Assembly (NCBI GenBank): GCA_963827165.1 | Contig: CAWGZR010000005.1 | Span: 906,560-970,559 of the forward strand | Origin: Candidatus Bathyarchaeota archaeon | GTDB taxonomy: Archaea; Thermoproteota; Bathyarchaeia; Bathyarchaeales; Bathycorpusculaceae | Length of the DNA: 64,000 nucleotides | Reading direction: 5' to 3' | Part shown: piece after piece, positions 1 to 64,000 of the stretch | Layout of the letters: each line of letters starts with the position of its first letter | Numbering within the stretch: the first letter of the stretch is position 1 | Notes under the pieces: model-generated | What the model saw: only the letters and a program-made list of their open reading frames with translations | Told to the model about the DNA's origin: nothing | The model's database searches: none | Translations under genes and position numbers: made by a program

Positions 1-1247
1 AAAATCTGGTTGTCAGGATTCTGGAAAACGTATCCGACGTAACAGGGGATTTTCTGAATCACTTTTTTGTCACGAAGGTTCAACCCCATGACTTTTGCTT
101 CGCCCCCAAACTTCTTGTATAAACCGCTTATTACCTTAGAAATAGTTGATTTGCCTGCCCCGTTTTGACCGATCAACCCTACGAACTCTCCCTTTTTTAT
201 GGCGAAAGTTACTCCCCTGAGCGCTTGGGTTCCATCATCATAGGAGAATTCGAGGTTTTTGACACTTATTATTTCCTCAGCATCCTTGTCAAGCGGGTCA
301 TCTTCAACGCTTTCCGAAAGTTTCTTGTCTTCACATGCTTGGATCATTTCATCAACGGTGAAGGGAACTCTGCCATTGTAGTTTAAACCCGATTGCCACC
401 CGATCCTTGCAATGTCCGAGGAATATAATCCATTTTCGGCAAACAGTTTAGGTTGGCAATATACTTCCTCGGTGGTTCCGTATGCAATTGTCTGCCCGTT
501 GTTTATTGCAAGAACTTTATCTGCGTATCTTTGAATTACTTCTGGGTTGTGTTCCACAACAACTATTGTAATGTCGTATTCACTTCTTATCCTGTCAATC
601 GCCCGAATAATACTGAACTTTCCTTCCGGATCAAGATTAGACATAGGCTCATCCAAAACCAAAAGCTCGGGCCTCAAAGCTATGAAAGAAGCAATCGCTG
701 CCCTTTGTTTTTGGCCGCCTGAAAGTTCGCTTGGATGAACGAGGTCCGCAATAGGCCAAAGAGACCCTAACCCGACTATTTCAAGTGCTTCTTTAGCCCG
801 GTTCTCAATCTCCTTCTGAGGTAGCCCCAGAAGCTCCATTCCAAACGCGATTTCATGAAGCAGATCCATTCTTAAAAACTGGTTCTCAGGATCTTGAAGC
901 AGCAATCCAACACGGGGGGCTGTCTGTTTTAGGCCAACAATATTTTCGATAACCTTGCCGGTTTTTTCGTCGGTTACCGCTTCGACTTTTGTGAGGGTTT
1001 GCCCGAAAAGTTTTATTTCGCCCCTAACGTGCTCACGCTCTTTTCCTCGGGGGACGGTAAAAACATGCGGTATGACTCCGGTCAATGCGTAGCAAAGCGT
1101 GGTTTTGCCGGCTCCGCTTGGACCAATAATTCCGAAGAATTCGCCCTTCTCAACCTTGAATGATAGACCCTTAAGCGTGAAGGGGTTCTCTACGCCTACG
1201 TAAGATCGGTATTTCCACCAAAAATCATTGACTTCCAATACCGACAT
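1..1247 (-). CDS. ecfA: ECF/ABC transporter ATPase with duplicated ATPase domains (runs off the window start)
   Basis: Manual translation from ATG 1247: GPSGAGKTT Walker A, LLQDPENQ Q-loop, LSGGQKQR signature, LVLDEP Walker B, then a second GQNGAGKST and YVFQNPDNQ. No stop before base 1. Confidence 0.9.
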   Translation of the reverse strand, partial: MSVLEVNDFWWKYRSYVGVENPFTLKGLSFKVEKGEFFGIIGPSGAGKTTLCYALTGVIPHVFTVPRGKEREHVRGEIKLFGQTLTKVEAVTDEKTGKVIENIVGLKQTAPRVGLLLQDPENQFLRMDLLHEIAFGMELLGLPQKEIENRAKEALEIVGLGSLWPIADLVHPSELSGGQKQRAAIASFIALRPELLVLDEPMSNLDPEGKFSIIRAIDRIRSEYDITIVVVEHNPEVIQRYADKVLAINNGQTIAYGTTEEVYCQPKLFAENGLYSSDIARIGWQSGLNYNGRVPFTVDEMIQACEDKKLSESVEDDPLDKDAEEIISVKNLEFSYDDGTQALRGVTFAIKKGEFVGLIGQNGAGKSTISKVISGLYKKFGGEAKVMGLNLRDKKVIQKIPCYVGYVFQNPDNQI

Positions 1248-1252
1248 GTTAT

Positions 1253-2320
1253 TTACCTCACGAATAAGGCGGTGATGGAGTGTCCAAGGAAAACCTCGTA
1301 TATTAAGAATGCTGCTAAAATCACTATTATCGTTAAGTCAACATAACTTAATCGTTTTGTCTCCTTGTAATCGGTCATTTTACTTGAAGCTTCAAAACCT
1401 CTGGCGTAAAGCGCTACACCCATCTCTGTGGATCGCCTAATCATGTTTGCGACCAATGGAATTGAGAGGCGAGCAAGATCCATAACTTTTGTAAAGATGC
1501 TTTTCCGAATAACGCCTGATGCACGTGCTGTCTGAGCCATTCTTATGTCTTGGTAATCAATGAGTATGGCGTTAAGATTTCTAAACATTAGTGCGACGAA
1601 GAATGATTTCTTAAATGAAAGTTTCAGTTGCCGTAAGGCTCCAGCAATCTCCACATCTCTTGTTGTTAAAAGAAACAGAAATGAGGTGTAAATTAGTACT
1701 GCATAGCCAAGTGCTTTTGCAAAAGCGACTGTGGCTGCCCACTGAGGTAACGAAAACGAGTAACCTGCGCCGATGGAAATTCTAGCCCATGTTGCAGCTG
1801 ACGAGAAGCTAATTGCGGAAGGCATAATGGTAAACCACCATAATAGTAGCCCAGCGACAAGTGACCAACCGATGCTTCGTGTCTTATAGTAGACGAGGCT
1901 GAACACGCCTACAAGAACCAAAGTGGATACGCCTATCGGTAAAAACCCTGGCCACAGGTAAAAAGTCATTTTTGCTCCTGGTTGCGAGCCATTGAAAAAA
2001 AGCCAATAGAAGAATTCACCAAAGATTATGGGCACTGCTAATACCAGGTAAGAGCCTGCCAAGTACTTGGCTGTTCTCGAGATAATTAAGAGTGAAAATA
2101 CAAGTCCCAACAACAAAATTAAGCCAATTACGTCTGGTCCGCCCTTTGACACGGGGATGTCAAACATGTAAAGCGTTAAAACGGACATGACTGCGATCAT
2201 TAAGAATTTTGTTACAACATGTAATTTTTCAATTGGGGTTCCTATACGCATAGAAAAAATAAAGGTGCGCACGTACTTTTTGGAAGTACGGCGTGTTTCC
2301 GCGTCTGGACTTGCCAACAA
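1253..2320 (-). CDS. ecfT: ECF transporter transmembrane T component
   Basis: Multi-TM protein with the two X-Arg-X motifs (AQTARA, ALYARGF). Lies between the ATPase and a small membrane protein. Confidence 0.85.
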   Translation of the reverse strand: MLASPDAETRRTSKKYVRTFIFSMRIGTPIEKLHVVTKFLMIAVMSVLTLYMFDIPVSKGGPDVIGLILLLGLVFSLLIISRTAKYLAGSYLVLAVPIIFGEFFYWLFFNGSQPGAKMTFYLWPGFLPIGVSTLVLVGVFSLVYYKTRSIGWSLVAGLLLWWFTIMPSAISFSSAATWARISIGAGYSFSLPQWAATVAFAKALGYAVLIYTSFLFLLTTRDVEIAGALRQLKLSFKKSFFVALMFRNLNAILIDYQDIRMAQTARASGVIRKSIFTKVMDLARLSIPLVANMIRRSTEMGVALYARGFEASSKMTDYKETKRLSYVDLTIIVILAAFLIYEVFLGHSITALFVR

Positions 2321-2358
2321 CTTTCCCCTTTAATCTATATATTAAAGAAGAGTGGTTT

Positions 2359-3063
2359 TCAAGTTACCCAGCCGTGGTTGATTAATCCTTGCCTTTCGAC
2401 AAGATTTGTGAGTCCTTTGACAAGCACTGGCGTTATGATCACCATCGCTAGCAAGTCGCCTACGAACCAGCCTCCCCAGTAATACCAGAATAACCCGCTA
2501 GGAACTAAACCCATTGCGTTTTGTATTCCGATGCCAAGTTCTGCGCTGACGACGTTTATTATTACTCCATTGATGAGCACAAACCATACCCATGCGCCCA
2601 CTCGCTTTGTTTTAACGCCTGCAATCTCTTTTTCAGTTAAGTCTCTCCACAGTGGATCATATCCTCTGTTTGCTAGCACTCCACGCCAAACGACGAATGC
2701 GACCAGCGGCGGAATGAAGTCACTTATAGAATAAGCTAATGACGGAACTACGCCTAAGCCAACCATTAATCCTGCTCCAAGGACACAGCCAATGTATGCA
2801 GCGCCTATACCCCAGATTCCCCACCACATGGTGAAAACCAAGAAGAAGGGGTAAACAAAGTAGAACAGTGAGATGCCTGAGTAACTTAGCGGACCAAGCA
2901 AAGAGACGCTCAAATACGATAGGATTATAATTGCTGCGATCTGTACTGCGTAAAGAACATATTGTGTTGTAGAAACAGGTTCTCCTCTGCCCAATTTCAG
3001 TGTATAGTTGCTCCAAGGAAATTTTCCTTCAGTTTTGACTACTGTATTTTCTCCTTCACTCAA
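2359..3063 (-). CDS. Membrane protein, probable ECF S (substrate-binding) component
   Basis: 234 aa with about 6 TM helices; first gene of the ecf operon. Confidence 0.6.
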   Translation of the reverse strand: MSEGENTVVKTEGKFPWSNYTLKLGRGEPVSTTQYVLYAVQIAAIIILSYLSVSLLGPLSYSGISLFYFVYPFFLVFTMWWGIWGIGAAYIGCVLGAGLMVGLGVVPSLAYSISDFIPPLVAFVVWRGVLANRGYDPLWRDLTEKEIAGVKTKRVGAWVWFVLINGVIINVVSAELGIGIQNAMGLVPSGLFWYYWGGWFVGDLLAMVIITPVLVKGLTNLVERQGLINHGWVT

Positions 3064-3327
3064 ACGAAATCCCCGCTCCTTTTACTCGGAGGTATCAGTA
3101 TTTAACTTTTTTCAACAATCTTGCGACTAAAGAAATGCTAGAATAACCAGAAAAAACGCAACACTTAGCGGTCGAAAACCTGTAAAAAGCCCATTTTAAG
3201 GTTTTTTCCACAATTTATTTTTTTAACCCTAACTTTTCAGGTATCTCAAATCAATAAATTTTGCTTTATTTGGCAGCGCTCCACCAAGTTATCTAGTTTA
3301 ATTGGCACCCGAGCCGCCCTTTGAAGG

Positions 3328-4151
3328 TCAAGGTTTGTTTTCAACTATGAGTTTTATTTGGTAGAGGTTTGTCCAATCTTTTCCCGTTACAAAAAGCTTG
3401 TCGCCTTGAGGGTCATACGCGATGCCGTTGAGCACGGCGTTCATGTTTGTTTTGCTTGCCACGGAGGCCGGCAATCCGGTAAGGTCTATCCATGCCTTAA
3501 CCTGCCCTGTGTCAGGGTTGATTATGGCGATTTTGTTTGTCATCCAGACGTTGGCGTAGACGTCGCCGTTGATGTAATCCAACGAGTTAAGCATTGTAAC
3601 GGATGAGTTTCCGTCGTGCACTTGGATTTCTCCTACGCGTTGGAAGGTCGTTGGGTTTAAAAAGTAAAGGTGGTCTGAGCCATCGCTCATAATCAAGTTT
3701 GTCCCGTTATAGGTTAAGCCCCAACCTTGAGTGGGGTAAGTAAAATTTCCTAAAGAGCAAATGTGGTTTTGTTGTAGATGAAGCCTACGTTCGATTGCCA
3801 AGTTAGCTGTATTATGGTGTCGTTGACGACAGCTATGCCCTCGCCGAAGTACTCGATTGGCAACGTGTACTCCTGGACGATTTTGCCAGTTGCTAAGTCA
3901 ACCTGGCGTAAAGTTGATTGGTAATCAGGGCTGTTTCCGCTGCCGCTGCTTTCATACATGAAACCGTCTGAGTACCATAGCCCCTCCGTGAAAGAGTTTG
4001 TGTCATGAGGGTATGTGTTGAGAATCGAATAAGTGTAATATGACGCAGTGGATCCTGTTGAATTATTCTTGTTGTTCAAAAAGATCAGTAGTGAAGCGCC
4101 AAGAATAACGGCTGCAATCAATACCACCGATAGGGCTATCCACTTCTTCAT
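3328..4151 (-). CDS. Glutaminyl-peptide cyclotransferase (plant/bacterial type) with N-terminal membrane anchor; split by a frameshift near 3760
   Basis: YPHD..SFTEGL, YFGEGI, QLTW, QGWGLT, MSDGSD, VYANVW, VLNGIAYD and VTGK.W motifs across ORFs 3750-4151 and 3328-3801. Confidence 0.9.
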
Positions 4152-4199
4152 AACGCCCTCACTTTAGCAGTTCCCATTAATATGCAAAACGGAAAAACA

Positions 4200-5462
4200 T
4201 CAGTCTTCCGACACTTGCGGTTGCGAACCAAGAACCGGTTGCGGTAAAGTGGGGCAAGTAGGTATCTGGGCAGATGGTATTTGCTGTTCACCTAAGACAC
4301 GGGTTTCTTTCGCTATTGGCTCAGGCGCATGCTGCTCCAACAGTATTATTGGTTTGTCTGGCAGTCTTCTTTCTTCCAAGGCATTTCGCATGTCTTTAGG
4401 CTTGACTGCAAATAGGTTTTTGGCACCCATAATCTGGACGCACATGAAGCTTACAAAGAGCGGGAACCAGAATGAAGCGGTCCTTACAATGATCGCTGCG
4501 ATTCCGCTTGTTCCTGCGTTGATGCCATAGAGGATGAAGATGGTTGCCAAGAGAATATCTAGTGAGCCCACTGAGAAGCTGGCTATGGCATCTTGAAACG
4601 CAGTGGCGACAAAGTAGACAACGATGTAGAAAACTGGAGATGGCGCAGGAATTCCTAGCGCGTAGAATACAAAGACGTAAACTGAAAGCCCTAAAACATA
4701 GGCTGCAATGTGAAATACAAAAGGTTTTGCTAAACCTCTCGGGTTTTCCCGAAACACTCTGAAGCCTTGATAGAAACTGGAAAGTGTCTCTTGGATTTTC
4801 TTTTGGTCTTCCGGCGAATTCTTGTTCGGCCGTATGCGGCTAATGACCTTAAAATACAATTTTCCAAATATTTCTGCGGCGCCTTCGTAAAACGCCAAGA
4901 ACAACAAAACTGCAAGGTAGGCTGCGGCTCCAACCACCAAAAGAATGAATAAATTCACAATCATAGGCGGAACATTTGCTTTTGAAAGAACGAATATTGA
5001 GCCGGCGGCTAAGCCCGTGGTGACTACGCTGTAGGCAACTATTCGGTTAGTCACTGATGAAGCTGCTATAGCGCCATAGTTTTCGTTGGTTTCTTTTTGG
5101 ACAAGGTAGAGCCGTGTGATTTCGCCACAGACTGTGGCACATGGGACGATTAAATCAGCGAAATTACCAACCCAATAGTATAAGTACGATTTTTTGTAGG
5201 AAATTTTGATTGACAATTCTCTTAAAATACTGTTCCAAGCTGCCGACCAACAGAAAACACTTGCTAAAACCGACAAGATCGCGAGTGAGTAGTAGAGTGC
5301 GTATTGTGCAGGGTTGATGTTTCTTAAGACAAGCAGGATTTGGGGTGAGCCGATGAAGAAATATAAGTAAAAAACGAAAACTGCTAAACCTGCAATCATA
5401 AATAATAGCGATCTTTTAAAAGACAAGTACTTAGATGCGTACAACTGGCTGCTTAACCCCAC
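4200..5462 (-). CDS. Lysylphosphatidylglycerol synthase TM / flippase-like (UPF0104) membrane protein
   Basis: Multi-TM protein with family-like GNFADLIVP...GEITR and IIVRTASFW motifs. Confidence 0.75.
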   Translation of the reverse strand: MGLSSQLYASKYLSFKRSLLFMIAGLAVFVFYLYFFIGSPQILLVLRNINPAQYALYYSLAILSVLASVFCWSAAWNSILRELSIKISYKKSYLYYWVGNFADLIVPCATVCGEITRLYLVQKETNENYGAIAASSVTNRIVAYSVVTTGLAAGSIFVLSKANVPPMIVNLFILLVVGAAAYLAVLLFLAFYEGAAEIFGKLYFKVISRIRPNKNSPEDQKKIQETLSSFYQGFRVFRENPRGLAKPFVFHIAAYVLGLSVYVFVFYALGIPAPSPVFYIVVYFVATAFQDAIASFSVGSLDILLATIFILYGINAGTSGIAAIIVRTASFWFPLFVSFMCVQIMGAKNLFAVKPKDMRNALEERRLPDKPIILLEQHAPEPIAKETRVLGEQQIPSAQIPTCPTLPQPVLGSQPQVSED

Positions 5463-5703
5463 TCACGGCTAAAATGTTTGCTTAATGCAATAGGTAGTAT
5501 GGTTGTACTGTTGTCCCTTACTGGTTTAAGTAACTTACGCTTGGCTTTTTCGCCAGTTGCAGCGCTTTTTTGAGCAAGATTAATGGGAATTATTCTCTGC
5601 GACCGCAATATTTTGGCAATCCCCAAGTTCTCCCATTGGCTTCCAAAAAGAGATGTAAATTGTCTTACTTTAAAAGAGGAGATTTAGGCAATCTCCAAAT
5701 GTT

Positions 5704-6492
5704 TTAGGTGTTATTTGTGATTATCTGCTGGGGCGTCGAAACGGCAAGCTGGGATCCTGATGCGGAGGTCATAGTGAATGAAAATGTGTTTGAATCGATT
5801 GAGCCGCTGATGTTTAAATTAAAGGTTTGGCCGTTTCCTGTGGTCCCTTGAGCGTTCGCAGTAACTTGCGACCCCGAAGTTGTGCCGGCGAAATTGAAGA
5901 TTGTGTCGCTTCCACCTGTTTGGATTGCTTGCGAAAGACTTCCAGAAACACTTGTCGGCGTCAAATCCAAGCTAAATTGTATCGTATTTCCAACTTGCTG
6001 AACTGGGACATTGATGTTTGCCGTTAACGTTCCCGAATATGATGTTCCGTCGCTTTGCATTGAGACGTCAAATTGTCCGGTTCCGCCATAGCTTGCTGTC
6101 ACGTTGTTTGGAGGCTGATTGTTATTGGTTATATTTGGACCTTGGTTTTGATTATTGTTATTGTTTTGGTTATTGCTGTTGTTTTGGTCGTTGGAGTTGT
6201 TATTGTTTGGATCGTTAGTGGTTGGATTATTGTTGTAATTATTTTGATTATTGTTGTTCTGGTTGTTGTTATTATTGTTGTTATTGTTTTGATTATTGTT
6301 GTTTTGGTCGCCGCTGTTGTTGCCGTTTAGGGCTCCAAAGCTAATGTGGAGTTTCTCCAGTTCCGGTGCAACAACTGTGAAGCTTAGGTATCCCCCAAGT
6401 ATCATCCCGACGAAAACACACAATAACGCGATGCCGACAACTTTACCGAGACCCACTGAATGTCCTCTTTTTCTTGGTTTTTCTTCAACCAT
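5704..6492 (-). CDS. Membrane-anchored protein with Asn/Gln-rich low-complexity linker
   Basis: N-terminal TM, about 70-aa N/Q tract, beta-rich C-terminal domain. Confidence 0.7.
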   Translation of the reverse strand: MVEEKPRKRGHSVGLGKVVGIALLCVFVGMILGGYLSFTVVAPELEKLHISFGALNGNNSGDQNNNNQNNNNNNNNNQNNNNQNNYNNNPTTNDPNNNNSNDQNNSNNQNNNNNQNQGPNITNNNQPPNNVTASYGGTGQFDVSMQSDGTSYSGTLTANINVPVQQVGNTIQFSLDLTPTSVSGSLSQAIQTGGSDTIFNFAGTTSGSQVTANAQGTTGNGQTFNLNISGSIDSNTFSFTMTSASGSQLAVSTPQQIITNNT

Positions 6493-6747
6493 TTAAGTTA
6501 ACCTTCTTTTCTTTGTTTGTAAACTTAGCTTGTCGGCTTTTGCGAGTATAAGACTTTCATGAAAGATGTCTTTTCCCAAATTTCTCATCCCAAATCGTTG
6601 CTGTAGCCTGCTTGTTGGCAGACGCAATCCGAGACAGAACTGTTCCTCTTGAACTTAAGTCGTGTGAATTGGTGATTAGAATTTAGGATAAACTGAGTTA
6701 CTTTTTAATTACTCGACAATACAATATGTCTGCAAAGGCTAAGCGCC

Positions 6748-7593
6748 GTGGCTAAAATCAAAGGTTTAATCAGGCTGATCCGGCCAATAAACTGTGTAGT
6801 TATGAGTTTCGCTGTTCTTGTAGGGGCAAGCCTAGCTGGTTTTGGCAGCCTTCATTGGTTGAATCTGGTTTATGGCGCAGTAACTGCCTTCACATTATGT
6901 GGGGCTTCAATGGCGATCAATGACTACTACGATTTTGATATCGATAGAATAAACGAGCCGCAGCGTCCGATCCCAAGCGGCGCAGTATCGTTGCGGGAGG
7001 CTTTGGTGTTAACTGGGTTTCTAACAGCTCTAGGTTTGGTTTCCGCGCTCTTGGTAAGCGCTTATTGTCTTTTGTTTGCTTTTGCCGCGTGGGCAATCAT
7101 GGTGGCTTATGTAACCGTCGGGAAGCGAAGCGGGTTTGCCGGCAACTTGCTGGTCAGCGCCTGTGTCGCAGCACCTTTCCTATACGGAAGCTTAGTAGCC
7201 GTCAACTTTGTTAGAATCAACATTTTGCTTTTTGCTTCGATGGCGTTTCTTTCAAACACAGGTCGAGAAATTGCCAAAGGCGTTGTTGACGTTCAAGGCG
7301 ACAGCTCACATAAAATCAAAACTCTCGCGGTAATCTTTGGAGAAAGAAAAGCAGCTTACGCAGCGTCGGCTTTCTTCATTTTGGCCGTAAGCCTCTCACC
7401 TCTTCCACTAATTTTCAATTTAGTGTCCCTATGGTTTGTTCCATTCGTGCTTGTGACTGACTTTGGTTTAGTTTGGTGTTCAGCGCGGTTGATCAGGAAT
7501 CCTTCGCGGGAAAATGCACGTCAAATAAAGAAAATCGTTCTTTTCCTATTCGTCTTCGGTTTGCTTTCCTTCATTTTCGGAATGTTCAGATAA
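6748..7593 (+). CDS. Digeranylgeranylglyceryl phosphate synthase (UbiA family)
   Basis: LIRPIN, NDYYDFDIDRINEPQRPIPSG and REIAKGVVDVQGD motifs. Confidence 0.9.
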   Translation: MAKIKGLIRLIRPINCVVMSFAVLVGASLAGFGSLHWLNLVYGAVTAFTLCGASMAINDYYDFDIDRINEPQRPIPSGAVSLREALVLTGFLTALGLVSALLVSAYCLLFAFAAWAIMVAYVTVGKRSGFAGNLLVSACVAAPFLYGSLVAVNFVRINILLFASMAFLSNTGREIAKGVVDVQGDSSHKIKTLAVIFGERKAAYAASAFFILAVSLSPLPLIFNLVSLWFVPFVLVTDFGLVWCSARLIRNPSRENARQIKKIVLFLFVFGLLSFIFGMFR

Positions 7594-7734
7594 CCGTCGA
7601 GCTGACAACCCTAAATCCCAAAAGATTTTGCTTTAGCCGCTCGGTTGGTCATGAAACTTCCCAAACGTTTGAATTTGAAAGTTGCTTTGTTGTCGTCAAC
7701 TGTATTTCTGGGTTTGTAAAGAATTCGCTTCGGG

Positions 7735-8260
7735 TTAGGTGGTCAAGCATTTCTGTTTGTTTGTCGAAGGTGACGGCGATGTAGTCGTAGCGAACGGTGT
7801 TGCCTGTTTGGTCGGCAGTGTCGAGGAACTCGTCTTCAGTTGCCTAATAGTTTGTTGTTCTAGTTTAATGCGCGTATTGCTGGGTGCTCGTGCTGTTGAC
7901 GATAAGTCTCCTAGTTTCCTGCGGGTAAAGCGGATCTGGAACGTTGAGGTTTGTAGCGTAAAGGTAGTGAACCCGCCGAGTTCAGCGCATGATCCAATGG
8001 ATAAATCGATCACTTGGGGGTTTGTAGTTTGCGTGCCGTTCTTGTATTGCTCTACTGTTTCAAGAGTCACTTGGTTGCCTTGGATTGCTGTCCTTCCTCC
8101 TGATAGTAGTTTGTACGTTGTATTGCATGAACTCTTGTGGCCGTAACTGCCCCGTCGCTGCCTAAAACTGTGGAACCGGCCAGCTCGTAAGTGAAAGTGT
8201 CGCCCACCAAAAGAGGCTGGTCAGGAGCGGACGTTTGGGTTTTTGGTGCATTTATGCCCT
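7735..8260 (-). pseudogene. Fragmented gene for a secreted hypothetical protein
   Basis: Coding-like pieces (VGDTFTYELAGS; VTLETVEQYKNGTQ) in different frames. Confidence 0.35.
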
Positions 8261-8446
8261 TGAAATAAACCGAGGTAAATCCTGCCGACCATTCGAAGTC
8301 ACGCTCTCATTCTATGCGAGCCCATGGTGCCTTAAGAAAATAAGTTTTGAAGTAAAACAACGGGCATCCCTCTTCTTCAAAGGAAAAAGCCGAGTTTTTA
8401 ACCTCAAATATATGCTTGCTCCCCTTCGACGATTTTTATGACAGTT

Positions 8447-9206
8447 TTAAGAATCTGGTGAAAAAGCCTGTCTGAATTTTTTCTGGGCAGCGTCGTATCC
8501 TTGTTTGATGGAGTCGTTCGTTGAGGTTTGAACTGATTCTTCTTCTCCAGCCTCATTTTTTACTTTCAGTACTTTGTCTGCACAAATTTTTGCCTCTTCT
8601 TTTCGACCCATTTTTCCCAGGATTATCCCCTTCGCAATCAAAGCATTTGTGAAATCAGGTTTCAACCTTAACGCTTCATCAAAGGATTCGAGAGCCCTCA
8701 CAGAATCACCCGTATTGCTAAACGTAATTCCAATCAAGTAGTAAATTTTTGGATCGCCAGGCTTTTGTTTGAGTATCTCTTGGTAGCATTTGAGGGCATC
8801 TTCAAATTTCTTGAGTTTCTGAAAAATGGCCGCCAGTCTTTCTTGAAGCTCAAAATCGTTGGGGTCTAACTCAACTGCCTTACCGAGGCATTCAGCAGCC
8901 TTTTCTTAGTTTGTTCAATGAAACTAATGTTGCTCCCTTTAGGCGGTACGCATCTATATAGGTTGGTTTGATCTCGATTATTTTGTCGAAACATTTCATT
9001 GCTTCATCGCATTTTCCAAATTTATCCAAAAGGATACCCTTGAAAACCCAGGCATCAATGTAGTCTTTTTGAAGCGTCAGGGCTTCTTCGGTAGATGTTA
9101 AAGCGCTTTCATGTTTGCCAGACGCCTCAAAAGCAACTGCCATCTTCAACTTTTTCGAAGCATCTGAGACTGCTGAAGATTCGTTATTTGTTTCTTTTCC
9201 GAACAT
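8447..9206 (-). CDS. TPR repeat protein (frameshift near 8890)
   Basis: TPR-like AWVFKGILL and ALIAKGIIL units in ORFs 8892-9206 and 8447-8737, plus the intervening frame. Confidence 0.75.
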
Positions 9207-9230
9207 ACTTTCATTTCCCCTATAGATAGA

Positions 9231-10808
9231 TTATGTGGATGGCGTCATCGTGTGGCGGTGATTGCTCCTTTGAAGCGCCTTTTTTATGGCATCAACCAAT
9301 GGTTTGTAACGGATCGTGTCCATGGGTTCATTGGAAAGTTCATTCGCCACTGAAACGTACCAATCCCTTAATGTGCCTTTTCCGAAAGCCGTTTCAACTA
9401 AAACACCCTTTAAATCCTCTGCATCCAGAGAACTTTCGTGTCCGCTACGATGTTCTCTTAAGATGGGCCGCATTTTCGCTTCTTCAACTATACTTTCTAT
9501 GTCGGACGCGGAGCAACCCTCAGTTTCTTCCGCTAAACTTCCGAAATCAACTTTGCTGACTACGCAATTCCCAATGTAATATTTGAAAAGTTGCCGTCTA
9601 TCCTCGCAAGAAGGAGCCGGAATGTAGATGCATTCACCGAACCTTCCGCTCCGCTTTAAGGCAGCATCGATATCCCATGGCCTGTTTGAAGCCGCGATAA
9701 CAACCAAGCCTTCCGGGTTCTTAAGGGCACCGTCCAGCTCCATAAGCAGTTGATTAACAGCCCTATGTGCTCCGCTGTCATGGGTAACTAAACCTCGGTT
9801 TACTCCAAGAGCGTCAAGTTCGTCGAGGAAGACAATGCAGGATCCATTGCCTTTAAGATTCGTTCGGGCATTCTCGAAAATCTGATGCATTTTCTTTTCT
9901 GTTTCCCCTTGCCACATATCCATAATCTCATGAAGATTCGCTAAAACCAACGATGAACCTGTTTCGCCAGCCAATGCTCTCGCTAACAGTGTCTTTCCAC
10001 AGCCAGGCGGACCATAAAGAAGAATTGCGAAACTTCTTTTTTTATTGTATTTCGTAAATAAATCGGGCCTCTTCAATGGAAGTACAATGTTATTCCAAAG
10101 TTTCTCCTTTACATTTTCCAGACCTTGGACATCTGAGAGTCTGATTATATTTTTGCGCTTTTCATTTTTTTGAGTAAAAGCCTCTTTTTCCGTTGATTCA
10201 AAACGATGAGCCAAAAATTTTTCAGCCTCCTCCAAATCGGCGAGGCTCCGCGGGTTCATTTTGGCGTCTTCCACTTCTTTTTCAGTTACGCTACTTTCCT
10301 GCTGCTTCAATGCTCTTTCTAAAGTTTGTTTCACGTTTTCTGCACCTTCCTGTTCGTTTAAGAAAGGGTCGAAGGTTTCTCGGAGAGATTTTCCAAGGTC
10401 TTGGAATTCAAACATTGCCTCAAAAAACTCCCCGCTTTCCGGGATGGCTTGACGAATTGAGGACGTGTCAGTTTGTTGATTTTTGTTTTCTAAAATATTT
10501 TGTTTATACAGGTAAGCTTCTTTCAGGAACCTTTGAAGTAAAACTGAGCTTAAATCATTAAGGCAGCTCTCAGTGTTTTTGAGTAAGCCGTGGGTCAGTC
10601 CTCGTTTGAAAAGAACATTCTCGTTTGATGGTTCCAGTCTTAAGCATTCGCTATATGCATCCAATGCTTCTTCGTAACGAAGTGAATCGAAGAGTTTCTC
10701 TGCCCAAGCAAAGAAGTTTCCCGCGGAAGGCGGCGGAAGAGCAGGACAAAACTTGCCTGGGCTAAGCTGGAATGCAGAAGCGCTGGGTTTCGGGTTTAAT
10801 TCATTCAT
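9231..10808 (-). CDS. AAA+ ATPase with N-terminal TPR domain
   Basis: GPPGCGKT Walker A, IVFLDE Walker B, SNRPWDIDAALKRSGRF SRH; TPR at the N-terminus. Confidence 0.9.
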   Translation of the reverse strand: MNELNPKPSASAFQLSPGKFCPALPPPSAGNFFAWAEKLFDSLRYEEALDAYSECLRLEPSNENVLFKRGLTHGLLKNTESCLNDLSSVLLQRFLKEAYLYKQNILENKNQQTDTSSIRQAIPESGEFFEAMFEFQDLGKSLRETFDPFLNEQEGAENVKQTLERALKQQESSVTEKEVEDAKMNPRSLADLEEAEKFLAHRFESTEKEAFTQKNEKRKNIIRLSDVQGLENVKEKLWNNIVLPLKRPDLFTKYNKKRSFAILLYGPPGCGKTLLARALAGETGSSLVLANLHEIMDMWQGETEKKMHQIFENARTNLKGNGSCIVFLDELDALGVNRGLVTHDSGAHRAVNQLLMELDGALKNPEGLVVIAASNRPWDIDAALKRSGRFGECIYIPAPSCEDRRQLFKYYIGNCVVSKVDFGSLAEETEGCSASDIESIVEEAKMRPILREHRSGHESSLDAEDLKGVLVETAFGKGTLRDWYVSVANELSNEPMDTIRYKPLVDAIKKALQRSNHRHTMTPST

Positions 10809-11227
10809 GTTCTAACCTCGTAGCACCCTAACGTAATCTTCTTCACCCATTCTTGAAGATAACCTAAAAGATGCAAAGGTTTTGTCGACTCCGGGGGACT
10901 TAACCCTTGACAGCGAATTCTATTTAAAACTAATTACCTGAAAAATGCCCATTCACAGCTCAATATTAGCACGGATTGAATTAAGACTGCAACAAAAGAC
11001 TCAAACTTCCTTTTAGCCAACAAACTTCTCCATTCCAGAATACTCTTTTTCTTTTTACAGTTTATTAGTTGGCTTCGCTGAATAGGTATTTTGAGTTCAA
11101 ATTATAGGCTGCAATAAACAAGAACACGATTTCGAAGTAATTGAAACTGAAGAACCGCAAATTCAATTGCGAATTCAGCGTGAATTATGGAAACCGCTGT
11201 TTTATAATTCCAAGTCTATTGATGGGT

Positions 11228-11684
11228 TCAACGATTGAGAAGCAGATTTCTTCTGAGTGTACCTGTCAATATTGAGAACGCGATCAAAGCTGCTAGCAGC
11301 GAAAAACTGTAAATGGCTAAATGCTGAATAACTGAAACAGCCGCTATGGCTATAGGAACAGCACTTAGCAAGAGGTACACGAATGGGAATAGTTTGAGTG
11401 CTTTCCTGTTTATGTTTAGGTTGTCTATCGTATGTTTTTGTGAAGAATAATTCGGGCAGTTTTCCCATTCCAATCGTGCATGTCTTGCAGAAGAAGCAGG
11501 ATACGCAGCCTTTTTTGCCTAACTCGTAAAAAACCAGAAAACCCGCAAAAGCCAGAAAGATGATTGCGCCAAACGAAAAAATCAACCAGCAAGCAGCTGT
11601 TCCCAACAGTATCCACACTAATATTGCAAAGTTACCGAAAACTAACTCGGTTTTTGTGTATTCCCGTTTTTTTCTTTGACACAT
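11228..11684 (-). CDS. Small Cys-containing membrane protein (frameshift near 11430)
   Basis: TM-TM-CxxCxxCxxC-TM-TM layout, spread over two frames. Confidence 0.55.
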
Positions 11685-11689
11685 ATCCA

Positions 11690-12995
11690 ATTTCCTGTTG
11701 CCTGTTTTCTCTTCCACGATCTTTTTTGTGACTTTCAACGCTAAAGCTGCTGCCGTAAGCATAGTCGGCAAGCCTTGGGAACGCGGCATAAGTGAGAGGT
11801 CAGCAACCCACAGGTTTTTCGGCAGCCCAGCGGGATGCATAGTTTCTACATCGGTTTTTGTTAGCGGTACTGTGCCTCCGAGGTGGCCGCCATGAATCAT
11901 GCCGTCGACGAATGGACCAGTGACGCCTGAGGCTTCCATGATTTCTTTGGCTTTCATTTTGGCTTCGTCTAAACGTTCCTTATCAACTTCGGTAAGCGAC
12001 TTGGTGACAGTTCCATCCGCAGCGACAGAGCCTTGTTCGCTGTCTGCAAGTTTAATCATCATGCCTACTCGGTTCTCTGCTGGCACGTCTTTCCAGGGTT
12101 TATGGAACCAGTAGGACAATAGGTCAAAGTAGGGTGACAGGATGTAGTTTTCCTTCTTTGATAAACCACACCATAGGCGGCTCATTCAGCATCCGCGAAT
12201 TCTTGGAGATCCCTCCCACAGTCAAAACAACGTCTATCCAAAGATTGTCATGAACAGGCAGGTCGGATCCACGCAGAATTTGAGCGGTTCCAATCCCTCC
12301 CGCCGATAAAACGACTACGTCAGCGTCAAATCGCTCAAGCGAAGACCCATGCGAAACCAAAACTCCAACCGCAGACCCATTTTCCACAACCACCTTCTTA
12401 ACAGGCGATTCCTGTTTTCAAAGAGACGCCTTCGCCAAGATATTCCTTGTATAATTGACGGCTATCCCATTTTGCCCCTGTAACACATCCCAGCTCGCAG
12501 TAACCGCAGCCGACGCATTTCTTCAAATCAACAGCTTTCGGGGTAGGCTTGGGCTTATATCCCAGTTTTTCGGCTTCATCAAACATTTTTTGGCTCAGAG
12601 GACGCCATTTTTCTCTTGGGATAGGATTGATTGTTAAGTTTTTTTCTATTTCTTGGTATTCTGGCGTTAAGTCAAGTCCGATTTCTGCCAATCCGTTTTC
12701 AGCCCTGACCATGTTGCCGCAGGATATCGAGGTGCATCCGCCCTCTGTGACTCCATAGAAAATTGCGAGGTCTTCGCTTGAACGGGTGGTTTTGTAATGC
12801 GAAAATACATGTTTTAGTGAGCCTTCATCTTTAAGCAGCAGGGTGCCTCGAAGTGGGCTTAGCCACGTAATCCTGTGACTGAGTGGATTGAACCTTTGCC
12901 CAGCCTTCCAACATTAAAACTTCGAAACCTTTGCTTGCAAGCTCGCGAGCGGCTGTTGCTCCTCCCGCTCCTGTTCCAACTACAATTGCTTTCAT
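11690..12995 (-). CDS. FAD-dependent GMC-family oxidoreductase (several frameshifts)
   Basis: [16 protein letters not shown] Rossmann start at 12995, [35 protein letters not shown] and PTMLT motifs. Confidence 0.85.
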
Positions 12996-13612
12996 TCTTG
13001 ACGGCTCCTTTCTATTTTTGCGGTGCAGAACTTGCAGCCGCCTGTTATTCTTTGTTCAAACTTCATGTGCATGTTGGGGTTTAATCCGTTTACTACCCCT
13101 TCGTCAGTCGCACTTAAAACTTCGCAGGTTAACTCTGAATAGTTCCTCGCCAACGCGCAACGGTTAACAGTGAGTTTAGCTTGTTCTGGTCCTAGCCATT
13201 CAACTTTGAAGTTGATGCCTAAGACACGGTACATTATTCGGGCTGCCCTGACCAAATCGCCCTTGCTATCCCCTACGCCCAGCCTAACCCGATTTTGCCT
13301 TCCCAACTGCTCACCAACCTTAAACAAAGCTTCTCTTCCCACCTTTACCGCGGTCTCCCGCCCCAAAGCCTCCACCAACGCATCAACCATAATGGTGTGC
13401 TGCCTCGCCATAGCTGCCCTTTTCCCACATATGGCTCCGAGTGATTTTCCATCGTCGACCGCTACTCTGACTGAACTGATTGAAGCATGGGCAAAAAGCA
13501 CATCTTCAAGTGCCTTTGTGGTTGCAGCTGAGACCGCATCAAGTTGGCGGCTAATAATGAATTTCGGCGTCCACCACGACAAGAGCGCAAGTTTCAAACC
13601 CATCATAATCAC
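12992..13612 (-). CDS. V4R / ATC-hydrolase-like small-ligand-binding protein
   Basis: VNRCAL...CEVL..TDEG...ITGGCKFC Cys pattern. Overlaps its neighbours in the operon. Confidence 0.6.
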
Positions 13613-16411
13613 TCCGGTTTGCCTGCTCCGCCTAAGTGGATGTCTCCTTGAGGAATTGTGCCTCCGTACAATGCATCGATGACGATCTGGTAACGTTGAC
13701 TCAAAACATTGTGTTTCAACTTAAGATTCGGGGTTAAGTCTCCAGCCTCTATGCTCAAAGTGTTGGCAAGCAACGCCCATTTTTTGATTTTTTCTGGGTT
13801 TGACAGTCGCTTATTCATTTCTTCTATGGCGCGGTCAATTGTCTCGCAGGTATTTTTCGTTCCAGCGGTCTTTTTGCACCCAAATCAAGGCGCTACAGTA
13901 AGGCTTAGATTCGCCTAAAAGCATCGCTTCTGCAACGCCGCTTATTTCCCGAATCATGTCTTCTATTTTGCATGAGTAAATGCATTTGCCATAGGAAGTT
14001 TTGATAAGTTCCTTTTTCCTGCCAAGGATAACTAGGCTTCCCTCAGGGGTGAGGTTTCCCATGTCTCCCGTCATTAACCATCCGTCCTTAAACGGAGGAT
14101 CAAGGGTTTTATCAAAATATCCGGCGGTGACTTGGGGTCCTTTAACTTTTATTTCGCCATCTTCACAGATCTGAACTTGGGTCTGCGGCAAGGGTTCTCC
14201 AACAGTGCCTAACCTGTTTTTGCCAACTCGATTAATGGTTACCAACGGAGCCTCAGTCAGGCCATAGGCGTTGTGAATTTCGATTCCTAAGTCTCGGAAG
14301 TTCTCAAGCAAATCTTCATCCGAACTCGCTGAACCCGCGATGAGCTGCGTACACTTGTCCAACCCAGCCCTCTTAAGCGTTGCATTCCTCACGAAACGAC
14401 TAATCAAATGCTTAAGCGGTCCTTTTCTGTGACTTAGATAAAATCTTCCCACGCTGCTGTTCCCCAGACCTTCCCAGATTTTTTCGTAAATCCGTGGAAC
14501 AGAGAAGAAGATTGTTGGTTTCACTTTGGGGATTGCATGTTGGAGTTTATGGAAGTCTTCCAGGAAACAAATTGTAAGAGGCGCGGGATAGTAGTAGGGT
14601 GAGTATGTGGCCAAAATCCCTTCAACTACGTGTCCCATTGGGAGAAATGACAGGTAAGTTCCTTTTCGGGTTCTGAATTTCCATGGCGTAATGGAAACAA
14701 TGGATTCAGCCATGAAGCGTAGATTGTCTTGCCTAAAGATTGCGCCTTTAGGTTTTCCCGTCGTGCCTGAGGAATACCGCAGCGTGGCTACGTCGCCGAA
14801 CCCAACGGGTGCATTTTGAGGCGGTGCATTTGATGAAGCTTTAGATAGGAAATCCTTCCAAGGAATCACTTTGCTGTTTTGAGGATTGGGACCTCGGCAA
14901 AAAGAAATTAACTGGGTATCAGCTGTCAATTCTCCCACTCTTTGCAGCAGGCTGGGCACGCCGATGAAGAAAAGTTTGCTTCCACTTGCCTTCAAAACTT
15001 GGTCTATGTCAGATGGAGGAGTAGTGTAGTACAGGGGGACGCTTATGGCGCCTACTAGACCGATAGCTACGTCTACGGCGAGATAATTTGTAGAGTTAAG
15101 GCCTGTTATAGCTATGCGGTCACTAACTGAGACATCCATAGCTCGCAGCGCAGCGGCGGCGGACAAAATTTCTTCTCGCATTTGAGCAGCAGTTTTCTCA
15201 ACAAGCCTGTCCTCGATAATGTCGTAGTAGGTTACTGGCAGGCTTTTGCTCTCCAGCCTGTACAGCACCTGCTCATGCACAGTGCGTTCTGAACGGTGAA
15301 GAAATCCATGGTAAACGGCGTATTCGAGAAGCCGAGGCAAAACCTTCTGCCAATTCAACTCGTAAGTTCCAAGCAACTCATCCATGTTGCTTCGTTGGAA
15401 CAGGCGGTTCTCGCTAAAATACGGCGCCAACGAAATCAATGCATCCGCTGTTTTGCGGTCACTTAGCCCGATTACCTCTTGTAAGTGCACCAAGTTTTTC
15501 ATTGACGATACAGACATGCCAACCGTAAAGAACCTCGGCAGCTTAACACCCAAATTTGTCTCTGCCCATTTCTCAACGAACCTAAGCATTTCTCCAAGTT
15601 TAGGCAGGGATTCGCCGGGGGCGACAAGGTGAAAGTTAAGTCCTTTAGCTTTCGGATGGAAGGTGAGTTTAACCACTGAGGCGGCAACGTAGTCTACGGG
15701 GACGATATTGATTTTTAAGTTTCGGCTGACTGGGAGGATTCGAAGTTTACCCGTCAGGTAAAGCCGCAGGGGAAAGTAGATTGTGTTGAATGTTTTGATG
15801 GCTCCCGTTTGAGAATCGCCCACAACCATGGCCGGTCGAAAAACTGAGATTGGGAGCTCTTTTTTTGCTTCTTGTACAAGCAGTTCCCCTTCGTATTTGC
15901 TCTGCTCGTAAGCTGTGAAAAAACCAAATTTGTCTGTTAACGCGTCTTCGCGTACCGTTCCCGTTCTTCCGCCTGCCACGTACGCGGTGGAAATGTGGGA
16001 AAATCGCATAAGCCCATGATCCACATTTGCTTTTCTTGCAAGCTCAAGGACATTTTGGGTTCCTTGAACGTTTGTTTTTCTTAGCTCTTCGAGCGAAACA
16101 AGACGCCAGTCAGCAGCTGTATGAATGATATGGGTTATTCGTTTGGCTAAATCGCTGTAGGCTTTCTCATTTAACCCTAAATTACGCTGACAAACGTCGC
16201 CGCAGACCACTTCAACTTTGCCTTTTAACGCTCCGATAAGTTCAGGCCAGTCCCACCACTCTCTCGCCAGTCTGCGTTCCGAATTATCGGCGTCGGCTGC
16301 TCTGACTAAAGCGAGAACGGTGACATCGTCATCTAGGAGTTTGCGGGCTATTTGCGTGCCGATAAAACCCGTTGCGCCAGTTAACAAAACCGTTGTTTTC
16401 AATGCAGCCAC
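13609..16411 (-). CDS. Fusion of extended SDR (fatty-acyl/thioester reductase-like) and long-chain acyl-CoA synthetase-like adenylation domain (frameshift near 13840)
   Basis: N-terminal TGATGFIG, HISTAYV, YEQSKYEGE; C-terminal YSSGTTGKPKG, YGLTE, TGD, LTPNLKLK. Confidence 0.88.
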
Positions 16412-17673
16412 TCCGGATGATTCTTTTCCAAAAACTCTTTGAGAAGCAACGGATTGAGTTTTTCTTTTTCTCTATACGCTTCATAGCCTTCCCGCAATTT
16501 TGCCTTCATAGATTTGGTTTCAGAAAAAAGTTTTGAAACATTATCGCTCAAAAGTTTGTATCTGTCTGGGTCTTCGTGGTCCACAAATAAATCGCTGATT
16601 CCTAAGTCGCCATAAAAGTCTTTTATTCTTAAGTCGTGACCGATCGCTGTCTGTGGAACTTGATTAGCTAAGGAAAGGACCCCTGCGTGATAACGTGAGG
16701 TAACCAAAGCATCTAAACTCCGCAGTATGCTTGTCATCTGGGAAGCGTTATACTGTGACGAAGTGAAAACCTTAGTTCTATCTGCATGCTTCATCAGGCT
16801 TTGAACTTTGTTAGCGAAGGTTGCGTCGAGGCCTTCCATGCTGAGCAAAGCAACAGATTTATCATAATCCTCAATAATTTCATCAGCTTGCACAGCTAAA
16901 ACGTCGGCAAGCAACTCGCTCTTATTGCAGCTCGACTTTGAATGCGTGTAATAGTAGGGCCATCGGTAACAGTATTTTCTTGGACCCCACGGGCGAACAA
17001 CAACAGGCCATTTATAGATGTCTTCCGCGGCTACACCCACAACATGCGACTCTTCAGGCCAAATACGCTTCAATGTACCCTCGTCTTCAGGGTTAGGATT
17101 AAAAGCAAACGCGTTGTCCGCCGTCACTTCGATTGGCGCGGTTACTTTCCATTTTTTAAGGCGTTCAGCGGCTTTTTGGGTTCGCGCTAATATAAGGTTG
17201 GTTTTGCTGGCTTCTCTGTGTATTAGCCAGCTATTGAACCGTGAAGCTTCGCCAGCATCCACTGAATAAGCCACGCAGGGTTTTCTCATTGAATGGGCGT
17301 TTCTTGTGGCCAACAAATAATACCACAGCAATGCAGAACCCCATGTGTCCATGTAGCAGCTTCCCTCAACGATCAAAACGAAATCGGTTTTTTTCACGAA
17401 CTTTCGGATATCCCAAAAGAAAACAGATGGTCTGACGGGTTCGATTTGAAGGGTTGGGGTTTCTTTGAGGTACCTGCGCAAATTATCTTCATTCAAGGAC
17501 GGCACAAGGAGTTTGGCTTCCGGACCCATAACTGAGCGTACTTCATCGATTATACTGAGGAGCTTTGCTTCAGCTCCCGTGTTGTTTGCCCCGTTGTAGC
17601 CAACGAGCAAAATCCTTGGCTTCACATCTAACACCCATACTCTTTGGCTTTTTGCGCCAGGTTCCTGGCCCAA
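16399..17673 (-). CDS. Polysaccharide pyruvyl transferase family protein
   Basis: GYNGANNTGAEA, VTADNAF and VTSRYHAGV motifs. Confidence 0.8.
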   Translation of the reverse strand: MGQEPGAKSQRVWVLDVKPRILLVGYNGANNTGAEAKLLSIIDEVRSVMGPEAKLLVPSLNEDNLRRYLKETPTLQIEPVRPSVFFWDIRKFVKKTDFVLIVEGSCYMDTWGSALLWYYLLATRNAHSMRKPCVAYSVDAGEASRFNSWLIHREASKTNLILARTQKAAERLKKWKVTAPIEVTADNAFAFNPNPEDEGTLKRIWPEESHVVGVAAEDIYKWPVVVRPWGPRKYCYRWPYYYTHSKSSCNKSELLADVLAVQADEIIEDYDKSVALLSMEGLDATFANKVQSLMKHADRTKVFTSSQYNASQMTSILRSLDALVTSRYHAGVLSLANQVPQTAIGHDLRIKDFYGDLGISDLFVDHEDPDRYKLLSDNVSKLFSETKSMKAKLREGYEAYREKEKLNPLLLKEFLEKNHPEWLH

Positions 17674-18194
17674 CTTCGAATTTCATCCCAATTGCGAAGA
17701 TCATTAACGCCGGGCTCAACTTCTTTGAACCCGCCATTTTGAAGCTGCGACTTATAACCTACTTCCATAACTTTCCGCGTAAGAAAGCTCATTCTGTTAT
17801 AATCTAAGACTCCGCCGAAGAACCCAATCGAAATAGGGCTCAAATGATATTTTAAGATTTTGTCCTCCAAGCCAACTCTCTGAGTTCTAGCGACCGCACC
17901 AGTTTTTCTCGCTTTCTTCTCAATTGGTTTCAAGGACGAAATAAACAGGGCTACCCTCTTGTTTTCAAGATCTTTCTGGAATTTTTTCACAAAATCTGCT
18001 TGGCCGACCCAATTCTCCATCGCCATGCCGCTTCCGACAACGACCAACTCGTAGTCGGCGATATCCTTTACGTTTTTATCTTTCGCATTCACAATTTTCA
18101 CTTTGGCGCCCTCTTCTTGAAGAATTATAGCGATTTCATCGGCTGTTCTTTTTGTTGCGCCATAGCGTGTAGCGTAAATGATCAACGCGTTCAA
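17628..18194 (-). CDS. Flavodoxin-domain protein (HemG-like)
   Basis: IIYATRYGATK FMN loop, FFGGVLD, DLRNWDEIRSWA. Confidence 0.85.
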   Translation of the reverse strand: MNALIIYATRYGATKRTADEIAIILQEEGAKVKIVNAKDKNVKDIADYELVVVGSGMAMENWVGQADFVKKFQKDLENKRVALFISSLKPIEKKARKTGAVARTQRVGLEDKILKYHLSPISIGFFGGVLDYNRMSFLTRKVMEVGYKSQLQNGGFKEVEPGVNDLRNWDEIRSWARNLAQKAKEYGC

Positions 18195-18418
18195 GGTTTT
18201 TCCTCCGAAGTGCCAATTTCGTTTTTTCTAACGTTTAGCCTCAGAACCCCGCAATCGCCTTTTATTTCGAGTATCTCTGGTTCAACAAATGAAGCGTTTA
18301 GCAGTTTTCCCAGAGTGCCTTCTATTAGGATACCGCCGTTCGATGAGAACCGTGTGAGATTTTTGCTGGAAATTAATTCCACCGAGAAGTCCCGTCCACC
18401 TTTATCTATTGCAGTCAT
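18191..18418 (-). CDS. Small hypothetical protein
   Basis: 75 aa; overlaps the flavodoxin start by 4 bp. Confidence 0.6.
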   Translation of the reverse strand: MTAIDKGGRDFSVELISSKNLTRFSSNGGILIEGTLGKLLNASFVEPEILEIKGDCGVLRLNVRKNEIGTSEEKP

Positions 18419-18772
18419 TCTTTTACCGAATCCTAATGTGGTAAAATGTGGAGATAAAATTTATTTGTCATTAACACGAATTAATTAGCATTGAACCAAA
18501 ATAATTCGCATCAATTATTTGTTAAATGTTAGCTATACTGGGGATAATGAAGTGCGCGTGAATGCTAAAGGCACTGGGGCTTAATTGGAAGCAAGTATAT
18601 CCAAAGAATCGTCGTCGCACTCGTGATTAACGAAAAAGAAGCTACTGTATTTTTCCGTGGGGATAATGGGTCTGAGCATTTCTATTTGAATCCGATAAAA
18701 ATAAGAACCTGACTACCAATAAATTAAGTGCGTATTATTCAATCGCTGAAATTCTGCAGAGGTGATTTTGAA

Positions 18773-19102
18773 TTGAAGAAATTTATGGTTTTATACATGG
18801 CGCCGGTATCCGCCGAAGTGCAAATGAACGTGAGTCCTGAAGAGATGAAGAAAGGAATGGAGCCATGGAATGTATGGTACAAGAAATGTGAGAAAGCCAT
18901 CGTTGATTTTGGAGCGCCGTTAGGTAAAGGCACGTGTTTTAGCAAAAAAGGAAGTTCGAAAGGACCGACAGAAGTAACTGGGTACAGTATTATTCAGGCC
19001 AAAGACATGGATGCCGTAAAAGCAATTGTTGCCGATCACCCACATTTAATGATGCCTAAAGCAAGCATAGAAGTCCTAGAAATAATGCCGATGACAATGT
19101 AG
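18773..19102 (+). CDS. YciI/DGPF-like protein
   Basis: MKKFMVLY...GAPL...VTGYSIIQAKDMDAV...HP..IEV; GAGGTGA RBS. Confidence 0.7.
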   Translation: MKKFMVLYMAPVSAEVQMNVSPEEMKKGMEPWNVWYKKCEKAIVDFGAPLGKGTCFSKKGSSKGPTEVTGYSIIQAKDMDAVKAIVADHPHLMMPKASIEVLEIMPMTM

Positions 19103-19416
19103 AAAAAAACCGAAAAACAACATTTAACTTTTTTCTCTCTTCAAGGCAAGAAAGCATAAGAAAATATTTCAGCGGAAAAAAACGACGCGTCCTTTGAGTC
19201 CGCCTGATGTATGAAAACCCGCAGCAACTAATCAAGCAAAGTTCTTTTCGGTTATTGCGGTTTTCTCAATTGCAGTCGTGATAGCGCTTTAGCAATTGCC
19301 TGGACCCAAAGAAAACAGAGAAATGCAAAGCCTTTGCAACATTTTTGTGACTTCAAATCGACAATCACACATTATTAATAACTTGGTGGAGTTTTTTTAG
19401 GGTTGGATGTGATTTT

Positions 19417-20049
19417 TTGTCTGGGTCACTCGAAATAGTGTTTTCGTTGCATAAAGCGTTTCGCCGCGATGCTTTTCAAATTGATAGTACCGCTTTCAAA
19501 ATAGCCCGCGACGGCGGGGATTTAACTTTGGTTTTGGATAGGCTTCGGTTGATGGGTGAGATTTTGGATTATCATGCCAAGGGTGAGGAGGCGGCGGTTT
19601 TTCCAGCAGTTGACAATGTGGCGCCTCTTGTAGCACAATCTTATTTGTTTGACCATCGAGAACTCGATATCATGGTTAATGGATTGGAAGCAATGAGAAA
19701 GGCACTTGACCCACTTACCGTGGCACGGGCGACGGCAGTTCTGAATTCGCATTTACGGATTCATTTAGATAAGGAAGACGCTTATCTTTACCCGATTCTC
19801 AAAGAGCGAACAACCGAATCTGAACAATCCTCCATTGTCAGCGTAATGTCACAAAAAGTGCCCTCCGACAAATTCCCCACCCTAGTTAAATGGCTTTTTC
19901 CCTTGCTTGACTTCCAAGATCAAGTCGCAGTTACAAAAGGTTGGATGACAAGGATGCCTCCGCAGGTTTTTGCGAACCTCAAGCCATTAATAAAAAAGAG
20001 CGTTCCCGAGAACTGGGTCGAATTAACTCGACAAATCCCGGGCCTATAA
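19417..20049 (+). CDS. Hemerythrin-domain protein
   Basis: H..FRR, HAKGEE..VFP, DHREL and HLDKED..LYP motifs. Confidence 0.85.
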   Translation: MSGSLEIVFSLHKAFRRDAFQIDSTAFKIARDGGDLTLVLDRLRLMGEILDYHAKGEEAAVFPAVDNVAPLVAQSYLFDHRELDIMVNGLEAMRKALDPLTVARATAVLNSHLRIHLDKEDAYLYPILKERTTESEQSSIVSVMSQKVPSDKFPTLVKWLFPLLDFQDQVAVTKGWMTRMPPQVFANLKPLIKKSVPENWVELTRQIPGL

Positions 20050-20478
20050 GACAACCAAATTCAGCCGAGTTACCATTTCTCTCAATGTTAGCTGAACTAT
20101 ACAATAGACTGCTCATTTCCATCATAATTGTAATTTAAATTCACTATTAGAAAACGGCCAAAAAATAATTTATAATTTAGAAAACCCTTTTTTAACCAAA
20201 TAAAACAAAATTCAATCGTTTTAATTCGCTTTTTGAGGAACTGCTTAAAGCGTGTGCTTTCTTAATTCAAGTTTTTTTGAGAGGCGGCTAAAGTTAGCAG
20301 ATCAGTGCTTAATAACTTGCAAAAACATAAAATAATTTCTTCGTAATTACCAATTTTGCATTTTTTGTTGTTTGACTATTTTAGAGAAAGCGCTAACTTT
20401 GACAAATCCTAAATACTACTAGTTACAAACGCTTAAACCGCTCAAGATAAAAATCTTGAGAATAAGGAGAAACTAAAA

Positions 20479-23061
20479 ATGCAAACAAAAAATCGTTTGT
20501 TAGCTTTAGTTCTTATGATAGTTTTAACAGCCCCAATGATAATGATGATAGAACAAGCATCTGCACAAACAACATCAACTGCGAACCTGCCAACCTTTCT
20601 TTACGTCAATGCGTCGCCTAGCCCCGTCGGCGTCGGACAAACAGTGTACATAACGCTCTTCTTTACAAAACCAGTACCAACACTTACCGGCGGTTACTCC
20701 ATGGGACAAGATTTCCTAGGCCTTAAAGTCAACATAATTAAGCCAGACGGAACCAACCAGACGCTCGGGCCATACGAATCGGACACTACTGGAGGTGTGC
20801 CAGCAATTGACTTCACCCCCCAAACAGCAGGAAACTACACCTTCCAAGGAATATATCCAGGACAAAAACTAGGAACTTCGGCTGGCGTAACCTTCTACAT
20901 GAATTCCGCAATGAGCCCTGCAGTGACAATAACCGTACAAGAAACTCCAGTATCATACTGGCCTAGCACTCCTCTACCAACAGCCTACTGGACAACACCC
21001 ATATACGCATCAAACTATTGGTGGGCGCAAGCGGTCGGCGGAAACTGGTACGGTTTAGGAAGACCAGGATTCGACAACACAGGCGGATACGATGGTTCAA
21101 ACAACAACTTCCAACCCTACAGCACAGCACCAACAACAGCACACATAGTCTGGACGAAACTAATCACAACCGGGGGCCAACCCGGCGGCGAAACCCCTGC
21201 AAACGAAATGAGTTCATTCGCAGCGAACTCACCACTCTACCACACCTTTGAACCTATAATTCTGAACGGAATTCTTTTCTACAGTTGGTATCCCGCACAA
21301 ACCGACTATGCAGGCATCGTTGCAGTTGATCTCTTCACCGGACAAACATTGTGGGTAAAAAATACTACCGACACATTGGTATACGGTCAAGTGTTAACAT
21401 TCCACACAGTCGAAGAATTCGGCTCTCAAGCATTCTTGTGGGTGTACAATCCTACAACTGGAAACTATGACATATTAGACCCAGTCACAGGAAACTATAT
21501 GGCATCGGTAACAAGCATACCAAGTACCATAGCAGGACTATTTTCAACATCAACAACCGCACTAATAGACAGCAACGAACCCTGCTGCGCAGGATCAATA
21601 CTAATCTACTACACAACAACAGATTCCAAAGGCAATAACTACCTGAACATGTGGAATTCATCACTATGTCTTGCTGGTCCAGGAGCAGTTGGTCCTAATG
21701 CGGAATTTATGACAGGTGACTTTAAGCCTTCGGGAAACTACAACTGGACAGTAGGCATCGAATGGAAAGTGGCTGTTCCGGCAGCAAATCCTAGCTTTGG
21801 CATAACTTCAGAAACCAACCAGGGAATACTTATGACCTCACAGCCAAAAAGTGTTTTTGCTAGCTCTTTCGGAGAAATGTTCTCACAGTGGAGTGGATCA
21901 TATGAAACAGATATGGCTTTTAATCCAATCACTGGCGCAGTTCTTTTCGGACCGACAAACCAGACACTAACAATGAACCATGATTACGCCATACTGGCAT
22001 GCGGCGATGGCGTGTATGTGAGTCAAGACAAAGATACGGATCAAGCATATGGTTACTCGCTGACAACTGGCACGAAGCTTTGGGGACCAACACAACTGAT
22101 AGGCAATGGACTCAGCACAATCTACTCAGGAGGAGCTATCGCATATGGTCAATGCTACATCTGGGACATCGGAGGCTACGTAAACGCTCTCAACCTTACA
22201 ACTGGAAAACTCGATTGGACATGGACTAGAGGAAGTGCAGGTTACAACACTCCCTACGGAGTATATCCGAATTGGGTCTTTGGCACACAAAGCATCGCTG
22301 ATGGAATGCTATTCCTGTCTGAAGGACGCTGCTACGATCCACCGCTGTTTCCAGGAGGAGAAAAAGTCGCTATAGACTGCACGACCGGCAAAGAAGTCTG
22401 GGAAATAAACGGCGCTTTCCAAAGAGACCCATGTCCCATTGCTGACAGTGAACAATTAGGATGGAATGGCTACGACGGACAAATATACGCTTTCGGCCAG
22501 GGACCTAGCCAGACAACTATTACAGCACCTAACGTCGGCGTCACAACCGCTACTCCAATAACTATCTCAGGGCGAGTCACTGATATTTCCTCGGGCTCAG
22601 ACCAAGTTGCTGTTGCAAAGAACTTTCCCAACGGATTACCATGCGTTTCCGACGCAAGCATGACACAGTTCATGGAAGCAGTTTACGAACAACAGCCAAT
22701 GCCAACCAATACAACGGGAGTACAAGTTGCAATCTTGGTCACAGACTCTAACCACAACACTAGAACAATCGCTACAACGACGACAAACGCTATGGGTGAC
22801 TACGGTATTTCGTGGACACCGGACATTGCAGGCAACTTCACTGTTACCGCTGTCTTTGCAGGAACACAATCATACTATGGATCGTCAGCTATGACATACT
22901 TCTACGCTAACTCACCAGTTGCAACGCAACCAGCAACATCAACGCCAATTAGCAATCTTCCAACTCAAAGCGCTCTCGAATATGGAGTTGTGGCAATAAT
23001 CATCGTGATAGTCATAATCGGCGCGGTACTTGCATTGCTCGTCACAAGAAAACGACCATAA
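20479..23061 (+). CDS. Secreted membrane-anchored PQQ-type beta-propeller surface protein (paralog 1)
   Basis: Signal peptide, PSPVGVGQ, PLPTAYW, repeated TG..LW blades, WTPDIAGN, C-terminal TM plus RKRP. Confidence 0.88.
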   Translation: MQTKNRLLALVLMIVLTAPMIMMIEQASAQTTSTANLPTFLYVNASPSPVGVGQTVYITLFFTKPVPTLTGGYSMGQDFLGLKVNIIKPDGTNQTLGPYESDTTGGVPAIDFTPQTAGNYTFQGIYPGQKLGTSAGVTFYMNSAMSPAVTITVQETPVSYWPSTPLPTAYWTTPIYASNYWWAQAVGGNWYGLGRPGFDNTGGYDGSNNNFQPYSTAPTTAHIVWTKLITTGGQPGGETPANEMSSFAANSPLYHTFEPIILNGILFYSWYPAQTDYAGIVAVDLFTGQTLWVKNTTDTLVYGQVLTFHTVEEFGSQAFLWVYNPTTGNYDILDPVTGNYMASVTSIPSTIAGLFSTSTTALIDSNEPCCAGSILIYYTTTDSKGNNYLNMWNSSLCLAGPGAVGPNAEFMTGDFKPSGNYNWTVGIEWKVAVPAANPSFGITSETNQGILMTSQPKSVFASSFGEMFSQWSGSYETDMAFNPITGAVLFGPTNQTLTMNHDYAILACGDGVYVSQDKDTDQAYGYSLTTGTKLWGPTQLIGNGLSTIYSGGAIAYGQCYIWDIGGYVNALNLTTGKLDWTWTRGSAGYNTPYGVYPNWVFGTQSIADGMLFLSEGRCYDPPLFPGGEKVAIDCTTGKEVWEINGAFQRDPCPIADSEQLGWNGYDGQIYAFGQGPSQTTITAPNVGVTTATPITISGRVTDISSGSDQVAVAKNFPNGLPCVSDASMTQFMEAVYEQQPMPTNTTGVQVAILVTDSNHNTRTIATTTTNAMGDYGISWTPDIAGNFTVTAVFAGTQSYYGSSAMTYFYANSPVATQPATSTPISNLPTQSALEYGVVAIIIVIVIIGAVLALLVTRKRP

Positions 23062-23083
23062 ATTCAAGAAAAAGCAACAAAAA

Positions 23084-23110
23084 CTTTCCTTTCTTTTTTT
23101 TAAATTTTTT
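23084..23110 (+). terminator. U-rich archaeal terminator after paralog 1
   Basis: T-tract just after the stop. Similar tracts follow paralogs 2-5. Confidence 0.5.
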
Positions 23111-23137
23111 AGAAAATGATGAGAAAAAGAATACTGC

Positions 23138-23163
23138 GGCTGAATAGGCTCAGGTTATATTCG
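23138..23163 (+). repeat. Left-end fragment of repeat module C
   Basis: ggctgaataggctcaggttatattc matches ggctgagaaggctcgggttacactc at 51021. Confidence 0.55.
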
Positions 23164-23287
23164 ATTATTCGGGATCTTTTGCCTCATATTTTTCTGCATA
23201 CCTTATGTCTAATTAATTTTTTCTTCCGAATTAAGTCATACTCTGGACTGTTCCAATTCTTCGCCGACTGTATTCTAGTTTCTGTCT

Positions 23288-24184
23288 TTAAACCGTAGCT
23301 TTTCTTCCTCCACGTGTACTGAGTCGCCACACAAGAAGTGCTTCAACAAATAAAACCAAACTTGAAGCGAAAACAAAAGTGGGATTTAACGGAAACATGT
23401 AGCGGAGAATTCCATTAATTGACAGCGCAATCGATAAAACAAAGAAAACAATGCCAACAATGAAAAATGTGAGATACAACTTTCTGTTCCTCTTGTTCTT
23501 TTTGATCCAGCCTCCTAGAAAAAACAGCACTATACCCGTTAAAAGACTCATAGGAGGGATGATTTGGGTGGAAAGAAGAAGGTTCCTGGCAGCCAACGCA
23601 AAACTATGGTTCAATAAAGCATAGAGGGCAAACAATGAAAAAGAAGCCAGTGCTAACCATTTATCAAGAAGTTGCCCATTCGTTGCAGGCCCATAGGTTC
23701 TACGCCAAGGAACAGCCTTATACTCCTTCAAATCAGGATCGGAAAGCTTTGTAGCTTCGGGAGAATCTTCATTAATGAAAACAACGCGATCAGGCGGTTT
23801 CGTATCTACCAATTCCAGATTGCACCCGCCACCTTTCGAATTTGCAGCCAAAGTAAAGCGACCCCGCTTCACTAACCTTGAAAATGGAAAAAGCCACTCT
23901 ACACCCCTGTCTTTTTCTGTTGTGAAAGAATCTAAGAAACTGTGAAGGAACGCACCAAGTGCAAGCCAAACATTAACTAAGAATAAACCGGACAGAAAAA
24001 GAAGATTGTGGAAAAGTGCCCGATGAAACTGTTCTTCACGAAAAGTCATAGAGCTCACAAATATGTATTCTCTGTCAAGGTCGGGAATGAAGCTTCCAAT
24101 GCCTGCTAAAAGAGCGAAGTAGGGATTGCCTGTAAAGACAGCAGTGACGACACCAGCGAAAAAAATGTGACTGGCAAGATTCAA
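23288..24184 (-). CDS. Membrane-bound metal-dependent hydrolase (YdjM-like)
   Basis: SH...IPDLD...HRALFH...HSFLDSFT..G...LFP motif. Confidence 0.8.
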   Translation of the reverse strand: MNLASHIFFAGVVTAVFTGNPYFALLAGIGSFIPDLDREYIFVSSMTFREEQFHRALFHNLLFLSGLFLVNVWLALGAFLHSFLDSFTTEKDRGVEWLFPFSRLVKRGRFTLAANSKGGGCNLELVDTKPPDRVVFINEDSPEATKLSDPDLKEYKAVPWRRTYGPATNGQLLDKWLALASFSLFALYALLNHSFALAARNLLLSTQIIPPMSLLTGIVLFFLGGWIKKNKRNRKLYLTFFIVGIVFFVLSIALSINGILRYMFPLNPTFVFASSLVLFVEALLVWRLSTRGGRKATV

Positions 24185-24385
24185 AAATAAGACCTAATTA
24201 AGGGTAGTTGGTACTGAAATAAAAAGATTCATAATTTAGACTTTTATTTTGAGCGTTGGATTGACATTCACTTTTTGGCTTTTCTTAAAAGGTTCTTTTA
24301 GCAGAGATGAAAATATTGTTTGGTGTAGTCGAAGTATAGCAGCGACGGTTCACGTAAAACGAGCCAAGTATAACAATTTGTAAAG

Positions 24386-24745
24386 TTATTTTTTGTCAAC
24401 AGGTTTTTCGGGAGGCCTCAACTGGTTTCTTATTATTACGTAAAGCGCTAAAAAGAGCCCGCCAGCTATGACACCTGAAGTGATGCCCATGATGTAAAAT
24501 GCTTCCCACGCCGGCATAGAGTTGCTGAGGTATTTGAACGACCCGATAAGTATGAAGAGGGAAGCTGATCCGAGGAACGAAATTCCCAGAGCCATTAAAA
24601 CACTGCCAACAATGCTTACAATGAGAAGTTTCTTAATGCGTTTCTTAAAAGCAGTTTCCGCTTCATTCAAGTATTCTTTGAGCAGAGCTTTTATCTCATT
24701 TAGAATTACACCGAGCAATTCCCTTAAAGAAATCTTTTCTGACAT
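24386..24745 (-). CDS. Two-TM membrane protein (holin-X/YqjE-like)
   Basis: Amphipathic helix followed by two TM segments. Confidence 0.55.
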   Translation of the reverse strand: MSEKISLRELLGVILNEIKALLKEYLNEAETAFKKRIKKLLIVSIVGSVLMALGISFLGSASLFILIGSFKYLSNSMPAWEAFYIMGITSGVIAGGLFLALYVIIRNQLRPPEKPVDKK

Positions 24746-25029
24746 TTAATATTCACTCACTCACTTTCAAAAACAAATCAATCGAATCTCAAAATCCAAT
24801 ATTTCACGCAGGCTGGCGGAGTATCGGTATTTCAACATCCTTATATTTAGTTTATCTTGAAAGCTTATTTTAAGATTGTGAAAAAGGATAAACATCTAAA
24901 ACAAATTTTTTTTAAGAGTTGTAACCAAATGCTTTTTTGGGCGCCGTTAAATTAGTAATTACGGTCTTGAGGTGCGATAAAATCAATTATTCTTTTGATT
25001 GCTCTTGTTTATGGGAGAGATAGTTTGTT

Positions 25030-25530
25030 TTGTCAAAACGTGTTCTATACATCTTGGATTCGTTAAGACTGCGAGTTATAAGGTTGACAGGTCACCGACG
25101 GACTAAAATTAACATCGATGTGTTTGCTAATCCGGAAAAATATTTAGTGCGTTTGCCGATCGATAAAATCGTTGCTGACACAAAAGTCGACCCAGAAACC
25201 ATAGCGATGTATAAGAAGAAAATCGAAAACGGAGAAAGAATTGCCCCCTTAATCGTTGTTAAGCATCCTAAATATGATGTATACGCAGTTTTAGATGGTC
25301 ACCATAGGTATTACGCACTCTTAGAATTGGGAAAGAAAGAAATTGATTGTGCCCTGGCAGGAGATTTCTCCAGCGTAGTGTTTTATATGACTGAGCACGG
25401 TTATTTCCAACCTAAACCTGAAACCAAGGAAGAGGATCAAAAAAAGATTATCCATTTACATGAAAATGTCCAAGATTTTCTTCACAATTTTTTGAAAGAT
25501 CCTAACAAACCTAAGACTCCTTATAGGTAA
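25030..25530 (+). CDS. Stand-alone ParB/sulfiredoxin-like domain protein
   Basis: PLIV...YAVLDGHHRYYA motif. Confidence 0.75.
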   Translation: MSKRVLYILDSLRLRVIRLTGHRRTKINIDVFANPEKYLVRLPIDKIVADTKVDPETIAMYKKKIENGERIAPLIVVKHPKYDVYAVLDGHHRYYALLELGKKEIDCALAGDFSSVVFYMTEHGYFQPKPETKEEDQKKIIHLHENVQDFLHNFLKDPNKPKTPYR

Positions 25531-25602
25531 AAATCAAATTGAAGCTTCAGTTCCAAGTTTTCCATTGCGAAAAAATAAAAAAAGAAGTGGCGTTGGTGAT
25601 AA

Positions 25603-27777
25603 CTAATTTAGCTCTACTTTGGCTAGTAGGCTTAGGTCGCTGAGATTGTTTAGCTGCACTCTGTTTTGGCTGATGGTGTATAGGACATTATTGATGTACA
25701 GTGAACGGGTGATGAAGTATTGGCTTTCACTCCACGGATACTGTCCTGCTGCTGCAAGAGACGGGTTCGCGAGATAAGTTGCGGCATTGTCTAACTGTGT
25801 TATGTTGCCTTGAATTGTAATGCCGTTTGTGAGGTCAATCTTGAATACGTATGCTCCTTGCCAAACGAATTGCGGATAATTAGTTTCAGATGGTATCATC
25901 GGGGCGGGGGCGGGAATTGCTATCCCACTGCCGGTCCCTGTTGATCCCGATGACGCGTTAGTTGTGCTGTTTGCTGTTTCGTACAGTTCAACTGGAAGGA
26001 CTAGGAGGTTGCGAGATGCGTCAAAGAGGATAGCTTTAGGGTCGGTGAGAGCTTCGGATGTTGTGCCACTGTCGCCTATAACGATGCTTGAAGTTTCCTT
26101 CGGGCTTGCGACATTACTTACGTCGAATAGGGAAATTTTCAAACCTAAAACTGCGGTGTAATATACGTCTCCTGGAATTTCGACTTTGTTTGCATCAATG
26201 CTGGCGTTTACATCTTGGCCGATTCCTATCAGATGTGTTGCGTCGTAGGGCTGAAGGAAATCTGAATATCCGGGGATCGTAAGATTGCCAAGAACCATGG
26301 GGTTGGTGGGTTGACTTAAGTCGACAACAAACAGCGGATCAATTTGGTTGAAGGTAACTAAGTAACATCGATCGCCTATGAATCGGGCTGAATGCAGTTC
26401 TTCTCCGCTAGCCAGATTTTCGAGTTTTCCCACGACTTGCAAGTTCGAATCTAAAACATACAGGTTATTCTCTTGAGTTGACGTTGTTGAGGTGTAATCG
26501 TAGGAGGTAGTGGCTATGCGGAAGTTACCGTTGTATTCATCCATCGAGTACTGGTTCATGACAGTGCCTGTAACGTTTCCTGTTGCTGCAAGCGTAAAAG
26601 ATGGACCTGAGATTGCGATGCGGTAAATCTCGGTTCCCTGCGAATAAAGCTGCACCGGCATAATAGGCATTGGCACAATGGCTGTTCCCTGTTGATTCGT
26701 CGTTGTCGAAGTGCTTTGATAGGTGGATACTTCGTCAGTCAGATAGATGTTGCTTTGGGAAACGTATATCGACCCCGCACTGCCCATGAGGATAGTTGTG
26801 CTTACTGCTTGTTCTTGAGCGTTTTCGATGTTTACTGCCATTATAGTTGTGTACATGTAGGCTGAATCCGAATTGTTAACGTAGTAAATGTTTGTAGCCG
26901 CTACCGTAGATGCTGCTTGCCCCGAGAAAACTGTCGGAAGCAAAACGGTCCCATTTAACAGGTAAGCGTTCTCAGAGATTATATCGTAAACATAATTACC
27001 AATCATTCGACTGTCAACGTAGCTGCCGCTCATTGTAATATTCCGTGTTAGCACTGGATTAGCTTTGTTGGAAACATCATATACGTAAACAAAGTTTGTG
27101 CTGGTGGTCCAACTTGGAAACATGACGTTGGTCGGATATAACCCGTGAAAGCTTCCGTAAACCGCGTAGGGTATATAGTTGCTCCCTAGAACGGCAAGTT
27201 CGTTGCCGTCTGCGCTAAGATAAATTCCCATTGGGCTACTGTTGTCAAAAGATATTTTGCTGAGAACTTTAGCATTTTGTGGGTTTTGCGAGCTGGCATC
27301 TAAAATGTATACAACTTGGCTATTGTTGCCTATGGTGTAGATGTATTGACCATCAGTTTTTACTGTGTCTGCTTCATCAACGCCTGCAACTTGGATGTTA
27401 GTTGTTGAATAATCATTTGTAGCCCCTTGTGAAGTTGAAGATGCTGCTGTAGGCGCTGGCACTGCTGCAGGTGCCATCTCATTAAAAGTTCCTGTGGTAT
27501 ACATCAAATTACCCGAAGTGTCCAGGTTTGAGCTGCTGCTTTGGTTTAGGTAGTTTTTGAGTTCATCATATGAAGCAAAAGTTTTCAGGGAGGTTTGTGT
27601 TCCTAGCGTTTGAGTTCCAAGCGTCTGTGCTGCCTGAGATGACCCTGGCTGTCTGGATGCAGCAGGAGAAATCCCTGGGGTGTCGTAAGCGTAAATCATC
27701 GCCACAAGGACAATAGCTAAAAGTAACGCAATTAAACCATAAGTTTTTGTTTTCTTCATAACTTCTTTCTGAACCAT
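25603..27777 (-). CDS. Secreted beta-propeller domain protein (Beta_propel family)
   Basis: YSTTNIQVAGVDEADTVKTDG, NQYSMDEY..FRIATT and YLVTF..IDPLFVVDLS motifs. Confidence 0.9.
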   Translation of the reverse strand: MVQKEVMKKTKTYGLIALLLAIVLVAMIYAYDTPGISPAASRQPGSSQAAQTLGTQTLGTQTSLKTFASYDELKNYLNQSSSSNLDTSGNLMYTTGTFNEMAPAAVPAPTAASSTSQGATNDYSTTNIQVAGVDEADTVKTDGQYIYTIGNNSQVVYILDASSQNPQNAKVLSKISFDNSSPMGIYLSADGNELAVLGSNYIPYAVYGSFHGLYPTNVMFPSWTTSTNFVYVYDVSNKANPVLTRNITMSGSYVDSRMIGNYVYDIISENAYLLNGTVLLPTVFSGQAASTVAATNIYYVNNSDSAYMYTTIMAVNIENAQEQAVSTTILMGSAGSIYVSQSNIYLTDEVSTYQSTSTTTNQQGTAIVPMPIMPVQLYSQGTEIYRIAISGPSFTLAATGNVTGTVMNQYSMDEYNGNFRIATTSYDYTSTTSTQENNLYVLDSNLQVVGKLENLASGEELHSARFIGDRCYLVTFNQIDPLFVVDLSQPTNPMVLGNLTIPGYSDFLQPYDATHLIGIGQDVNASIDANKVEIPGDVYYTAVLGLKISLFDVSNVASPKETSSIVIGDSGTTSEALTDPKAILFDASRNLLVLPVELYETANSTTNASSGSTGTGSGIAIPAPAPMIPSETNYPQFVWQGAYVFKIDLTNGITIQGNITQLDNAATYLANPSLAAAGQYPWSESQYFITRSLYINNVLYTISQNRVQLNNLSDLSLLAKVELN

Positions 27778-27969
27778 TTTTCTCTTCGCCTGAAGAGTGT
27801 TAAGTCAACGGTTTATATGATGCTATATCTAAGAACAGGCTGTCCAGTTTTCAGAACGGACGCATTTATTGTAAAATCCATAGCCTCAGCAAACTCCAAA
27901 TTACAAGAAAAAGAACTTTCAATTGAAAAGATCAAGCAGTCACATTTGAAGTTGGCTTTTAAAACTTAA

Positions 27970-28948
27970 TTAGAGAAGGAATGCGAAGCGGTTTAGCGGC
28001 CATGCTGGGAAGTTTGGCGTTACGAAGATGTCTAACTGCTCAATATTCTGTATTTTTTTGATGTTCTCAACCAATTTAAAGTATTGCTGGAAATCCTCAA
28101 AAACCACGTGTGCGAACAAGTCGTAAATTCCGATGTATTTGACAAGGACTATTAGGTTGGGTATATTTAGCAGCTCTGCTGCTACCTCTGACGTCGTACC
28201 TTTGTTTGCGAGTTTTATAAAGAAATAAGCCCCCGCGGCATAACCAAGTTTATCCAGATCAATGGTAATTGTGGAAAGGTACAGCAGGTTTTCTCTTAGC
28301 TTTTTGTATCTTTTGATTACGTTTTTAGGTGAAGTACCAAGCTGCTCCGCAATTTTTCTAAATGAGGTTCTCGATTTCTGAGTCAATATCTTCGCGATTT
28401 TTCTATCCATTTCATCTAGTTCAACTTCTGATTCTTTCATTTCCACGGTTGCAGATTTGGGTCCGATCTTTCCGCTGGAAGGTTTAACTATCAAGTTTTC
28501 CGGATGCTCTATTATTACTTCATTGACCAAAATTAGAGAATCAACACGTTTTATTAACTGGCTTTCTTCCAACTCTTGCTGCATTTTACTTAATTTGTCA
28601 ATATTGCGTAAAGCAACTTGAGTGCCGATACTGTATTTTCCGAAATTTTTAAAGACTCGTGGTATGTAGGGCTTGCTTGCTAGAAAGTCCATAGCTTTGT
28701 CTTCATTTTCTGAATTAACCACCATTCCAATGAGGCAAATATAGCGATACCCTAAGGCGTAAGGGTTTACTAGGCATGGTTTCTCCATTGATTATTCCTA
28801 TTTTCCATAGGTGTTTGTATCGCATTCTTATTGCTGCCACACTAATTTTGCAGTCTTTGGCAATTTTACTAAAGCTGGTGCGCGATTCGCTTAGAAGGGT
28901 TTTTATGATTATAGCGTCGATTTCATCAATGGTTGTTCCGCAGGCCAT
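27970..28948 (-). CDS. Tandem-domain Lrp/AsnC transcriptional regulator (frameshift near 28780)
   Basis: Two D..D..I...L....R.SF..IA HTH units plus RAM domains. Divergent from paralog 2. Confidence 0.85.
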
Positions 28949-29078
28949 TTTTAGCACTTGTCGCATTCTAAAGAGTTGTGATCATGTTAAGCTTTACTAT
29001 CTTTTTCTTTAGCACATTATGAATGTATCACTGTAAATTTAGTTTAATTTGTGTCGAATATTTGGTCATTTAAGTAAG

Positions 29079-29090
29079 ATTATAAATACT
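29079..29090 (+). promoter_or_regulatory. TATA box of paralog 2
   Basis: attataaatac about 45 bp upstream of the AAGGAG-preceded ATG. Confidence 0.5.
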
Positions 29091-29128
29091 TGAATCTCTG
29101 AGAATGGTTTTCACAGTAAAGGAGAAAA

Positions 29129-31837
29129 ATGAAAAATATGCTTAAACCAAAAAGCAAAATTGTAACTATCGTAATTGCGATGTTTTTGATGCTTTCAATG
29201 GCAGCTTCAATGATGCTAATACCAAACGCCAAAGCACAATCCAGTTCAACAGTAGTTACCTCATATGCTTACATTGCCGCGTTTCCAAATCCAGTAGGCG
29301 TCGGCCAAACAGTATCAGTCGACATGTGGCTAAGCAGAGTAATTCCAGGAGCAGACTTAAGCAATAATATTCGATGGCACAACTACCAGCTCACAATTAC
29401 AGCACCCGACGGGACAAACACAACCCAAAGCTGGGCTGCAGTCTTAGACACAACATCAAACCAAGACTATTCGTTTACTCCCTCTCAAACAGGCACGTAC
29501 ACTTTAACTTTCCACTTTCCAGGGCAAACATACACTTGGCCGCCATTCATGAGTATGTTCGGACCAGAAAATTACCAGGGCACCGTTTATGGAAGTGCCT
29601 CTGCGGTAACAACAGTCACAGTACAGCAGACACCACTAAGCTACTATCCAACAACCCCACTTCCGACACAGTATTGGACAAGACCAATATACGGCTTGAA
29701 TTCTAATTGGGACACGATCTCTTCAAACTGGCTTGGTCAAGGTTCGCCTGGCTACTCGAATGGCTTGCTAGGTGCCAGCGCTCCCGCTGACGCAGTGGGA
29801 TCACTGACTAGCCACGTGATGTGGACACAGCCAATGGAAATGGGCGGCGTTGTAGGAGGAAACATCTTCTCTGCAGAACAAGGAGCGACATACTTCGAGG
29901 GATCCGCATATCAAAACAGATTCATAAACCCGATAATAGTTGACGGCTACCTGTACTTCACTGAACCATTATCATTCTCTGGACCAAGCTCAGGAGCAAC
30001 GGTCTGCGAAAACCTGCAAACGGGGCAAATCGTTTGGAGCAGCACCAGTGTACCCGCACTTTCCTTTGCCTACCTGTACAACGTTGAAAGCCCTAACCAA
30101 CACGGAGTTTATCCACCAATTCTAGTTCAAACCGTTGGAGGATCATTCCTTGGACCCCCAGTGCCTCTAAAATGGAACTGTTTTGATGGCTTCACAGGAG
30201 ACTTCATGTTCAGCGTAACTGGCGTTCCCACTGGCACAGCAGTGCTTGGCCCCGAAGGTGAATACTTGATAGTCAGCTTAGTAAACTTGGGTACCATGGC
30301 GAAGCCGAACTACTATCTGCAAGAATGGAACTCATCAAGACTATGGGGAAACAACTATTCAGGGTCATCCACATCTCCCCCAGTGATCCCACCGATTAGT
30401 GATCAAGGCGACAATCTAACCGCAACCTGGGCTGGAGGCATGGTCGGCACGGGCTTCGCAGCTACCTATGTTCCAAGTATGTATGACTGGAATGTTTCAG
30501 TTTCTGCGCTAAACACACTCACTTCAACGCCAACAATAGAGAACGCTTACTACAACAACATCGCGATACTCGAGGCTGGGGTATTGCCAAATGCGGGTAA
30601 CAACCCATTTGGTGCACCAAGTTCGACCCCCTATGAGTACGTCGGCATAAACCTTAACCAGAACACTGGCAAAATCGGAGATACGCTTTGGACAAACACC
30701 GTTAACCCACCAACCGGCAACCTAACCGTTGGATACACTGGAGCAGACCCAACAGCAAACGGCGGAAAAGGAGTCTTCACCGAATACTATACAGAAACGA
30801 TGCAGTTTGTAGGATACAGTATGGCAACAGGCAAACAAATCTGGGGTCCGACAACACCACAGGACGCATACAACTTCTTCGCAATGGGATACGGCGGTCA
30901 AGGACCTACTTTGGCTTACGGCAAAATGTACGAAGGCGGATACGGTGGAGTAGTATACTGCTATGACCTAGCAACTGGAAACATACTGTGGACCTACGGT
31001 AATGGCGACGCCGGCAACAGCACTAACGCTGGCCTTACCTTTGCTCGTCCATACCCAACTATCATATCAGCAATCGGCAACGGAGTAGTTTATACAATCA
31101 CTAGCGAACACACCACCACAAACCCAATCTACAAAGGAGCATTAGCCCGAGCCATAAACGCCACTACTGGAGCAGAAATTTGGACACTTTCCAACGACAA
31201 TAACGGCGGCCCACAAGCATACGCTATCGCAGACGGCTACTGCACTACGTTCAACGGCTATGATGACCAAGTCTACGTTATGGGCAGAGGACCCAGCGCC
31301 ACCACTGCAAACGCTCAAGCCTTCGGCGACTCGGTAGTTATTAGCGGTACAGTCACTGATATTTCTGCGGGCACAAAACAGAACCAGCAAGCAGCTGACT
31401 TTCCAAACGGCGTCCCAGTAGCATCTGACTCAATCATGCAGGACTGGATGGCATATGTTTATCAACAGCAGCCAATGCCAACCAACTTCAAAGGAGTCCA
31501 AGTTGACATTTAGCGTCTTAGACTCTAACAACAACTACAGGCAAATAGTCTGAGCCATAGCCAACGAAATGGAATGTACACCCTAACTTGGAAACCTGAC
31601 ATATCAGGCAACTACACAGTTTATGCAAGCTTCGCTGGAACCAATGGTTACTGGCCATCATCCGACACAGCAGCCTTCTACGCAAGCGCCGCAGCGCCAA
31701 CAACAGCACCAACAGCGACACCTATCGCCGGCTTAGCCTCAAATAACACACTGATGTACGGGCTCGTAACGATAATCGTTGTGATAGTCATAATCGGCGC
31801 AGTGCTATCTATCCTCGTCACACGAAAGCATCCATAA
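29129..31837 (+). CDS. PQQ-type beta-propeller surface protein (paralog 2; frameshifts near 31510-31570)
   Basis: Same architecture as paralog 1; ends in TM plus RKHP. Confidence 0.85.
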
Positions 31838-31960
31838 GCTAAACAAAGCCAATCAACAAATCCTTTCCTTTTTTTAGTCCCTAAAAATCATTTATACAGT
31901 TCTTATTTTCTTCAAGATTAAATCAATCTTGACTCTAATCCTAAAACAATTTTCTCCATT

Positions 31961-32020
31961 TGCAGGGGAAGTATTCGAACCCAAACCGGATAAAGACCGC
32001 CTCTATAGAATTTGAGCATC
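31961..32020 (-). repeat. tRNA 3'-end-derived repeat (module B)
   Basis: tgcaggggaagtattcgaacccaaaccggata is the reverse complement of a T-loop plus acceptor strand; similar to 51197 and 60816. Confidence 0.55.
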
Positions 32021-32168
32021 TCAAGGTACGATGAAGCGGAAGGCGGGAAATTAAGCGGGAAGTTTATGAAGTTCTTATCCGCTACTGAGTCATTATTAAG
32101 AAAATAACCTCGTATTCGGTTAAGGTGTCGAGATCCGCGGTTAAATGGAGAGAGGAGTTGAAGTAATC

Positions 32169-33725
32169 ATGCCTACGATAGTGGAAATGCTTGAAAAGAA
32201 TGCCCGCAAATATCCCAATGATGTGGCATTGATTGAGCTAACACCTAGCCAAAACTGCCGCAAACAAATTACTTGGAAAGAATTTGACAATGAAGCTAAT
32301 CGTATTGCGAATTATCTGCTTCAAAAAGGTATTAAAAAAGACGACAAAGTAATCCATTGGATGCGTAATTCTATCTCCTGGCTTGTAGCCTATTTCGGCA
32401 TCATTAAAACCGGTGCCTGGGCAGTCCCTCTAAACTATCGTTTCAACGCAAAGGATTTCAAATACTGCTCTGAAATAGCAGAAGCCAAAACGATTATCTT
32501 CGAGGATTTTTTCCTGAAAACTGTTCAGGAAGTAAAACCTCCTACCATTATAGAGTACATCTATCTGGGACCAAATCTCCCGTCAGGAATGACCAGTTAC
32601 GACGATATTCTAAAAGCAACCAATGCGGCTGCTCCCGAAATCAAGCTGAAGCCCAATGATGAATGTGGCTTATATTTTACATCAGGTACTACGGGGGACC
32701 CCAAACCGGTTCTCTTAACACACAAAAACATGACATTCACAGCTAAAGTTGAGCAAATACATCATCACCAGACTCACGACGACAATTTTATTCTTCTGCC
32801 ACCTCTCTATCATACTGGTGCCAAGATGCACTGGTTCGGCAGCCTCATAACCGGAGCTAAGTGCACTATTTTAACCGAAGTTAGTCCGAAAAACGTGTTG
32901 GATGCGGTCAGTAAGGAACGGGGAACCATCGTTTGGCTGCTTGTCCCATGGGTCCACGATATTTTGGTGGCTCTTGATACAGGTGCTCTAAAGCTGAACG
33001 AATACGACTTAACCTCTTGGCGTTTAATGCACATTGGTGCTCAACCGGTTCCTCCAGCTCTTGTGCAGCATTGGCTGAATTATTTCCCCAATATGGCTTA
33101 CGACAATAATTATGGCCTCAGCGAATCCACTGGACCCGGTTCAGTGCACCTGGGATTGGAAAACGAGTTCCGGGCTGGCGCTGTCGGTAAAGTAGGATGT
33201 GGTTGGCATCTTAAGATCGTAACTGAGGATGACCGTGATATTCCACCTGGGATGATTGGGGAACTGTGCGTCAAGGGTGACGGTGTGATGCGTGAATATT
33301 ACAAAAATCCTGAATTAACAGCGAAAACTGTCGTTGAGGGCTGGCTGCATACTGGTGATATGGCACGCATAGATGAAGATGGCTATGTTTATCTGGTTGA
33401 CCGCAAGAAAGACCTGATTATTGTGGGCGGTGAGAATATTTATCCCATAGAGATTGAAGACGCCATTCATAACCATCCTAAAGTATATGACGTAGCCGTG
33501 ATCGGCATCCCCGATGATCGTCTGGGAGAAATAATCGGTGCAGTCATCGACGTTAAACCTGGAGAAACCTTAACTGAAAAAGAAATCATGACACTTATTG
33601 AAGGTCTACTGCCCAAGTATAAGCGACCCCGCAAGATCATTTTTGATAAAGTGCCACGCAATCCCACCGGAAAGATCGAAAAAACCAAACTACGACTCAA
33701 ACACGGAAAACAAAATCAAGGTTAA
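32169..33725 (+). CDS. Acyl-CoA synthetase (class I adenylate-forming enzyme)
   Basis: FTSGTTGDPK, YGLSES, WLHTGD, DRKKDLI and PRNPTGKI motifs. Confidence 0.92.
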   Translation: MPTIVEMLEKNARKYPNDVALIELTPSQNCRKQITWKEFDNEANRIANYLLQKGIKKDDKVIHWMRNSISWLVAYFGIIKTGAWAVPLNYRFNAKDFKYCSEIAEAKTIIFEDFFLKTVQEVKPPTIIEYIYLGPNLPSGMTSYDDILKATNAAAPEIKLKPNDECGLYFTSGTTGDPKPVLLTHKNMTFTAKVEQIHHHQTHDDNFILLPPLYHTGAKMHWFGSLITGAKCTILTEVSPKNVLDAVSKERGTIVWLLVPWVHDILVALDTGALKLNEYDLTSWRLMHIGAQPVPPALVQHWLNYFPNMAYDNNYGLSESTGPGSVHLGLENEFRAGAVGKVGCGWHLKIVTEDDRDIPPGMIGELCVKGDGVMREYYKNPELTAKTVVEGWLHTGDMARIDEDGYVYLVDRKKDLIIVGGENIYPIEIEDAIHNHPKVYDVAVIGIPDDRLGEIIGAVIDVKPGETLTEKEIMTLIEGLLPKYKRPRKIIFDKVPRNPTGKIEKTKLRLKHGKQNQG

Positions 33726-33808
33726 CTCGCGCTCATACGTGATTTTGCCACAAACAAGCGGTTCCACAAAAAGTAGCCGCCAAAGGACCTGATGCTTGGA
33801 AGTTATTC

Positions 33809-33838
33809 TGGTGGATTGGGCGATTTGAACCCCAACCT
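33809..33838 (-). repeat. tRNA 3'-end-derived repeat (module A), includes CCA
   Basis: The reverse complement reads ggggttcaaatcgcccaatccACCA. Confidence 0.7.
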
Positions 33839-33907
33839 TTTAGGAGATCGCAATGTGCAGATTATTTATATCAGCGATAAACTTTAGCATAAGTTAGGTG
33901 TCGATTT

Positions 33908-34858
33908 TTGGGTCTTTATTCTTTCAAGAGCATACTTGATCCTCTTGCTCCTTTTGATTTCTCACAGTCACTTGCCTACTTATCCGACTTTAGCCCCCTG
34001 AAAAATGAGCAAGTTGTCAGCAACAACTCGTTTTCGAAAGCGGTTGAAATCAAAGGAAAAACAATTGCGTTTGAAGTTACCGAATTAGGAAATGTCGAAA
34101 ACCCAAAACTACAATTTACTGCCTACTCAGAAACAAGATTTACCTCTGAAATTGAACAGTTGGTCGCTGACAGGATCAGCTTCTTTCTAAGCCTTCAAGA
34201 TGACCTGAGAGAATTCTATAAAATCGCTGATCAGGATGAATGTTTTAAACCTATAATAAAACGGTTTTACGGTCATAAGCAAGTAAAGTTTTTGACCCCT
34301 TTTGAGATAACTTGCTGGGCAATTCTGGGCCAAAGAATACCTATGGCTGTGGCACACAAAATGAAAGAGCGGCTAGTTGAAAAATTCGGCGGTCACATCA
34401 ACATGAACGATAATGAATACCGAACGTTTCCTGAGCCAGCAACAATAAACGAGGCTGAGTTTTCAAAACTGCTTGAAACGATTCATATCGAGAAAAAAGC
34501 TGAATGGATTTCAGGAGCAGCAAAAGCGTTTAACCATATGGATGAACAATGGCTAAGAACCGCACCTTACGACGACGTTTATGTTTGGTTAACAAATATC
34601 AAAGGCATCGGCGAATGGTCAGCCAACTTCATTATGATAAGGGGATTGGGAAGAATGGAAAAACTCTCAAGTCTTGGCCCCGAGATTGCAACAAGTGCCT
34701 CAAAAATCTACACTGGAAATGATGAAGTAATGCCCGATCAAGAATTATGCGAGATAGCTGACAAATATGGTCAATGGAAAGGCTACTGGGCATATTACCT
34801 TAGAATCTATGCCGAATTTCTTTACGTCTTTGAGGTCGGCAAAAAACAACTTAATTGA
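33908..34858 (+). CDS. alkA: DNA-3-methyladenine glycosylase II (AlkA/HhH-GPD family)
   Basis: TPFE...AILGQ, FPEP, LTNIKGIGEWSA HhH motif, W.GYWAYYL. Confidence 0.8.
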   Translation: MGLYSFKSILDPLAPFDFSQSLAYLSDFSPLKNEQVVSNNSFSKAVEIKGKTIAFEVTELGNVENPKLQFTAYSETRFTSEIEQLVADRISFFLSLQDDLREFYKIADQDECFKPIIKRFYGHKQVKFLTPFEITCWAILGQRIPMAVAHKMKERLVEKFGGHINMNDNEYRTFPEPATINEAEFSKLLETIHIEKKAEWISGAAKAFNHMDEQWLRTAPYDDVYVWLTNIKGIGEWSANFIMIRGLGRMEKLSSLGPEIATSASKIYTGNDEVMPDQELCEIADKYGQWKGYWAYYLRIYAEFLYVFEVGKKQLN

Positions 34859-34903
34859 ATAAATGCAAACTTTTCAGAAACAATGAGTTTGATGATTCGA
34901 GAT

Positions 34904-34968
34904 GTGGACTGGTGATTTGAACACGTACCTGCTGGTAATTTCACCGTATTGCCTTTTTCTTTTTTTAG
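34904..34968 (-). repeat. tRNA 3'-end-derived repeat (module A)
   Basis: gtggactggtgatttgaac followed by a degenerate tgg..atttcaccg..ctttt tail. Confidence 0.65.
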
Positions 34969-35327
34969 CCTAGAAATTGCTTCAATCAGAATACAAATGG
35001 GCGTAAGTTATTCTTTTATCTCATTGTCTGATCCTTTCGTGGCGCAACGTACGCGACTATTTTATTTAACAGCCTGCACTAGAGCATGTTGCCTGTGAAG
35101 AAAAAACACGTTAATCGGAGAAAGGATTGGTTAGTCCTTTTGATGATGACAGTTAACAAATTCTGAGGCACACTAACTGGGGAAATTCAGAGTTACGTAT
35201 GCTGTGACTGCGTTCGCAGGTTTTCGTTATCAGCCATTTTTCTTTTGTTCTTGCCCTTTATAATTGAACTCGTAAGATATAATAGACAAGACTTGCATAA
35301 CGTATAAAAACACAAATCTGAGCGGAG

Positions 35328-35518
35328 GTGGAGAACTTAGGTCAAGGCAAAGGTGGCAGACGCCGAGCAAAAATCCAGGCAATCCTTCGGCCGGCGGAAG
35401 TGCTAACAACCTTAAAGTAAATCAAGATTCGCCCAAAGGATGTAAAGCTAAAAAAGTACATTATTCGAAAAAACTCGAACACCAAGGTGCCCAATAGGGC
35501 AGCCGAAGAAACAACATA
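35328..35518 (+). CDS. Possible small basic protein (frameshifted)
   Basis: GGAGG RBS and GQGKGGRRRAKIQAIL...KKYIIRK across frames; upstream TATA near 35258. Confidence 0.3.
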
Positions 35519-35659
35519 AAACGGACGTGAACCGGACAAACCCCGACTTACCGCTGCTAAGACTGTGGTCCCAGGTTTTCATGAAATCCAGAGAGGAATG
35601 ATCCCTTTCCCTATAGAGAATTCACCCAAAAATCATTTTTTTCCCGCTTGTTTTTGTAA

Positions 35660-35812
35660 CAGGCTTAGTAGGTTTCTGCTGCCGCGGATTCGAGCACATG
35701 TGAGGTGAGTCCTCCATGGTTTTGGAGTTCAGGAACAATTTCATCGTCGACCCCTTTATTCCCGATTAAGGCCTGAAAGAGGCAACTGAGCGGCGAAAGC
35801 CAAGTGCCCCAC
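35660..35812 (+). ncRNA. Candidate structured RNA
   Basis: Nested stems containing G-U pairs, plus a GGC-GAAA-GCC tetraloop (folded by eye). Confidence 0.35.
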
Positions 35813-35880
35813 CGTCAAAAGCGCCTTTTTTAGCGTTTTTAAGCAAAATTTCAGACGCAAATCTATGTTTGACAAAAATC

Positions 35881-35890
35881 TTATAAATAA
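35881..35890 (+). promoter_or_regulatory. BRE/TATA promoter of paralog 3
   Basis: caaaaatc-ttataaat; about 25-30 bp upstream of the leader hairpin. Confidence 0.55.
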
Positions 35891-35911
35891 AACGGGTAGG
35901 ATATTAGCGGC

Positions 35912-36011
35912 ATTGGGCAAGGGGTACAAACGTGTCGGCAGTGTTTTGCTTAACTCAGTCCCTTGATTGCTATTAGTCCACTCCATATCTTGTCTGTGCC
36001 TTTTGCTCAAT
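35912..36011 (+). ncRNA. Structured 5' leader of paralog 3
   Basis: 20-bp closing stem 35912-35931/35992-36011 with four G-U pairs and one mismatch. Confidence 0.55.
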
Positions 36012-36044
36012 AGAAAAATAAAACTGAATGGAGAAAAAAGAAAA

Positions 36045-38703
36045 ATGAAATTATCAAACAAAAACCAAAAAACTCTAACAATTGCTTTGATATTCACCCT
36101 CTCAATTTCCGCAGCATTCGCAATCATGCCAAGTACCAAAGCGCGCGACATTCAAGGAACAATCGCAACTTACGCGTATCTCCAAGCTGTCCCTCAGCAA
36201 GTAGGCATAGGTCAAAACGTCTTCCTCGTAATGTGGGTCGACAAACCTCCAACCACTGCCTTCGGACCGTTAGGCGATCGATGGGTAGGCCTTACTGTCA
36301 CTATAACGCAGCCAGACGGCAAACAAGTGGTCTTGGGGCCATACCAGTCTGATGATGCAGGCGGCTACACCGCTACTCTATACTCCGACCGAACTAGGTA
36401 ACTACACTGCAGTCTTTAACTTCCCTGGAGAGACACTGACAGGTGACCAGGGAAACCCAGGCGGCATGACGTTTTCCAATACCCAGGCAATCGGCGACGT
36501 TTTTGGTCCTTCTACTAGCGCAGCTGAGACCATCATGGTTACGCAAACTCCCGCAAGCACTCTTCCAGAGAATCCGCTTCCAACTAGTTACTGGCAGAAT
36601 CCAGTCGAAGCATTCAATCACAATTGGTATGCAATAGATGGCAACTGGCTCGGATTAGGAGATGTAGAATTCGCAAACACTGGCGACTATGCAGTCACCG
36701 GGAACTATAACCCATACACAACCGCACCAACCTCTGCACACATACTTTGGACTTCTCCCTTAATTCCAGGTTCACCAGGCGGTCAAATGGGCGGAGAATT
36801 CGGTGCCAGCGAGCAAGGCAACTACTACTCAGGATTCCAATATCAACCCAAGTTTTCACCGATAATCATCAACGGAATTCTCTACTATGATGCTGTCCCT
36901 ACCTACTCAAGTGGTGGAAGCTACCAAGGATGGGTTGCCAGAGACCTAAGAACAGGGCAAATTCTTTGGACAAAGAACTACATGAACTACTTCGCACCAG
37001 GCTCCTATGACCTCCTGATGTGCGGACAAGTATACGTGTATAAGTCACCGAACACTTACGGCGGACAAAGCTACCTATGGGCAACTAGAACAACAGGCGG
37101 AATAAACTACCTTGACCTATTTCGACGCGGCAACAGGAAACTACATACTAAGTATTAACGGCTCAGGACAGCGTCAGGATCTTTCGGCGTTACAAACATC
37201 GAAGGGGACAACGGCATCCTGTTGCAGTACTACACAAGTGTACAACGCCACTGGGGCTCAAACACTGAATTTCTGGAACTCTAGCGTTTGCCTAATAGGC
37301 GGAGGAGTTGATTTGGGATTCTCGACGCTAACACAAAACGAAGTAGTTCCCTACTCTAAAGGAGTAGTCTGGTCAATACCACTGCCAAACAGCTATCAAG
37401 GAGTTGCTTTCCCTGCAGGAGTTAGCTGGATACTTGACGAAGTCGGACACGCGGCAATAGATCCCAGACAATAACATAGCCATCTTAGGCGCAGGCGCTG
37501 GTGAGTATTCCATGTACTCATTTGCCACAGGCTGGGTTATGCGAGCAGCCTATAACCTGAATACTGGAGCGCAACTTTGGATGAAGAACCAAACCGAAAC
37601 CCCCTATTCAACAGTAATGGCCATACCAGGAGCTAACGATGGAGTCTACGTTGAGTATACCAAAGAAACGACAACATTTTCAGGTTACAGCACAACTACA
37701 GGACAGCAAGTGTGGGGTCCAACAACACCCTTCCAGAATCCTTTAGGCTACTACGACCAAACAAGTGGAGTATGCGCAGGCGGAGCTTTATACGCATGGA
37801 CATTCGGTGGTTGGATCTACAAATATAACATGACCACTGGCAGCCTCATCTGGAGCTTCACTGATGGAACCGCTGGAGAAAACACACCCTACGGCGTCAA
37901 TCCCTTCTGGATCATCGGCGACTACGAAGCCACACTTGCAGGCGGCATGCTCTTTGCAGAATCTGGACACTGCTACGGTCCGCCATTATTTAGCGGAGCA
38001 CGGCTTTACGCAATCAACGCAACAACTGGAAAACTAGTTTGGAGCATAATCAACTTCGACACTGGTTCATGCCCAGCAGTAGTCGACGGGCAACTCTTGG
38101 CTTTCAACGCATACGACAACCAAATATACTCATACGGCGTAGGCCCCAGCAAAACAACAATTAGCGCACCTTCCGTCGGAGCAACAACATCCACTCCAGT
38201 AACCCTTACTGGAAGAGTCACCGACATCTCTTCAGGTTCGCAGCAGACAGCAGTCGCAGCAAACTTCCCCAATGGATTGCCATGTAGTCTCAGACGCTAG
38301 CATGGAACAGTTTATGGAAGCCGTTTATGAGCAAGAACCAATGCCGAGCAACACAACTGGAGTTCCAGTTACTTTCACAGTCTTAGACAGCAATAATAAC
38401 CTCCGATCAATAGGCTCGACAACCACAAACGCTCTAGGCGACTACTCATTCACGTGGAAACCTGACATTGCAGGCAACTACACCATATACGCAACCTTTG
38501 CCGGCACACCATCATACTATGGATCATCTGCCTCCACAGGATTCTATGCAAGCTCACCAGCAGCAACAACCGCACCAACATCAACACCTCTAACTGGCTT
38601 AGCCTCAAACAACACAGTCATGTACGGAATCGTAGCGGTAATCATCGTGATAATCATTATCGGCGCTGCAATCATGTTGATGCTCAGCAGAAAACGACCA
38701 TAA
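36045..38703 (+). CDS. PQQ-type beta-propeller surface protein (paralog 3; multiple frameshifts)
   Basis: Five consecutive ORF pieces rebuild the family architecture; ends in TM plus RKRP. Confidence 0.82.
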
Positions 38704-38880
38704 ACTTAAGAAGCAAAAACAAACCAACCCTTTTTTTCTTTTTTAATGACTTAAACCAGAATTCAAACAATCAAATTTAACCTTTTTCATCCGGCTTTAG
38801 GTGCTTGATCTCTCGTTATAATTCTGTCTTTGCAAAAAAAAAACTGAACAGGAATCACCTGCTCTTAGCAATAATGTTCA

Positions 38881-38920
38881 CGTGAAGGGGATTTGAAACC
38901 TTGGGCTGTCCGAGTGACCC
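38881..38920 (-). repeat. Degenerate tRNA-derived fragment
   Basis: gaaggggatttgaaacc T-arm reverse complement. Confidence 0.4.
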
Positions 38921-39045
38921 CGTGAGTCAATCCGTGTTTTCAAAAAATGTTAATACCTAATAGTGGTTACTTGATTGCATTCAACTGGTCCATCGCATTT
39001 GTGATGCACCGGTGCCTACAGAGAAACGGAGAGTTTCTTTATGAT

Positions 39046-39177
39046 TTAACTTTTGCAGTCAACTAAATGGGCTGTGCCGTCTGGACAAAAGACTTTTTCG
39101 CCTACGCAAACACGTGTGAAACGTCGTTTGCATTCAGAGAGTTGGTTTTCGCATCCGTCACAATCACGAGATAGCAT
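39046..39177 (-). CDS. Small Cys-rich (Zn-binding?) protein, 43 aa
   Basis: MLSRDCDGC...C...C..C.DG.AH; GGGGTGA RBS. Confidence 0.6.
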   Translation of the reverse strand: MLSRDCDGCENQLSECKRRFTRVCVGEKVFCPDGTAHLVDCKS

Positions 39178-39419
39178 CCTGTCACCCCACATTAGTATGA
39201 ATTCGTAAGTAATGTTATATCTGAGAGATAAAGATTGCCCTACGCCGGATTCATTCCGGAAAAACAAAGAGCATTGACGATCTTGGAATCGATGAGCTCA
39301 AGATCCAAATGAGGCATCAAATGCAAAATTAGAATGCCATCAAGAACTCGACAATAATTGAATAGCAAACTTTAAAACGCTCATCTAAACAAAGCAAACC
39401 CAATTCGAGGAAAATCGCG

Positions 39420-39650
39420 AGATTGTAGTATAAGTGGCTTGTGCTGACGGTAACTACAATCGGCGTCCTCTGGCTGGGATAGACGCGAGAATCGTAATCA
39501 TAGGGTTACCGTAGGTTATTCACGCCCTTGTCGCCGATGCAGAGCAAGTAATCTGGATAAGCCAAGCATACATGCTGGGCACAATAACGATTCTGCTGTT
39601 GGTGGGGCACTTCGCAGACCTCTTCCGAAGCAAACGCGTCTATTCAAGAA
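39420..39650 (+). pseudogene. MFS (DHA2-type) transporter N-terminal fragment
   Basis: YKWLVLTVTTIGVL-AGIDARIVIIGLP*...WISQAYML...G.FADLF..KRVY with an in-frame stop, frameshifts and truncation. Confidence 0.75.
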
Positions 39651-40061
39651 CTTCTTTTTTAGAATTCTTAAACCACAGCAAGCATGAGTGGACTGAACCG
39701 AAACGTGCCAAGCCTCGACACGCAATATCTCAGCACTTATGCGCTCGTTTAAGCGCCAATACAATAATCGTAATTGAATGTCGCTGTAGCTTCACAGTCA
39801 CATAATCTTAAATATATTTTTTAGCAAGAATAATGATCGTCGGAGAGCAAGTTAAGGATTAAAAAATTCCGCCGCTATCATAATAAGTCTATCATTCTTC
39901 TGGGCATTGCAAAGTTAAGAGAACATGGAAATAATGATCGATTTGAAGCGTGATTCAGCGAATCCGTGTGACTCAAATCAGCACATTTTAGTTCTACAGC
40001 TTTTCCTTGCCTTCAAACGAATCAAATAAGCTAATTCAAAAAGAAATATTAGGAAAAAACC

Positions 40062-41402
40062 ATGAAGAAACTACAAATTCTAATAACTGTATTATTAATT
40101 TCGCTATTAATCTGCGCCTTCTCGAGTTGTGTTTTGAAGGGTCCAGTTACGGTAACTGGTGCGGGTGCGCCAGCGGCGACTTCAACTCCAAGTCCCTCGT
40201 CGTCTCCAACTCCAACGCCATCTCCTACTCCCTCTGCTACTCCTATTCCCTCTGCTACTCCTTCTCCCTCTTCTACTCCTACGGCTAGCCCTAAGCCATC
40301 CTCAACGCCAACTCCAACTCCCTCGCCGTCCCCGACTCCTTCACCATCTCCTACCCCTACGTCTACTCCTAAGCCAACTCCAACACCATCATCATCTCCA
40401 ACCCCTTCGCCCTCTCCCATTCCTACGTCTACTCCTAAGCCGACTCCATCCCCCTCTCCAACTCCTTCTCTCTCTCCTACTCCTACAGCTAGTCCTAAGC
40501 CATCTTCAACTCCAACTCCATCTCCTACTCCTTCACCATCTCCCTCTCCAACTCCCTCGGCTACTCCTAAGCCGACTCCATCTCCCTCTCCAACTCCTTC
40601 TCCATCTCCTACGGCTAGTCCTAAGCCATCTCCAACGCCAACTCCGACTCCCTCGCCGTCTCCCACTCCCTCCGCTAGTCCTAAGCCAACCCCAACATCA
40701 ACTACAACTCCAACCCCACCAACGCCAACACCAACAGCAAGCTCTAACCCAACACAAACGCCAGCACCAACACCATCCCCATCTCCAATTTCAACGCCGT
40801 CTCCTACCCCCTCTGTTACTCCTTCTCCCTCTCCGACTCCTTCGCCGTCTCCTACTCCTACGGCTAGTCCTAAGCCATCATCAACGCCAACTCCAACTCC
40901 TTCTCCATCTCCGACTCCTTCGGCAACAATTGTACCAGTGACGATAGTAGGAGGTGCTACCATTGAGGTCGCCGTCAGTGGGAATATAACCAGTCCACAA
41001 ATATCTCATGCCACCATCACCTCAAACCAACCCACCAAAACAACTACAATGGCTTTCACAATAACAGGACCAGACGGAACAGCAGGCCTCGGCAATATTA
41101 CCATTCCAAAAACCGACATTTCTTATGGGATAAACCCAGTCGTATACATAAACGGTCGGCAGGCTCTAAACCAGGGTTATACGCAAGACGTCAATAACTT
41201 CTACATATGGTATACAACTTTCTTTGACACAAATCTCGTAAATGGAGTTTCTCAAGTGACAGTGCAATTCTTTTTGCCCTCACCGTTGGCATCTAGCTCA
41301 ATGGGACCTGCACTTGCCATGGGCATAGTTGTCCCCGAAATCATTCTAATCTTCGCGGTTATAGCGGTAACGCGTTTTAGACGAAAACCTGAAGAATTAT
41401 AA
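40062..41402 (+). CDS. Surface protein with long Pro/Ser/Thr linker and C-terminal TM
   Basis: Signal peptide, about 250-aa PTPSP repeats, G..G..NITIPK domain, TM plus RRK. Confidence 0.85.
40176..40930 (+). repeat. Intragenic degenerate tandem repeat ([24 protein letters not shown] units)
   Basis: Recurrent cctaagcc / acggctagtcctaagcc units. Confidence 0.85.
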
Positions 41403-41656
41403 TCACGCTGCCTTTCGTCGATATTGTTTAATTTGTAAGAGAATCGGCGTTAATCCGTCGAATTGATTTTGCGAATCTTTGGTTGGGCAAAGGGCACTTC
41501 TTTTGGAAGTTCAAGTTGGAACCGTCTACGGAAAAGGGGGCCCAGAATGGGTCTGCTGCAGAATTAACCCCAGCATTCCCGAGATGTTTAGACTACTTTG
41601 GCTGACAGCAAAAACTGAAGAATTGAGGAAACATAGCAACGAGTTTAGACTGCCTT

Positions 41657-41853
41657 GTTGACTGGGGGGATTTGAACCCCGAGAAAATGGAGATATTACC
41701 CGCAAAACCCCTTTTTCCCTTTTGGTCTTCTAAAATCATGGAAAAATGACGAGATGGAAGGAATGGGCGCTGATAGGGCTCTGGTTAAATTCAATACAAC
41801 TGCAATTAAAGAGCTTCCGTTTTCTTCTTTAGTTTCTAGAACCTCAGCAAACC
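41657..41853. repeat. Full A+C composite repeat (tRNA-Ala-like 3' end plus MITE-like module)
   Basis: gactggggggatttgaacccc-gagaaaatggagatattacccgcaaaacccctttt...gctgatagggctctggttaa...ctgcaatt...acctcagcaaacc; colinear with 52855-53072. Confidence 0.8.
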
Positions 41854-42023
41854 GACAAATCTACTGTTTTGTTTTTGACTGATTGCTTTTCAGATTCAAG
41901 AATTATCCCAATATCACTGTTTTTTCTATGATGAAGCGATGGTGCTTGAAAATCGCTAAAGCTCACGTATATCGCTGCGTATTAAGAACATTTAAAAGGC
42001 AAAAATAAACCTAAACGGGATAA

Positions 42024-42089
42024 GGACAAGTGAGTGGTTTGGCTTCTTTTAATCTCCCTTCTCCCCCATCCAAACCACTTTCTTGCTCC
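42024..42089 (-). ncRNA. Candidate small hairpin RNA
   Basis: TATA-like cttaaat at 42111-42117, a stem of about 17 bp with a 27-nt purine loop, and a T-rich tail. Confidence 0.4.
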
Positions 42090-42274
42090 ATTTACTATAT
42101 CCCGCTGCAGATTTAAGATTTATCATCCATGAAAAAAAGGCCAAATTTTCTTGCTTCAGGATGGAAATGGAAGTTACGTGGCCTTTTCGATCTGCTTTTT
42201 GTCTCGAAAAGGTTCATATGGTAAGAAAGCAGTTAAAAAAGCAATGACCATTGATAATGCTGATGCAAGCCCAA

Positions 42275-42430
42275 TTATGCTTTAAATGCTTGACAATAGC
42301 AACCCTTGATTTGACAACTTCCATTCTTGCTATGCCCCTTATACCTATGACCGCAATTTGAACATTTGTCAAAAGGTCGCCCATCATCACTATTGTTCAA
42401 AACAAGATAATCTAACATAGCGTTTGCCAT
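42275..42430 (-). CDS. Small Cys/His metal-binding protein, 51 aa
   Basis: Manual translation ...CSNCGHRYKGHSKNGSCQIKGCYCQAFKA. Confidence 0.65.
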   Translation of the reverse strand: MANAMLDYLVLNNSDDGRPFDKCSNCGHRYKGHSKNGSCQIKGCYCQAFKA

Positions 42431-42765
42431 CTATAATTCCCTTATTATTCCAAGTTCTATAATCTATTTCATTTTGTGGATTTAAAAGGTTTAAGCCAAG
42501 TAGATAACAAGAAGCATTGGCTAAGGACTAACTCTTTTAGAAATTGCTCAAGAGTTTATGTTTCAGTGAGTGAAGATTTGACATAATCCACTTTAGAAAT
42601 ATGCCTTTTATGTCGTGGAATCAACTTTCTTATTTGAGGAGAAAGGAGAGCTTCTCAGAAAGGAGAAAGGGGAAATTCCCCATCATTACTTTTAGCAATT
42701 AGAAGTCTTTAGACTATCATAAGAAGGTGAAGCTAGACAAAACCTTTGCTTGTCAGCTGCTTTCT

Positions 42766-43458
42766 CTAAGTAGAGTTTACAGTAAAATTAGCTGACCCTG
42801 CTTCATTTGCGTGGTCAATGTGTTGATTTGCCTCCGTCACTACAAAAACTCCCAAGTTGTAAGAACCATTTGACAATCCATCGATTGTTGTATTGCCTTG
42901 GAACCAAGTCCAGTTTCCTCCATTCAGCTTATAATAAGAGTAAATGATCTTGGAATTGGTGTAATAAGTTATGTTTATTTTATTGGTGTTGTAGGTTTGG
43001 TTTTCTGGAGAAATTATGGTAAGCATCGGATACTTGAATGAAGTATCGATTGTAAATGTTTCGTTTTCAGGTGTACGTATGCTTCCATCGGCATAATGGT
43101 CTGTTATAGTGAATGCGTAATTTCCATTAGATAGGTTTGTTAAAGTTTTATCAATAATATATTCAGAAGAAAAAGGAATATGCGTCATAACTGAACTGTC
43201 AACCACCTTATGATCGCTATTAGTTACTATGTAGGTACAATAGAGTACCATCCCTCGGGCAGGGGTATAACCCATTGAAATGTGTACTGTTGTTGAATTA
43301 GTGGTATGGAATGGCTCGCTGTACATGTCAAATTCATCTCCACCATAACCCGGACCTGTACCACCAGTTGAAAAATCAATGATGAAACCAAGGAAAGCGA
43401 CAAGAACACTTAAAATAATTAATAGTGCTAATGCGATAATAGCTTCTTTCTTTTTCAA
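42766..43458 (-). CDS. Membrane-anchored Ig-like domain protein
   Basis: N-terminal TM; LTNLSNGNY, IISPENQTY, GNTTIDGLSNGSY repeats. Confidence 0.7.
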   Translation of the reverse strand: MKKKEAIIALALLIILSVLVAFLGFIIDFSTGGTGPGYGGDEFDMYSEPFHTTNSTTVHISMGYTPARGMVLYCTYIVTNSDHKVVDSSVMTHIPFSSEYIIDKTLTNLSNGNYAFTITDHYADGSIRTPENETFTIDTSFKYPMLTIISPENQTYNTNKINITYYTNSKIIYSYYKLNGGNWTWFQGNTTIDGLSNGSYNLGVFVVTEANQHIDHANEAGSANFTVNST

Positions 43459-43770
43459 AGGGACTAATTGTTTGTATGCGTGTTTTCTTAATTAGATTTT
43501 CCTTGCTAATAGCAGGATTGCCGGTTGGTTTGTTAGCTTTTAGGTTTAAGCCTACCACGTAACTAGTAAATTCAATTAGGGGCTAATGCATTTGCCGGAT
43601 TAGACTAGGCTTTCCTTCTTGCACAACAGTTAGAACAGAAAATAGATGTTTGGGGCATTAATCCAGTGCAATAAGAACCTGATATCAAAACAATCTCGAA
43701 CAGCCTCTTTGACATGAGTGTTGAAACTATTGGTTTTTTGATTATAACATTATAGCTTCCACCGTTATTT

Positions 43771-43944
43771 TCAGAAAACGTCTGCCTTAGCAAGAGTAAG
43801 GTCCTCAAAGATTCTTTCTACTGTTTCTTTCCGTACTCCCTTTCGTTCTAAAATTTCAGATAATTGTTCTAAACTAAAGTAGTTATTACACCTAGGGCAC
43901 TCCACAAAAATATCCTTATAATTAGTTTTTAATCCCTTTTTCAA
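43771..43944 (-). CDS. Small CxxC protein, 57 aa
   Basis: Manual translation MKKGLKTNYKDIFVECPRCNNYF...; GGTGGTGA RBS. Confidence 0.5.
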   Translation of the reverse strand: MKKGLKTNYKDIFVECPRCNNYFSLEQLSEILERKGVRKETVERIFEDLTLAKADVF

Positions 43945-44122
43945 AAACTCACCACCTTCTAAATATCCTTTGTTAACTTAAGCTATTACGCTTTTTCTTG
44001 AACGTCAGACAACAAAGGTTATCCGCACGCGCTCGGTATGCTCTTTTTGAATTGTGTGGGCTTTCTTTGGGGAATCCCTTAAATCAAGAATGAACAATAT
44101 TTTTCTGTTCAGGGCTGTCTTG

Positions 44123-44431
44123 ATGGCTGTCAATGTTCGCCAATTGAAATACCTACTCGGATGGTTAATTGCGGGTTCAAGAGGCGGCCCGATGCGTGCC
44201 AAAGTAATTGAGATTCTAAGGCAAACCCCACAAAACGCAAATCAGCTTGCTGACACCCTAAATGTTGACTACAAAACAATTCGGCATCACGTAGGACTTT
44301 TAGAAAAAAACAATATGATTACATCATCAGGAGCATCGGGTGGATATGCTGTAACATATTTTTTGTCTCCCGCTTTAGAAGACAATTATGCAGTGTTTGA
44401 AGATATTAGGAAAAGAATGGGGCAAAAGTAG
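44123..44431 (+). CDS. ArsR-like winged-helix regulator
   Basis: GSRGGPMRAKVI...NANQLA..L.VDYKTIRHH. Confidence 0.85.
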   Translation: MAVNVRQLKYLLGWLIAGSRGGPMRAKVIEILRQTPQNANQLADTLNVDYKTIRHHVGLLEKNNMITSSGASGGYAVTYFLSPALEDNYAVFEDIRKRMGQK

Positions 44432-44449
44432 AAAAGGGAGAAAAAGAAC

Positions 44450-44920
44450 ATGCAAAAACGTATGTACAGAAACTCGAAAATCATTTTCCTAATGGCAGTT
44501 GTAATTGCAGTAATTATAGGGACTGCCCTTTTGGCATCGTATGCGTTTATCAAGCCATTTAGCCCCTTCACTCCAATCCCACCGCCTACTTTTGGTCAAG
44601 GTAATCAACCTCCTGCTCAGGGTTTGCCAGGGGATCTTCAACTGTTTTATGCTGTAGAAGTCGTAATCTCCTCAGTTAACATTACGCTTCTTGTGTTTCT
44701 CCTATTCACTAATGCGGACATTTTTAGGAAGAGTCGGTCGAAATTCACATTTGGGCTGCTCATTTTCTCAGCTGCCTTCCTTTTCAAAGATCTAACTTCC
44801 AGCCCATTAGTAATTAGGGCTTTTGGGTTTCATCAAGTGGGTTTAGGTCCTTTCGCGTTTGTGCCAGACTTGTTTGAGTTGGTTGTCTTGGTTGCCCTGG
44901 TTTATCTTAGCAACGAATAG
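44450..44920 (+). CDS. Four-TM membrane protein
   Basis: Hydrophobic segments; co-transcribed with the wHTH gene. Confidence 0.7.
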   Translation: MQKRMYRNSKIIFLMAVVIAVIIGTALLASYAFIKPFSPFTPIPPPTFGQGNQPPAQGLPGDLQLFYAVEVVISSVNITLLVFLLFTNADIFRKSRSKFTFGLLIFSAAFLFKDLTSSPLVIRAFGFHQVGLGPFAFVPDLFELVVLVALVYLSNE

Positions 44921-45220
44921 GCCAGCTCCCAGTTTCGATTAATTTGTGGTTTCCTATGATTCCCCAGTGATGTCTTGTTAGCAAGCAAAATTAATGAAAA
45001 GATTTAGTTAGTTAACGTAATTGTACCGTTGAGATACGTCTCTCAGTTTATCGATCATTATCTCAAAGTTTTTGTCATTAATTGTTGCTATATTTGGAAG
45101 TGAGTTGGAAACGAGTTAGAATACTTGTGGTTCGGATGTTGAAAAATCGTTTAATAAAAGATTGAGCCAGTTGTCTTTTCAGACAATAAACGGAGGCGAC
45201 AAAAAATAGAACGAAAAAAT

Positions 45221-45829
45221 TTGGCGTTGGCATTGCTGTTAATAACAGCATGCGCCACAATCATCGGTGGATTCATAGTGACAGCACACGCAAATAACGC
45301 AAACTCAACCACTTCTTCAACAACAAGCTCTACAAACGCCATCGCATCAGAAATCAATGCCACTAACCCCCAACAACTGGGAATGAATGGCATGAACAAT
45401 GGTAATCAGGGATTTGGCGGACCAATGGGACAGAACGGAAACATGGGGCAGTCAATGAGCGGACCAATGGGAACAGGCGATAACATGAATGGATTCATGG
45501 GCAGCATGAGTGGCTTCGAAGTCAGCTCAGCCTACACAGCTAACGTAACAGCTATATTGGACAGCGACACAAACGTTGCGAAATTAATTTCGGAAGGCTA
45601 TAACGTAACATCAATCAACCCCATAATACAAAATGTCATCAACGGCGACGGAACAATCACAATGCAGGCAACCACAGCGATAGTCACATTGCAAGATGGC
45701 ACCTCTGGATACGCAACAGCGCACGTAGACCTTACCTCTGGAACAGTCACCAAAATAGTCATCATCACCAGAACTGAAATAGACAATACAACCACCAGCA
45801 CAACCAATTCAACAAACACCACCAGCTAG
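45221..45829 (+). CDS. Secreted protein with Gly/Met-rich segment
   Basis: Signal peptide, GMNG/GPMG repeats; followed by a hairpin. Confidence 0.7.
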   Translation: MALALLLITACATIIGGFIVTAHANNANSTTSSTTSSTNAIASEINATNPQQLGMNGMNNGNQGFGGPMGQNGNMGQSMSGPMGTGDNMNGFMGSMSGFEVSSAYTANVTAILDSDTNVAKLISEGYNVTSINPIIQNVINGDGTITMQATTAIVTLQDGTSGYATAHVDLTSGTVTKIVIITRTEIDNTTTSTTNSTNTTS

Positions 45830-45842
45830 ACGTGAAACTCAA

Positions 45843-45880
45843 TTGGAAGGGATAGTTCGACTACAACTATCTCCTTCTCA
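45843..45880 (+). terminator. Hairpin after 45829
   Basis: gaagggatagtt...aactatctccttc inverted repeat. Confidence 0.5.
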
Positions 45881-45919
45881 ACCATTTCTGCCTGATGACA
45901 AAAACGCTAACTAAGAAGT

Positions 45920-46027
45920 GGGGGGCTGACAAGACTCCAGATAAATTACGATTAACGCAATCGTGATGGCGCTTTTGCATTTGCGCTCTTTTCTCCTTAA
46001 AATTTTTTGGAGTCTCAGCAAACCCTC
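45920..46027. mobile_element. MITE-like module C copy
   Basis: Imperfect terminal inverted repeats ggggctgacaagactcca / tggagtctcagcaaaccc. Confidence 0.6.
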
Positions 46028-46287
46028 TACCACCTTACTTTTTCTTTGGAACAATAGCGGTTATCGTTCAAGCAAAAAATATTCCAAAAAAGGAAAAACC
46101 CTTCTGTGATTAAAAATCAGGCGTTCTTTTTTAGGGTATTCTATCACAATACTTCTGGCTTTTCAATCAAGTTCTTATGGAGCTTGCCTTAGAATAGTTG
46201 ATACTCTTTCTATACTATTCTTAGAACAGCACGTTAAACAGCAAGGCAAATATATTCAACCCTTCCTTGAATTGTTGAGGTTATAGC

Positions 46288-46449
46288 ATGAAAGTGAAAG
46301 CTCTTCCTGACGGACCTTATTTAGTTGAATCTGAGGCAAAAGGGAAAGTCGCTCTATGTCGTTGTGGACTATCAAAAAACAAGCCATACTGTGATGGCGC
46401 ACATGTTAAAGGCAATTTTAAAGCAGAGAAAACTGAAATCGACCTCTAG
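46288..46449 (+). CDS. CDGSH iron-sulfur domain protein, 53 aa
   Basis: Manual translation MKVKALPDGPYLV...ALCRCGLSKNKPYCDGAH; GAGGT RBS. Confidence 0.9.
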   Translation: MKVKALPDGPYLVESEAKGKVALCRCGLSKNKPYCDGAHVKGNFKAEKTEIDL

Positions 46450-46787
46450 AAACAGAAGGAAAAGTACCTCCCAAGATTTTCTTTTTTTAGAAGAATTTCT
46501 AAATTTTTCGATGCATCGTCTAAAGGGCGATTTTGGCAAAGTTCTTAAAACGGGGAAAAAGCAAATATTGTTAAGACAACCCAAAATTATTTGGATCTGT
46601 GCATCGTAAAGCCTGTAGAGGAGATATCACCCGAATTCCCTCTTTTTTCTGAATTCTTGCGCTTAAAAATTATCGAAAATAAGAGTTCGCTATGCAAAAG
46701 TTTTTGTGCCAATCTGATGCTCGAAATCTTGCGCAGGTTTCCCGCCCTTTGTTTTAGTATCTTTGCCGCTAAATCCACCTGGCATTT

Positions 46788-47759
46788 TCAGAATGTTGTG
46801 ATATATTGAAGCGGGGTTGGCCATGCGTTTGGCATGGGCCTAAGATTCGTCTCGATTCCTTTTATGTTTGGAATTTTCATTATCTGATCATTAATCTCAT
46901 AGATGCTCTTGCAATCTTTAACAAGACCCACAAAGGACAAGTCGTGGGCTCCACTCATCTTCAGAATGTAGCTAACCCCCGGGATCACACTCAACTTGTC
47001 AGCCACATCATTTGCTTCATTGGGATCACAGAGAAGCAGATTCGCGCTAAAAATTCCCTGGTAACCGAGTTTCACAAAGTCTATTTGGATTGAGATCTTT
47101 ATGAGGTTCTTGCTCCTAAGCTCTTCATATTTTCTGGCTACAGTTGCTGTAGAGGAACCGACCTCTCGGGCAATTTTGCTAAAAGCAAGTCGACCGTCTT
47201 TGGCGAGCAAATCAATGATCTTCACGTCGGTCTCATTAAAATCCGTTGAAACGTCGGTTTGGTCACCTGTTATAACCAATTGGTTGGATTCCAGGATAGT
47301 TGTTGTAATACCGAGCGTGTTTTCAGGAATATTTCTGACGTCAGTCCAAATGTAAGTTCGGATATTGTTTATTCGATTTTTTTTGCAGACTTCCTGCTTG
47401 ACTCGTTCCAAGTCGCTAAGACCTTTCAACGTGAAAATGACCTGGATGTTAAAGGGTGAGTTGTACAAAATTCTGACATTTCGAATGTCCGGAATACTTC
47501 GAAGCCGGTCATACGTTTCCGCTAAGTATTGCGAATCGACGTTTATCATGGTTAAAGATACGCCAGAGTAACCGAACCTTTTGAAGTTGTATTGAACAGT
47601 GGCACCTACGATGATGCCTGCTTTTCTCAGTTCTTCAAACCTGGATCTTATCACATTTTCATTCAATTGGCACTTTTGTGCAATGGCTCGAAAACTCTTT
47701 CTTCCATCTTTTAGCAGTTCCTGAAGGATTTTAATGTCGACAGCGTCAGGCTCTTTCAT
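46788..47759 (-). CDS. Tandem-domain Lrp/AsnC regulator
   Basis: Two HTH-RAM units; divergent from paralog 4. Confidence 0.88.
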   Translation of the reverse strand: MKEPDAVDIKILQELLKDGRKSFRAIAQKCQLNENVIRSRFEELRKAGIIVGATVQYNFKRFGYSGVSLTMINVDSQYLAETYDRLRSIPDIRNVRILYNSPFNIQVIFTLKGLSDLERVKQEVCKKNRINNIRTYIWTDVRNIPENTLGITTTILESNQLVITGDQTDVSTDFNETDVKIIDLLAKDGRLAFSKIAREVGSSTATVARKYEELRSKNLIKISIQIDFVKLGYQGIFSANLLLCDPNEANDVADKLSVIPGVSYILKMSGAHDLSFVGLVKDCKSIYEINDQIMKIPNIKGIETNLRPMPNAWPTPLQYITTF

Positions 47760-47962
47760 GTCATTAATTCCAAGAGGTGTCTCGTCGTTGTGCTAAATAA
47801 ACTGAACTGTTTTGTTAGTTTAGAATCATTATCGGAAACTTTGTTGTGCTGATACGATTATTGAACTTTAAGGTGATATTAATCGTTTATTTTAGTTATT
47901 TCTCTTTTTGTGAAAAAACTTATAAATGATCAACAATAATTGCTAGAGCCAGGGAGAAAAAT

Positions 47963-50950
47963 ATGAAAATACCAAAAAATAAAATGGCGTCGCTAATTAT
48001 CGCTTTGATTTTAACAATTATCCTAGGAGGTTCATCGTTACTTGTACCTAGTGCATATGCGCACAACCCAGGGTGGAATATTCCAACATACGCTTACATC
48101 AGCATCTCACCAAATCCAGACGGTGTTGGCCAATCCGTAATAGTTTACATGTGGCTCGACTGCGTTTACGGAGCTGCCGGCGGCACCGCTGCTGCAGTTG
48201 GGACCAACGGTTACACAGCAAGCGCGGCATTGTTGTCAAACGACTATAGATTCCACGACTATCAACTGACCATCACTGCTCCCGATAGCACAAAAACAAA
48301 AAACACTTTTTCGATCATCTCAGACCCAACTTCTGATCAATCCACAACTTTTACTCCCACACAGGCTGGTACATACACTTTCAATTTCACCTTTTCCGGT
48401 CAAGTTTACGGAGCAAACGGCGATGGCTACTCTGCTTCGTCATTAGTCAACGATACTTATCTCCCAAGTTCAGCATCAGCGACTCTTACAGTGCAACAAT
48501 CTCCAATCCCTTCGCTAGTAACCAACGAACCGCTTCCAACCGCTTTCTGGGAAACCCCAATTTACGGTGAAAACTCAAACTGGTACACGATCTCGTCAAA
48601 CTGGCTTGGCCCAGGTTCACCAACTCTGTCAGGCTACACGGTTAATTCTGGCTCCTATCAACTTTACCACCCGGACGCAACGGGTCCTTTGACTTCACAC
48701 ATCATGTGGACAAGCCAACTTCAATTCGGGGGAGTCGTCGGCGGAAACATGTACCCTGCTGGGGGCTCAGATCCCAACGGAGCCGGCATAGGCGTATCCT
48801 ATTTTGAAGGCTCTTCATACGAACCCAGATTCGTCAACCCCATAATAATTGACGGATATCTCTTCTACACTGAACCAGTATCCTTCTCAGGTGGATCTAG
48901 TGGACCAACAGTCTGCGTTAACCTTGAAACAGACCAACAACTCTGGTCGTCAACCGCAGTGCCTCAATTATCGTTCGCTTACATCTACAATCTGTGGGAT
49001 CCAGATCAACACGGAGTTTACCCGCCAATCCTTGTCGCTACAAACCCTGAAAACGGTAACTGGCAACTCTATGATGCTTACACTGGTGATTCACTTTTCA
49101 ACGTGACAGGTGTCCCCTCAGGCACCGTAGTCGCAGGCCCTAATGGCGAACAATTGAGATACGTAATAGCCAACGATGGCACGGCAACAAATCCGCAATG
49201 GTACTTATCCGAATGGAACTCCTCTAAGCTATGGCAATACGACATTAACCCATATACCGGAACCGGAAGCTTATCTCCAGCCGTCATAAATGAAACAAAC
49301 GGTTACCTAATCGGAGGCGCCGTTGGCAGCGCAACTAGCCCTGGAGCTCTTCCTCCACCAAACACAGGCGTTGATAGCGCCGTCAGTCCAAGTGGTAAAA
49401 CAGTAAATGTGCCAGCTGGTTCAACCATACTTGTAAACGCAAACATCCCCATCCATGACACTGCGGATGCGCCAGGAACGACAACGCCTATCTACGAGTT
49501 TAACCAGGATTCATTAACTACATACGACTGGAACATCTCCATTCCGTGGCTAAACACTATGCCTGTGCAACCCGCCTTCAATAGCGTTACAGGAATCTAC
49601 ACACCCGCGGCCCCAGGAACCAATCCAGTATCTGTGGTTGCAGCTGATTATGGAGATTTAATGCTTTGCAGAAACGGCTCCTTACCAACGGGCTTTGCGG
49701 CAGATGACACCGGCAGTTTCGATCAGCCATACACAATGTTCGCTGTCAACTTGAACTCTTCCGTCGGCACGGTAGGATCAATATTGTGGATGAAGACCTA
49801 CAACCCACCTCTTGGCAACATCACTCTCCAATTACCAATCGTCGACTTCCAAACTCGCGTTTTCGTCTTCCAATACTACGAGACCATGCAATGGGTAGGC
49901 TTCAGCTTAACCAATGGCAATCCGATATGGGGTCCCACGCCAAGCGAAGTGGCTTTCAACTACTACGACTGGAGCGGCTACAACCCTGGCGTAATGGCTT
50001 ACGGTAACCTTTACAGTGGTGGATTCGGAGGAGTAACTTACTGCTTTAACGACAAGACTGGAGCGCTGGAATGGACTTGGGGCAACGGACTGGCGAGCTC
50101 AGACAACAGTACTTACGCCGGCGTGAACACGCCTTACGGTGACTATCCAACATTCATTCAATCGGTTTCAAATGGAATTGTATACTTAGCTACTGATGAG
50201 CACACCATTCCCAATCCGCTTTTCGAGGGCGCCACATACGATGCCATAAATGCGACAACAGGCAAAATGATATGGCAACTTTCAGGCTATCCTAGTGAAT
50301 GGGCGTACAGTGGCAGTCAATGGGCAACCGCAGACGGCTACTTAGCTTGCATGAACGGCTACAACAACCAAATCTACAGCGTAGGCCAAGGACCAAGCAA
50401 AACCACAGTTTCGGCACCTGACCTCGGAGTGACAACAGCCACGCCAGTAACGATAAAGGGCACAGTAATGGATATTTCCGCCGGAACAACACAAAGTCAA
50501 CAAGCAGCTGACTTTCCAAATGGAGTCCCAGTCGCATCGGACAAGAGCATGACAGGATGGATGGGCTACGTTTACCAGCAGCAACCAGAACCAGCAAACT
50601 TCACAGGTGTTCAAGTTACGCTATCGGTCTTAGACTCGAATGGCAACCACAGGACTATCGGTACTACCACGACCAACGCTCAGGGTGAATATGGCTTCGC
50701 ATGGACTCCTGATATCCCAGGCAACTACACTGTGTACGCTAGCTTTGCAGGCACAAACGCATACTTCGGATCCTCAGCTTCAACTTTCTTCTATGCTAGC
50801 TCACCACCATCAACATCTGCCCCGACAGTATCACCAGTCAGCGACTTAGCCTCAAACACAACAGTCATGTACGCAGTCGTCGCAATGATCATTGTCTTCA
50901 TCGTAGGCATCACCGTAGTCGCATTGCTCGTGACGAGAAAACATCCATAA
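47963..50950 (+). CDS. PQQ-type beta-propeller surface protein (paralog 4)
   Basis: Intact 995 aa with family motifs; ends in TM plus RKHP. Confidence 0.88.
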   Translation: MKIPKNKMASLIIALILTIILGGSSLLVPSAYAHNPGWNIPTYAYISISPNPDGVGQSVIVYMWLDCVYGAAGGTAAAVGTNGYTASAALLSNDYRFHDYQLTITAPDSTKTKNTFSIISDPTSDQSTTFTPTQAGTYTFNFTFSGQVYGANGDGYSASSLVNDTYLPSSASATLTVQQSPIPSLVTNEPLPTAFWETPIYGENSNWYTISSNWLGPGSPTLSGYTVNSGSYQLYHPDATGPLTSHIMWTSQLQFGGVVGGNMYPAGGSDPNGAGIGVSYFEGSSYEPRFVNPIIIDGYLFYTEPVSFSGGSSGPTVCVNLETDQQLWSSTAVPQLSFAYIYNLWDPDQHGVYPPILVATNPENGNWQLYDAYTGDSLFNVTGVPSGTVVAGPNGEQLRYVIANDGTATNPQWYLSEWNSSKLWQYDINPYTGTGSLSPAVINETNGYLIGGAVGSATSPGALPPPNTGVDSAVSPSGKTVNVPAGSTILVNANIPIHDTADAPGTTTPIYEFNQDSLTTYDWNISIPWLNTMPVQPAFNSVTGIYTPAAPGTNPVSVVAADYGDLMLCRNGSLPTGFAADDTGSFDQPYTMFAVNLNSSVGTVGSILWMKTYNPPLGNITLQLPIVDFQTRVFVFQYYETMQWVGFSLTNGNPIWGPTPSEVAFNYYDWSGYNPGVMAYGNLYSGGFGGVTYCFNDKTGALEWTWGNGLASSDNSTYAGVNTPYGDYPTFIQSVSNGIVYLATDEHTIPNPLFEGATYDAINATTGKMIWQLSGYPSEWAYSGSQWATADGYLACMNGYNNQIYSVGQGPSKTTVSAPDLGVTTATPVTIKGTVMDISAGTTQSQQAADFPNGVPVASDKSMTGWMGYVYQQQPEPANFTGVQVTLSVLDSNGNHRTIGTTTTNAQGEYGFAWTPDIPGNYTVYASFAGTNAYFGSSASTFFYASSPPSTSAPTVSPVSDLASNTTVMYAVVAMIIVFIVGITVVALLVTRKHP

Positions 50951-51017
50951 AACGACAAAACAACAAAACAAATTACCTTTTTTCCTTTTTTTAAAATTTT
51001 TAGAAAATACTGACGTC

Positions 51018-51137
51018 AGGGGCTGAGAAGGCTCGGGTTACACTCAAAAATAGCTGCAATTGAAGAGTTTGTATTTTTCTTTTTCTCCTAAAGAAAAAAC
51101 TTTTCTTCCTTAGTTTCCGGAGCCTCAGCAAACCCCT
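51018..51137. mobile_element. MITE-like module C copy (best preserved)
   Basis: aggggctgagaaggctcggg ... ccggagcctcagcaaacccct imperfect TIRs; internal tagctgcaattgaagag shared with 59755. Confidence 0.65.
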
Positions 51138-51196
51138 AATGCTCTAAGATTTTACTATTTTTTTTTTAAAAAAACATGCCTTAGTATAGCAAGTTT

Positions 51197-51345
51197 TGAC
51201 GCCGGGAGGGATTCGAACCAAAAACTGGATTAAATCTTTATGAAATTGAACTTCAACAAATTCAAGATCAAGCGGTCTGAGGGGATTTGAACCCCCTGCA
51301 AAAATGGAGAAATCATCCGGGCCTTCCCATTTTTCTTTAAATTAT
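51197..51345 (-). repeat. Tandem tRNA-derived modules B then A
   Basis: gacgccgggagggattcgaacc...aaactggattaaatctttatg, then gcggtctgaggggatttgaacccc...tggagaaatcatccg. Confidence 0.7.
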
Positions 51346-51488
51346 GCGAAAAAATATGCAAAATGAGGCGGATGCATGAGTAGGACTTGAATTCATCTGG
51401 TTTGTAAATATCCTATAGATAATTGCTTTTGAATTTAGGCCCAGTTGATTTATATTTCATGATGGTGCATGAAACATCTGAAATTCAA

Positions 51489-51644
51489 ATGTCAAAAAAG
51501 AATCAGCTGGAAAAACTTTGCCCTGAATGCGAAGAAGATATGAATCCTGTTTTTGACAAAAACAAGGTACTCGTTTGTTGGGAATGCACAGAGTGTGGTA
51601 CAATTGTTTTAGCAACAAAAGAAGTCAAACAAGAAAAGCCTTAG
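51489..51644 (+). CDS. Small zinc-ribbon protein
   Basis: CPEC...WECTECG. Confidence 0.7.
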   Translation: MSKKNQLEKLCPECEEDMNPVFDKNKVLVCWECTECGTIVLATKEVKQEKP

Positions 51645-52144
51645 CCCAGCACATTAGGACCAAACTCGCAGGAACAAAAGCTAAACCTGGTTCAACTTCA
51701 AACCAAGCATTGGAATTTATAGCTAAATCCGTTCTCCCCATCTGCGATAAGCTTTCCCGATTTGACGCTAGGCGTTAATTTGATCGGTTAAAAAAGGCAT
51801 AGAGCAAATGTATGCAAGTTTTATCTTATTGCGTCTCCATTTATGCAGCACTGTCTGGTTGAGTTTTTGATAATGATTTGTGCCTTTTGTATAACCGATT
51901 TGAGCTATCTCTTTTTTGGTTTAACCCCTGTCTAATTTAGGTAAAGGTAAACTTGAACCCAGGCGAAAGTGGAGATGACATCCAATATATCCATTTTTCT
52001 TTTGGCTCTTTCAGTTTCCGCTTTCTATGATTTTTTTCCGCTTTTTGTCGAATAATGCTTCTGGGTTGTTGCTTCTGTAAGTACACCTGCGATAGATTCT
52101 CAACTAAAGAAATTACTTGAGAACCTTGCGAATGTTTACTTGTT

Positions 52145-52540
52145 TTAGAATGCATCGACTATATTTTCCATAACTTGCTTTTCGGCTGTCCTGCTTTCTC
52201 CTCTGTTTTTTATGAGCATTTCCAGAGACTTTGCAGTTTTTAAGTAAAGTTTTTTTTCTGCTATAAAGTCGTTTGGCACTCCGCCAACATACCAAGAATG
52301 GAAATGATAGCACTGATAGAAGAGCTGATTGTAGACTTCTCCCCTTTTTGCAGCTGCCGACTTTAGTGCGTGGACGTTATCATTTTTCAGGTTTGAATCC
52401 TGCGATATATCAGTTTTCACACATTCCCAGAGCAGTTCCCCAGCTTCAGCCAAATCATCACTTATGCCATTCTCCAAGTATTTACAGTATTCTTCCTTGC
52501 TTTGACCCAACAACTTCTTCAAAAAAATGTTATCGACCAT
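52145..52540 (-). CDS. PaREP1/HEPN-like helical protein
   Basis: YLENG...DLAEAGELLW...FHSWY resembles PaREP1 proteins. Confidence 0.45.
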   Translation of the reverse strand: MVDNIFLKKLLGQSKEEYCKYLENGISDDLAEAGELLWECVKTDISQDSNLKNDNVHALKSAAAKRGEVYNQLFYQCYHFHSWYVGGVPNDFIAEKKLYLKTAKSLEMLIKNRGESRTAEKQVMENIVDAF

Positions 52541-52834
52541 TTTACTTCGTGAACTGAACAAATGGAGAAGGTAAAAACCTTTCCTCCTCAAAAAAAAATT
52601 TAGCTCATCAATACCCGCTAATTTGAATATTTGCTCTCTTGTGACTCTATTTTTGCTGCTTTTGGTTTATTCACCAAAGTGCACCTACAATTCCTTCGAA
52701 GACTATAATTAGAACGGCGCATTCAACTTCAACGATGCACTGCATTTCGCGGGCTATTACATCGCTTATTCCAACGCAAACAGCTAGATGGTCTCCCTCT
52801 TAAAAAAAAAGAATGCATCTCAATGTAGCGATAA

Positions 52835-53072
52835 TGCCGGGGTTTATTTGAACCGACTGGAGAGGATTTGAACCCAAGAGGAAGTGAAGATATCACCCGC
52901 CAATCTTCCTTTTTCGTTTGTTTTATCCCATGGAAACAAACGAAGAAGAAAAGAATTGGGCTGAAAAGGTTCTGGTTAAACGCGAGATTGCTGCAATTGA
53001 AGGATTTGCATTTTCTTTTTTCTGTTTAAAGAAATTTTCTTTCTTAATTTCCTGATCCTAAGCAGATTCCTA
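52835..53072. repeat. B+A+C composite repeat
   Basis: gccggggtttatttgaacc-gactggagaggatttgaaccc-...agatatcacccgc...gggctgaaaaggttctggttaa...gctgcaattgaagg. Confidence 0.78.
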
Positions 53073-53292
53073 ATTTTCTTAAGGCAGCAGGGTTTTAATT
53101 TTTTGCGGACGCTGCACGCTTAATTTAGTTCCAAGCTCCAATATACTCGAACCGAGTGATTCTTATGAAAAAGATGCATTGGCATTAGTGGCTTTGTTAA
53201 CAATCGAGTCCGCGTTATCGAACCAGATTTGAAGCCGCGTCAATGGAAGAGCTTATAGGGGAAATGATGGTACTGGCATATGGTGATTCCAT

Positions 53293-53529
53293 TTGGAAGT
53301 CGCAATCGACAAGCAAGGACGAATAGTTATACCTAAAGAAATCAGGGAGAAATACGGTCTTTCGCAGGAAGGCAAATTAGCACTAGTAGCCCGCGAAGAC
53401 GCTATCGAGCTGATTCCGCTAACTGAAGAAGATGATTTGGCAATTCGTTCCCTAAGAGAACCTTGTAAGACAGGCAGCCCAGAAGCGGGTAACAAGCTTT
53501 TCTCGCGGGATAAGGCTTGGAAACGATGA
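53293..53529 (+). CDS. AbrB/MazE-family antitoxin
   Basis: IDKQGRIVIPKEIREKYGL. Confidence 0.88.
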   Translation: MEVAIDKQGRIVIPKEIREKYGLSQEGKLALVAREDAIELIPLTEEDDLAIRSLREPCKTGSPEAGNKLFSRDKAWKR

Positions 53530-53973
53530 GAATTATAGACGCAGACATCCTTTCTTACGCTCTCTTCCAAAAACACGATGCTCACCCATATTGCTGGCCG
53601 CTACTGCAGAATGCGATTCACGGTAAGACAAGTGTAGCAATCGCGACAGTAAATCTGTTGGCAGGCATTTCACGCACTGGTAGAAGATTATGCTGTGGAA
53701 AGGGAAGAAGCATCGTACAAACTTGATGGGTTGACTAGAAGCACAAGAATACGGTTTTTGCCCCTTACCGTTGATATCGCCCGAAAAGCCTTGGAAATAT
53801 CGAAACTTCACAAGGCAAGGTCTTTTGACGCGAACCTAATTGCTTCTGCAGAAATAAACGGGATATCCGTGATCGTAAGCAACGACGGTCATATCGCTAG
53901 ATTATGCAAGGAGCGAGGTCTAATCTTCGAAAATCCGATACCTGAGGCAGCTGCAAAGAAAATGAGTCTTTAG
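53526..53973 (+). CDS. vapC: PIN-domain (VapC) toxin (frameshift near 53665)
   Basis: IIDADIL...SFDANLIASA...IVSND acidic PIN residues; ATGA overlap with the antitoxin. Confidence 0.82.
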
Positions 53974-54161
53974 AACATTTTCCCCTTCTTAGAAATCAAG
54001 TGTGGAACTTCTTGGGGATTAGATGGCTAAGGTGTCTAGTCTTTCCGAGTTTCGGACATAAAATTGTTCTTCAAGCTCTCTCATATGAGCCTTTACCAAA
54101 AAGGGTAATTCTGACGGTTGCAAGCGTTATCCATTGAAAGGTTAAGTCTGTGAGGATGTCC

Positions 54162-55718
54162 TTACTTTTTAGCATTCTGAGTTTGGGTTATCTTGTTTTT
54201 CCTTTTAGTTAGCACTGTAGTAAATAGAGAAACTATCAAAAATATTGTCGGGATTAAAAGTAACGGTGGAAACTCTGGAACTGCTGGTGAAGGTGTTGAC
54301 GTGTCTGAGGGCGGAGCTGAAGTTGTTGGTGAATGTTGTGGTATAGCCGTCGGAGCGGTTGAAGGACTTGAGGATGGCGATGAACCTGAGGTTGATGATG
54401 TTGGACTCGGGGTAGGCGTTGGATTCTGCGTGGGTGCAGGGGACGGGCTACTATTGCTGGCTGAGCTGTAAGTTATTACAGTTGGGTCAAATGAGAATCC
54501 TGAGCTTTGATTATAGTAGAATCCATCAAAGCAGACATACATGGTGGATGAATTCCTAGCTTGGCTTGGGTCTGTGCTTTGAACATAATTTTGGACTGGA
54601 ACGTAAAGGCGTGTTGTGTTGTATGTTTGGGAGTCACCGTTTATCGTGTAGTTTGATGGGAAAATTTCTTGGCAAACTTCTGTGCCGTTGACCGAATAGA
54701 TCGCGCTGTCTTTATTAGCATTCGTAGAGAAGAAGGAGACGAACGGTTGAGCGACGGCATCTTGAGTTATTCCAAAACCTAAACTGTCAGCTGTTACTAA
54801 ACTGAAACTGTCTCCATTATTCAATCCCGTAGTTGGGAAAGCGGTATCTGCGCTCCAATCAACGTTCACACCGTACTTATAAGCTGTGTAAGCGGAGTTC
54901 TCAGTAACTTGAAACATAAGAGTAATTGGCACGTTGCTTACCGTTTGATGTGGTGGAAGTGTCGGTGTGTTTGGTCCCGCTGCAGTCAGTTGGCAGTTGA
55001 TTATCTGTGCGTCCAGCGTTACGTTAAATGTGGCTATGCTGTCGGTCAAAGCGTTGCCGTTGTAGGTAGTATTTTCGGTGTCTAATGTTACAGGGCCGAT
55101 TGCTGCCGCGCTGCAGTTAGCATACGAGATGCTGCCAACTTGATTGTTGAGCATATACGCGTAATCCGTCGAATTTCCAACTTCATTAAGGCTTAGTTGT
55201 TGTGCAGTTCCGTTAATGATATCAAATCCACTAAACGAATATGTCGTTCCCCATGCCGTCCTGGAGTCTAAACTTCCATCATCGGCTAATGTAAATGATA
55301 TGCCGTTTAGTTGGGTCCAGTCCAGCACTTGCGGGTTATAGTTTGGATAACTTGAAGCTGAGTCGTTTATGCCTCCTGGATTGAACCAGTAAACAAAGTG
55401 CATAGACACTCTAGTGGCGCCGTTTCCATACCATAGTGTCATGCTTCGGTCAAGAGTATCAGCCTGAGGCATAAACTGTGAATAGTTCACATCCACTTGG
55501 GGAGTTGACTCATTTGCTCCTGTGTACCAGTTGTTATTGTCGATAGCTTGAAAGGGCTGAGTAGTGCTCTCGGAGATGCGGGATCCAGAACTGATTGCGG
55601 CGACCGCCTTAGAATCGATAAAGGTTAGAGACGCCAATAACATGAGACAGAAAACTGAAATGTACAAAATTTTCCTGGAGGTTACCTTTCTGATATGCGA
55701 GTTCCAAACATTTTTCAT
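54162..55718 (-). CDS. Secreted surface glycoprotein with PEF-CTERM-like tail
   Basis: Signal peptide, many N-x-S/T sites, S/T/P linker, VPEF-P plus TM plus KRK. Confidence 0.8.
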   Translation of the reverse strand: MKNVWNSHIRKVTSRKILYISVFCLMLLASLTFIDSKAVAAISSGSRISESTTQPFQAIDNNNWYTGANESTPQVDVNYSQFMPQADTLDRSMTLWYGNGATRVSMHFVYWFNPGGINDSASSYPNYNPQVLDWTQLNGISFTLADDGSLDSRTAWGTTYSFSGFDIINGTAQQLSLNEVGNSTDYAYMLNNQVGSISYANCSAAAIGPVTLDTENTTYNGNALTDSIATFNVTLDAQIINCQLTAAGPNTPTLPPHQTVSNVPITLMFQVTENSAYTAYKYGVNVDWSADTAFPTTGLNNGDSFSLVTADSLGFGITQDAVAQPFVSFFSTNANKDSAIYSVNGTEVCQEIFPSNYTINGDSQTYNTTRLYVPVQNYVQSTDPSQARNSSTMYVCFDGFYYNQSSGFSFDPTVITYSSASNSSPSPAPTQNPTPTPSPTSSTSGSSPSSSPSTAPTAIPQHSPTTSAPPSDTSTPSPAVPEFPPLLLIPTIFLIVSLFTTVLTKRKNKITQTQNAKK

Positions 55719-55953
55719 GAGCTATTCACCGTTTCTTTCCGGATCATGGAGTCTACACTCTTAGGCTAAAGTTACATCTTTTTTATGCAGATACAATATA
55801 AGTGATTTATGAATTCCTAATAAACAACCCCAAAACTCGCCAAAATTAGGTCGCAACCTCACAATATCAGCGTCCTAGCGCAAATACACTTTTGGAAAAG
55901 AAATCAACCAATTCTGCTATGAAATTCTGAGGCTTTACTGTGAAAACGTTAGA

Positions 55954-56062
55954 GTGGACTGGGGGATATGAACCCATGAGAAAGTGGAGATATCACCCGC
56001 AAAATCCCCTTTTTTTCTTCTAATCAGCGGATTACTCGCGCGGCCAGAACCTCAACAAACCC
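55954..56062. repeat. Module A fused to the right end of module C
   Basis: gtggactgggggatatgaaccc-atgagaaagtggagatatcacccgcaaaatcccctttt...aacctcaacaaaccc. Confidence 0.75.
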
Positions 56063-56138
56063 ATTTAATTCTTATTCAAAAAATTCTTTTCTCTTACAAT
56101 GCAACGTTCATGTCCCTGATAAAATAAAAATCACATGG

Positions 56139-56930
56139 TTAAGCAGCTTGTTTCCATAGTTTGTTGAAATAAGTCTGGACTGAAAATATTAAGGCACGGC
56201 TATTCGTCCACAGCATCGGAGAATCACCTATGAGTTTTTCAGGAGAGGTGTAGACAAGCAGTTCTTTTTTGTCGTAAATACCAATCATTGCTGGTAGCGA
56301 TGATGAAATGAATTTGATTCTAAAGTTGGGATAGGGCATACAGTGTTCATAGATCTTTTGAGCTGATTGCTGTTCAGGAAGCTTCTCTGAGACAATTCTT
56401 ATTTTTACTTGTCTTTTTAGCGCTTCAAGGGTTTGGTTCTTGAAAAGGGAACTCGCGTAGCCGACGTTTTCCCATAAACCATTGATGATGTCGCATGACT
56501 CTTCTGTTTTATCAACGACCATTCTTGAATGTCTTATGATTGCTTCTTTCCCGCTTGTGATCACAAATTCGGCTGTTTTTTCTTCGGTTAATCTTTCCAC
56601 TTGAGTGTTCTTGAAGTCTTCGAGAATCTTTTTTGCCTTCTGCTCAAGCTCTAATGAAGATTTTTCTCTTCGTTTAACAAGAAAAGAAACAGTTTCGTTT
56701 ATGGGAACTGGTTTAAACTCGGTTGGATTTACCAATATTTTTTCTACCAGCCCCAGACTTTGCAGTTCAGCAGTAACTCGCTGGGCTTCCTGCCTTGCTA
56801 TGCTGGCATTTTCCGCAATTTTCTTAACTGTACTCTGTCCTTTTTTAAGCAAGGTAAGGTAAACCTTGGCTTGAAGAAACGTGAGCCCAAATCCTCTAAG
56901 AGTCTGAATATCTTCACTTTGAAGCATCAT
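56139..56930 (-). CDS. TrmB-family transcriptional regulator
   Basis: L..FGLT..QAKVYLTLL HTH, L..LGLVEK, PLD-like I.D.KE..W.N C-terminal domain. Confidence 0.88.
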   Translation of the reverse strand: MMLQSEDIQTLRGFGLTFLQAKVYLTLLKKGQSTVKKIAENASIARQEAQRVTAELQSLGLVEKILVNPTEFKPVPINETVSFLVKRREKSSLELEQKAKKILEDFKNTQVERLTEEKTAEFVITSGKEAIIRHSRMVVDKTEESCDIINGLWENVGYASSLFKNQTLEALKRQVKIRIVSEKLPEQQSAQKIYEHCMPYPNFRIKFISSSLPAMIGIYDKKELLVYTSPEKLIGDSPMLWTNSRALIFSVQTYFNKLWKQAA

Positions 56931-57004
56931 CCTCTCCCCGGTACAGGCAACGCAATGTTACCTATGTACCTTTCATATCATTTCAGTTTTAAGTTTTTCT
57001 GAAA

Positions 57005-57021
57005 GCAAGAAGCTTTCTTGC
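57005..57021. promoter_or_regulatory. 7-3-7 palindrome (candidate TrmB operator) just upstream of the TATA of paralog 5
   Basis: GCAAGAA-gct-TTCTTGC, followed by tttaaata at 57027. Confidence 0.55.
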
Positions 57022-57082
57022 CACTTTTTAAATACAGTTTCCTCTGATCTCATTCTTTATAAGAATAAGGAGAAAAACAAAA

Positions 57083-59688
57083 ATGTCTATTGAGTTCTTT
57101 ATTAGGAATTCTGAGAATCATGGAAAGCAGAAACTATCAGTAATTTCTTTGATTCTGTTGTTGACAATTTCCGGGGCAGTAATAGCTTTACCAACGACAA
57201 AAGCCCAGACCGCAACTTCTCCTTTGCCTACGAATGCCTTTTGTAATGTTTCGCCGAACCCCGCAGGAGTCGGCGAGCAGGCGACCATAGAAATGTGGTT
57301 GGCAAGCCAACCCGACTGCATTTGGTGAGGTAGGAGGAAGATGGCAGGGCTTCACAGTATTGATTACAACGCCCAGCGGGACAACCACAACATTAGGACC
57401 GTTCACAGCCAATGACGCCTCATTCTACGTGACATACTACACACCTGCTACTGTTGGTAACTACACCTTTAAGTTCAATTTTCCAGGGCAGCACGTAACT
57501 GGGTTTTCATTCGTAACTGACCAACCAATCAACAATTATTTTGCAGGGAGCAGTTTCACCACATCCCTTTCGGTGCAGCAACAACCAGCGTCATCTTATT
57601 CACAAACTCCGCTTCCAACATCATACTGGACCCGCCCAATAAATTCACAAAATAGTTTATGGGCTGCAATTTCAGGAAATTGGCTGGCGTTAGGAACATC
57701 AACTTTTGGATCAACAAACTACAACTCGACGGGAAACTTCAATGCATACAGCACCGGACCCGGAAGTGCTCACATACTGTGGTCTAAGCCAGTGGAGAAC
57801 GGAGGCCTAATCGGAGGCGAATTCGGCGGAACCGATACAAGCAACTACTTCACGGGAAAGTCTTATCAAATGGAGTTCACACCGCCAATAATTATCAACG
57901 GCGTACTTTTCTACAATGCTCCTACGAATCCTAAAGAAGGTTTCTACGCTGTAGATTTGCAAACGGGACAACAATTATGGTGGCAAAACAGCACCGGCGC
58001 ACCGTACCAACCTTTTGGCGGCATGGTGGTGGGCTGGGCATACCCTGATCTTACGCTTGGTCAGACCTATAACTATCTGTCACCCAACATGGAAGGAGGT
58101 TTGCCCTACTTGTGGTCAACTGACACAAATACGTGGTACATGTATGACGCCAACACGGGAAACCTGATATTACAAATGACAAATGCATTAAGCCCAACGG
58201 AGGATTCACAACTGACAGTTGAAGGACCTAACGGCGAACTCCTTGACTACATCGTAGGAACTGGTTGGATAGCTTTGTGGAACTCGTCACAGGCCATCGG
58301 AACATTCGGCGAATATACGCCACCGATCTCGCTATTTAGTACAAACTACTGGGTCTGGAGTCCACCAACTGGAGCAAGTCTTAACTGGGAACGGGCATCC
58401 AATGGAACATTACCAGTCAAACTTACCCAGGCGAGGCAATAGTAGACGTCAATTCAGGAATAATACTTACAAGCACAGATACGGGAGTTGGCAGCTTTTT
58501 GGCGCCTCCCACCGTTAGCTACGCAATCGAAGTAGGCTACAGCGCAACAACAGGGAATCAACTATGGATTCAAAATGTGACACTACCATCTGGACCCACA
58601 ACTGGGTTCAACTACGAAATGGGACCAATGGCTGACGGCATATTCACAGTATACGATGCATTTGCTGAGCAGTGGTATGCATATAACGCCAACACAGGCC
58701 AAAAGATATGGGGCCAACTACAGCCGATGCATATCCATGGGGTTCAGAGCCTTGTCCGTGGCAATCCCAAATTGCTTATGGAATTCTGTATGGATTTGCT
58801 TCAGATGGGGTTCACGCCTTTGATTTAACAACTGGCAAGCCACTTTGGACTTTCAACGGAATTAACAGTGGAACGAATTTTCCTGGATTCAATTACTATC
58901 CTTTTGAGCAAGCTACAATGACCGTTGCTGACGGAAAACTCTACTTGAACACAGGCGTTAGTCATGGGGACCCAGTTTTTGATGGCGCCCAACTTTACTG
59001 CGTAAACGCTACTACTGGAAAACTAATTTGGAACATAAACACATTCGGTGAAGGAGACATGCCTATTTCAGACGGCGTTCTCGTAGCTCTAAACGGCTAC
59101 GACAACCAGATATACGCTTACGGGCAGGGCCCAAGCAAAACAACTGTTAATGCACCACAGGTTGGCGTTACAACATCGACACCAGTGACGATCACCGGTT
59201 CAGTTACAGACATCTCCTCTGGCGCATCGCAGAATGCGGTTGCCGCGAACTTCCCCAACGGGTTACCATGCGTTTCAGACGCAAGCATGACGGCCTTCAT
59301 GGAAGCAGTCTACATGCAGCAGCCAATGCCAACCAACATAACCGGCGTTCCAGTCACACTATTCGTCCTAGACTCCAATGGCAACTACCGATCAATCGGC
59401 ACAACCACAACCAACGCGCAAGGCGAATACGGCTTAACATGGACCCCTGACATCGCAGGCAATTACACGGTCACCGCAGTCTTCGGAGGCACACAATCAT
59501 ACTACGGATATTCAGCCTCAACCTACTTCTACGCAGGCGCTCCAGCGGCAACACCAGCGCCCAGCACAACACCACTCAGCGGCTTAGCCTCAAACACCAC
59601 AGTCATGTACGCAGTCGTCGCAATGATCATTGTATTCATCATAGGCATCGTCATAGTCGCACTGCTCGTGACAAGAAAACACCCATAA
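57083..59688 (+). CDS. PQQ-type beta-propeller surface protein (paralog 5; frameshifts)
   Basis: Four ORF pieces with family motifs; ends in TM plus RKHP. Confidence 0.82.
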
Positions 59689-59739
59689 ACGACAAAAAAC
59701 CAACACCAAATCCTCTTCCCTTTTTTTAGTCCTATAGAA

Positions 59740-59833
59740 AGTTACATTCAAAATAGCTGCAATTGAAGAGATTGCATTTTTTCTTTTTCTCCTAAAAGAA
59801 CTTTTCTTTCGTAGTTTCCAGAGCAGCAAACCC
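59740..59833. mobile_element. Module C copy (left end truncated)
   Basis: gttacattcaaaatagctgcaattgaagag...tagtttccagagcagcaaaccc, close to 51037-51135. Confidence 0.7.
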
Positions 59834-59882
59834 AAAATCGCTCAGCAAGCCACGGTTGACTTTTTCAATTCGGCAAAATGAA

Positions 59883-59904
59883 AGTTGGCGCCTGGGAAGG
59901 GATT
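59883..59904 (-). repeat. tRNA 3'-end repeat (module B), left copy of a direct repeat
   Basis: agttggcgcctgggaagggatt; the reverse complement ends ...CCCAGGCG-CCA. Confidence 0.75.
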
Positions 59905-59909
59905 TCTTC

Positions 59910-60449
59910 CTAGTTTAACTGCGAGTCATCGATTTCTTTTATTATTCTTGCCAGCAATTTTGGTTCGATTCTGAACCCTTTGCGAACCAGAGTTAGCATT
60001 ATTTCCTTTGCCTCTTTTTTATCCAATATTCCGTGTCGCAGAGACGTCATTATCACGTAGATTACGCCTTTGACTTTTAGCCCCCAAGCTTCAGCAAATG
60101 CTCACCTAGATTCATCAATTAAAAGTAGCGTTTCCTTGCCCATTCTGCGAGCTAAAGCTATAGCCTGCGCTTCACCCATATGAAGTTCAAATGCGTGATT
60201 CGTCATTTCGAGCACAGTTCGACTTCTTTTTCATCAAGCATTGTTATTTTTATCCAGCCTTGATCAACCGCCTCTTTGATTATCAAAGCATCGCTGAACC
60301 CTTCTTGCAGACCTGTTGCAACGGCTTCTTCGAAACTTCTTTTGGATCAAAACTCATCAAAAAGGTCTCTGAGTAGATCAAGTTTGCCCATTTTTGAGAG
60401 CCATATTAGCGGACTGGTGTTGGAGATGGTGCAAATTTCTGTGCTCCAA
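59910..60449 (-). CDS. DUF3368-type PIN toxin (frameshifted)
   Basis: SNTSPLIWLSK.G.LDLL..LF, LH.GEAQAIALA, LLIDE, GL.V.G and GFRI in shifting frames. Confidence 0.75.
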
Positions 60450-60767
60450 TTAAGACTTGAGGTCTTCCTCTAGGCTTGTCAGAATACTGGATGAGAACTC
60501 CTTTTTCTGCCAATATTCTATAGAACGCCCATAGGGACACTCCTCCTAGTTGGGCTGCCTTCCAACCAGTGACTTGACCTGCACGATAGAGTTCACTCGC
60601 CTGTTCCGGGCCTTTCTCTTTAACTCCGTGCTCCAGTAACTCGCGTATGAGCGTTGATCTGTCTTTCCCTTCTTTCTAGCTATTTCACGAAGTTTCCTTG
60701 CTGTTGCAGGAGGTAATCTTAGCGTGATTGTTTCTGAAATGGCATCCTGTAATACAGTAGATATCAA
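60450..60767 (-). CDS. RHH/UPF0175-type antitoxin (frameshifted)
   Basis: TITLRLP...LREIA, GVSLW.F...L...G...Y....EED. Confidence 0.65.
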
Positions 60768-60812
60768 ACGTATCCTATAAACTTCACCAAAATCCTATGA
60801 CCATAATTTTGG

Positions 60813-60850
60813 AGTTGGCGCCTGAGAAGAGATTCGAACCCAAAATTAAT
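60813..60850 (-). repeat. tRNA 3'-end repeat (module B), right copy of a direct repeat
   Basis: agttggcgcctgagaagagattcgaaccc; 20/22 identical to 59883-59904. Confidence 0.78.
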
Positions 60851-60889
60851 CTGGTGTATATCTGTACTTAAAAGGTTAAAACCGCGTTA

Positions 60890-60948
60890 TGGACTGGGGG
60901 GATTTGAACATCTGACCTCTTGAGTACAAGTCAAGTGTTCATAGCAGC
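60890..60948 (-). pseudogene. tRNA-Ala-like relic lacking its 5' third
   Basis: Reverse complement: ...ctatgaaca-CTTGA-cttgtac-TCAAG-aggtc-agatgttcaaatcccccc-agtcc-a. Anticodon arm intact, T stem broken, no 5' acceptor strand. Confidence 0.7.
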
Positions 60949-61021
60949 AGAATTCGCGATTCTCCGTTTTGCAGAAGCTTAAAGTACTACGCCTGTACTA
61001 CCATCATTGGTGAATCCGCGT

Positions 61022-61311
61022 TTGAAAGAAGAAGTAAGGCGACTCGAAAGTACCAGGTTACTATACCTGAAAGTGTCCGATCCAAACTTGGCGTAAGAAT
61101 TGGCGACAAACTCATTGTAAAGTCTGAAAACAAACGCATAATAATGGAATCTCCAAAACGAGTCTCCAACCCCTCTGATGCGCTCTGGAACCTTTTTGGC
61201 AAACCAATCGATATTGACGCAACCAAACTCATTGAAGAATCTTGGAAAAAGACCGCCCTCCCAAACCAAAAGAAACTGGGTTGTGAAAAGCGAAAGGAAG
61301 CTGCAGATTGA
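61022..61311 (+). CDS. AbrB/MazE-family antitoxin (start uncertain)
   Basis: Manual translation ATRKYQVTIPESVRSKLGVRIGDKL; the stop overlaps the vapC start. Confidence 0.8.
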
Positions 61312-61718
61312 GCTACTACGTGGACACCAACATCTTTGATTATTCAGCTCTAGCACACCCCGTTTACGGCAAGTGTTGTAAACAAATAATCGATGATATC
61401 CAGAATGAGAAGATTGACGCTTTCTGTGGTTTTCTGGTTCCGATAGAACTCCTAGGTTCCCTATCCAAGATAGATCCTGCAAAAGCGGCAATCGCTCTTG
61501 ATGCATTCTTTTCTTTGCCGATAGAGATGATACAGATCGATGAACGAGTTCTTCAAGACGCAGCGACCATTATGCTAGAATCAGGCGTTACCTATGACTC
61601 TGTACATGCCGCATGCATGAAAAGGCAAGGCTTAGACACCATAATAACTGAAGATATAACAGACTGGAAAAAAATAAAACCCATCAAAGTCATAAGGCCC
61701 CTTCAGTATCAAAAATAA
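61308..61718 (+). CDS. vapC: PIN-domain (VapC) toxin
   Basis: YVDTNIF...E...YDSVHAA...IITED. Confidence 0.88.
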   Translation: MSYYVDTNIFDYSALAHPVYGKCCKQIIDDIQNEKIDAFCGFLVPIELLGSLSKIDPAKAAIALDAFFSLPIEMIQIDERVLQDAATIMLESGVTYDSVHAACMKRQGLDTIITEDITDWKKIKPIKVIRPLQYQK

Positions 61719-61739
61719 ACAAGCAACGATATTTTCCGA

Positions 61740-61765
61740 GCGGACTGAGGGAGATTAGAACCGTA
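61740..61765 (-). repeat. tRNA 3'-end repeat (module A, degenerate)
   Basis: gcggactgagggagattagaacc, 21 bp after the vapC stop. Confidence 0.55.
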
Positions 61766-62054
61766 GGGTTCAGACCACACTGCACAGAAAGCGAAAATTA
61801 CCCTGAAATCGCCGAAAATGATTTCGGCGACATTATGTTGTCGTGAGGAGAATGGTAGTCGTGTATTCGTCTTAAGACTCGGTTGTTGATATCAACAAAA
61901 GAATTTTCGCTTCTGCGTTCTCCCTTTTCTTTTTCTTGTTTCGATGCAGAAATCGAATCTTTGACTTTCGCTAAATAAAGCAGAGGTTAGGTACGCCTAA
62001 TAATGGGAAAAGGCCATGGTCATAAGAGCTACCTTAATCTTCCCTCAAATTCAG

Positions 62055-62836
62055 TTACTGTGTACCAATTGAGCCACCGACTTGAAATGATTGAGTGGAT
62101 AGCAGAAAAAGCCATGCGGAAGTTAGGGATAAAATGCCAACAGGAATCAAATAAAGAGCAGTGTAAGGTGCTAAGAGCACGTACCCGTTCGCCGCATTTA
62201 GCCCAACTGAACCAAACACTCCAATTATTACATTCATAATTAATGCTATGACACCAAGGGATAGAATCCATAATGCAATCTTTGTTGAGAGTCGAAATTT
62301 AGTTTGTTTAGTTCTTCCAACTAATAGAATTAACAATCCCGCTAATGGCAGAATCGAAAGAATATTCGCGAATTTCCCGGATTACTCCACCAAGACAGCC
62401 GAATGAATTGAAATACCGTGAGAGTGGATGCAAGATCCGGTCTGCCTCAGTAACGACAACAAGACCAAGAGAAGCTATTGAAAGTAATGTTATTCCTGCA
62501 ACCGAGTTTGCTCTCTTGAACTCTGGCACGCCAACTGCCGATTTACGCATCCTCATTTTTACTCCCGCTATCACAGCGGCTATTCCAGCAAAATAGGCAA
62601 AATAAAGCATCCAACGCAAGGTGAAAATTTGAAAATGCGTATAATAGAACTCAAACATTTCAACCGTGTAAAATGCGACCAAACCTAAGCCAATGATAGC
62701 AAAACTATTCCGCCAATTCGGAGCAATGATTTGCTTGTTAAAGCAGCTGTATTAGGTTTACTTTCAGAAATACTTGCTTTATTCGGCTGTTCGGGAAGCC
62801 AACCCCTAACCTTTTGCTCTATATGCTTAGCTTCAT
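62055..62836 (-). CDS. Multi-TM hypothetical protein (frameshifted)
   Basis: KVRGWLPEQP N-terminus plus TM-rich ORFs 62308-62682 and 62055-62336. Confidence 0.55.
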
Positions 62837-62957
62837 GCTTTCAACTCCGGGATAAGTTTACTGAAAATCATGTGGGCTAGCTTGGCTGGGTGAACATTGG
62901 CTACTTCCTGATGTTTAGTCCTCTTTCTCTGCCGATATCCATTAGGTACCCCCGTGT

Positions 62958-63311
62958 TTATTCAAGAAAGGCTTGGTCGGATTCTTCGGGGTTGTCGTGC
63001 CAGTACCAGACTTTTAGGCCGTGGTTGGTTGTGTAGGTGATGATGGTTTTGCGTTTCAGTGATGGGTGGTAGCCGAGGAGCATGGCTTGTTTTGGGTACA
63101 GCTTTGTCACTTGGATGTCGTTGACTTGTGCCACGTCTAGGAGTGTGGTTGCAAGTTTAGCTTCTGCGGCTAATCTGGTTTGGTTGACGTATTGTCGTGT
63201 CGTTTTGAGTTTGTCAGCTATATTTGCGACTGAGAAGCCTTTGCTGATTAGTGACCAAATGGCTTTTTGACTTTGACTCAACGGTGAAGAAACTGAGCAA
63301 CTTGGGCACAT
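62958..63311 (-). CDS. HTH DNA-binding protein (probably extends further via a frameshift)
   Basis: LSQSQKAIW...G.SVANIADKLKTTRQYVNQ. Confidence 0.6.
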   Translation of the reverse strand: MCPSCSVSSPLSQSQKAIWSLISKGFSVANIADKLKTTRQYVNQTRLAAEAKLATTLLDVAQVNDIQVTKLYPKQAMLLGYHPSLKRKTIITYTTNHGLKVWYWHDNPEESDQAFLE

Positions 63312-63397
63312 CGTTTATCAGTAAATATAAATATATTTACAAGTATTTAAAATTTGTTAATACACCTTGTCGAGGGAAAAGGTCAAGGTTCTTGTAA

Positions 63398-63455
63398 CGC
63401 GGAACCGATTTGAATTCCAAACTTGATTAAATCTCTATGGATTTGAACCCTTGAC
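63398..63455 (-). repeat. Module B copy
   Basis: gatttgaattccaaacttgattaaatctctatggatttgaaccc aligns with 51210-51252. Confidence 0.65.
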
Positions 63456-63777
63456 TTTCTGCTAATCGGCGCGCGGTTGAATGACCGCCGACTACGGCCA
63501 AATTTGGGAAAATGGGAAAATACCGGACAGCGCAATTTTCGGTTCATTGAGAAGCTCCTTGAAAATGTTGTTGAGATTCTGAATGGAAGCTGGAAAAGTG
63601 GTCTGCACGGAACTTTCTGACGGCTAAAAGCGCGCTGGAGCTGTTCAATTAAAGCCTTAGTCTGCATAAAAACTGAGCAACTGAGAAAAAGAATAATTCG
63701 AGTGGGCGGGGCTCCAATTTCACTTACTTTTGCCTTCCAATTCGCGCGTTAGCTTGCCCATGTCGAGACGCCCAAGT

Positions 63778-64000
63778 CGCCTCTGCAGCGTTTGCAGTCA
63801 CAACTTACACGCCTACTCAAACCGGAAATTACACGCTGAAGTTCAGTTTTCAGCCAGGCCAAGCAACCGAAGGATACGATATCACCACCGCATCATTTAT
63901 TGATTGGTTTTATTCAGCAAGCAGTTATAGCACAATACTCACAGTGCAAACCCACCAGCGTCAACACTTTCTCAAACTCCACTACCGACAAATTACTGGA
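63778..64000 (+). pseudogene. 5'-truncated sixth beta-propeller paralog (continues past the window)
   Basis: TTYTPTQTGNYTLKFSF.PG...LTVQ...QTPLPTNYW. No signal peptide or PxPVGVG segment upstream. Confidence 0.7.

Follow-up and report, generated by a model that had tools for sequence, protein, structure and literature searches.

Co-oriented tRNA 3'-end fragments in a Bathyarchaeia gene island as probable att-site scars of serial insertion at a tRNA-Ala gene

The window, as we call the whole 64,000-nucleotide stretch of DNA analysed here, comes from a soil archaeon (Bathyarchaeia) and combines surface-protein genes, other cargo and short tRNA-derived fragments. A 995-aa PQQ-propeller/Ig-like surface protein (47963-50950, + strand; Pfam) points towards fragments at 51196 and 51269 and has paralogues at 29129-31513, 37512-38703 and 58708-59688. 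Between PQQ genes and fragments lies a ~125-nt module with terminal inverted repeats, found by BLAST and alignment at 51019-51143 (+ strand) and again at 41741-41853, 52958-53074 and 59741-59843; 12 copies were aligned, and alifold recovers the terminal stem. Pfam confirms the acyl-CoA synthetase and AlkA genes named in an earlier note on this DNA as AMP-binding (32145-33725) and HhH-GPD (33908-34858) domains. Its three toxin-antitoxin pairs are recovered in part, as a full PIN domain at 61308-61718 and the C-terminal piece of another at 53695-53973, but Pfam detects no antitoxin family. Genes of the array lie on both strands. No intact tRNA, no Rfam family and no recombinase, integrase or integrase remnant was found in the window.

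The earlier note had listed 15 main fragments resembling tRNA 3' ends and two weaker ones, all on one strand, all intergenic and absent from the first 31 kb. For each listed site, an alignment to the 3'-terminal 40 nt of 42 host tRNAs was scored against a background of 3000 random genome 40-mers (99th percentile 21, 99.9th percentile 29). Thirteen of the 15 main sites exceed the 99th percentile, and the fragments derive from host tRNAs; 52835 (score 21) and 63398 (score 20) do not exceed it, and among the weaker sites 53210 is marginal (score 23) and 54001 unsupported (score 17). The reverse-complement T-loop motifs are real by their counts: GGATTTGAACCC, with at most one mismatch, has 7 matches in the window against 0.52 expected (7 being reached in 0 of 100 shuffles), GGATTCGAACCC has 7 against 0.25 expected, and combined they mark 10 distinct places, all on the + strand and all at or beyond 31971. 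Every fragment site is on one strand, none lies before 31.9 kb, and all sit between larger ORFs, the exception being 63398, where a doubtful 94-aa ORF is overlapped at its 3' end.

The sites, all on the - strand, fall mainly into two families. tRNA-Ala(TGC) is the source of seven, and a conserved ~40-nt arm with a GATATC palindrome is present in the best four of these. Arm and Ala(TGC)-type core are joined at 41656-41727 (listed as 41657; an attR-type junction; 65.6 bits with model R1, score 38), 51269-51345 (51272; R1 57.7 bits, score 34), 52851-52926 (52855; R1 65 bits, score 32) and 55952-56022 (55954; score 34), the last forming, with its 190-bp target flank, a segment (55764-56022) of which contig C10 carries a second copy at its end. 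A decayed Ala(TGC)-type scar at 34904-34970 (score 25 against tRNA-Ala(TGC)) is recognised from a reading of the sequence, a degenerate one lies at 61740-61815 (score 28), and 60889-60952 (60890; score 50) is a nearly full-length pseudo-tRNA-Ala(TGC), 87.5% identical over 64 nt to C10:392670-392733 and given no tRNA call by ARAGORN. At 33809-33860 (score 31) a core that is Ala-like and ends in CCACCA, its arm decayed, matches tRNA-Ala(CGC) best. Five sites are of tRNA-Ser(CGA) type, 63398 being counted by its arm, and three of the five have a second arm in common. They comprise a T-arm and acceptor core with the second-family arm at 31959-32019 (31961; score 27), which matches tRNA-Ser(CGA) at C5:452278-452396 and whose arm can be aligned with the arms of 51197 and 63398; a scar with the same arm family at 51196-51255 (51197; score 36; nhmmer 45.6 bits, the site itself being a member of the model); an acceptor plus 3' T-stem at 59883-59912 (score 35); a scar at 60815-60870 (60813; score 39); and, by alignment, a degenerate composite of half T-arm, arm and T-arm-like core at 63395-63451 (core alone 20). 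The tRNA-Ser(CGA) gene (C5:452278) is far from these scars and no integrase was found near it; Ser(CGA)-type scars in an Ala island require an extra assumption, either old scars carried along or rearrangement. A Gly-like T-arm fragment (38881-38935; score 25) lies downstream of a PQQ/Ig gene piece (Pfam). The family model adds two unlisted sites, an arm plus half T-arm at 51953-52003 (R1 32.1 bits) and an arm-only remnant at 46620-46655 (R1 19.9 bits, E 7e-5). Arm-only copies lie ~50-110 nt outside full copies, reminiscent of repeated protein-binding sites, and no consensus hairpin or RNA fold was found across 40 arm-plus-core copies.

The intact host tRNA-Ala(TGC) is on C10 (392660-392734). 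A convergent tyrosine integrase gene (PF00589, E 2e-24), unsplit by integration, ends 59 nt after it; an AEP primase and a wHTH protein come next, and a 27-nt exact repeat of the tRNA-Ala end 14.7 kb downstream bounds a 14.7-kb element. The arm beside this repeat aligns without gaps with that of the window family, with the palindrome at the same offset. Four further co-oriented sites follow the element. The tyrosine recombinase that the earlier note sought at an array end is absent from the window, the only nearby one being beside tRNA-Ala on C10. Among the nine strongest arm-plus-core copies in the genome (nhmmer E up to 2e-9), four are in the window, all -, four are on C10, all downstream of the tRNA and all +, and one is at C4:70382. 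Weaker or partial matches on C5, C10, C11, C13, C1 and C3 fill ranks 10-19 (down to E 0.01) and include a fifth and a sixth window site, the tRNA-Ala gene itself and five others; the att repeat of tRNA-Leu (C5:333078) is also within these ranks.

The last 256 bp of C10 (423515-423260) correspond to window 56019-55764 at 99.6% identity, and in a relative (G032) a homologue of window 27864-25572, 86% identical and oriented as predicted, lies 1.1 kb beyond tRNA-Ala. The array is therefore probably one island of about 60 kb spanning C10 and the window, which would be physically joined, with the window probably forming the distal half. The link of the window to tRNA-Ala depends on this overlap and on synteny in that one relative; in G033 these markers are separated by 81 kb, and in G052 by 93 kb, in the other orientation. 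Position 56019, the outer end of the arm, is a breakpoint at which C10 and a 2731-nt contig of run X1 diverge, the latter matching 53394-56019 and continuing for 106 nt that do not resemble the window. The block 53975-64000 recurs at 97.1% identity in the genome of another species of the genus (G060), and the left end of this block is inside a G060 arm-plus-core site. Synteny and assembly breakpoints coincide exactly with fragment sites, which bears out the expectation that breaks fall at the fragments. The runs, as assembled contigs in which rare forms would not appear, showed no excision or circle junctions and no empty sites.

Surveyed over as much as 20 kb downstream of the tRNA-Ala gene, 26 genomes of the genus yield 24 sites, which are spread over 12 of the genomes and are all co-oriented with the tRNA. 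The integrase is full in 3 genomes, in two pieces in 1 and reduced to C-terminal stumps in 4; in G041 a second stump directly follows a displaced site, matching the prediction of serial insertion. The unit nearest tRNA-Ala has no integrase homologue in nine of the 26 genomes, four such units being only 0.44-1.5 kb, and this counts against serial insertion. The 3' end of a PQQ gene follows sites at a regular 210-410 nt, a spacing that random decay does not predict and that cassette-like or duplicated units fit better. A convergent tRNA lies at most 120 nt from the integrase stop in 50 of 71 loci with room, and integrase relatives of at least 59.6% identity are at tRNA-Ala(TGC) in 14 of 14 cases. 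The complete genome G003 has the same arm joined to Ala, Cys, Leu and Gly-like cores, which lie 0.9-10 kb past co-oriented tRNAs and match the tRNA upstream. Some G003 copies are not near any cognate tRNA, and Ala-type sites with the tRNA downstream flank lie 200 kb and 1.5 Mb away from tRNA-Ala as well, an observation that sits poorly with insertion at one gene. The arm has at least two matches in 43 of 60 other genomes of the genus, and the arm-plus-core family reaches 27 matches per genome. In IMG/VR, an arm with a Leu-like core is present on three of eight contigs matching the pattern and in one case abuts an integrase ORF.

We consider it likely that the fragments are att-site scars of tyrosine-integrase elements repeatedly inserted at one tRNA-Ala gene. 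One family of such Bathyarchaeia elements would target the tRNA 3' end (T-arm plus acceptor), here that of tRNA-Ala(TGC). Upon insertion, the tRNA would be rebuilt from the element's own core copy, and the old core would be displaced outward, with the ~40-nt conserved GATATC arm of the incoming element now in front of it. Repetition at the same tRNA would leave a row of arm-plus-core junctions oriented like the tRNA, each dividing a former element or cargo from the next, while older units would lose their integrase by deletion and their scars would decay. The outcome would be a variable ~60-kb island of PQQ-propeller surface proteins, PIN toxins, regulators and enzymes, in which Ser(CGA)-type pieces may be older or imported scars riding beside Ala-type ones. 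We infer an order of insertion events from this scheme, in which the same integrase family would lie behind every scar. Of the att-site and gene-capture reading proposed earlier, host-tRNA origin, tyrosine-integrase att sites and gene capture in the broad sense are retained. Repeated insertion at a tRNA gene is a known route to variable gene islands; our literature search on Bathyarchaeia found no description of such tRNA-scar arrays, which agrees with the claim that they are undescribed for this lineage, the mechanism itself being known elsewhere.

A working cassette system is an unlikely alternative. Small integrase-less units (0.4-5 kb), often one PQQ surface-protein gene with arm, core and module, would be non-autonomous cassettes that the resident element's integrase inserts, excises and shuffles in trans at the tRNA-Ala site, so that the array would be functionally integron-like or CIME-like and maintained, not decaying. 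Site-bounded single-gene units on C10 (genome G000; site spacings 4.1, 7.7 and 4.0 kb), in G016 (site spacings 3.7 and 5.0 kb) and in G060 (a 518-aa gene between sites 2.0 kb apart) are consistent with this, as are the regular site-to-PQQ spacing, the integrase-less units next to the tRNA, the conservation of the arm across the genus and the 10-kb block common to two species genomes and ending at a site. However, at many sites the T-loop or acceptor has degenerated, judging from the letters and the tRNA-end scores, and these sites are therefore not under visible selection. Integrase stumps point to shrinkage of units by deletion, cargo genes are on both strands, G000 has a single full-length Ala-type integrase, and the assembled contigs hold no circular or empty-site junction.

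It is distinctly improbable that the array arose from a unit of PQQ gene, module and scar that was duplicated in tandem and then diverged, so that a single original scar, or a few of them, multiplied by unequal crossing-over (between sister chromosomes at att sites, or by homology) and not by many independent insertions. Site, spacer, module and PQQ gene do recur in that order, the genome has the PQQ C-terminal domain at about 26 loci, and the tycheposon preprint reports tandem repeat junctions from site-specific recombination (10.1101/2020.12.28.424599). Yet module-to-scar spacers have no homology between copies, different copies are trailed by scars of different tRNA identity, and the units' cargo is unrelated (AMP-binding enzyme, HhH-GPD, PIN, regulators); the PQQ paralogues are mutually only ~65-77% identical, and any duplication signal is therefore old. 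An integrase-independent origin, as a tRNA-derived mobile repeat (MITE-like, or SINE-like as the earlier note had also offered) or as a functional 3'-UTR or terminator element under selection, is highly improbable: family size, G003 copies away from cognate tRNAs and an oligo-T run that ends the element in the gene-sense direction right after convergent genes would suit it, but only the tRNA 3' part is present, one arm is fused to cores of whichever tRNA is upstream, the 24 surveyed sites are uniformly co-oriented, no common RNA fold emerges and arm-only copies resemble protein-binding sites.

An integron-like platform was also proposed and is rejected. The sole integrase near the recombinase-free window is inside an ordinary 14.7-kb primase element on C10; sites without consensus hairpin, genes on both strands and many decayed sites do not fit an integron array, and integrase stumps in relatives indicate that units shrink by deletion. 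In integrons (bacterial and reported archaeal), same-direction recombination sites divide small gene units whose cargo includes toxin genes, and both features recur here. The present array, in contrast, has no integrase, attI or promoter platform, and its decaying junctions are tRNA-derived. Streptococcal CIMEs are att-flanked units without integration genes, in tandem with an autonomous ICE at a tRNA-type site, and streptococcal ICEs undergo accretion-mobilisation. The integrase-less att-flanked units in tandem are similar, and mobilisation in trans is conceivable, although mobilisation is putative here, the host is archaeal and conjugation genes were not found. Gene capture by integrases is known in Sulfolobus, where integration of the SSV type splits the integrase gene; here that gene is intact beside the tRNA.

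Serial insertion has close parallels. Arrays of integrated elements arise in archaea and bacteria by re-use of one att site, and those described for Thaumarchaeota consist of complete elements whose att sites are short, with a median of 17 bp (Krupovic et al. 2019, PMC6563490). Tyrosine integrase, tRNA target, 3'-part direct repeats and tandem occupancy are common to those arrays and ours, whereas most units here are 0.4-10 kb and have no integrase. The preprint on Prochlorococcus tycheposons describes genomic islands built at tRNA genes by elements with a small replication module (primase) and cargo, whose tyrosine recombinases target specific tRNA genes, with integrase clades tracking the tRNA; older elements are pushed into the island by successive insertions, and partial tRNAs and fragmented integrases are scattered within (10.1101/2020.12.28.424599). 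The Bathyarchaeia island resembles these in its specific tRNA target, primase plus cargo, probable serial insertion, scattered partial tRNAs and integrase fragments. It differs from them in its archaeal host, in its scar density (about 15 in 32 kb in the window and 8 in 37 kb in G060), in an arm conserved across cores of different tRNAs, and in its cargo, a large share of which belongs to a single family of PQQ-propeller surface proteins.

The window forms the terminal 64 kb of contig C5 of the source genome (3.13 Mb in 14 contigs) and contains no intact tRNA gene or Rfam match when searched with ARAGORN and Rfam. It is nevertheless rich in tRNA debris. Two reverse-complement T-loop motifs each occur seven times against 0.52 and 0.25 expected occurrences, on the + strand only and always at or beyond position 31971. 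Rfam's tRNA model identifies 42 host tRNAs, and their last 40 nt were aligned, with gaps, to the candidate sites and to 3000 random 40-mers from the genome. Of the 15 main sites, 13 pass the 99th percentile of the random set and two (52835 and 63398) fall short of it; of two weaker sites, 53210 is marginal and 54001 fails. Motif enrichment and alignment scores together establish that the fragments are real, beyond chance and co-oriented, and they uphold the earlier note's description of same-strand tRNA 3'-end fragments that are absent from the first 31 kb (the leftmost scar lies at 31959). Gapped alignment and profile models were used because two more rigid methods, a genome scan for strict T-arm hairpins and gap-free comparison with the tRNA-Ala tail, overlook most window copies, which are concealed by length changes in their G/C runs.

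Most fragments can be assigned to host tRNAs, as the earlier note had suggested should be attempted. Seven sites are of tRNA-Ala(TGC) type (34904, 41657, 51272, 52855, 55954, 60890 and 61740) and five of tRNA-Ser(CGA) type (31961, 51197, 59883, 60813 and 63398, the last counted here by its adjoining arm); the remainder are Ala(CGC)-like, Gly-like or Arg-like. The tRNA portion is limited to T-arm and acceptor, except at 60890, a 64-nt pseudo-tRNA-Ala (60889-60952, 87.5% identity), and tRNA-tail alignment reveals degenerate cores at many sites. The intron-bearing tRNA-Ser(CGA) gene (C5:452278-452396) is far from the Ser-type scars in the window. Three TA pairs reported among the fragments are confirmed only in part: Pfam finds PIN domains in the small ORFs and nothing beyond them.

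An intact counterpart of these sites occurs on contig C10 of the same genome. There, tRNA-Ala(TGC) (C10:392660-392734, outside any rRNA operon) faces a convergent 409-aa tyrosine integrase that ends 59 nt past the tRNA gene (PF00589, E 2e-24); genes for an AEP primase and a wHTH protein, among others, come next. An exact 27-nt copy of tRNA-Ala positions 52-78 lies about 14.7 kb downstream, and the unit so bounded is an ordinary integrated element with both att junctions. Sequence just inside its distal junction aligns without gaps to the arm of the window sites, with an equal palindrome-to-core distance; this correspondence identifies the window sites, on sequence grounds, as junctions of the same kind, each composed of an element arm and a displaced tRNA core. 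Beyond the C10 element are three further arm-plus-core sites, each followed by an opposite-strand gene for a PQQ-propeller surface protein, and the last site lies at the contig end. All four C10 sites are co-oriented with tRNA-Ala and downstream of it.

The arm is about 40 nt long and is common to the four best Ala-type window sites and to the C4 and C10 copies. It contains a palindrome centred on GATATC and ends in an oligo-T run. Three Ser-type sites have a second, unlike arm that starts with half a T-arm. When the Ala-family profile is scanned over the source genome, the nine strongest matches (E up to 2e-9) fall in the window (four, all on the - strand), on C10 (four, all on the + strand) and on C4 (one); weaker or partial matches, to E of about 0.01, include two further window sites, the tRNA-Ala gene itself, a tRNA-Leu att repeat and five others. 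Arm-only copies occur about 50-110 nt outside some full arm-plus-core copies, an arrangement that would be like repeated protein-binding sites. The possibility that the arm-plus-core family is an RNA element was dropped because RNAalifold, run on 40 aligned copies with RNA energy parameters, gave no consensus pairs.

The same model, extended to relatives as the earlier note had proposed, finds a match (E up to 1e-4) in 57 of 60 other genomes of the genus, although a lone match could simply be tRNA-Ala; 43 of the 60 have at least two matches, with a maximum of 27. In the complete genome G003, the arm of this family is joined to cores of Ala, Cys, Leu and Gly-like type. Of the 17 matches there, five or more have a co-oriented matching tRNA 0.9-10 kb upstream, and others are far from their cognate tRNA, including two Ala-type copies distant from tRNA-Ala. 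A stretch of up to 20 kb following tRNA-Ala(TGC) was surveyed in 26 genomes: 12 of them have sites there, 24 in total, without exception in the orientation of the tRNA. A full integrase adjoins tRNA-Ala in three of the 26 genomes, an integrase in two pieces in one, and only a C-terminal stump in four. Genome G041 has a second integrase stump directly after a displaced site, which matches the prediction for serial insertion. The first unit lacks an integrase homologue in 9 of the 26 genomes, and some of these units are only 0.44-1.5 kb long.

Relatives of the C10 integrase are placed in Bathyarchaeia by their record titles. At 71 integrase loci the sequence runs 200 nt or more past the integrase stop, and in 50 of these a convergent tRNA is found no further than 120 nt from that stop. 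Relatives at 59.6% identity or more are located at tRNA-Ala(TGC) in 14 of 14 cases, and more distant ones at Cys, Arg, Pro, Leu, Asn, Ile, Gly or Phe tRNAs. A different layout occurs on a 13,339-nt IMG/VR contig (L171), where an arm with a Leu-like core (4882-4943) abuts or overlaps the 5' end of a same-strand 316-aa integrase ORF with 41% identity to C10 integrase residues 128-409, unlike the convergent tRNA-integrase pair of C10. The source genome also has long exact or near-exact tRNA 3' copies of Thr (48 nt, C5:310361 region), Leu (26 nt, C5:333119-333144), Arg (44 nt, C10:96013-96056), Met (41 nt, C11:119607-119647) and Ser (18 nt, C1:45180-45197). These copies stand 1.7-18 kb from their intact tRNA genes and so reveal several additional integrated elements in this genome; next to tRNA-Leu there is an integrase pseudogene (C5:314873-316069). 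A second small island with the make-up of the window array occupies C4:62282-70454. It combines a decayed anticodon region of tRNA-Ala(TGC) (62282-62308) and a remnant of 26 aa from an integrase (67125-67202) with two PQQ genes, their inverted-repeat modules and an arm-plus-core site (70382-70454).

The terminal 256 bp of C10 equal window positions 56019-55764 at 99.6%, 8 kb from the end of C5, and similarity ends exactly at the outer end of an arm. Read in the direction of this overlap, all window sites share the orientation of tRNA-Ala. In the relative G032, an 86%-identical homologue of window 27864-25572 stands 1.1 kb after tRNA-Ala, between that tRNA and a site, in the orientation that agrees with a C10-window join; the corresponding distance is 81 kb in G033 and 93 kb, in the other orientation, in G052. 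From the overlap and the G032 synteny we infer that the window array and C10 would be joined as one island. Window 41500-56019 is covered at about 99-100% by assembled contigs from four soil metagenome runs, and a 2731-nt contig from one of them agrees with the window over 53394-56019, after which a further 106 nt bear no resemblance to it. In G060, which represents another species of the genus, window 53975-64000 is present as one 10,070-nt block (C17:15087-25121) at 97.1% identity with unrelated flanks, which speaks against a simple chimera at 56019. Stretch 56174-61499 is represented by only paralogue pieces in the contigs of the four runs, a gap that is not read as a sign of its absence, and in G060 it is contiguous with 53975-56019. 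Given the divergence of C10 and the soil contig at 56019 and the contiguous G060 block, both arrangements exist somewhere, as two related elements with a common arm and the same target would give. Differences between strains or species thus break at sites, a relation that the earlier note had proposed to test, since the G060 block also ends inside a G060 site. Its high identity amid unrelated flanks points to recent exchange of island DNA. The first 37 kb of this G060 contig have eight co-oriented arm-plus-core sites and no tRNA gene. At the left edge of the shared block, ORF 53695-53973 (region 53517-53973) retains only the C-terminal part of a PIN domain (profile positions 51-119) and is probably a truncated or frameshifted VapC-like gene. 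An apparent joint from 41796 to 51055 (three runs, sides of 36-39 nt) was rejected as a deletion: it lies inside module copies and is read as cross-mapping between paralogous modules.

The cargo between sites allows other readings of how the array grew. Across the 26 genomes, the distance from a site to the 3' end of the next PQQ gene is a regular 210-410 nt, the interval often contains a module (about 125 nt) that is bounded by terminal inverted repeats, and one-gene units between sites recur in the source genome, G016 and G060. These features fit single-gene units that are cassettes mobilised in trans, or growth through duplication by att x att exchange. Many cores are degenerate, however, integrases are decaying in relatives, genes lie on both strands and there is no hairpin consensus, all of which argue against a maintained system. 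We consider it improbable that the arm-plus-core sites are working recombination sites of a genus-specific cassette system, in which an integrase acting in trans at tRNA-Ala would insert, excise and duplicate integrase-less single-gene units, mainly PQQ-propeller proteins with their module, and exchange them between species. If true, such a system would be the driver behind the large set of PQQ proteins in Bathy-6 archaea and would be an archaeal, tRNA-based functional analogue of the integron.

An integron-like capture array, as the earlier note had envisaged, is not supported. The window contains no recombinase at an array end or elsewhere (neither PF00589 nor a tblastn search with the C10 integrase gives a match there) and hence no integron platform of integrase, attI and cassette promoter; the C10 integrase belongs instead to the 14.7-kb element with its primase. 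Imperfect hairpins of attC type are not indicated by the RNAalifold result on the 40 copies, computed with RNA energy parameters, and in place of mostly co-oriented, promoterless single-ORF cassettes there are large ORFs on both strands in units of about 1 to 10 kb. A SINE-like or MITE-like repeat is unlikely. A SINE would need a 5' tRNA part carrying an internal promoter, and a MITE terminal inverted repeats with a target-site duplication, whereas the sites, apart from the pseudo-tRNA at 60889-60952, consist of T-arm and acceptor only; the uniform orientation downstream of tRNA-Ala differs from dispersal without a fixed tRNA relation.

Att-site scars left by serial insertion, the probable nature of the fragments, belong to a known kind of array, because att-site re-use and tRNA-gene islands have already been described elsewhere. 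Re-use of one att site is reported to produce arrays of archaeal and bacterial elements (Krupovic et al. 2019), and the tycheposon preprint describes tRNA-gene islands with successive insertions, fragmented integrases and scattered partial tRNAs, a description that the array resembles in architecture. Variable "genomic regions" and a very large PQQ-domain gene family have been reported for Bathy-6 Bathyarchaeia (PMC11697101). The Bathyarchaeia literature that we found covers proviruses, genomic regions and PQQ gene expansion, with no att arrays in the main texts, which agrees with the earlier claim of novelty for this lineage. Features specific to the lineage are an arm common across tRNA specificities, dense scars, and PQQ surface proteins as the main cargo. 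Serial insertion offers a concrete mechanism for the Bathy-6 variable regions and PQQ family, as cargo of a tRNA-Ala hot spot re-used genus-wide. It also brings out a family of integrases with clades that follow the tRNA they target (Ala, Cys, Arg, Pro, Leu and others), and these enzymes could serve for site-specific integration in Bathyarchaeia. The conserved arm motif marks element ends and, with the integrase family, can help to map mobile DNA of uncultivated archaea. For annotation, such rows of tRNA fragments should be treated as scars rather than genes.

Copies of the module occur in the window (41741-41853, 51019-51143, 52958-53074 and 59741-59843), on C4 (62375-62499 and 67223-67333), C5 (872350-872461), C10 (407529-407642, 411705-411824 and 415085-415197), C12 (162710-162851) and C13 (7705-7823). 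Their orientation is constant with respect to the feature that they follow, either an arm or a PQQ surface-protein gene with its terminator, and a tRNA scar often comes 50-130 nt further on. The copies have only the terminal stem in common and show no clear compensatory changes; candidate identities for the module are a portion of the att region, a MITE and a 3' element belonging to the PQQ gene family. A PQQ C-terminal domain of about 210 aa (an Ig-like part and a hydrophobic tail) is found at about 26 loci in the source genome at 45-77% identity: in the window at 22465-23102, 31346-31876, 38105-38745, 50354-51144 and 59092-59843, and at about 20 loci besides on C4, C5, C9, C10, C12 and C13. 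Every stop codon of these loci is followed by a pyrimidine-rich terminator. Two overlapping ORFs at 37512-38703, of 262 aa (PQQ_2) and 143 aa (Ig-like domains), have the appearance of a single gene for a PQQ surface protein, split by a frameshift. ORF 40062-41402 (446 aa, no Pfam match) has internal tandem-like repeats at 40180-40927 with self-matches of 70-87% identity, and GC skew reaches -0.33 in bin 40001-42000. A repeat of about 115 nt at 42577-42695 has 83%-identity copies at C1:53423-53537, C6:96435-96545 and C3:288189-288269.
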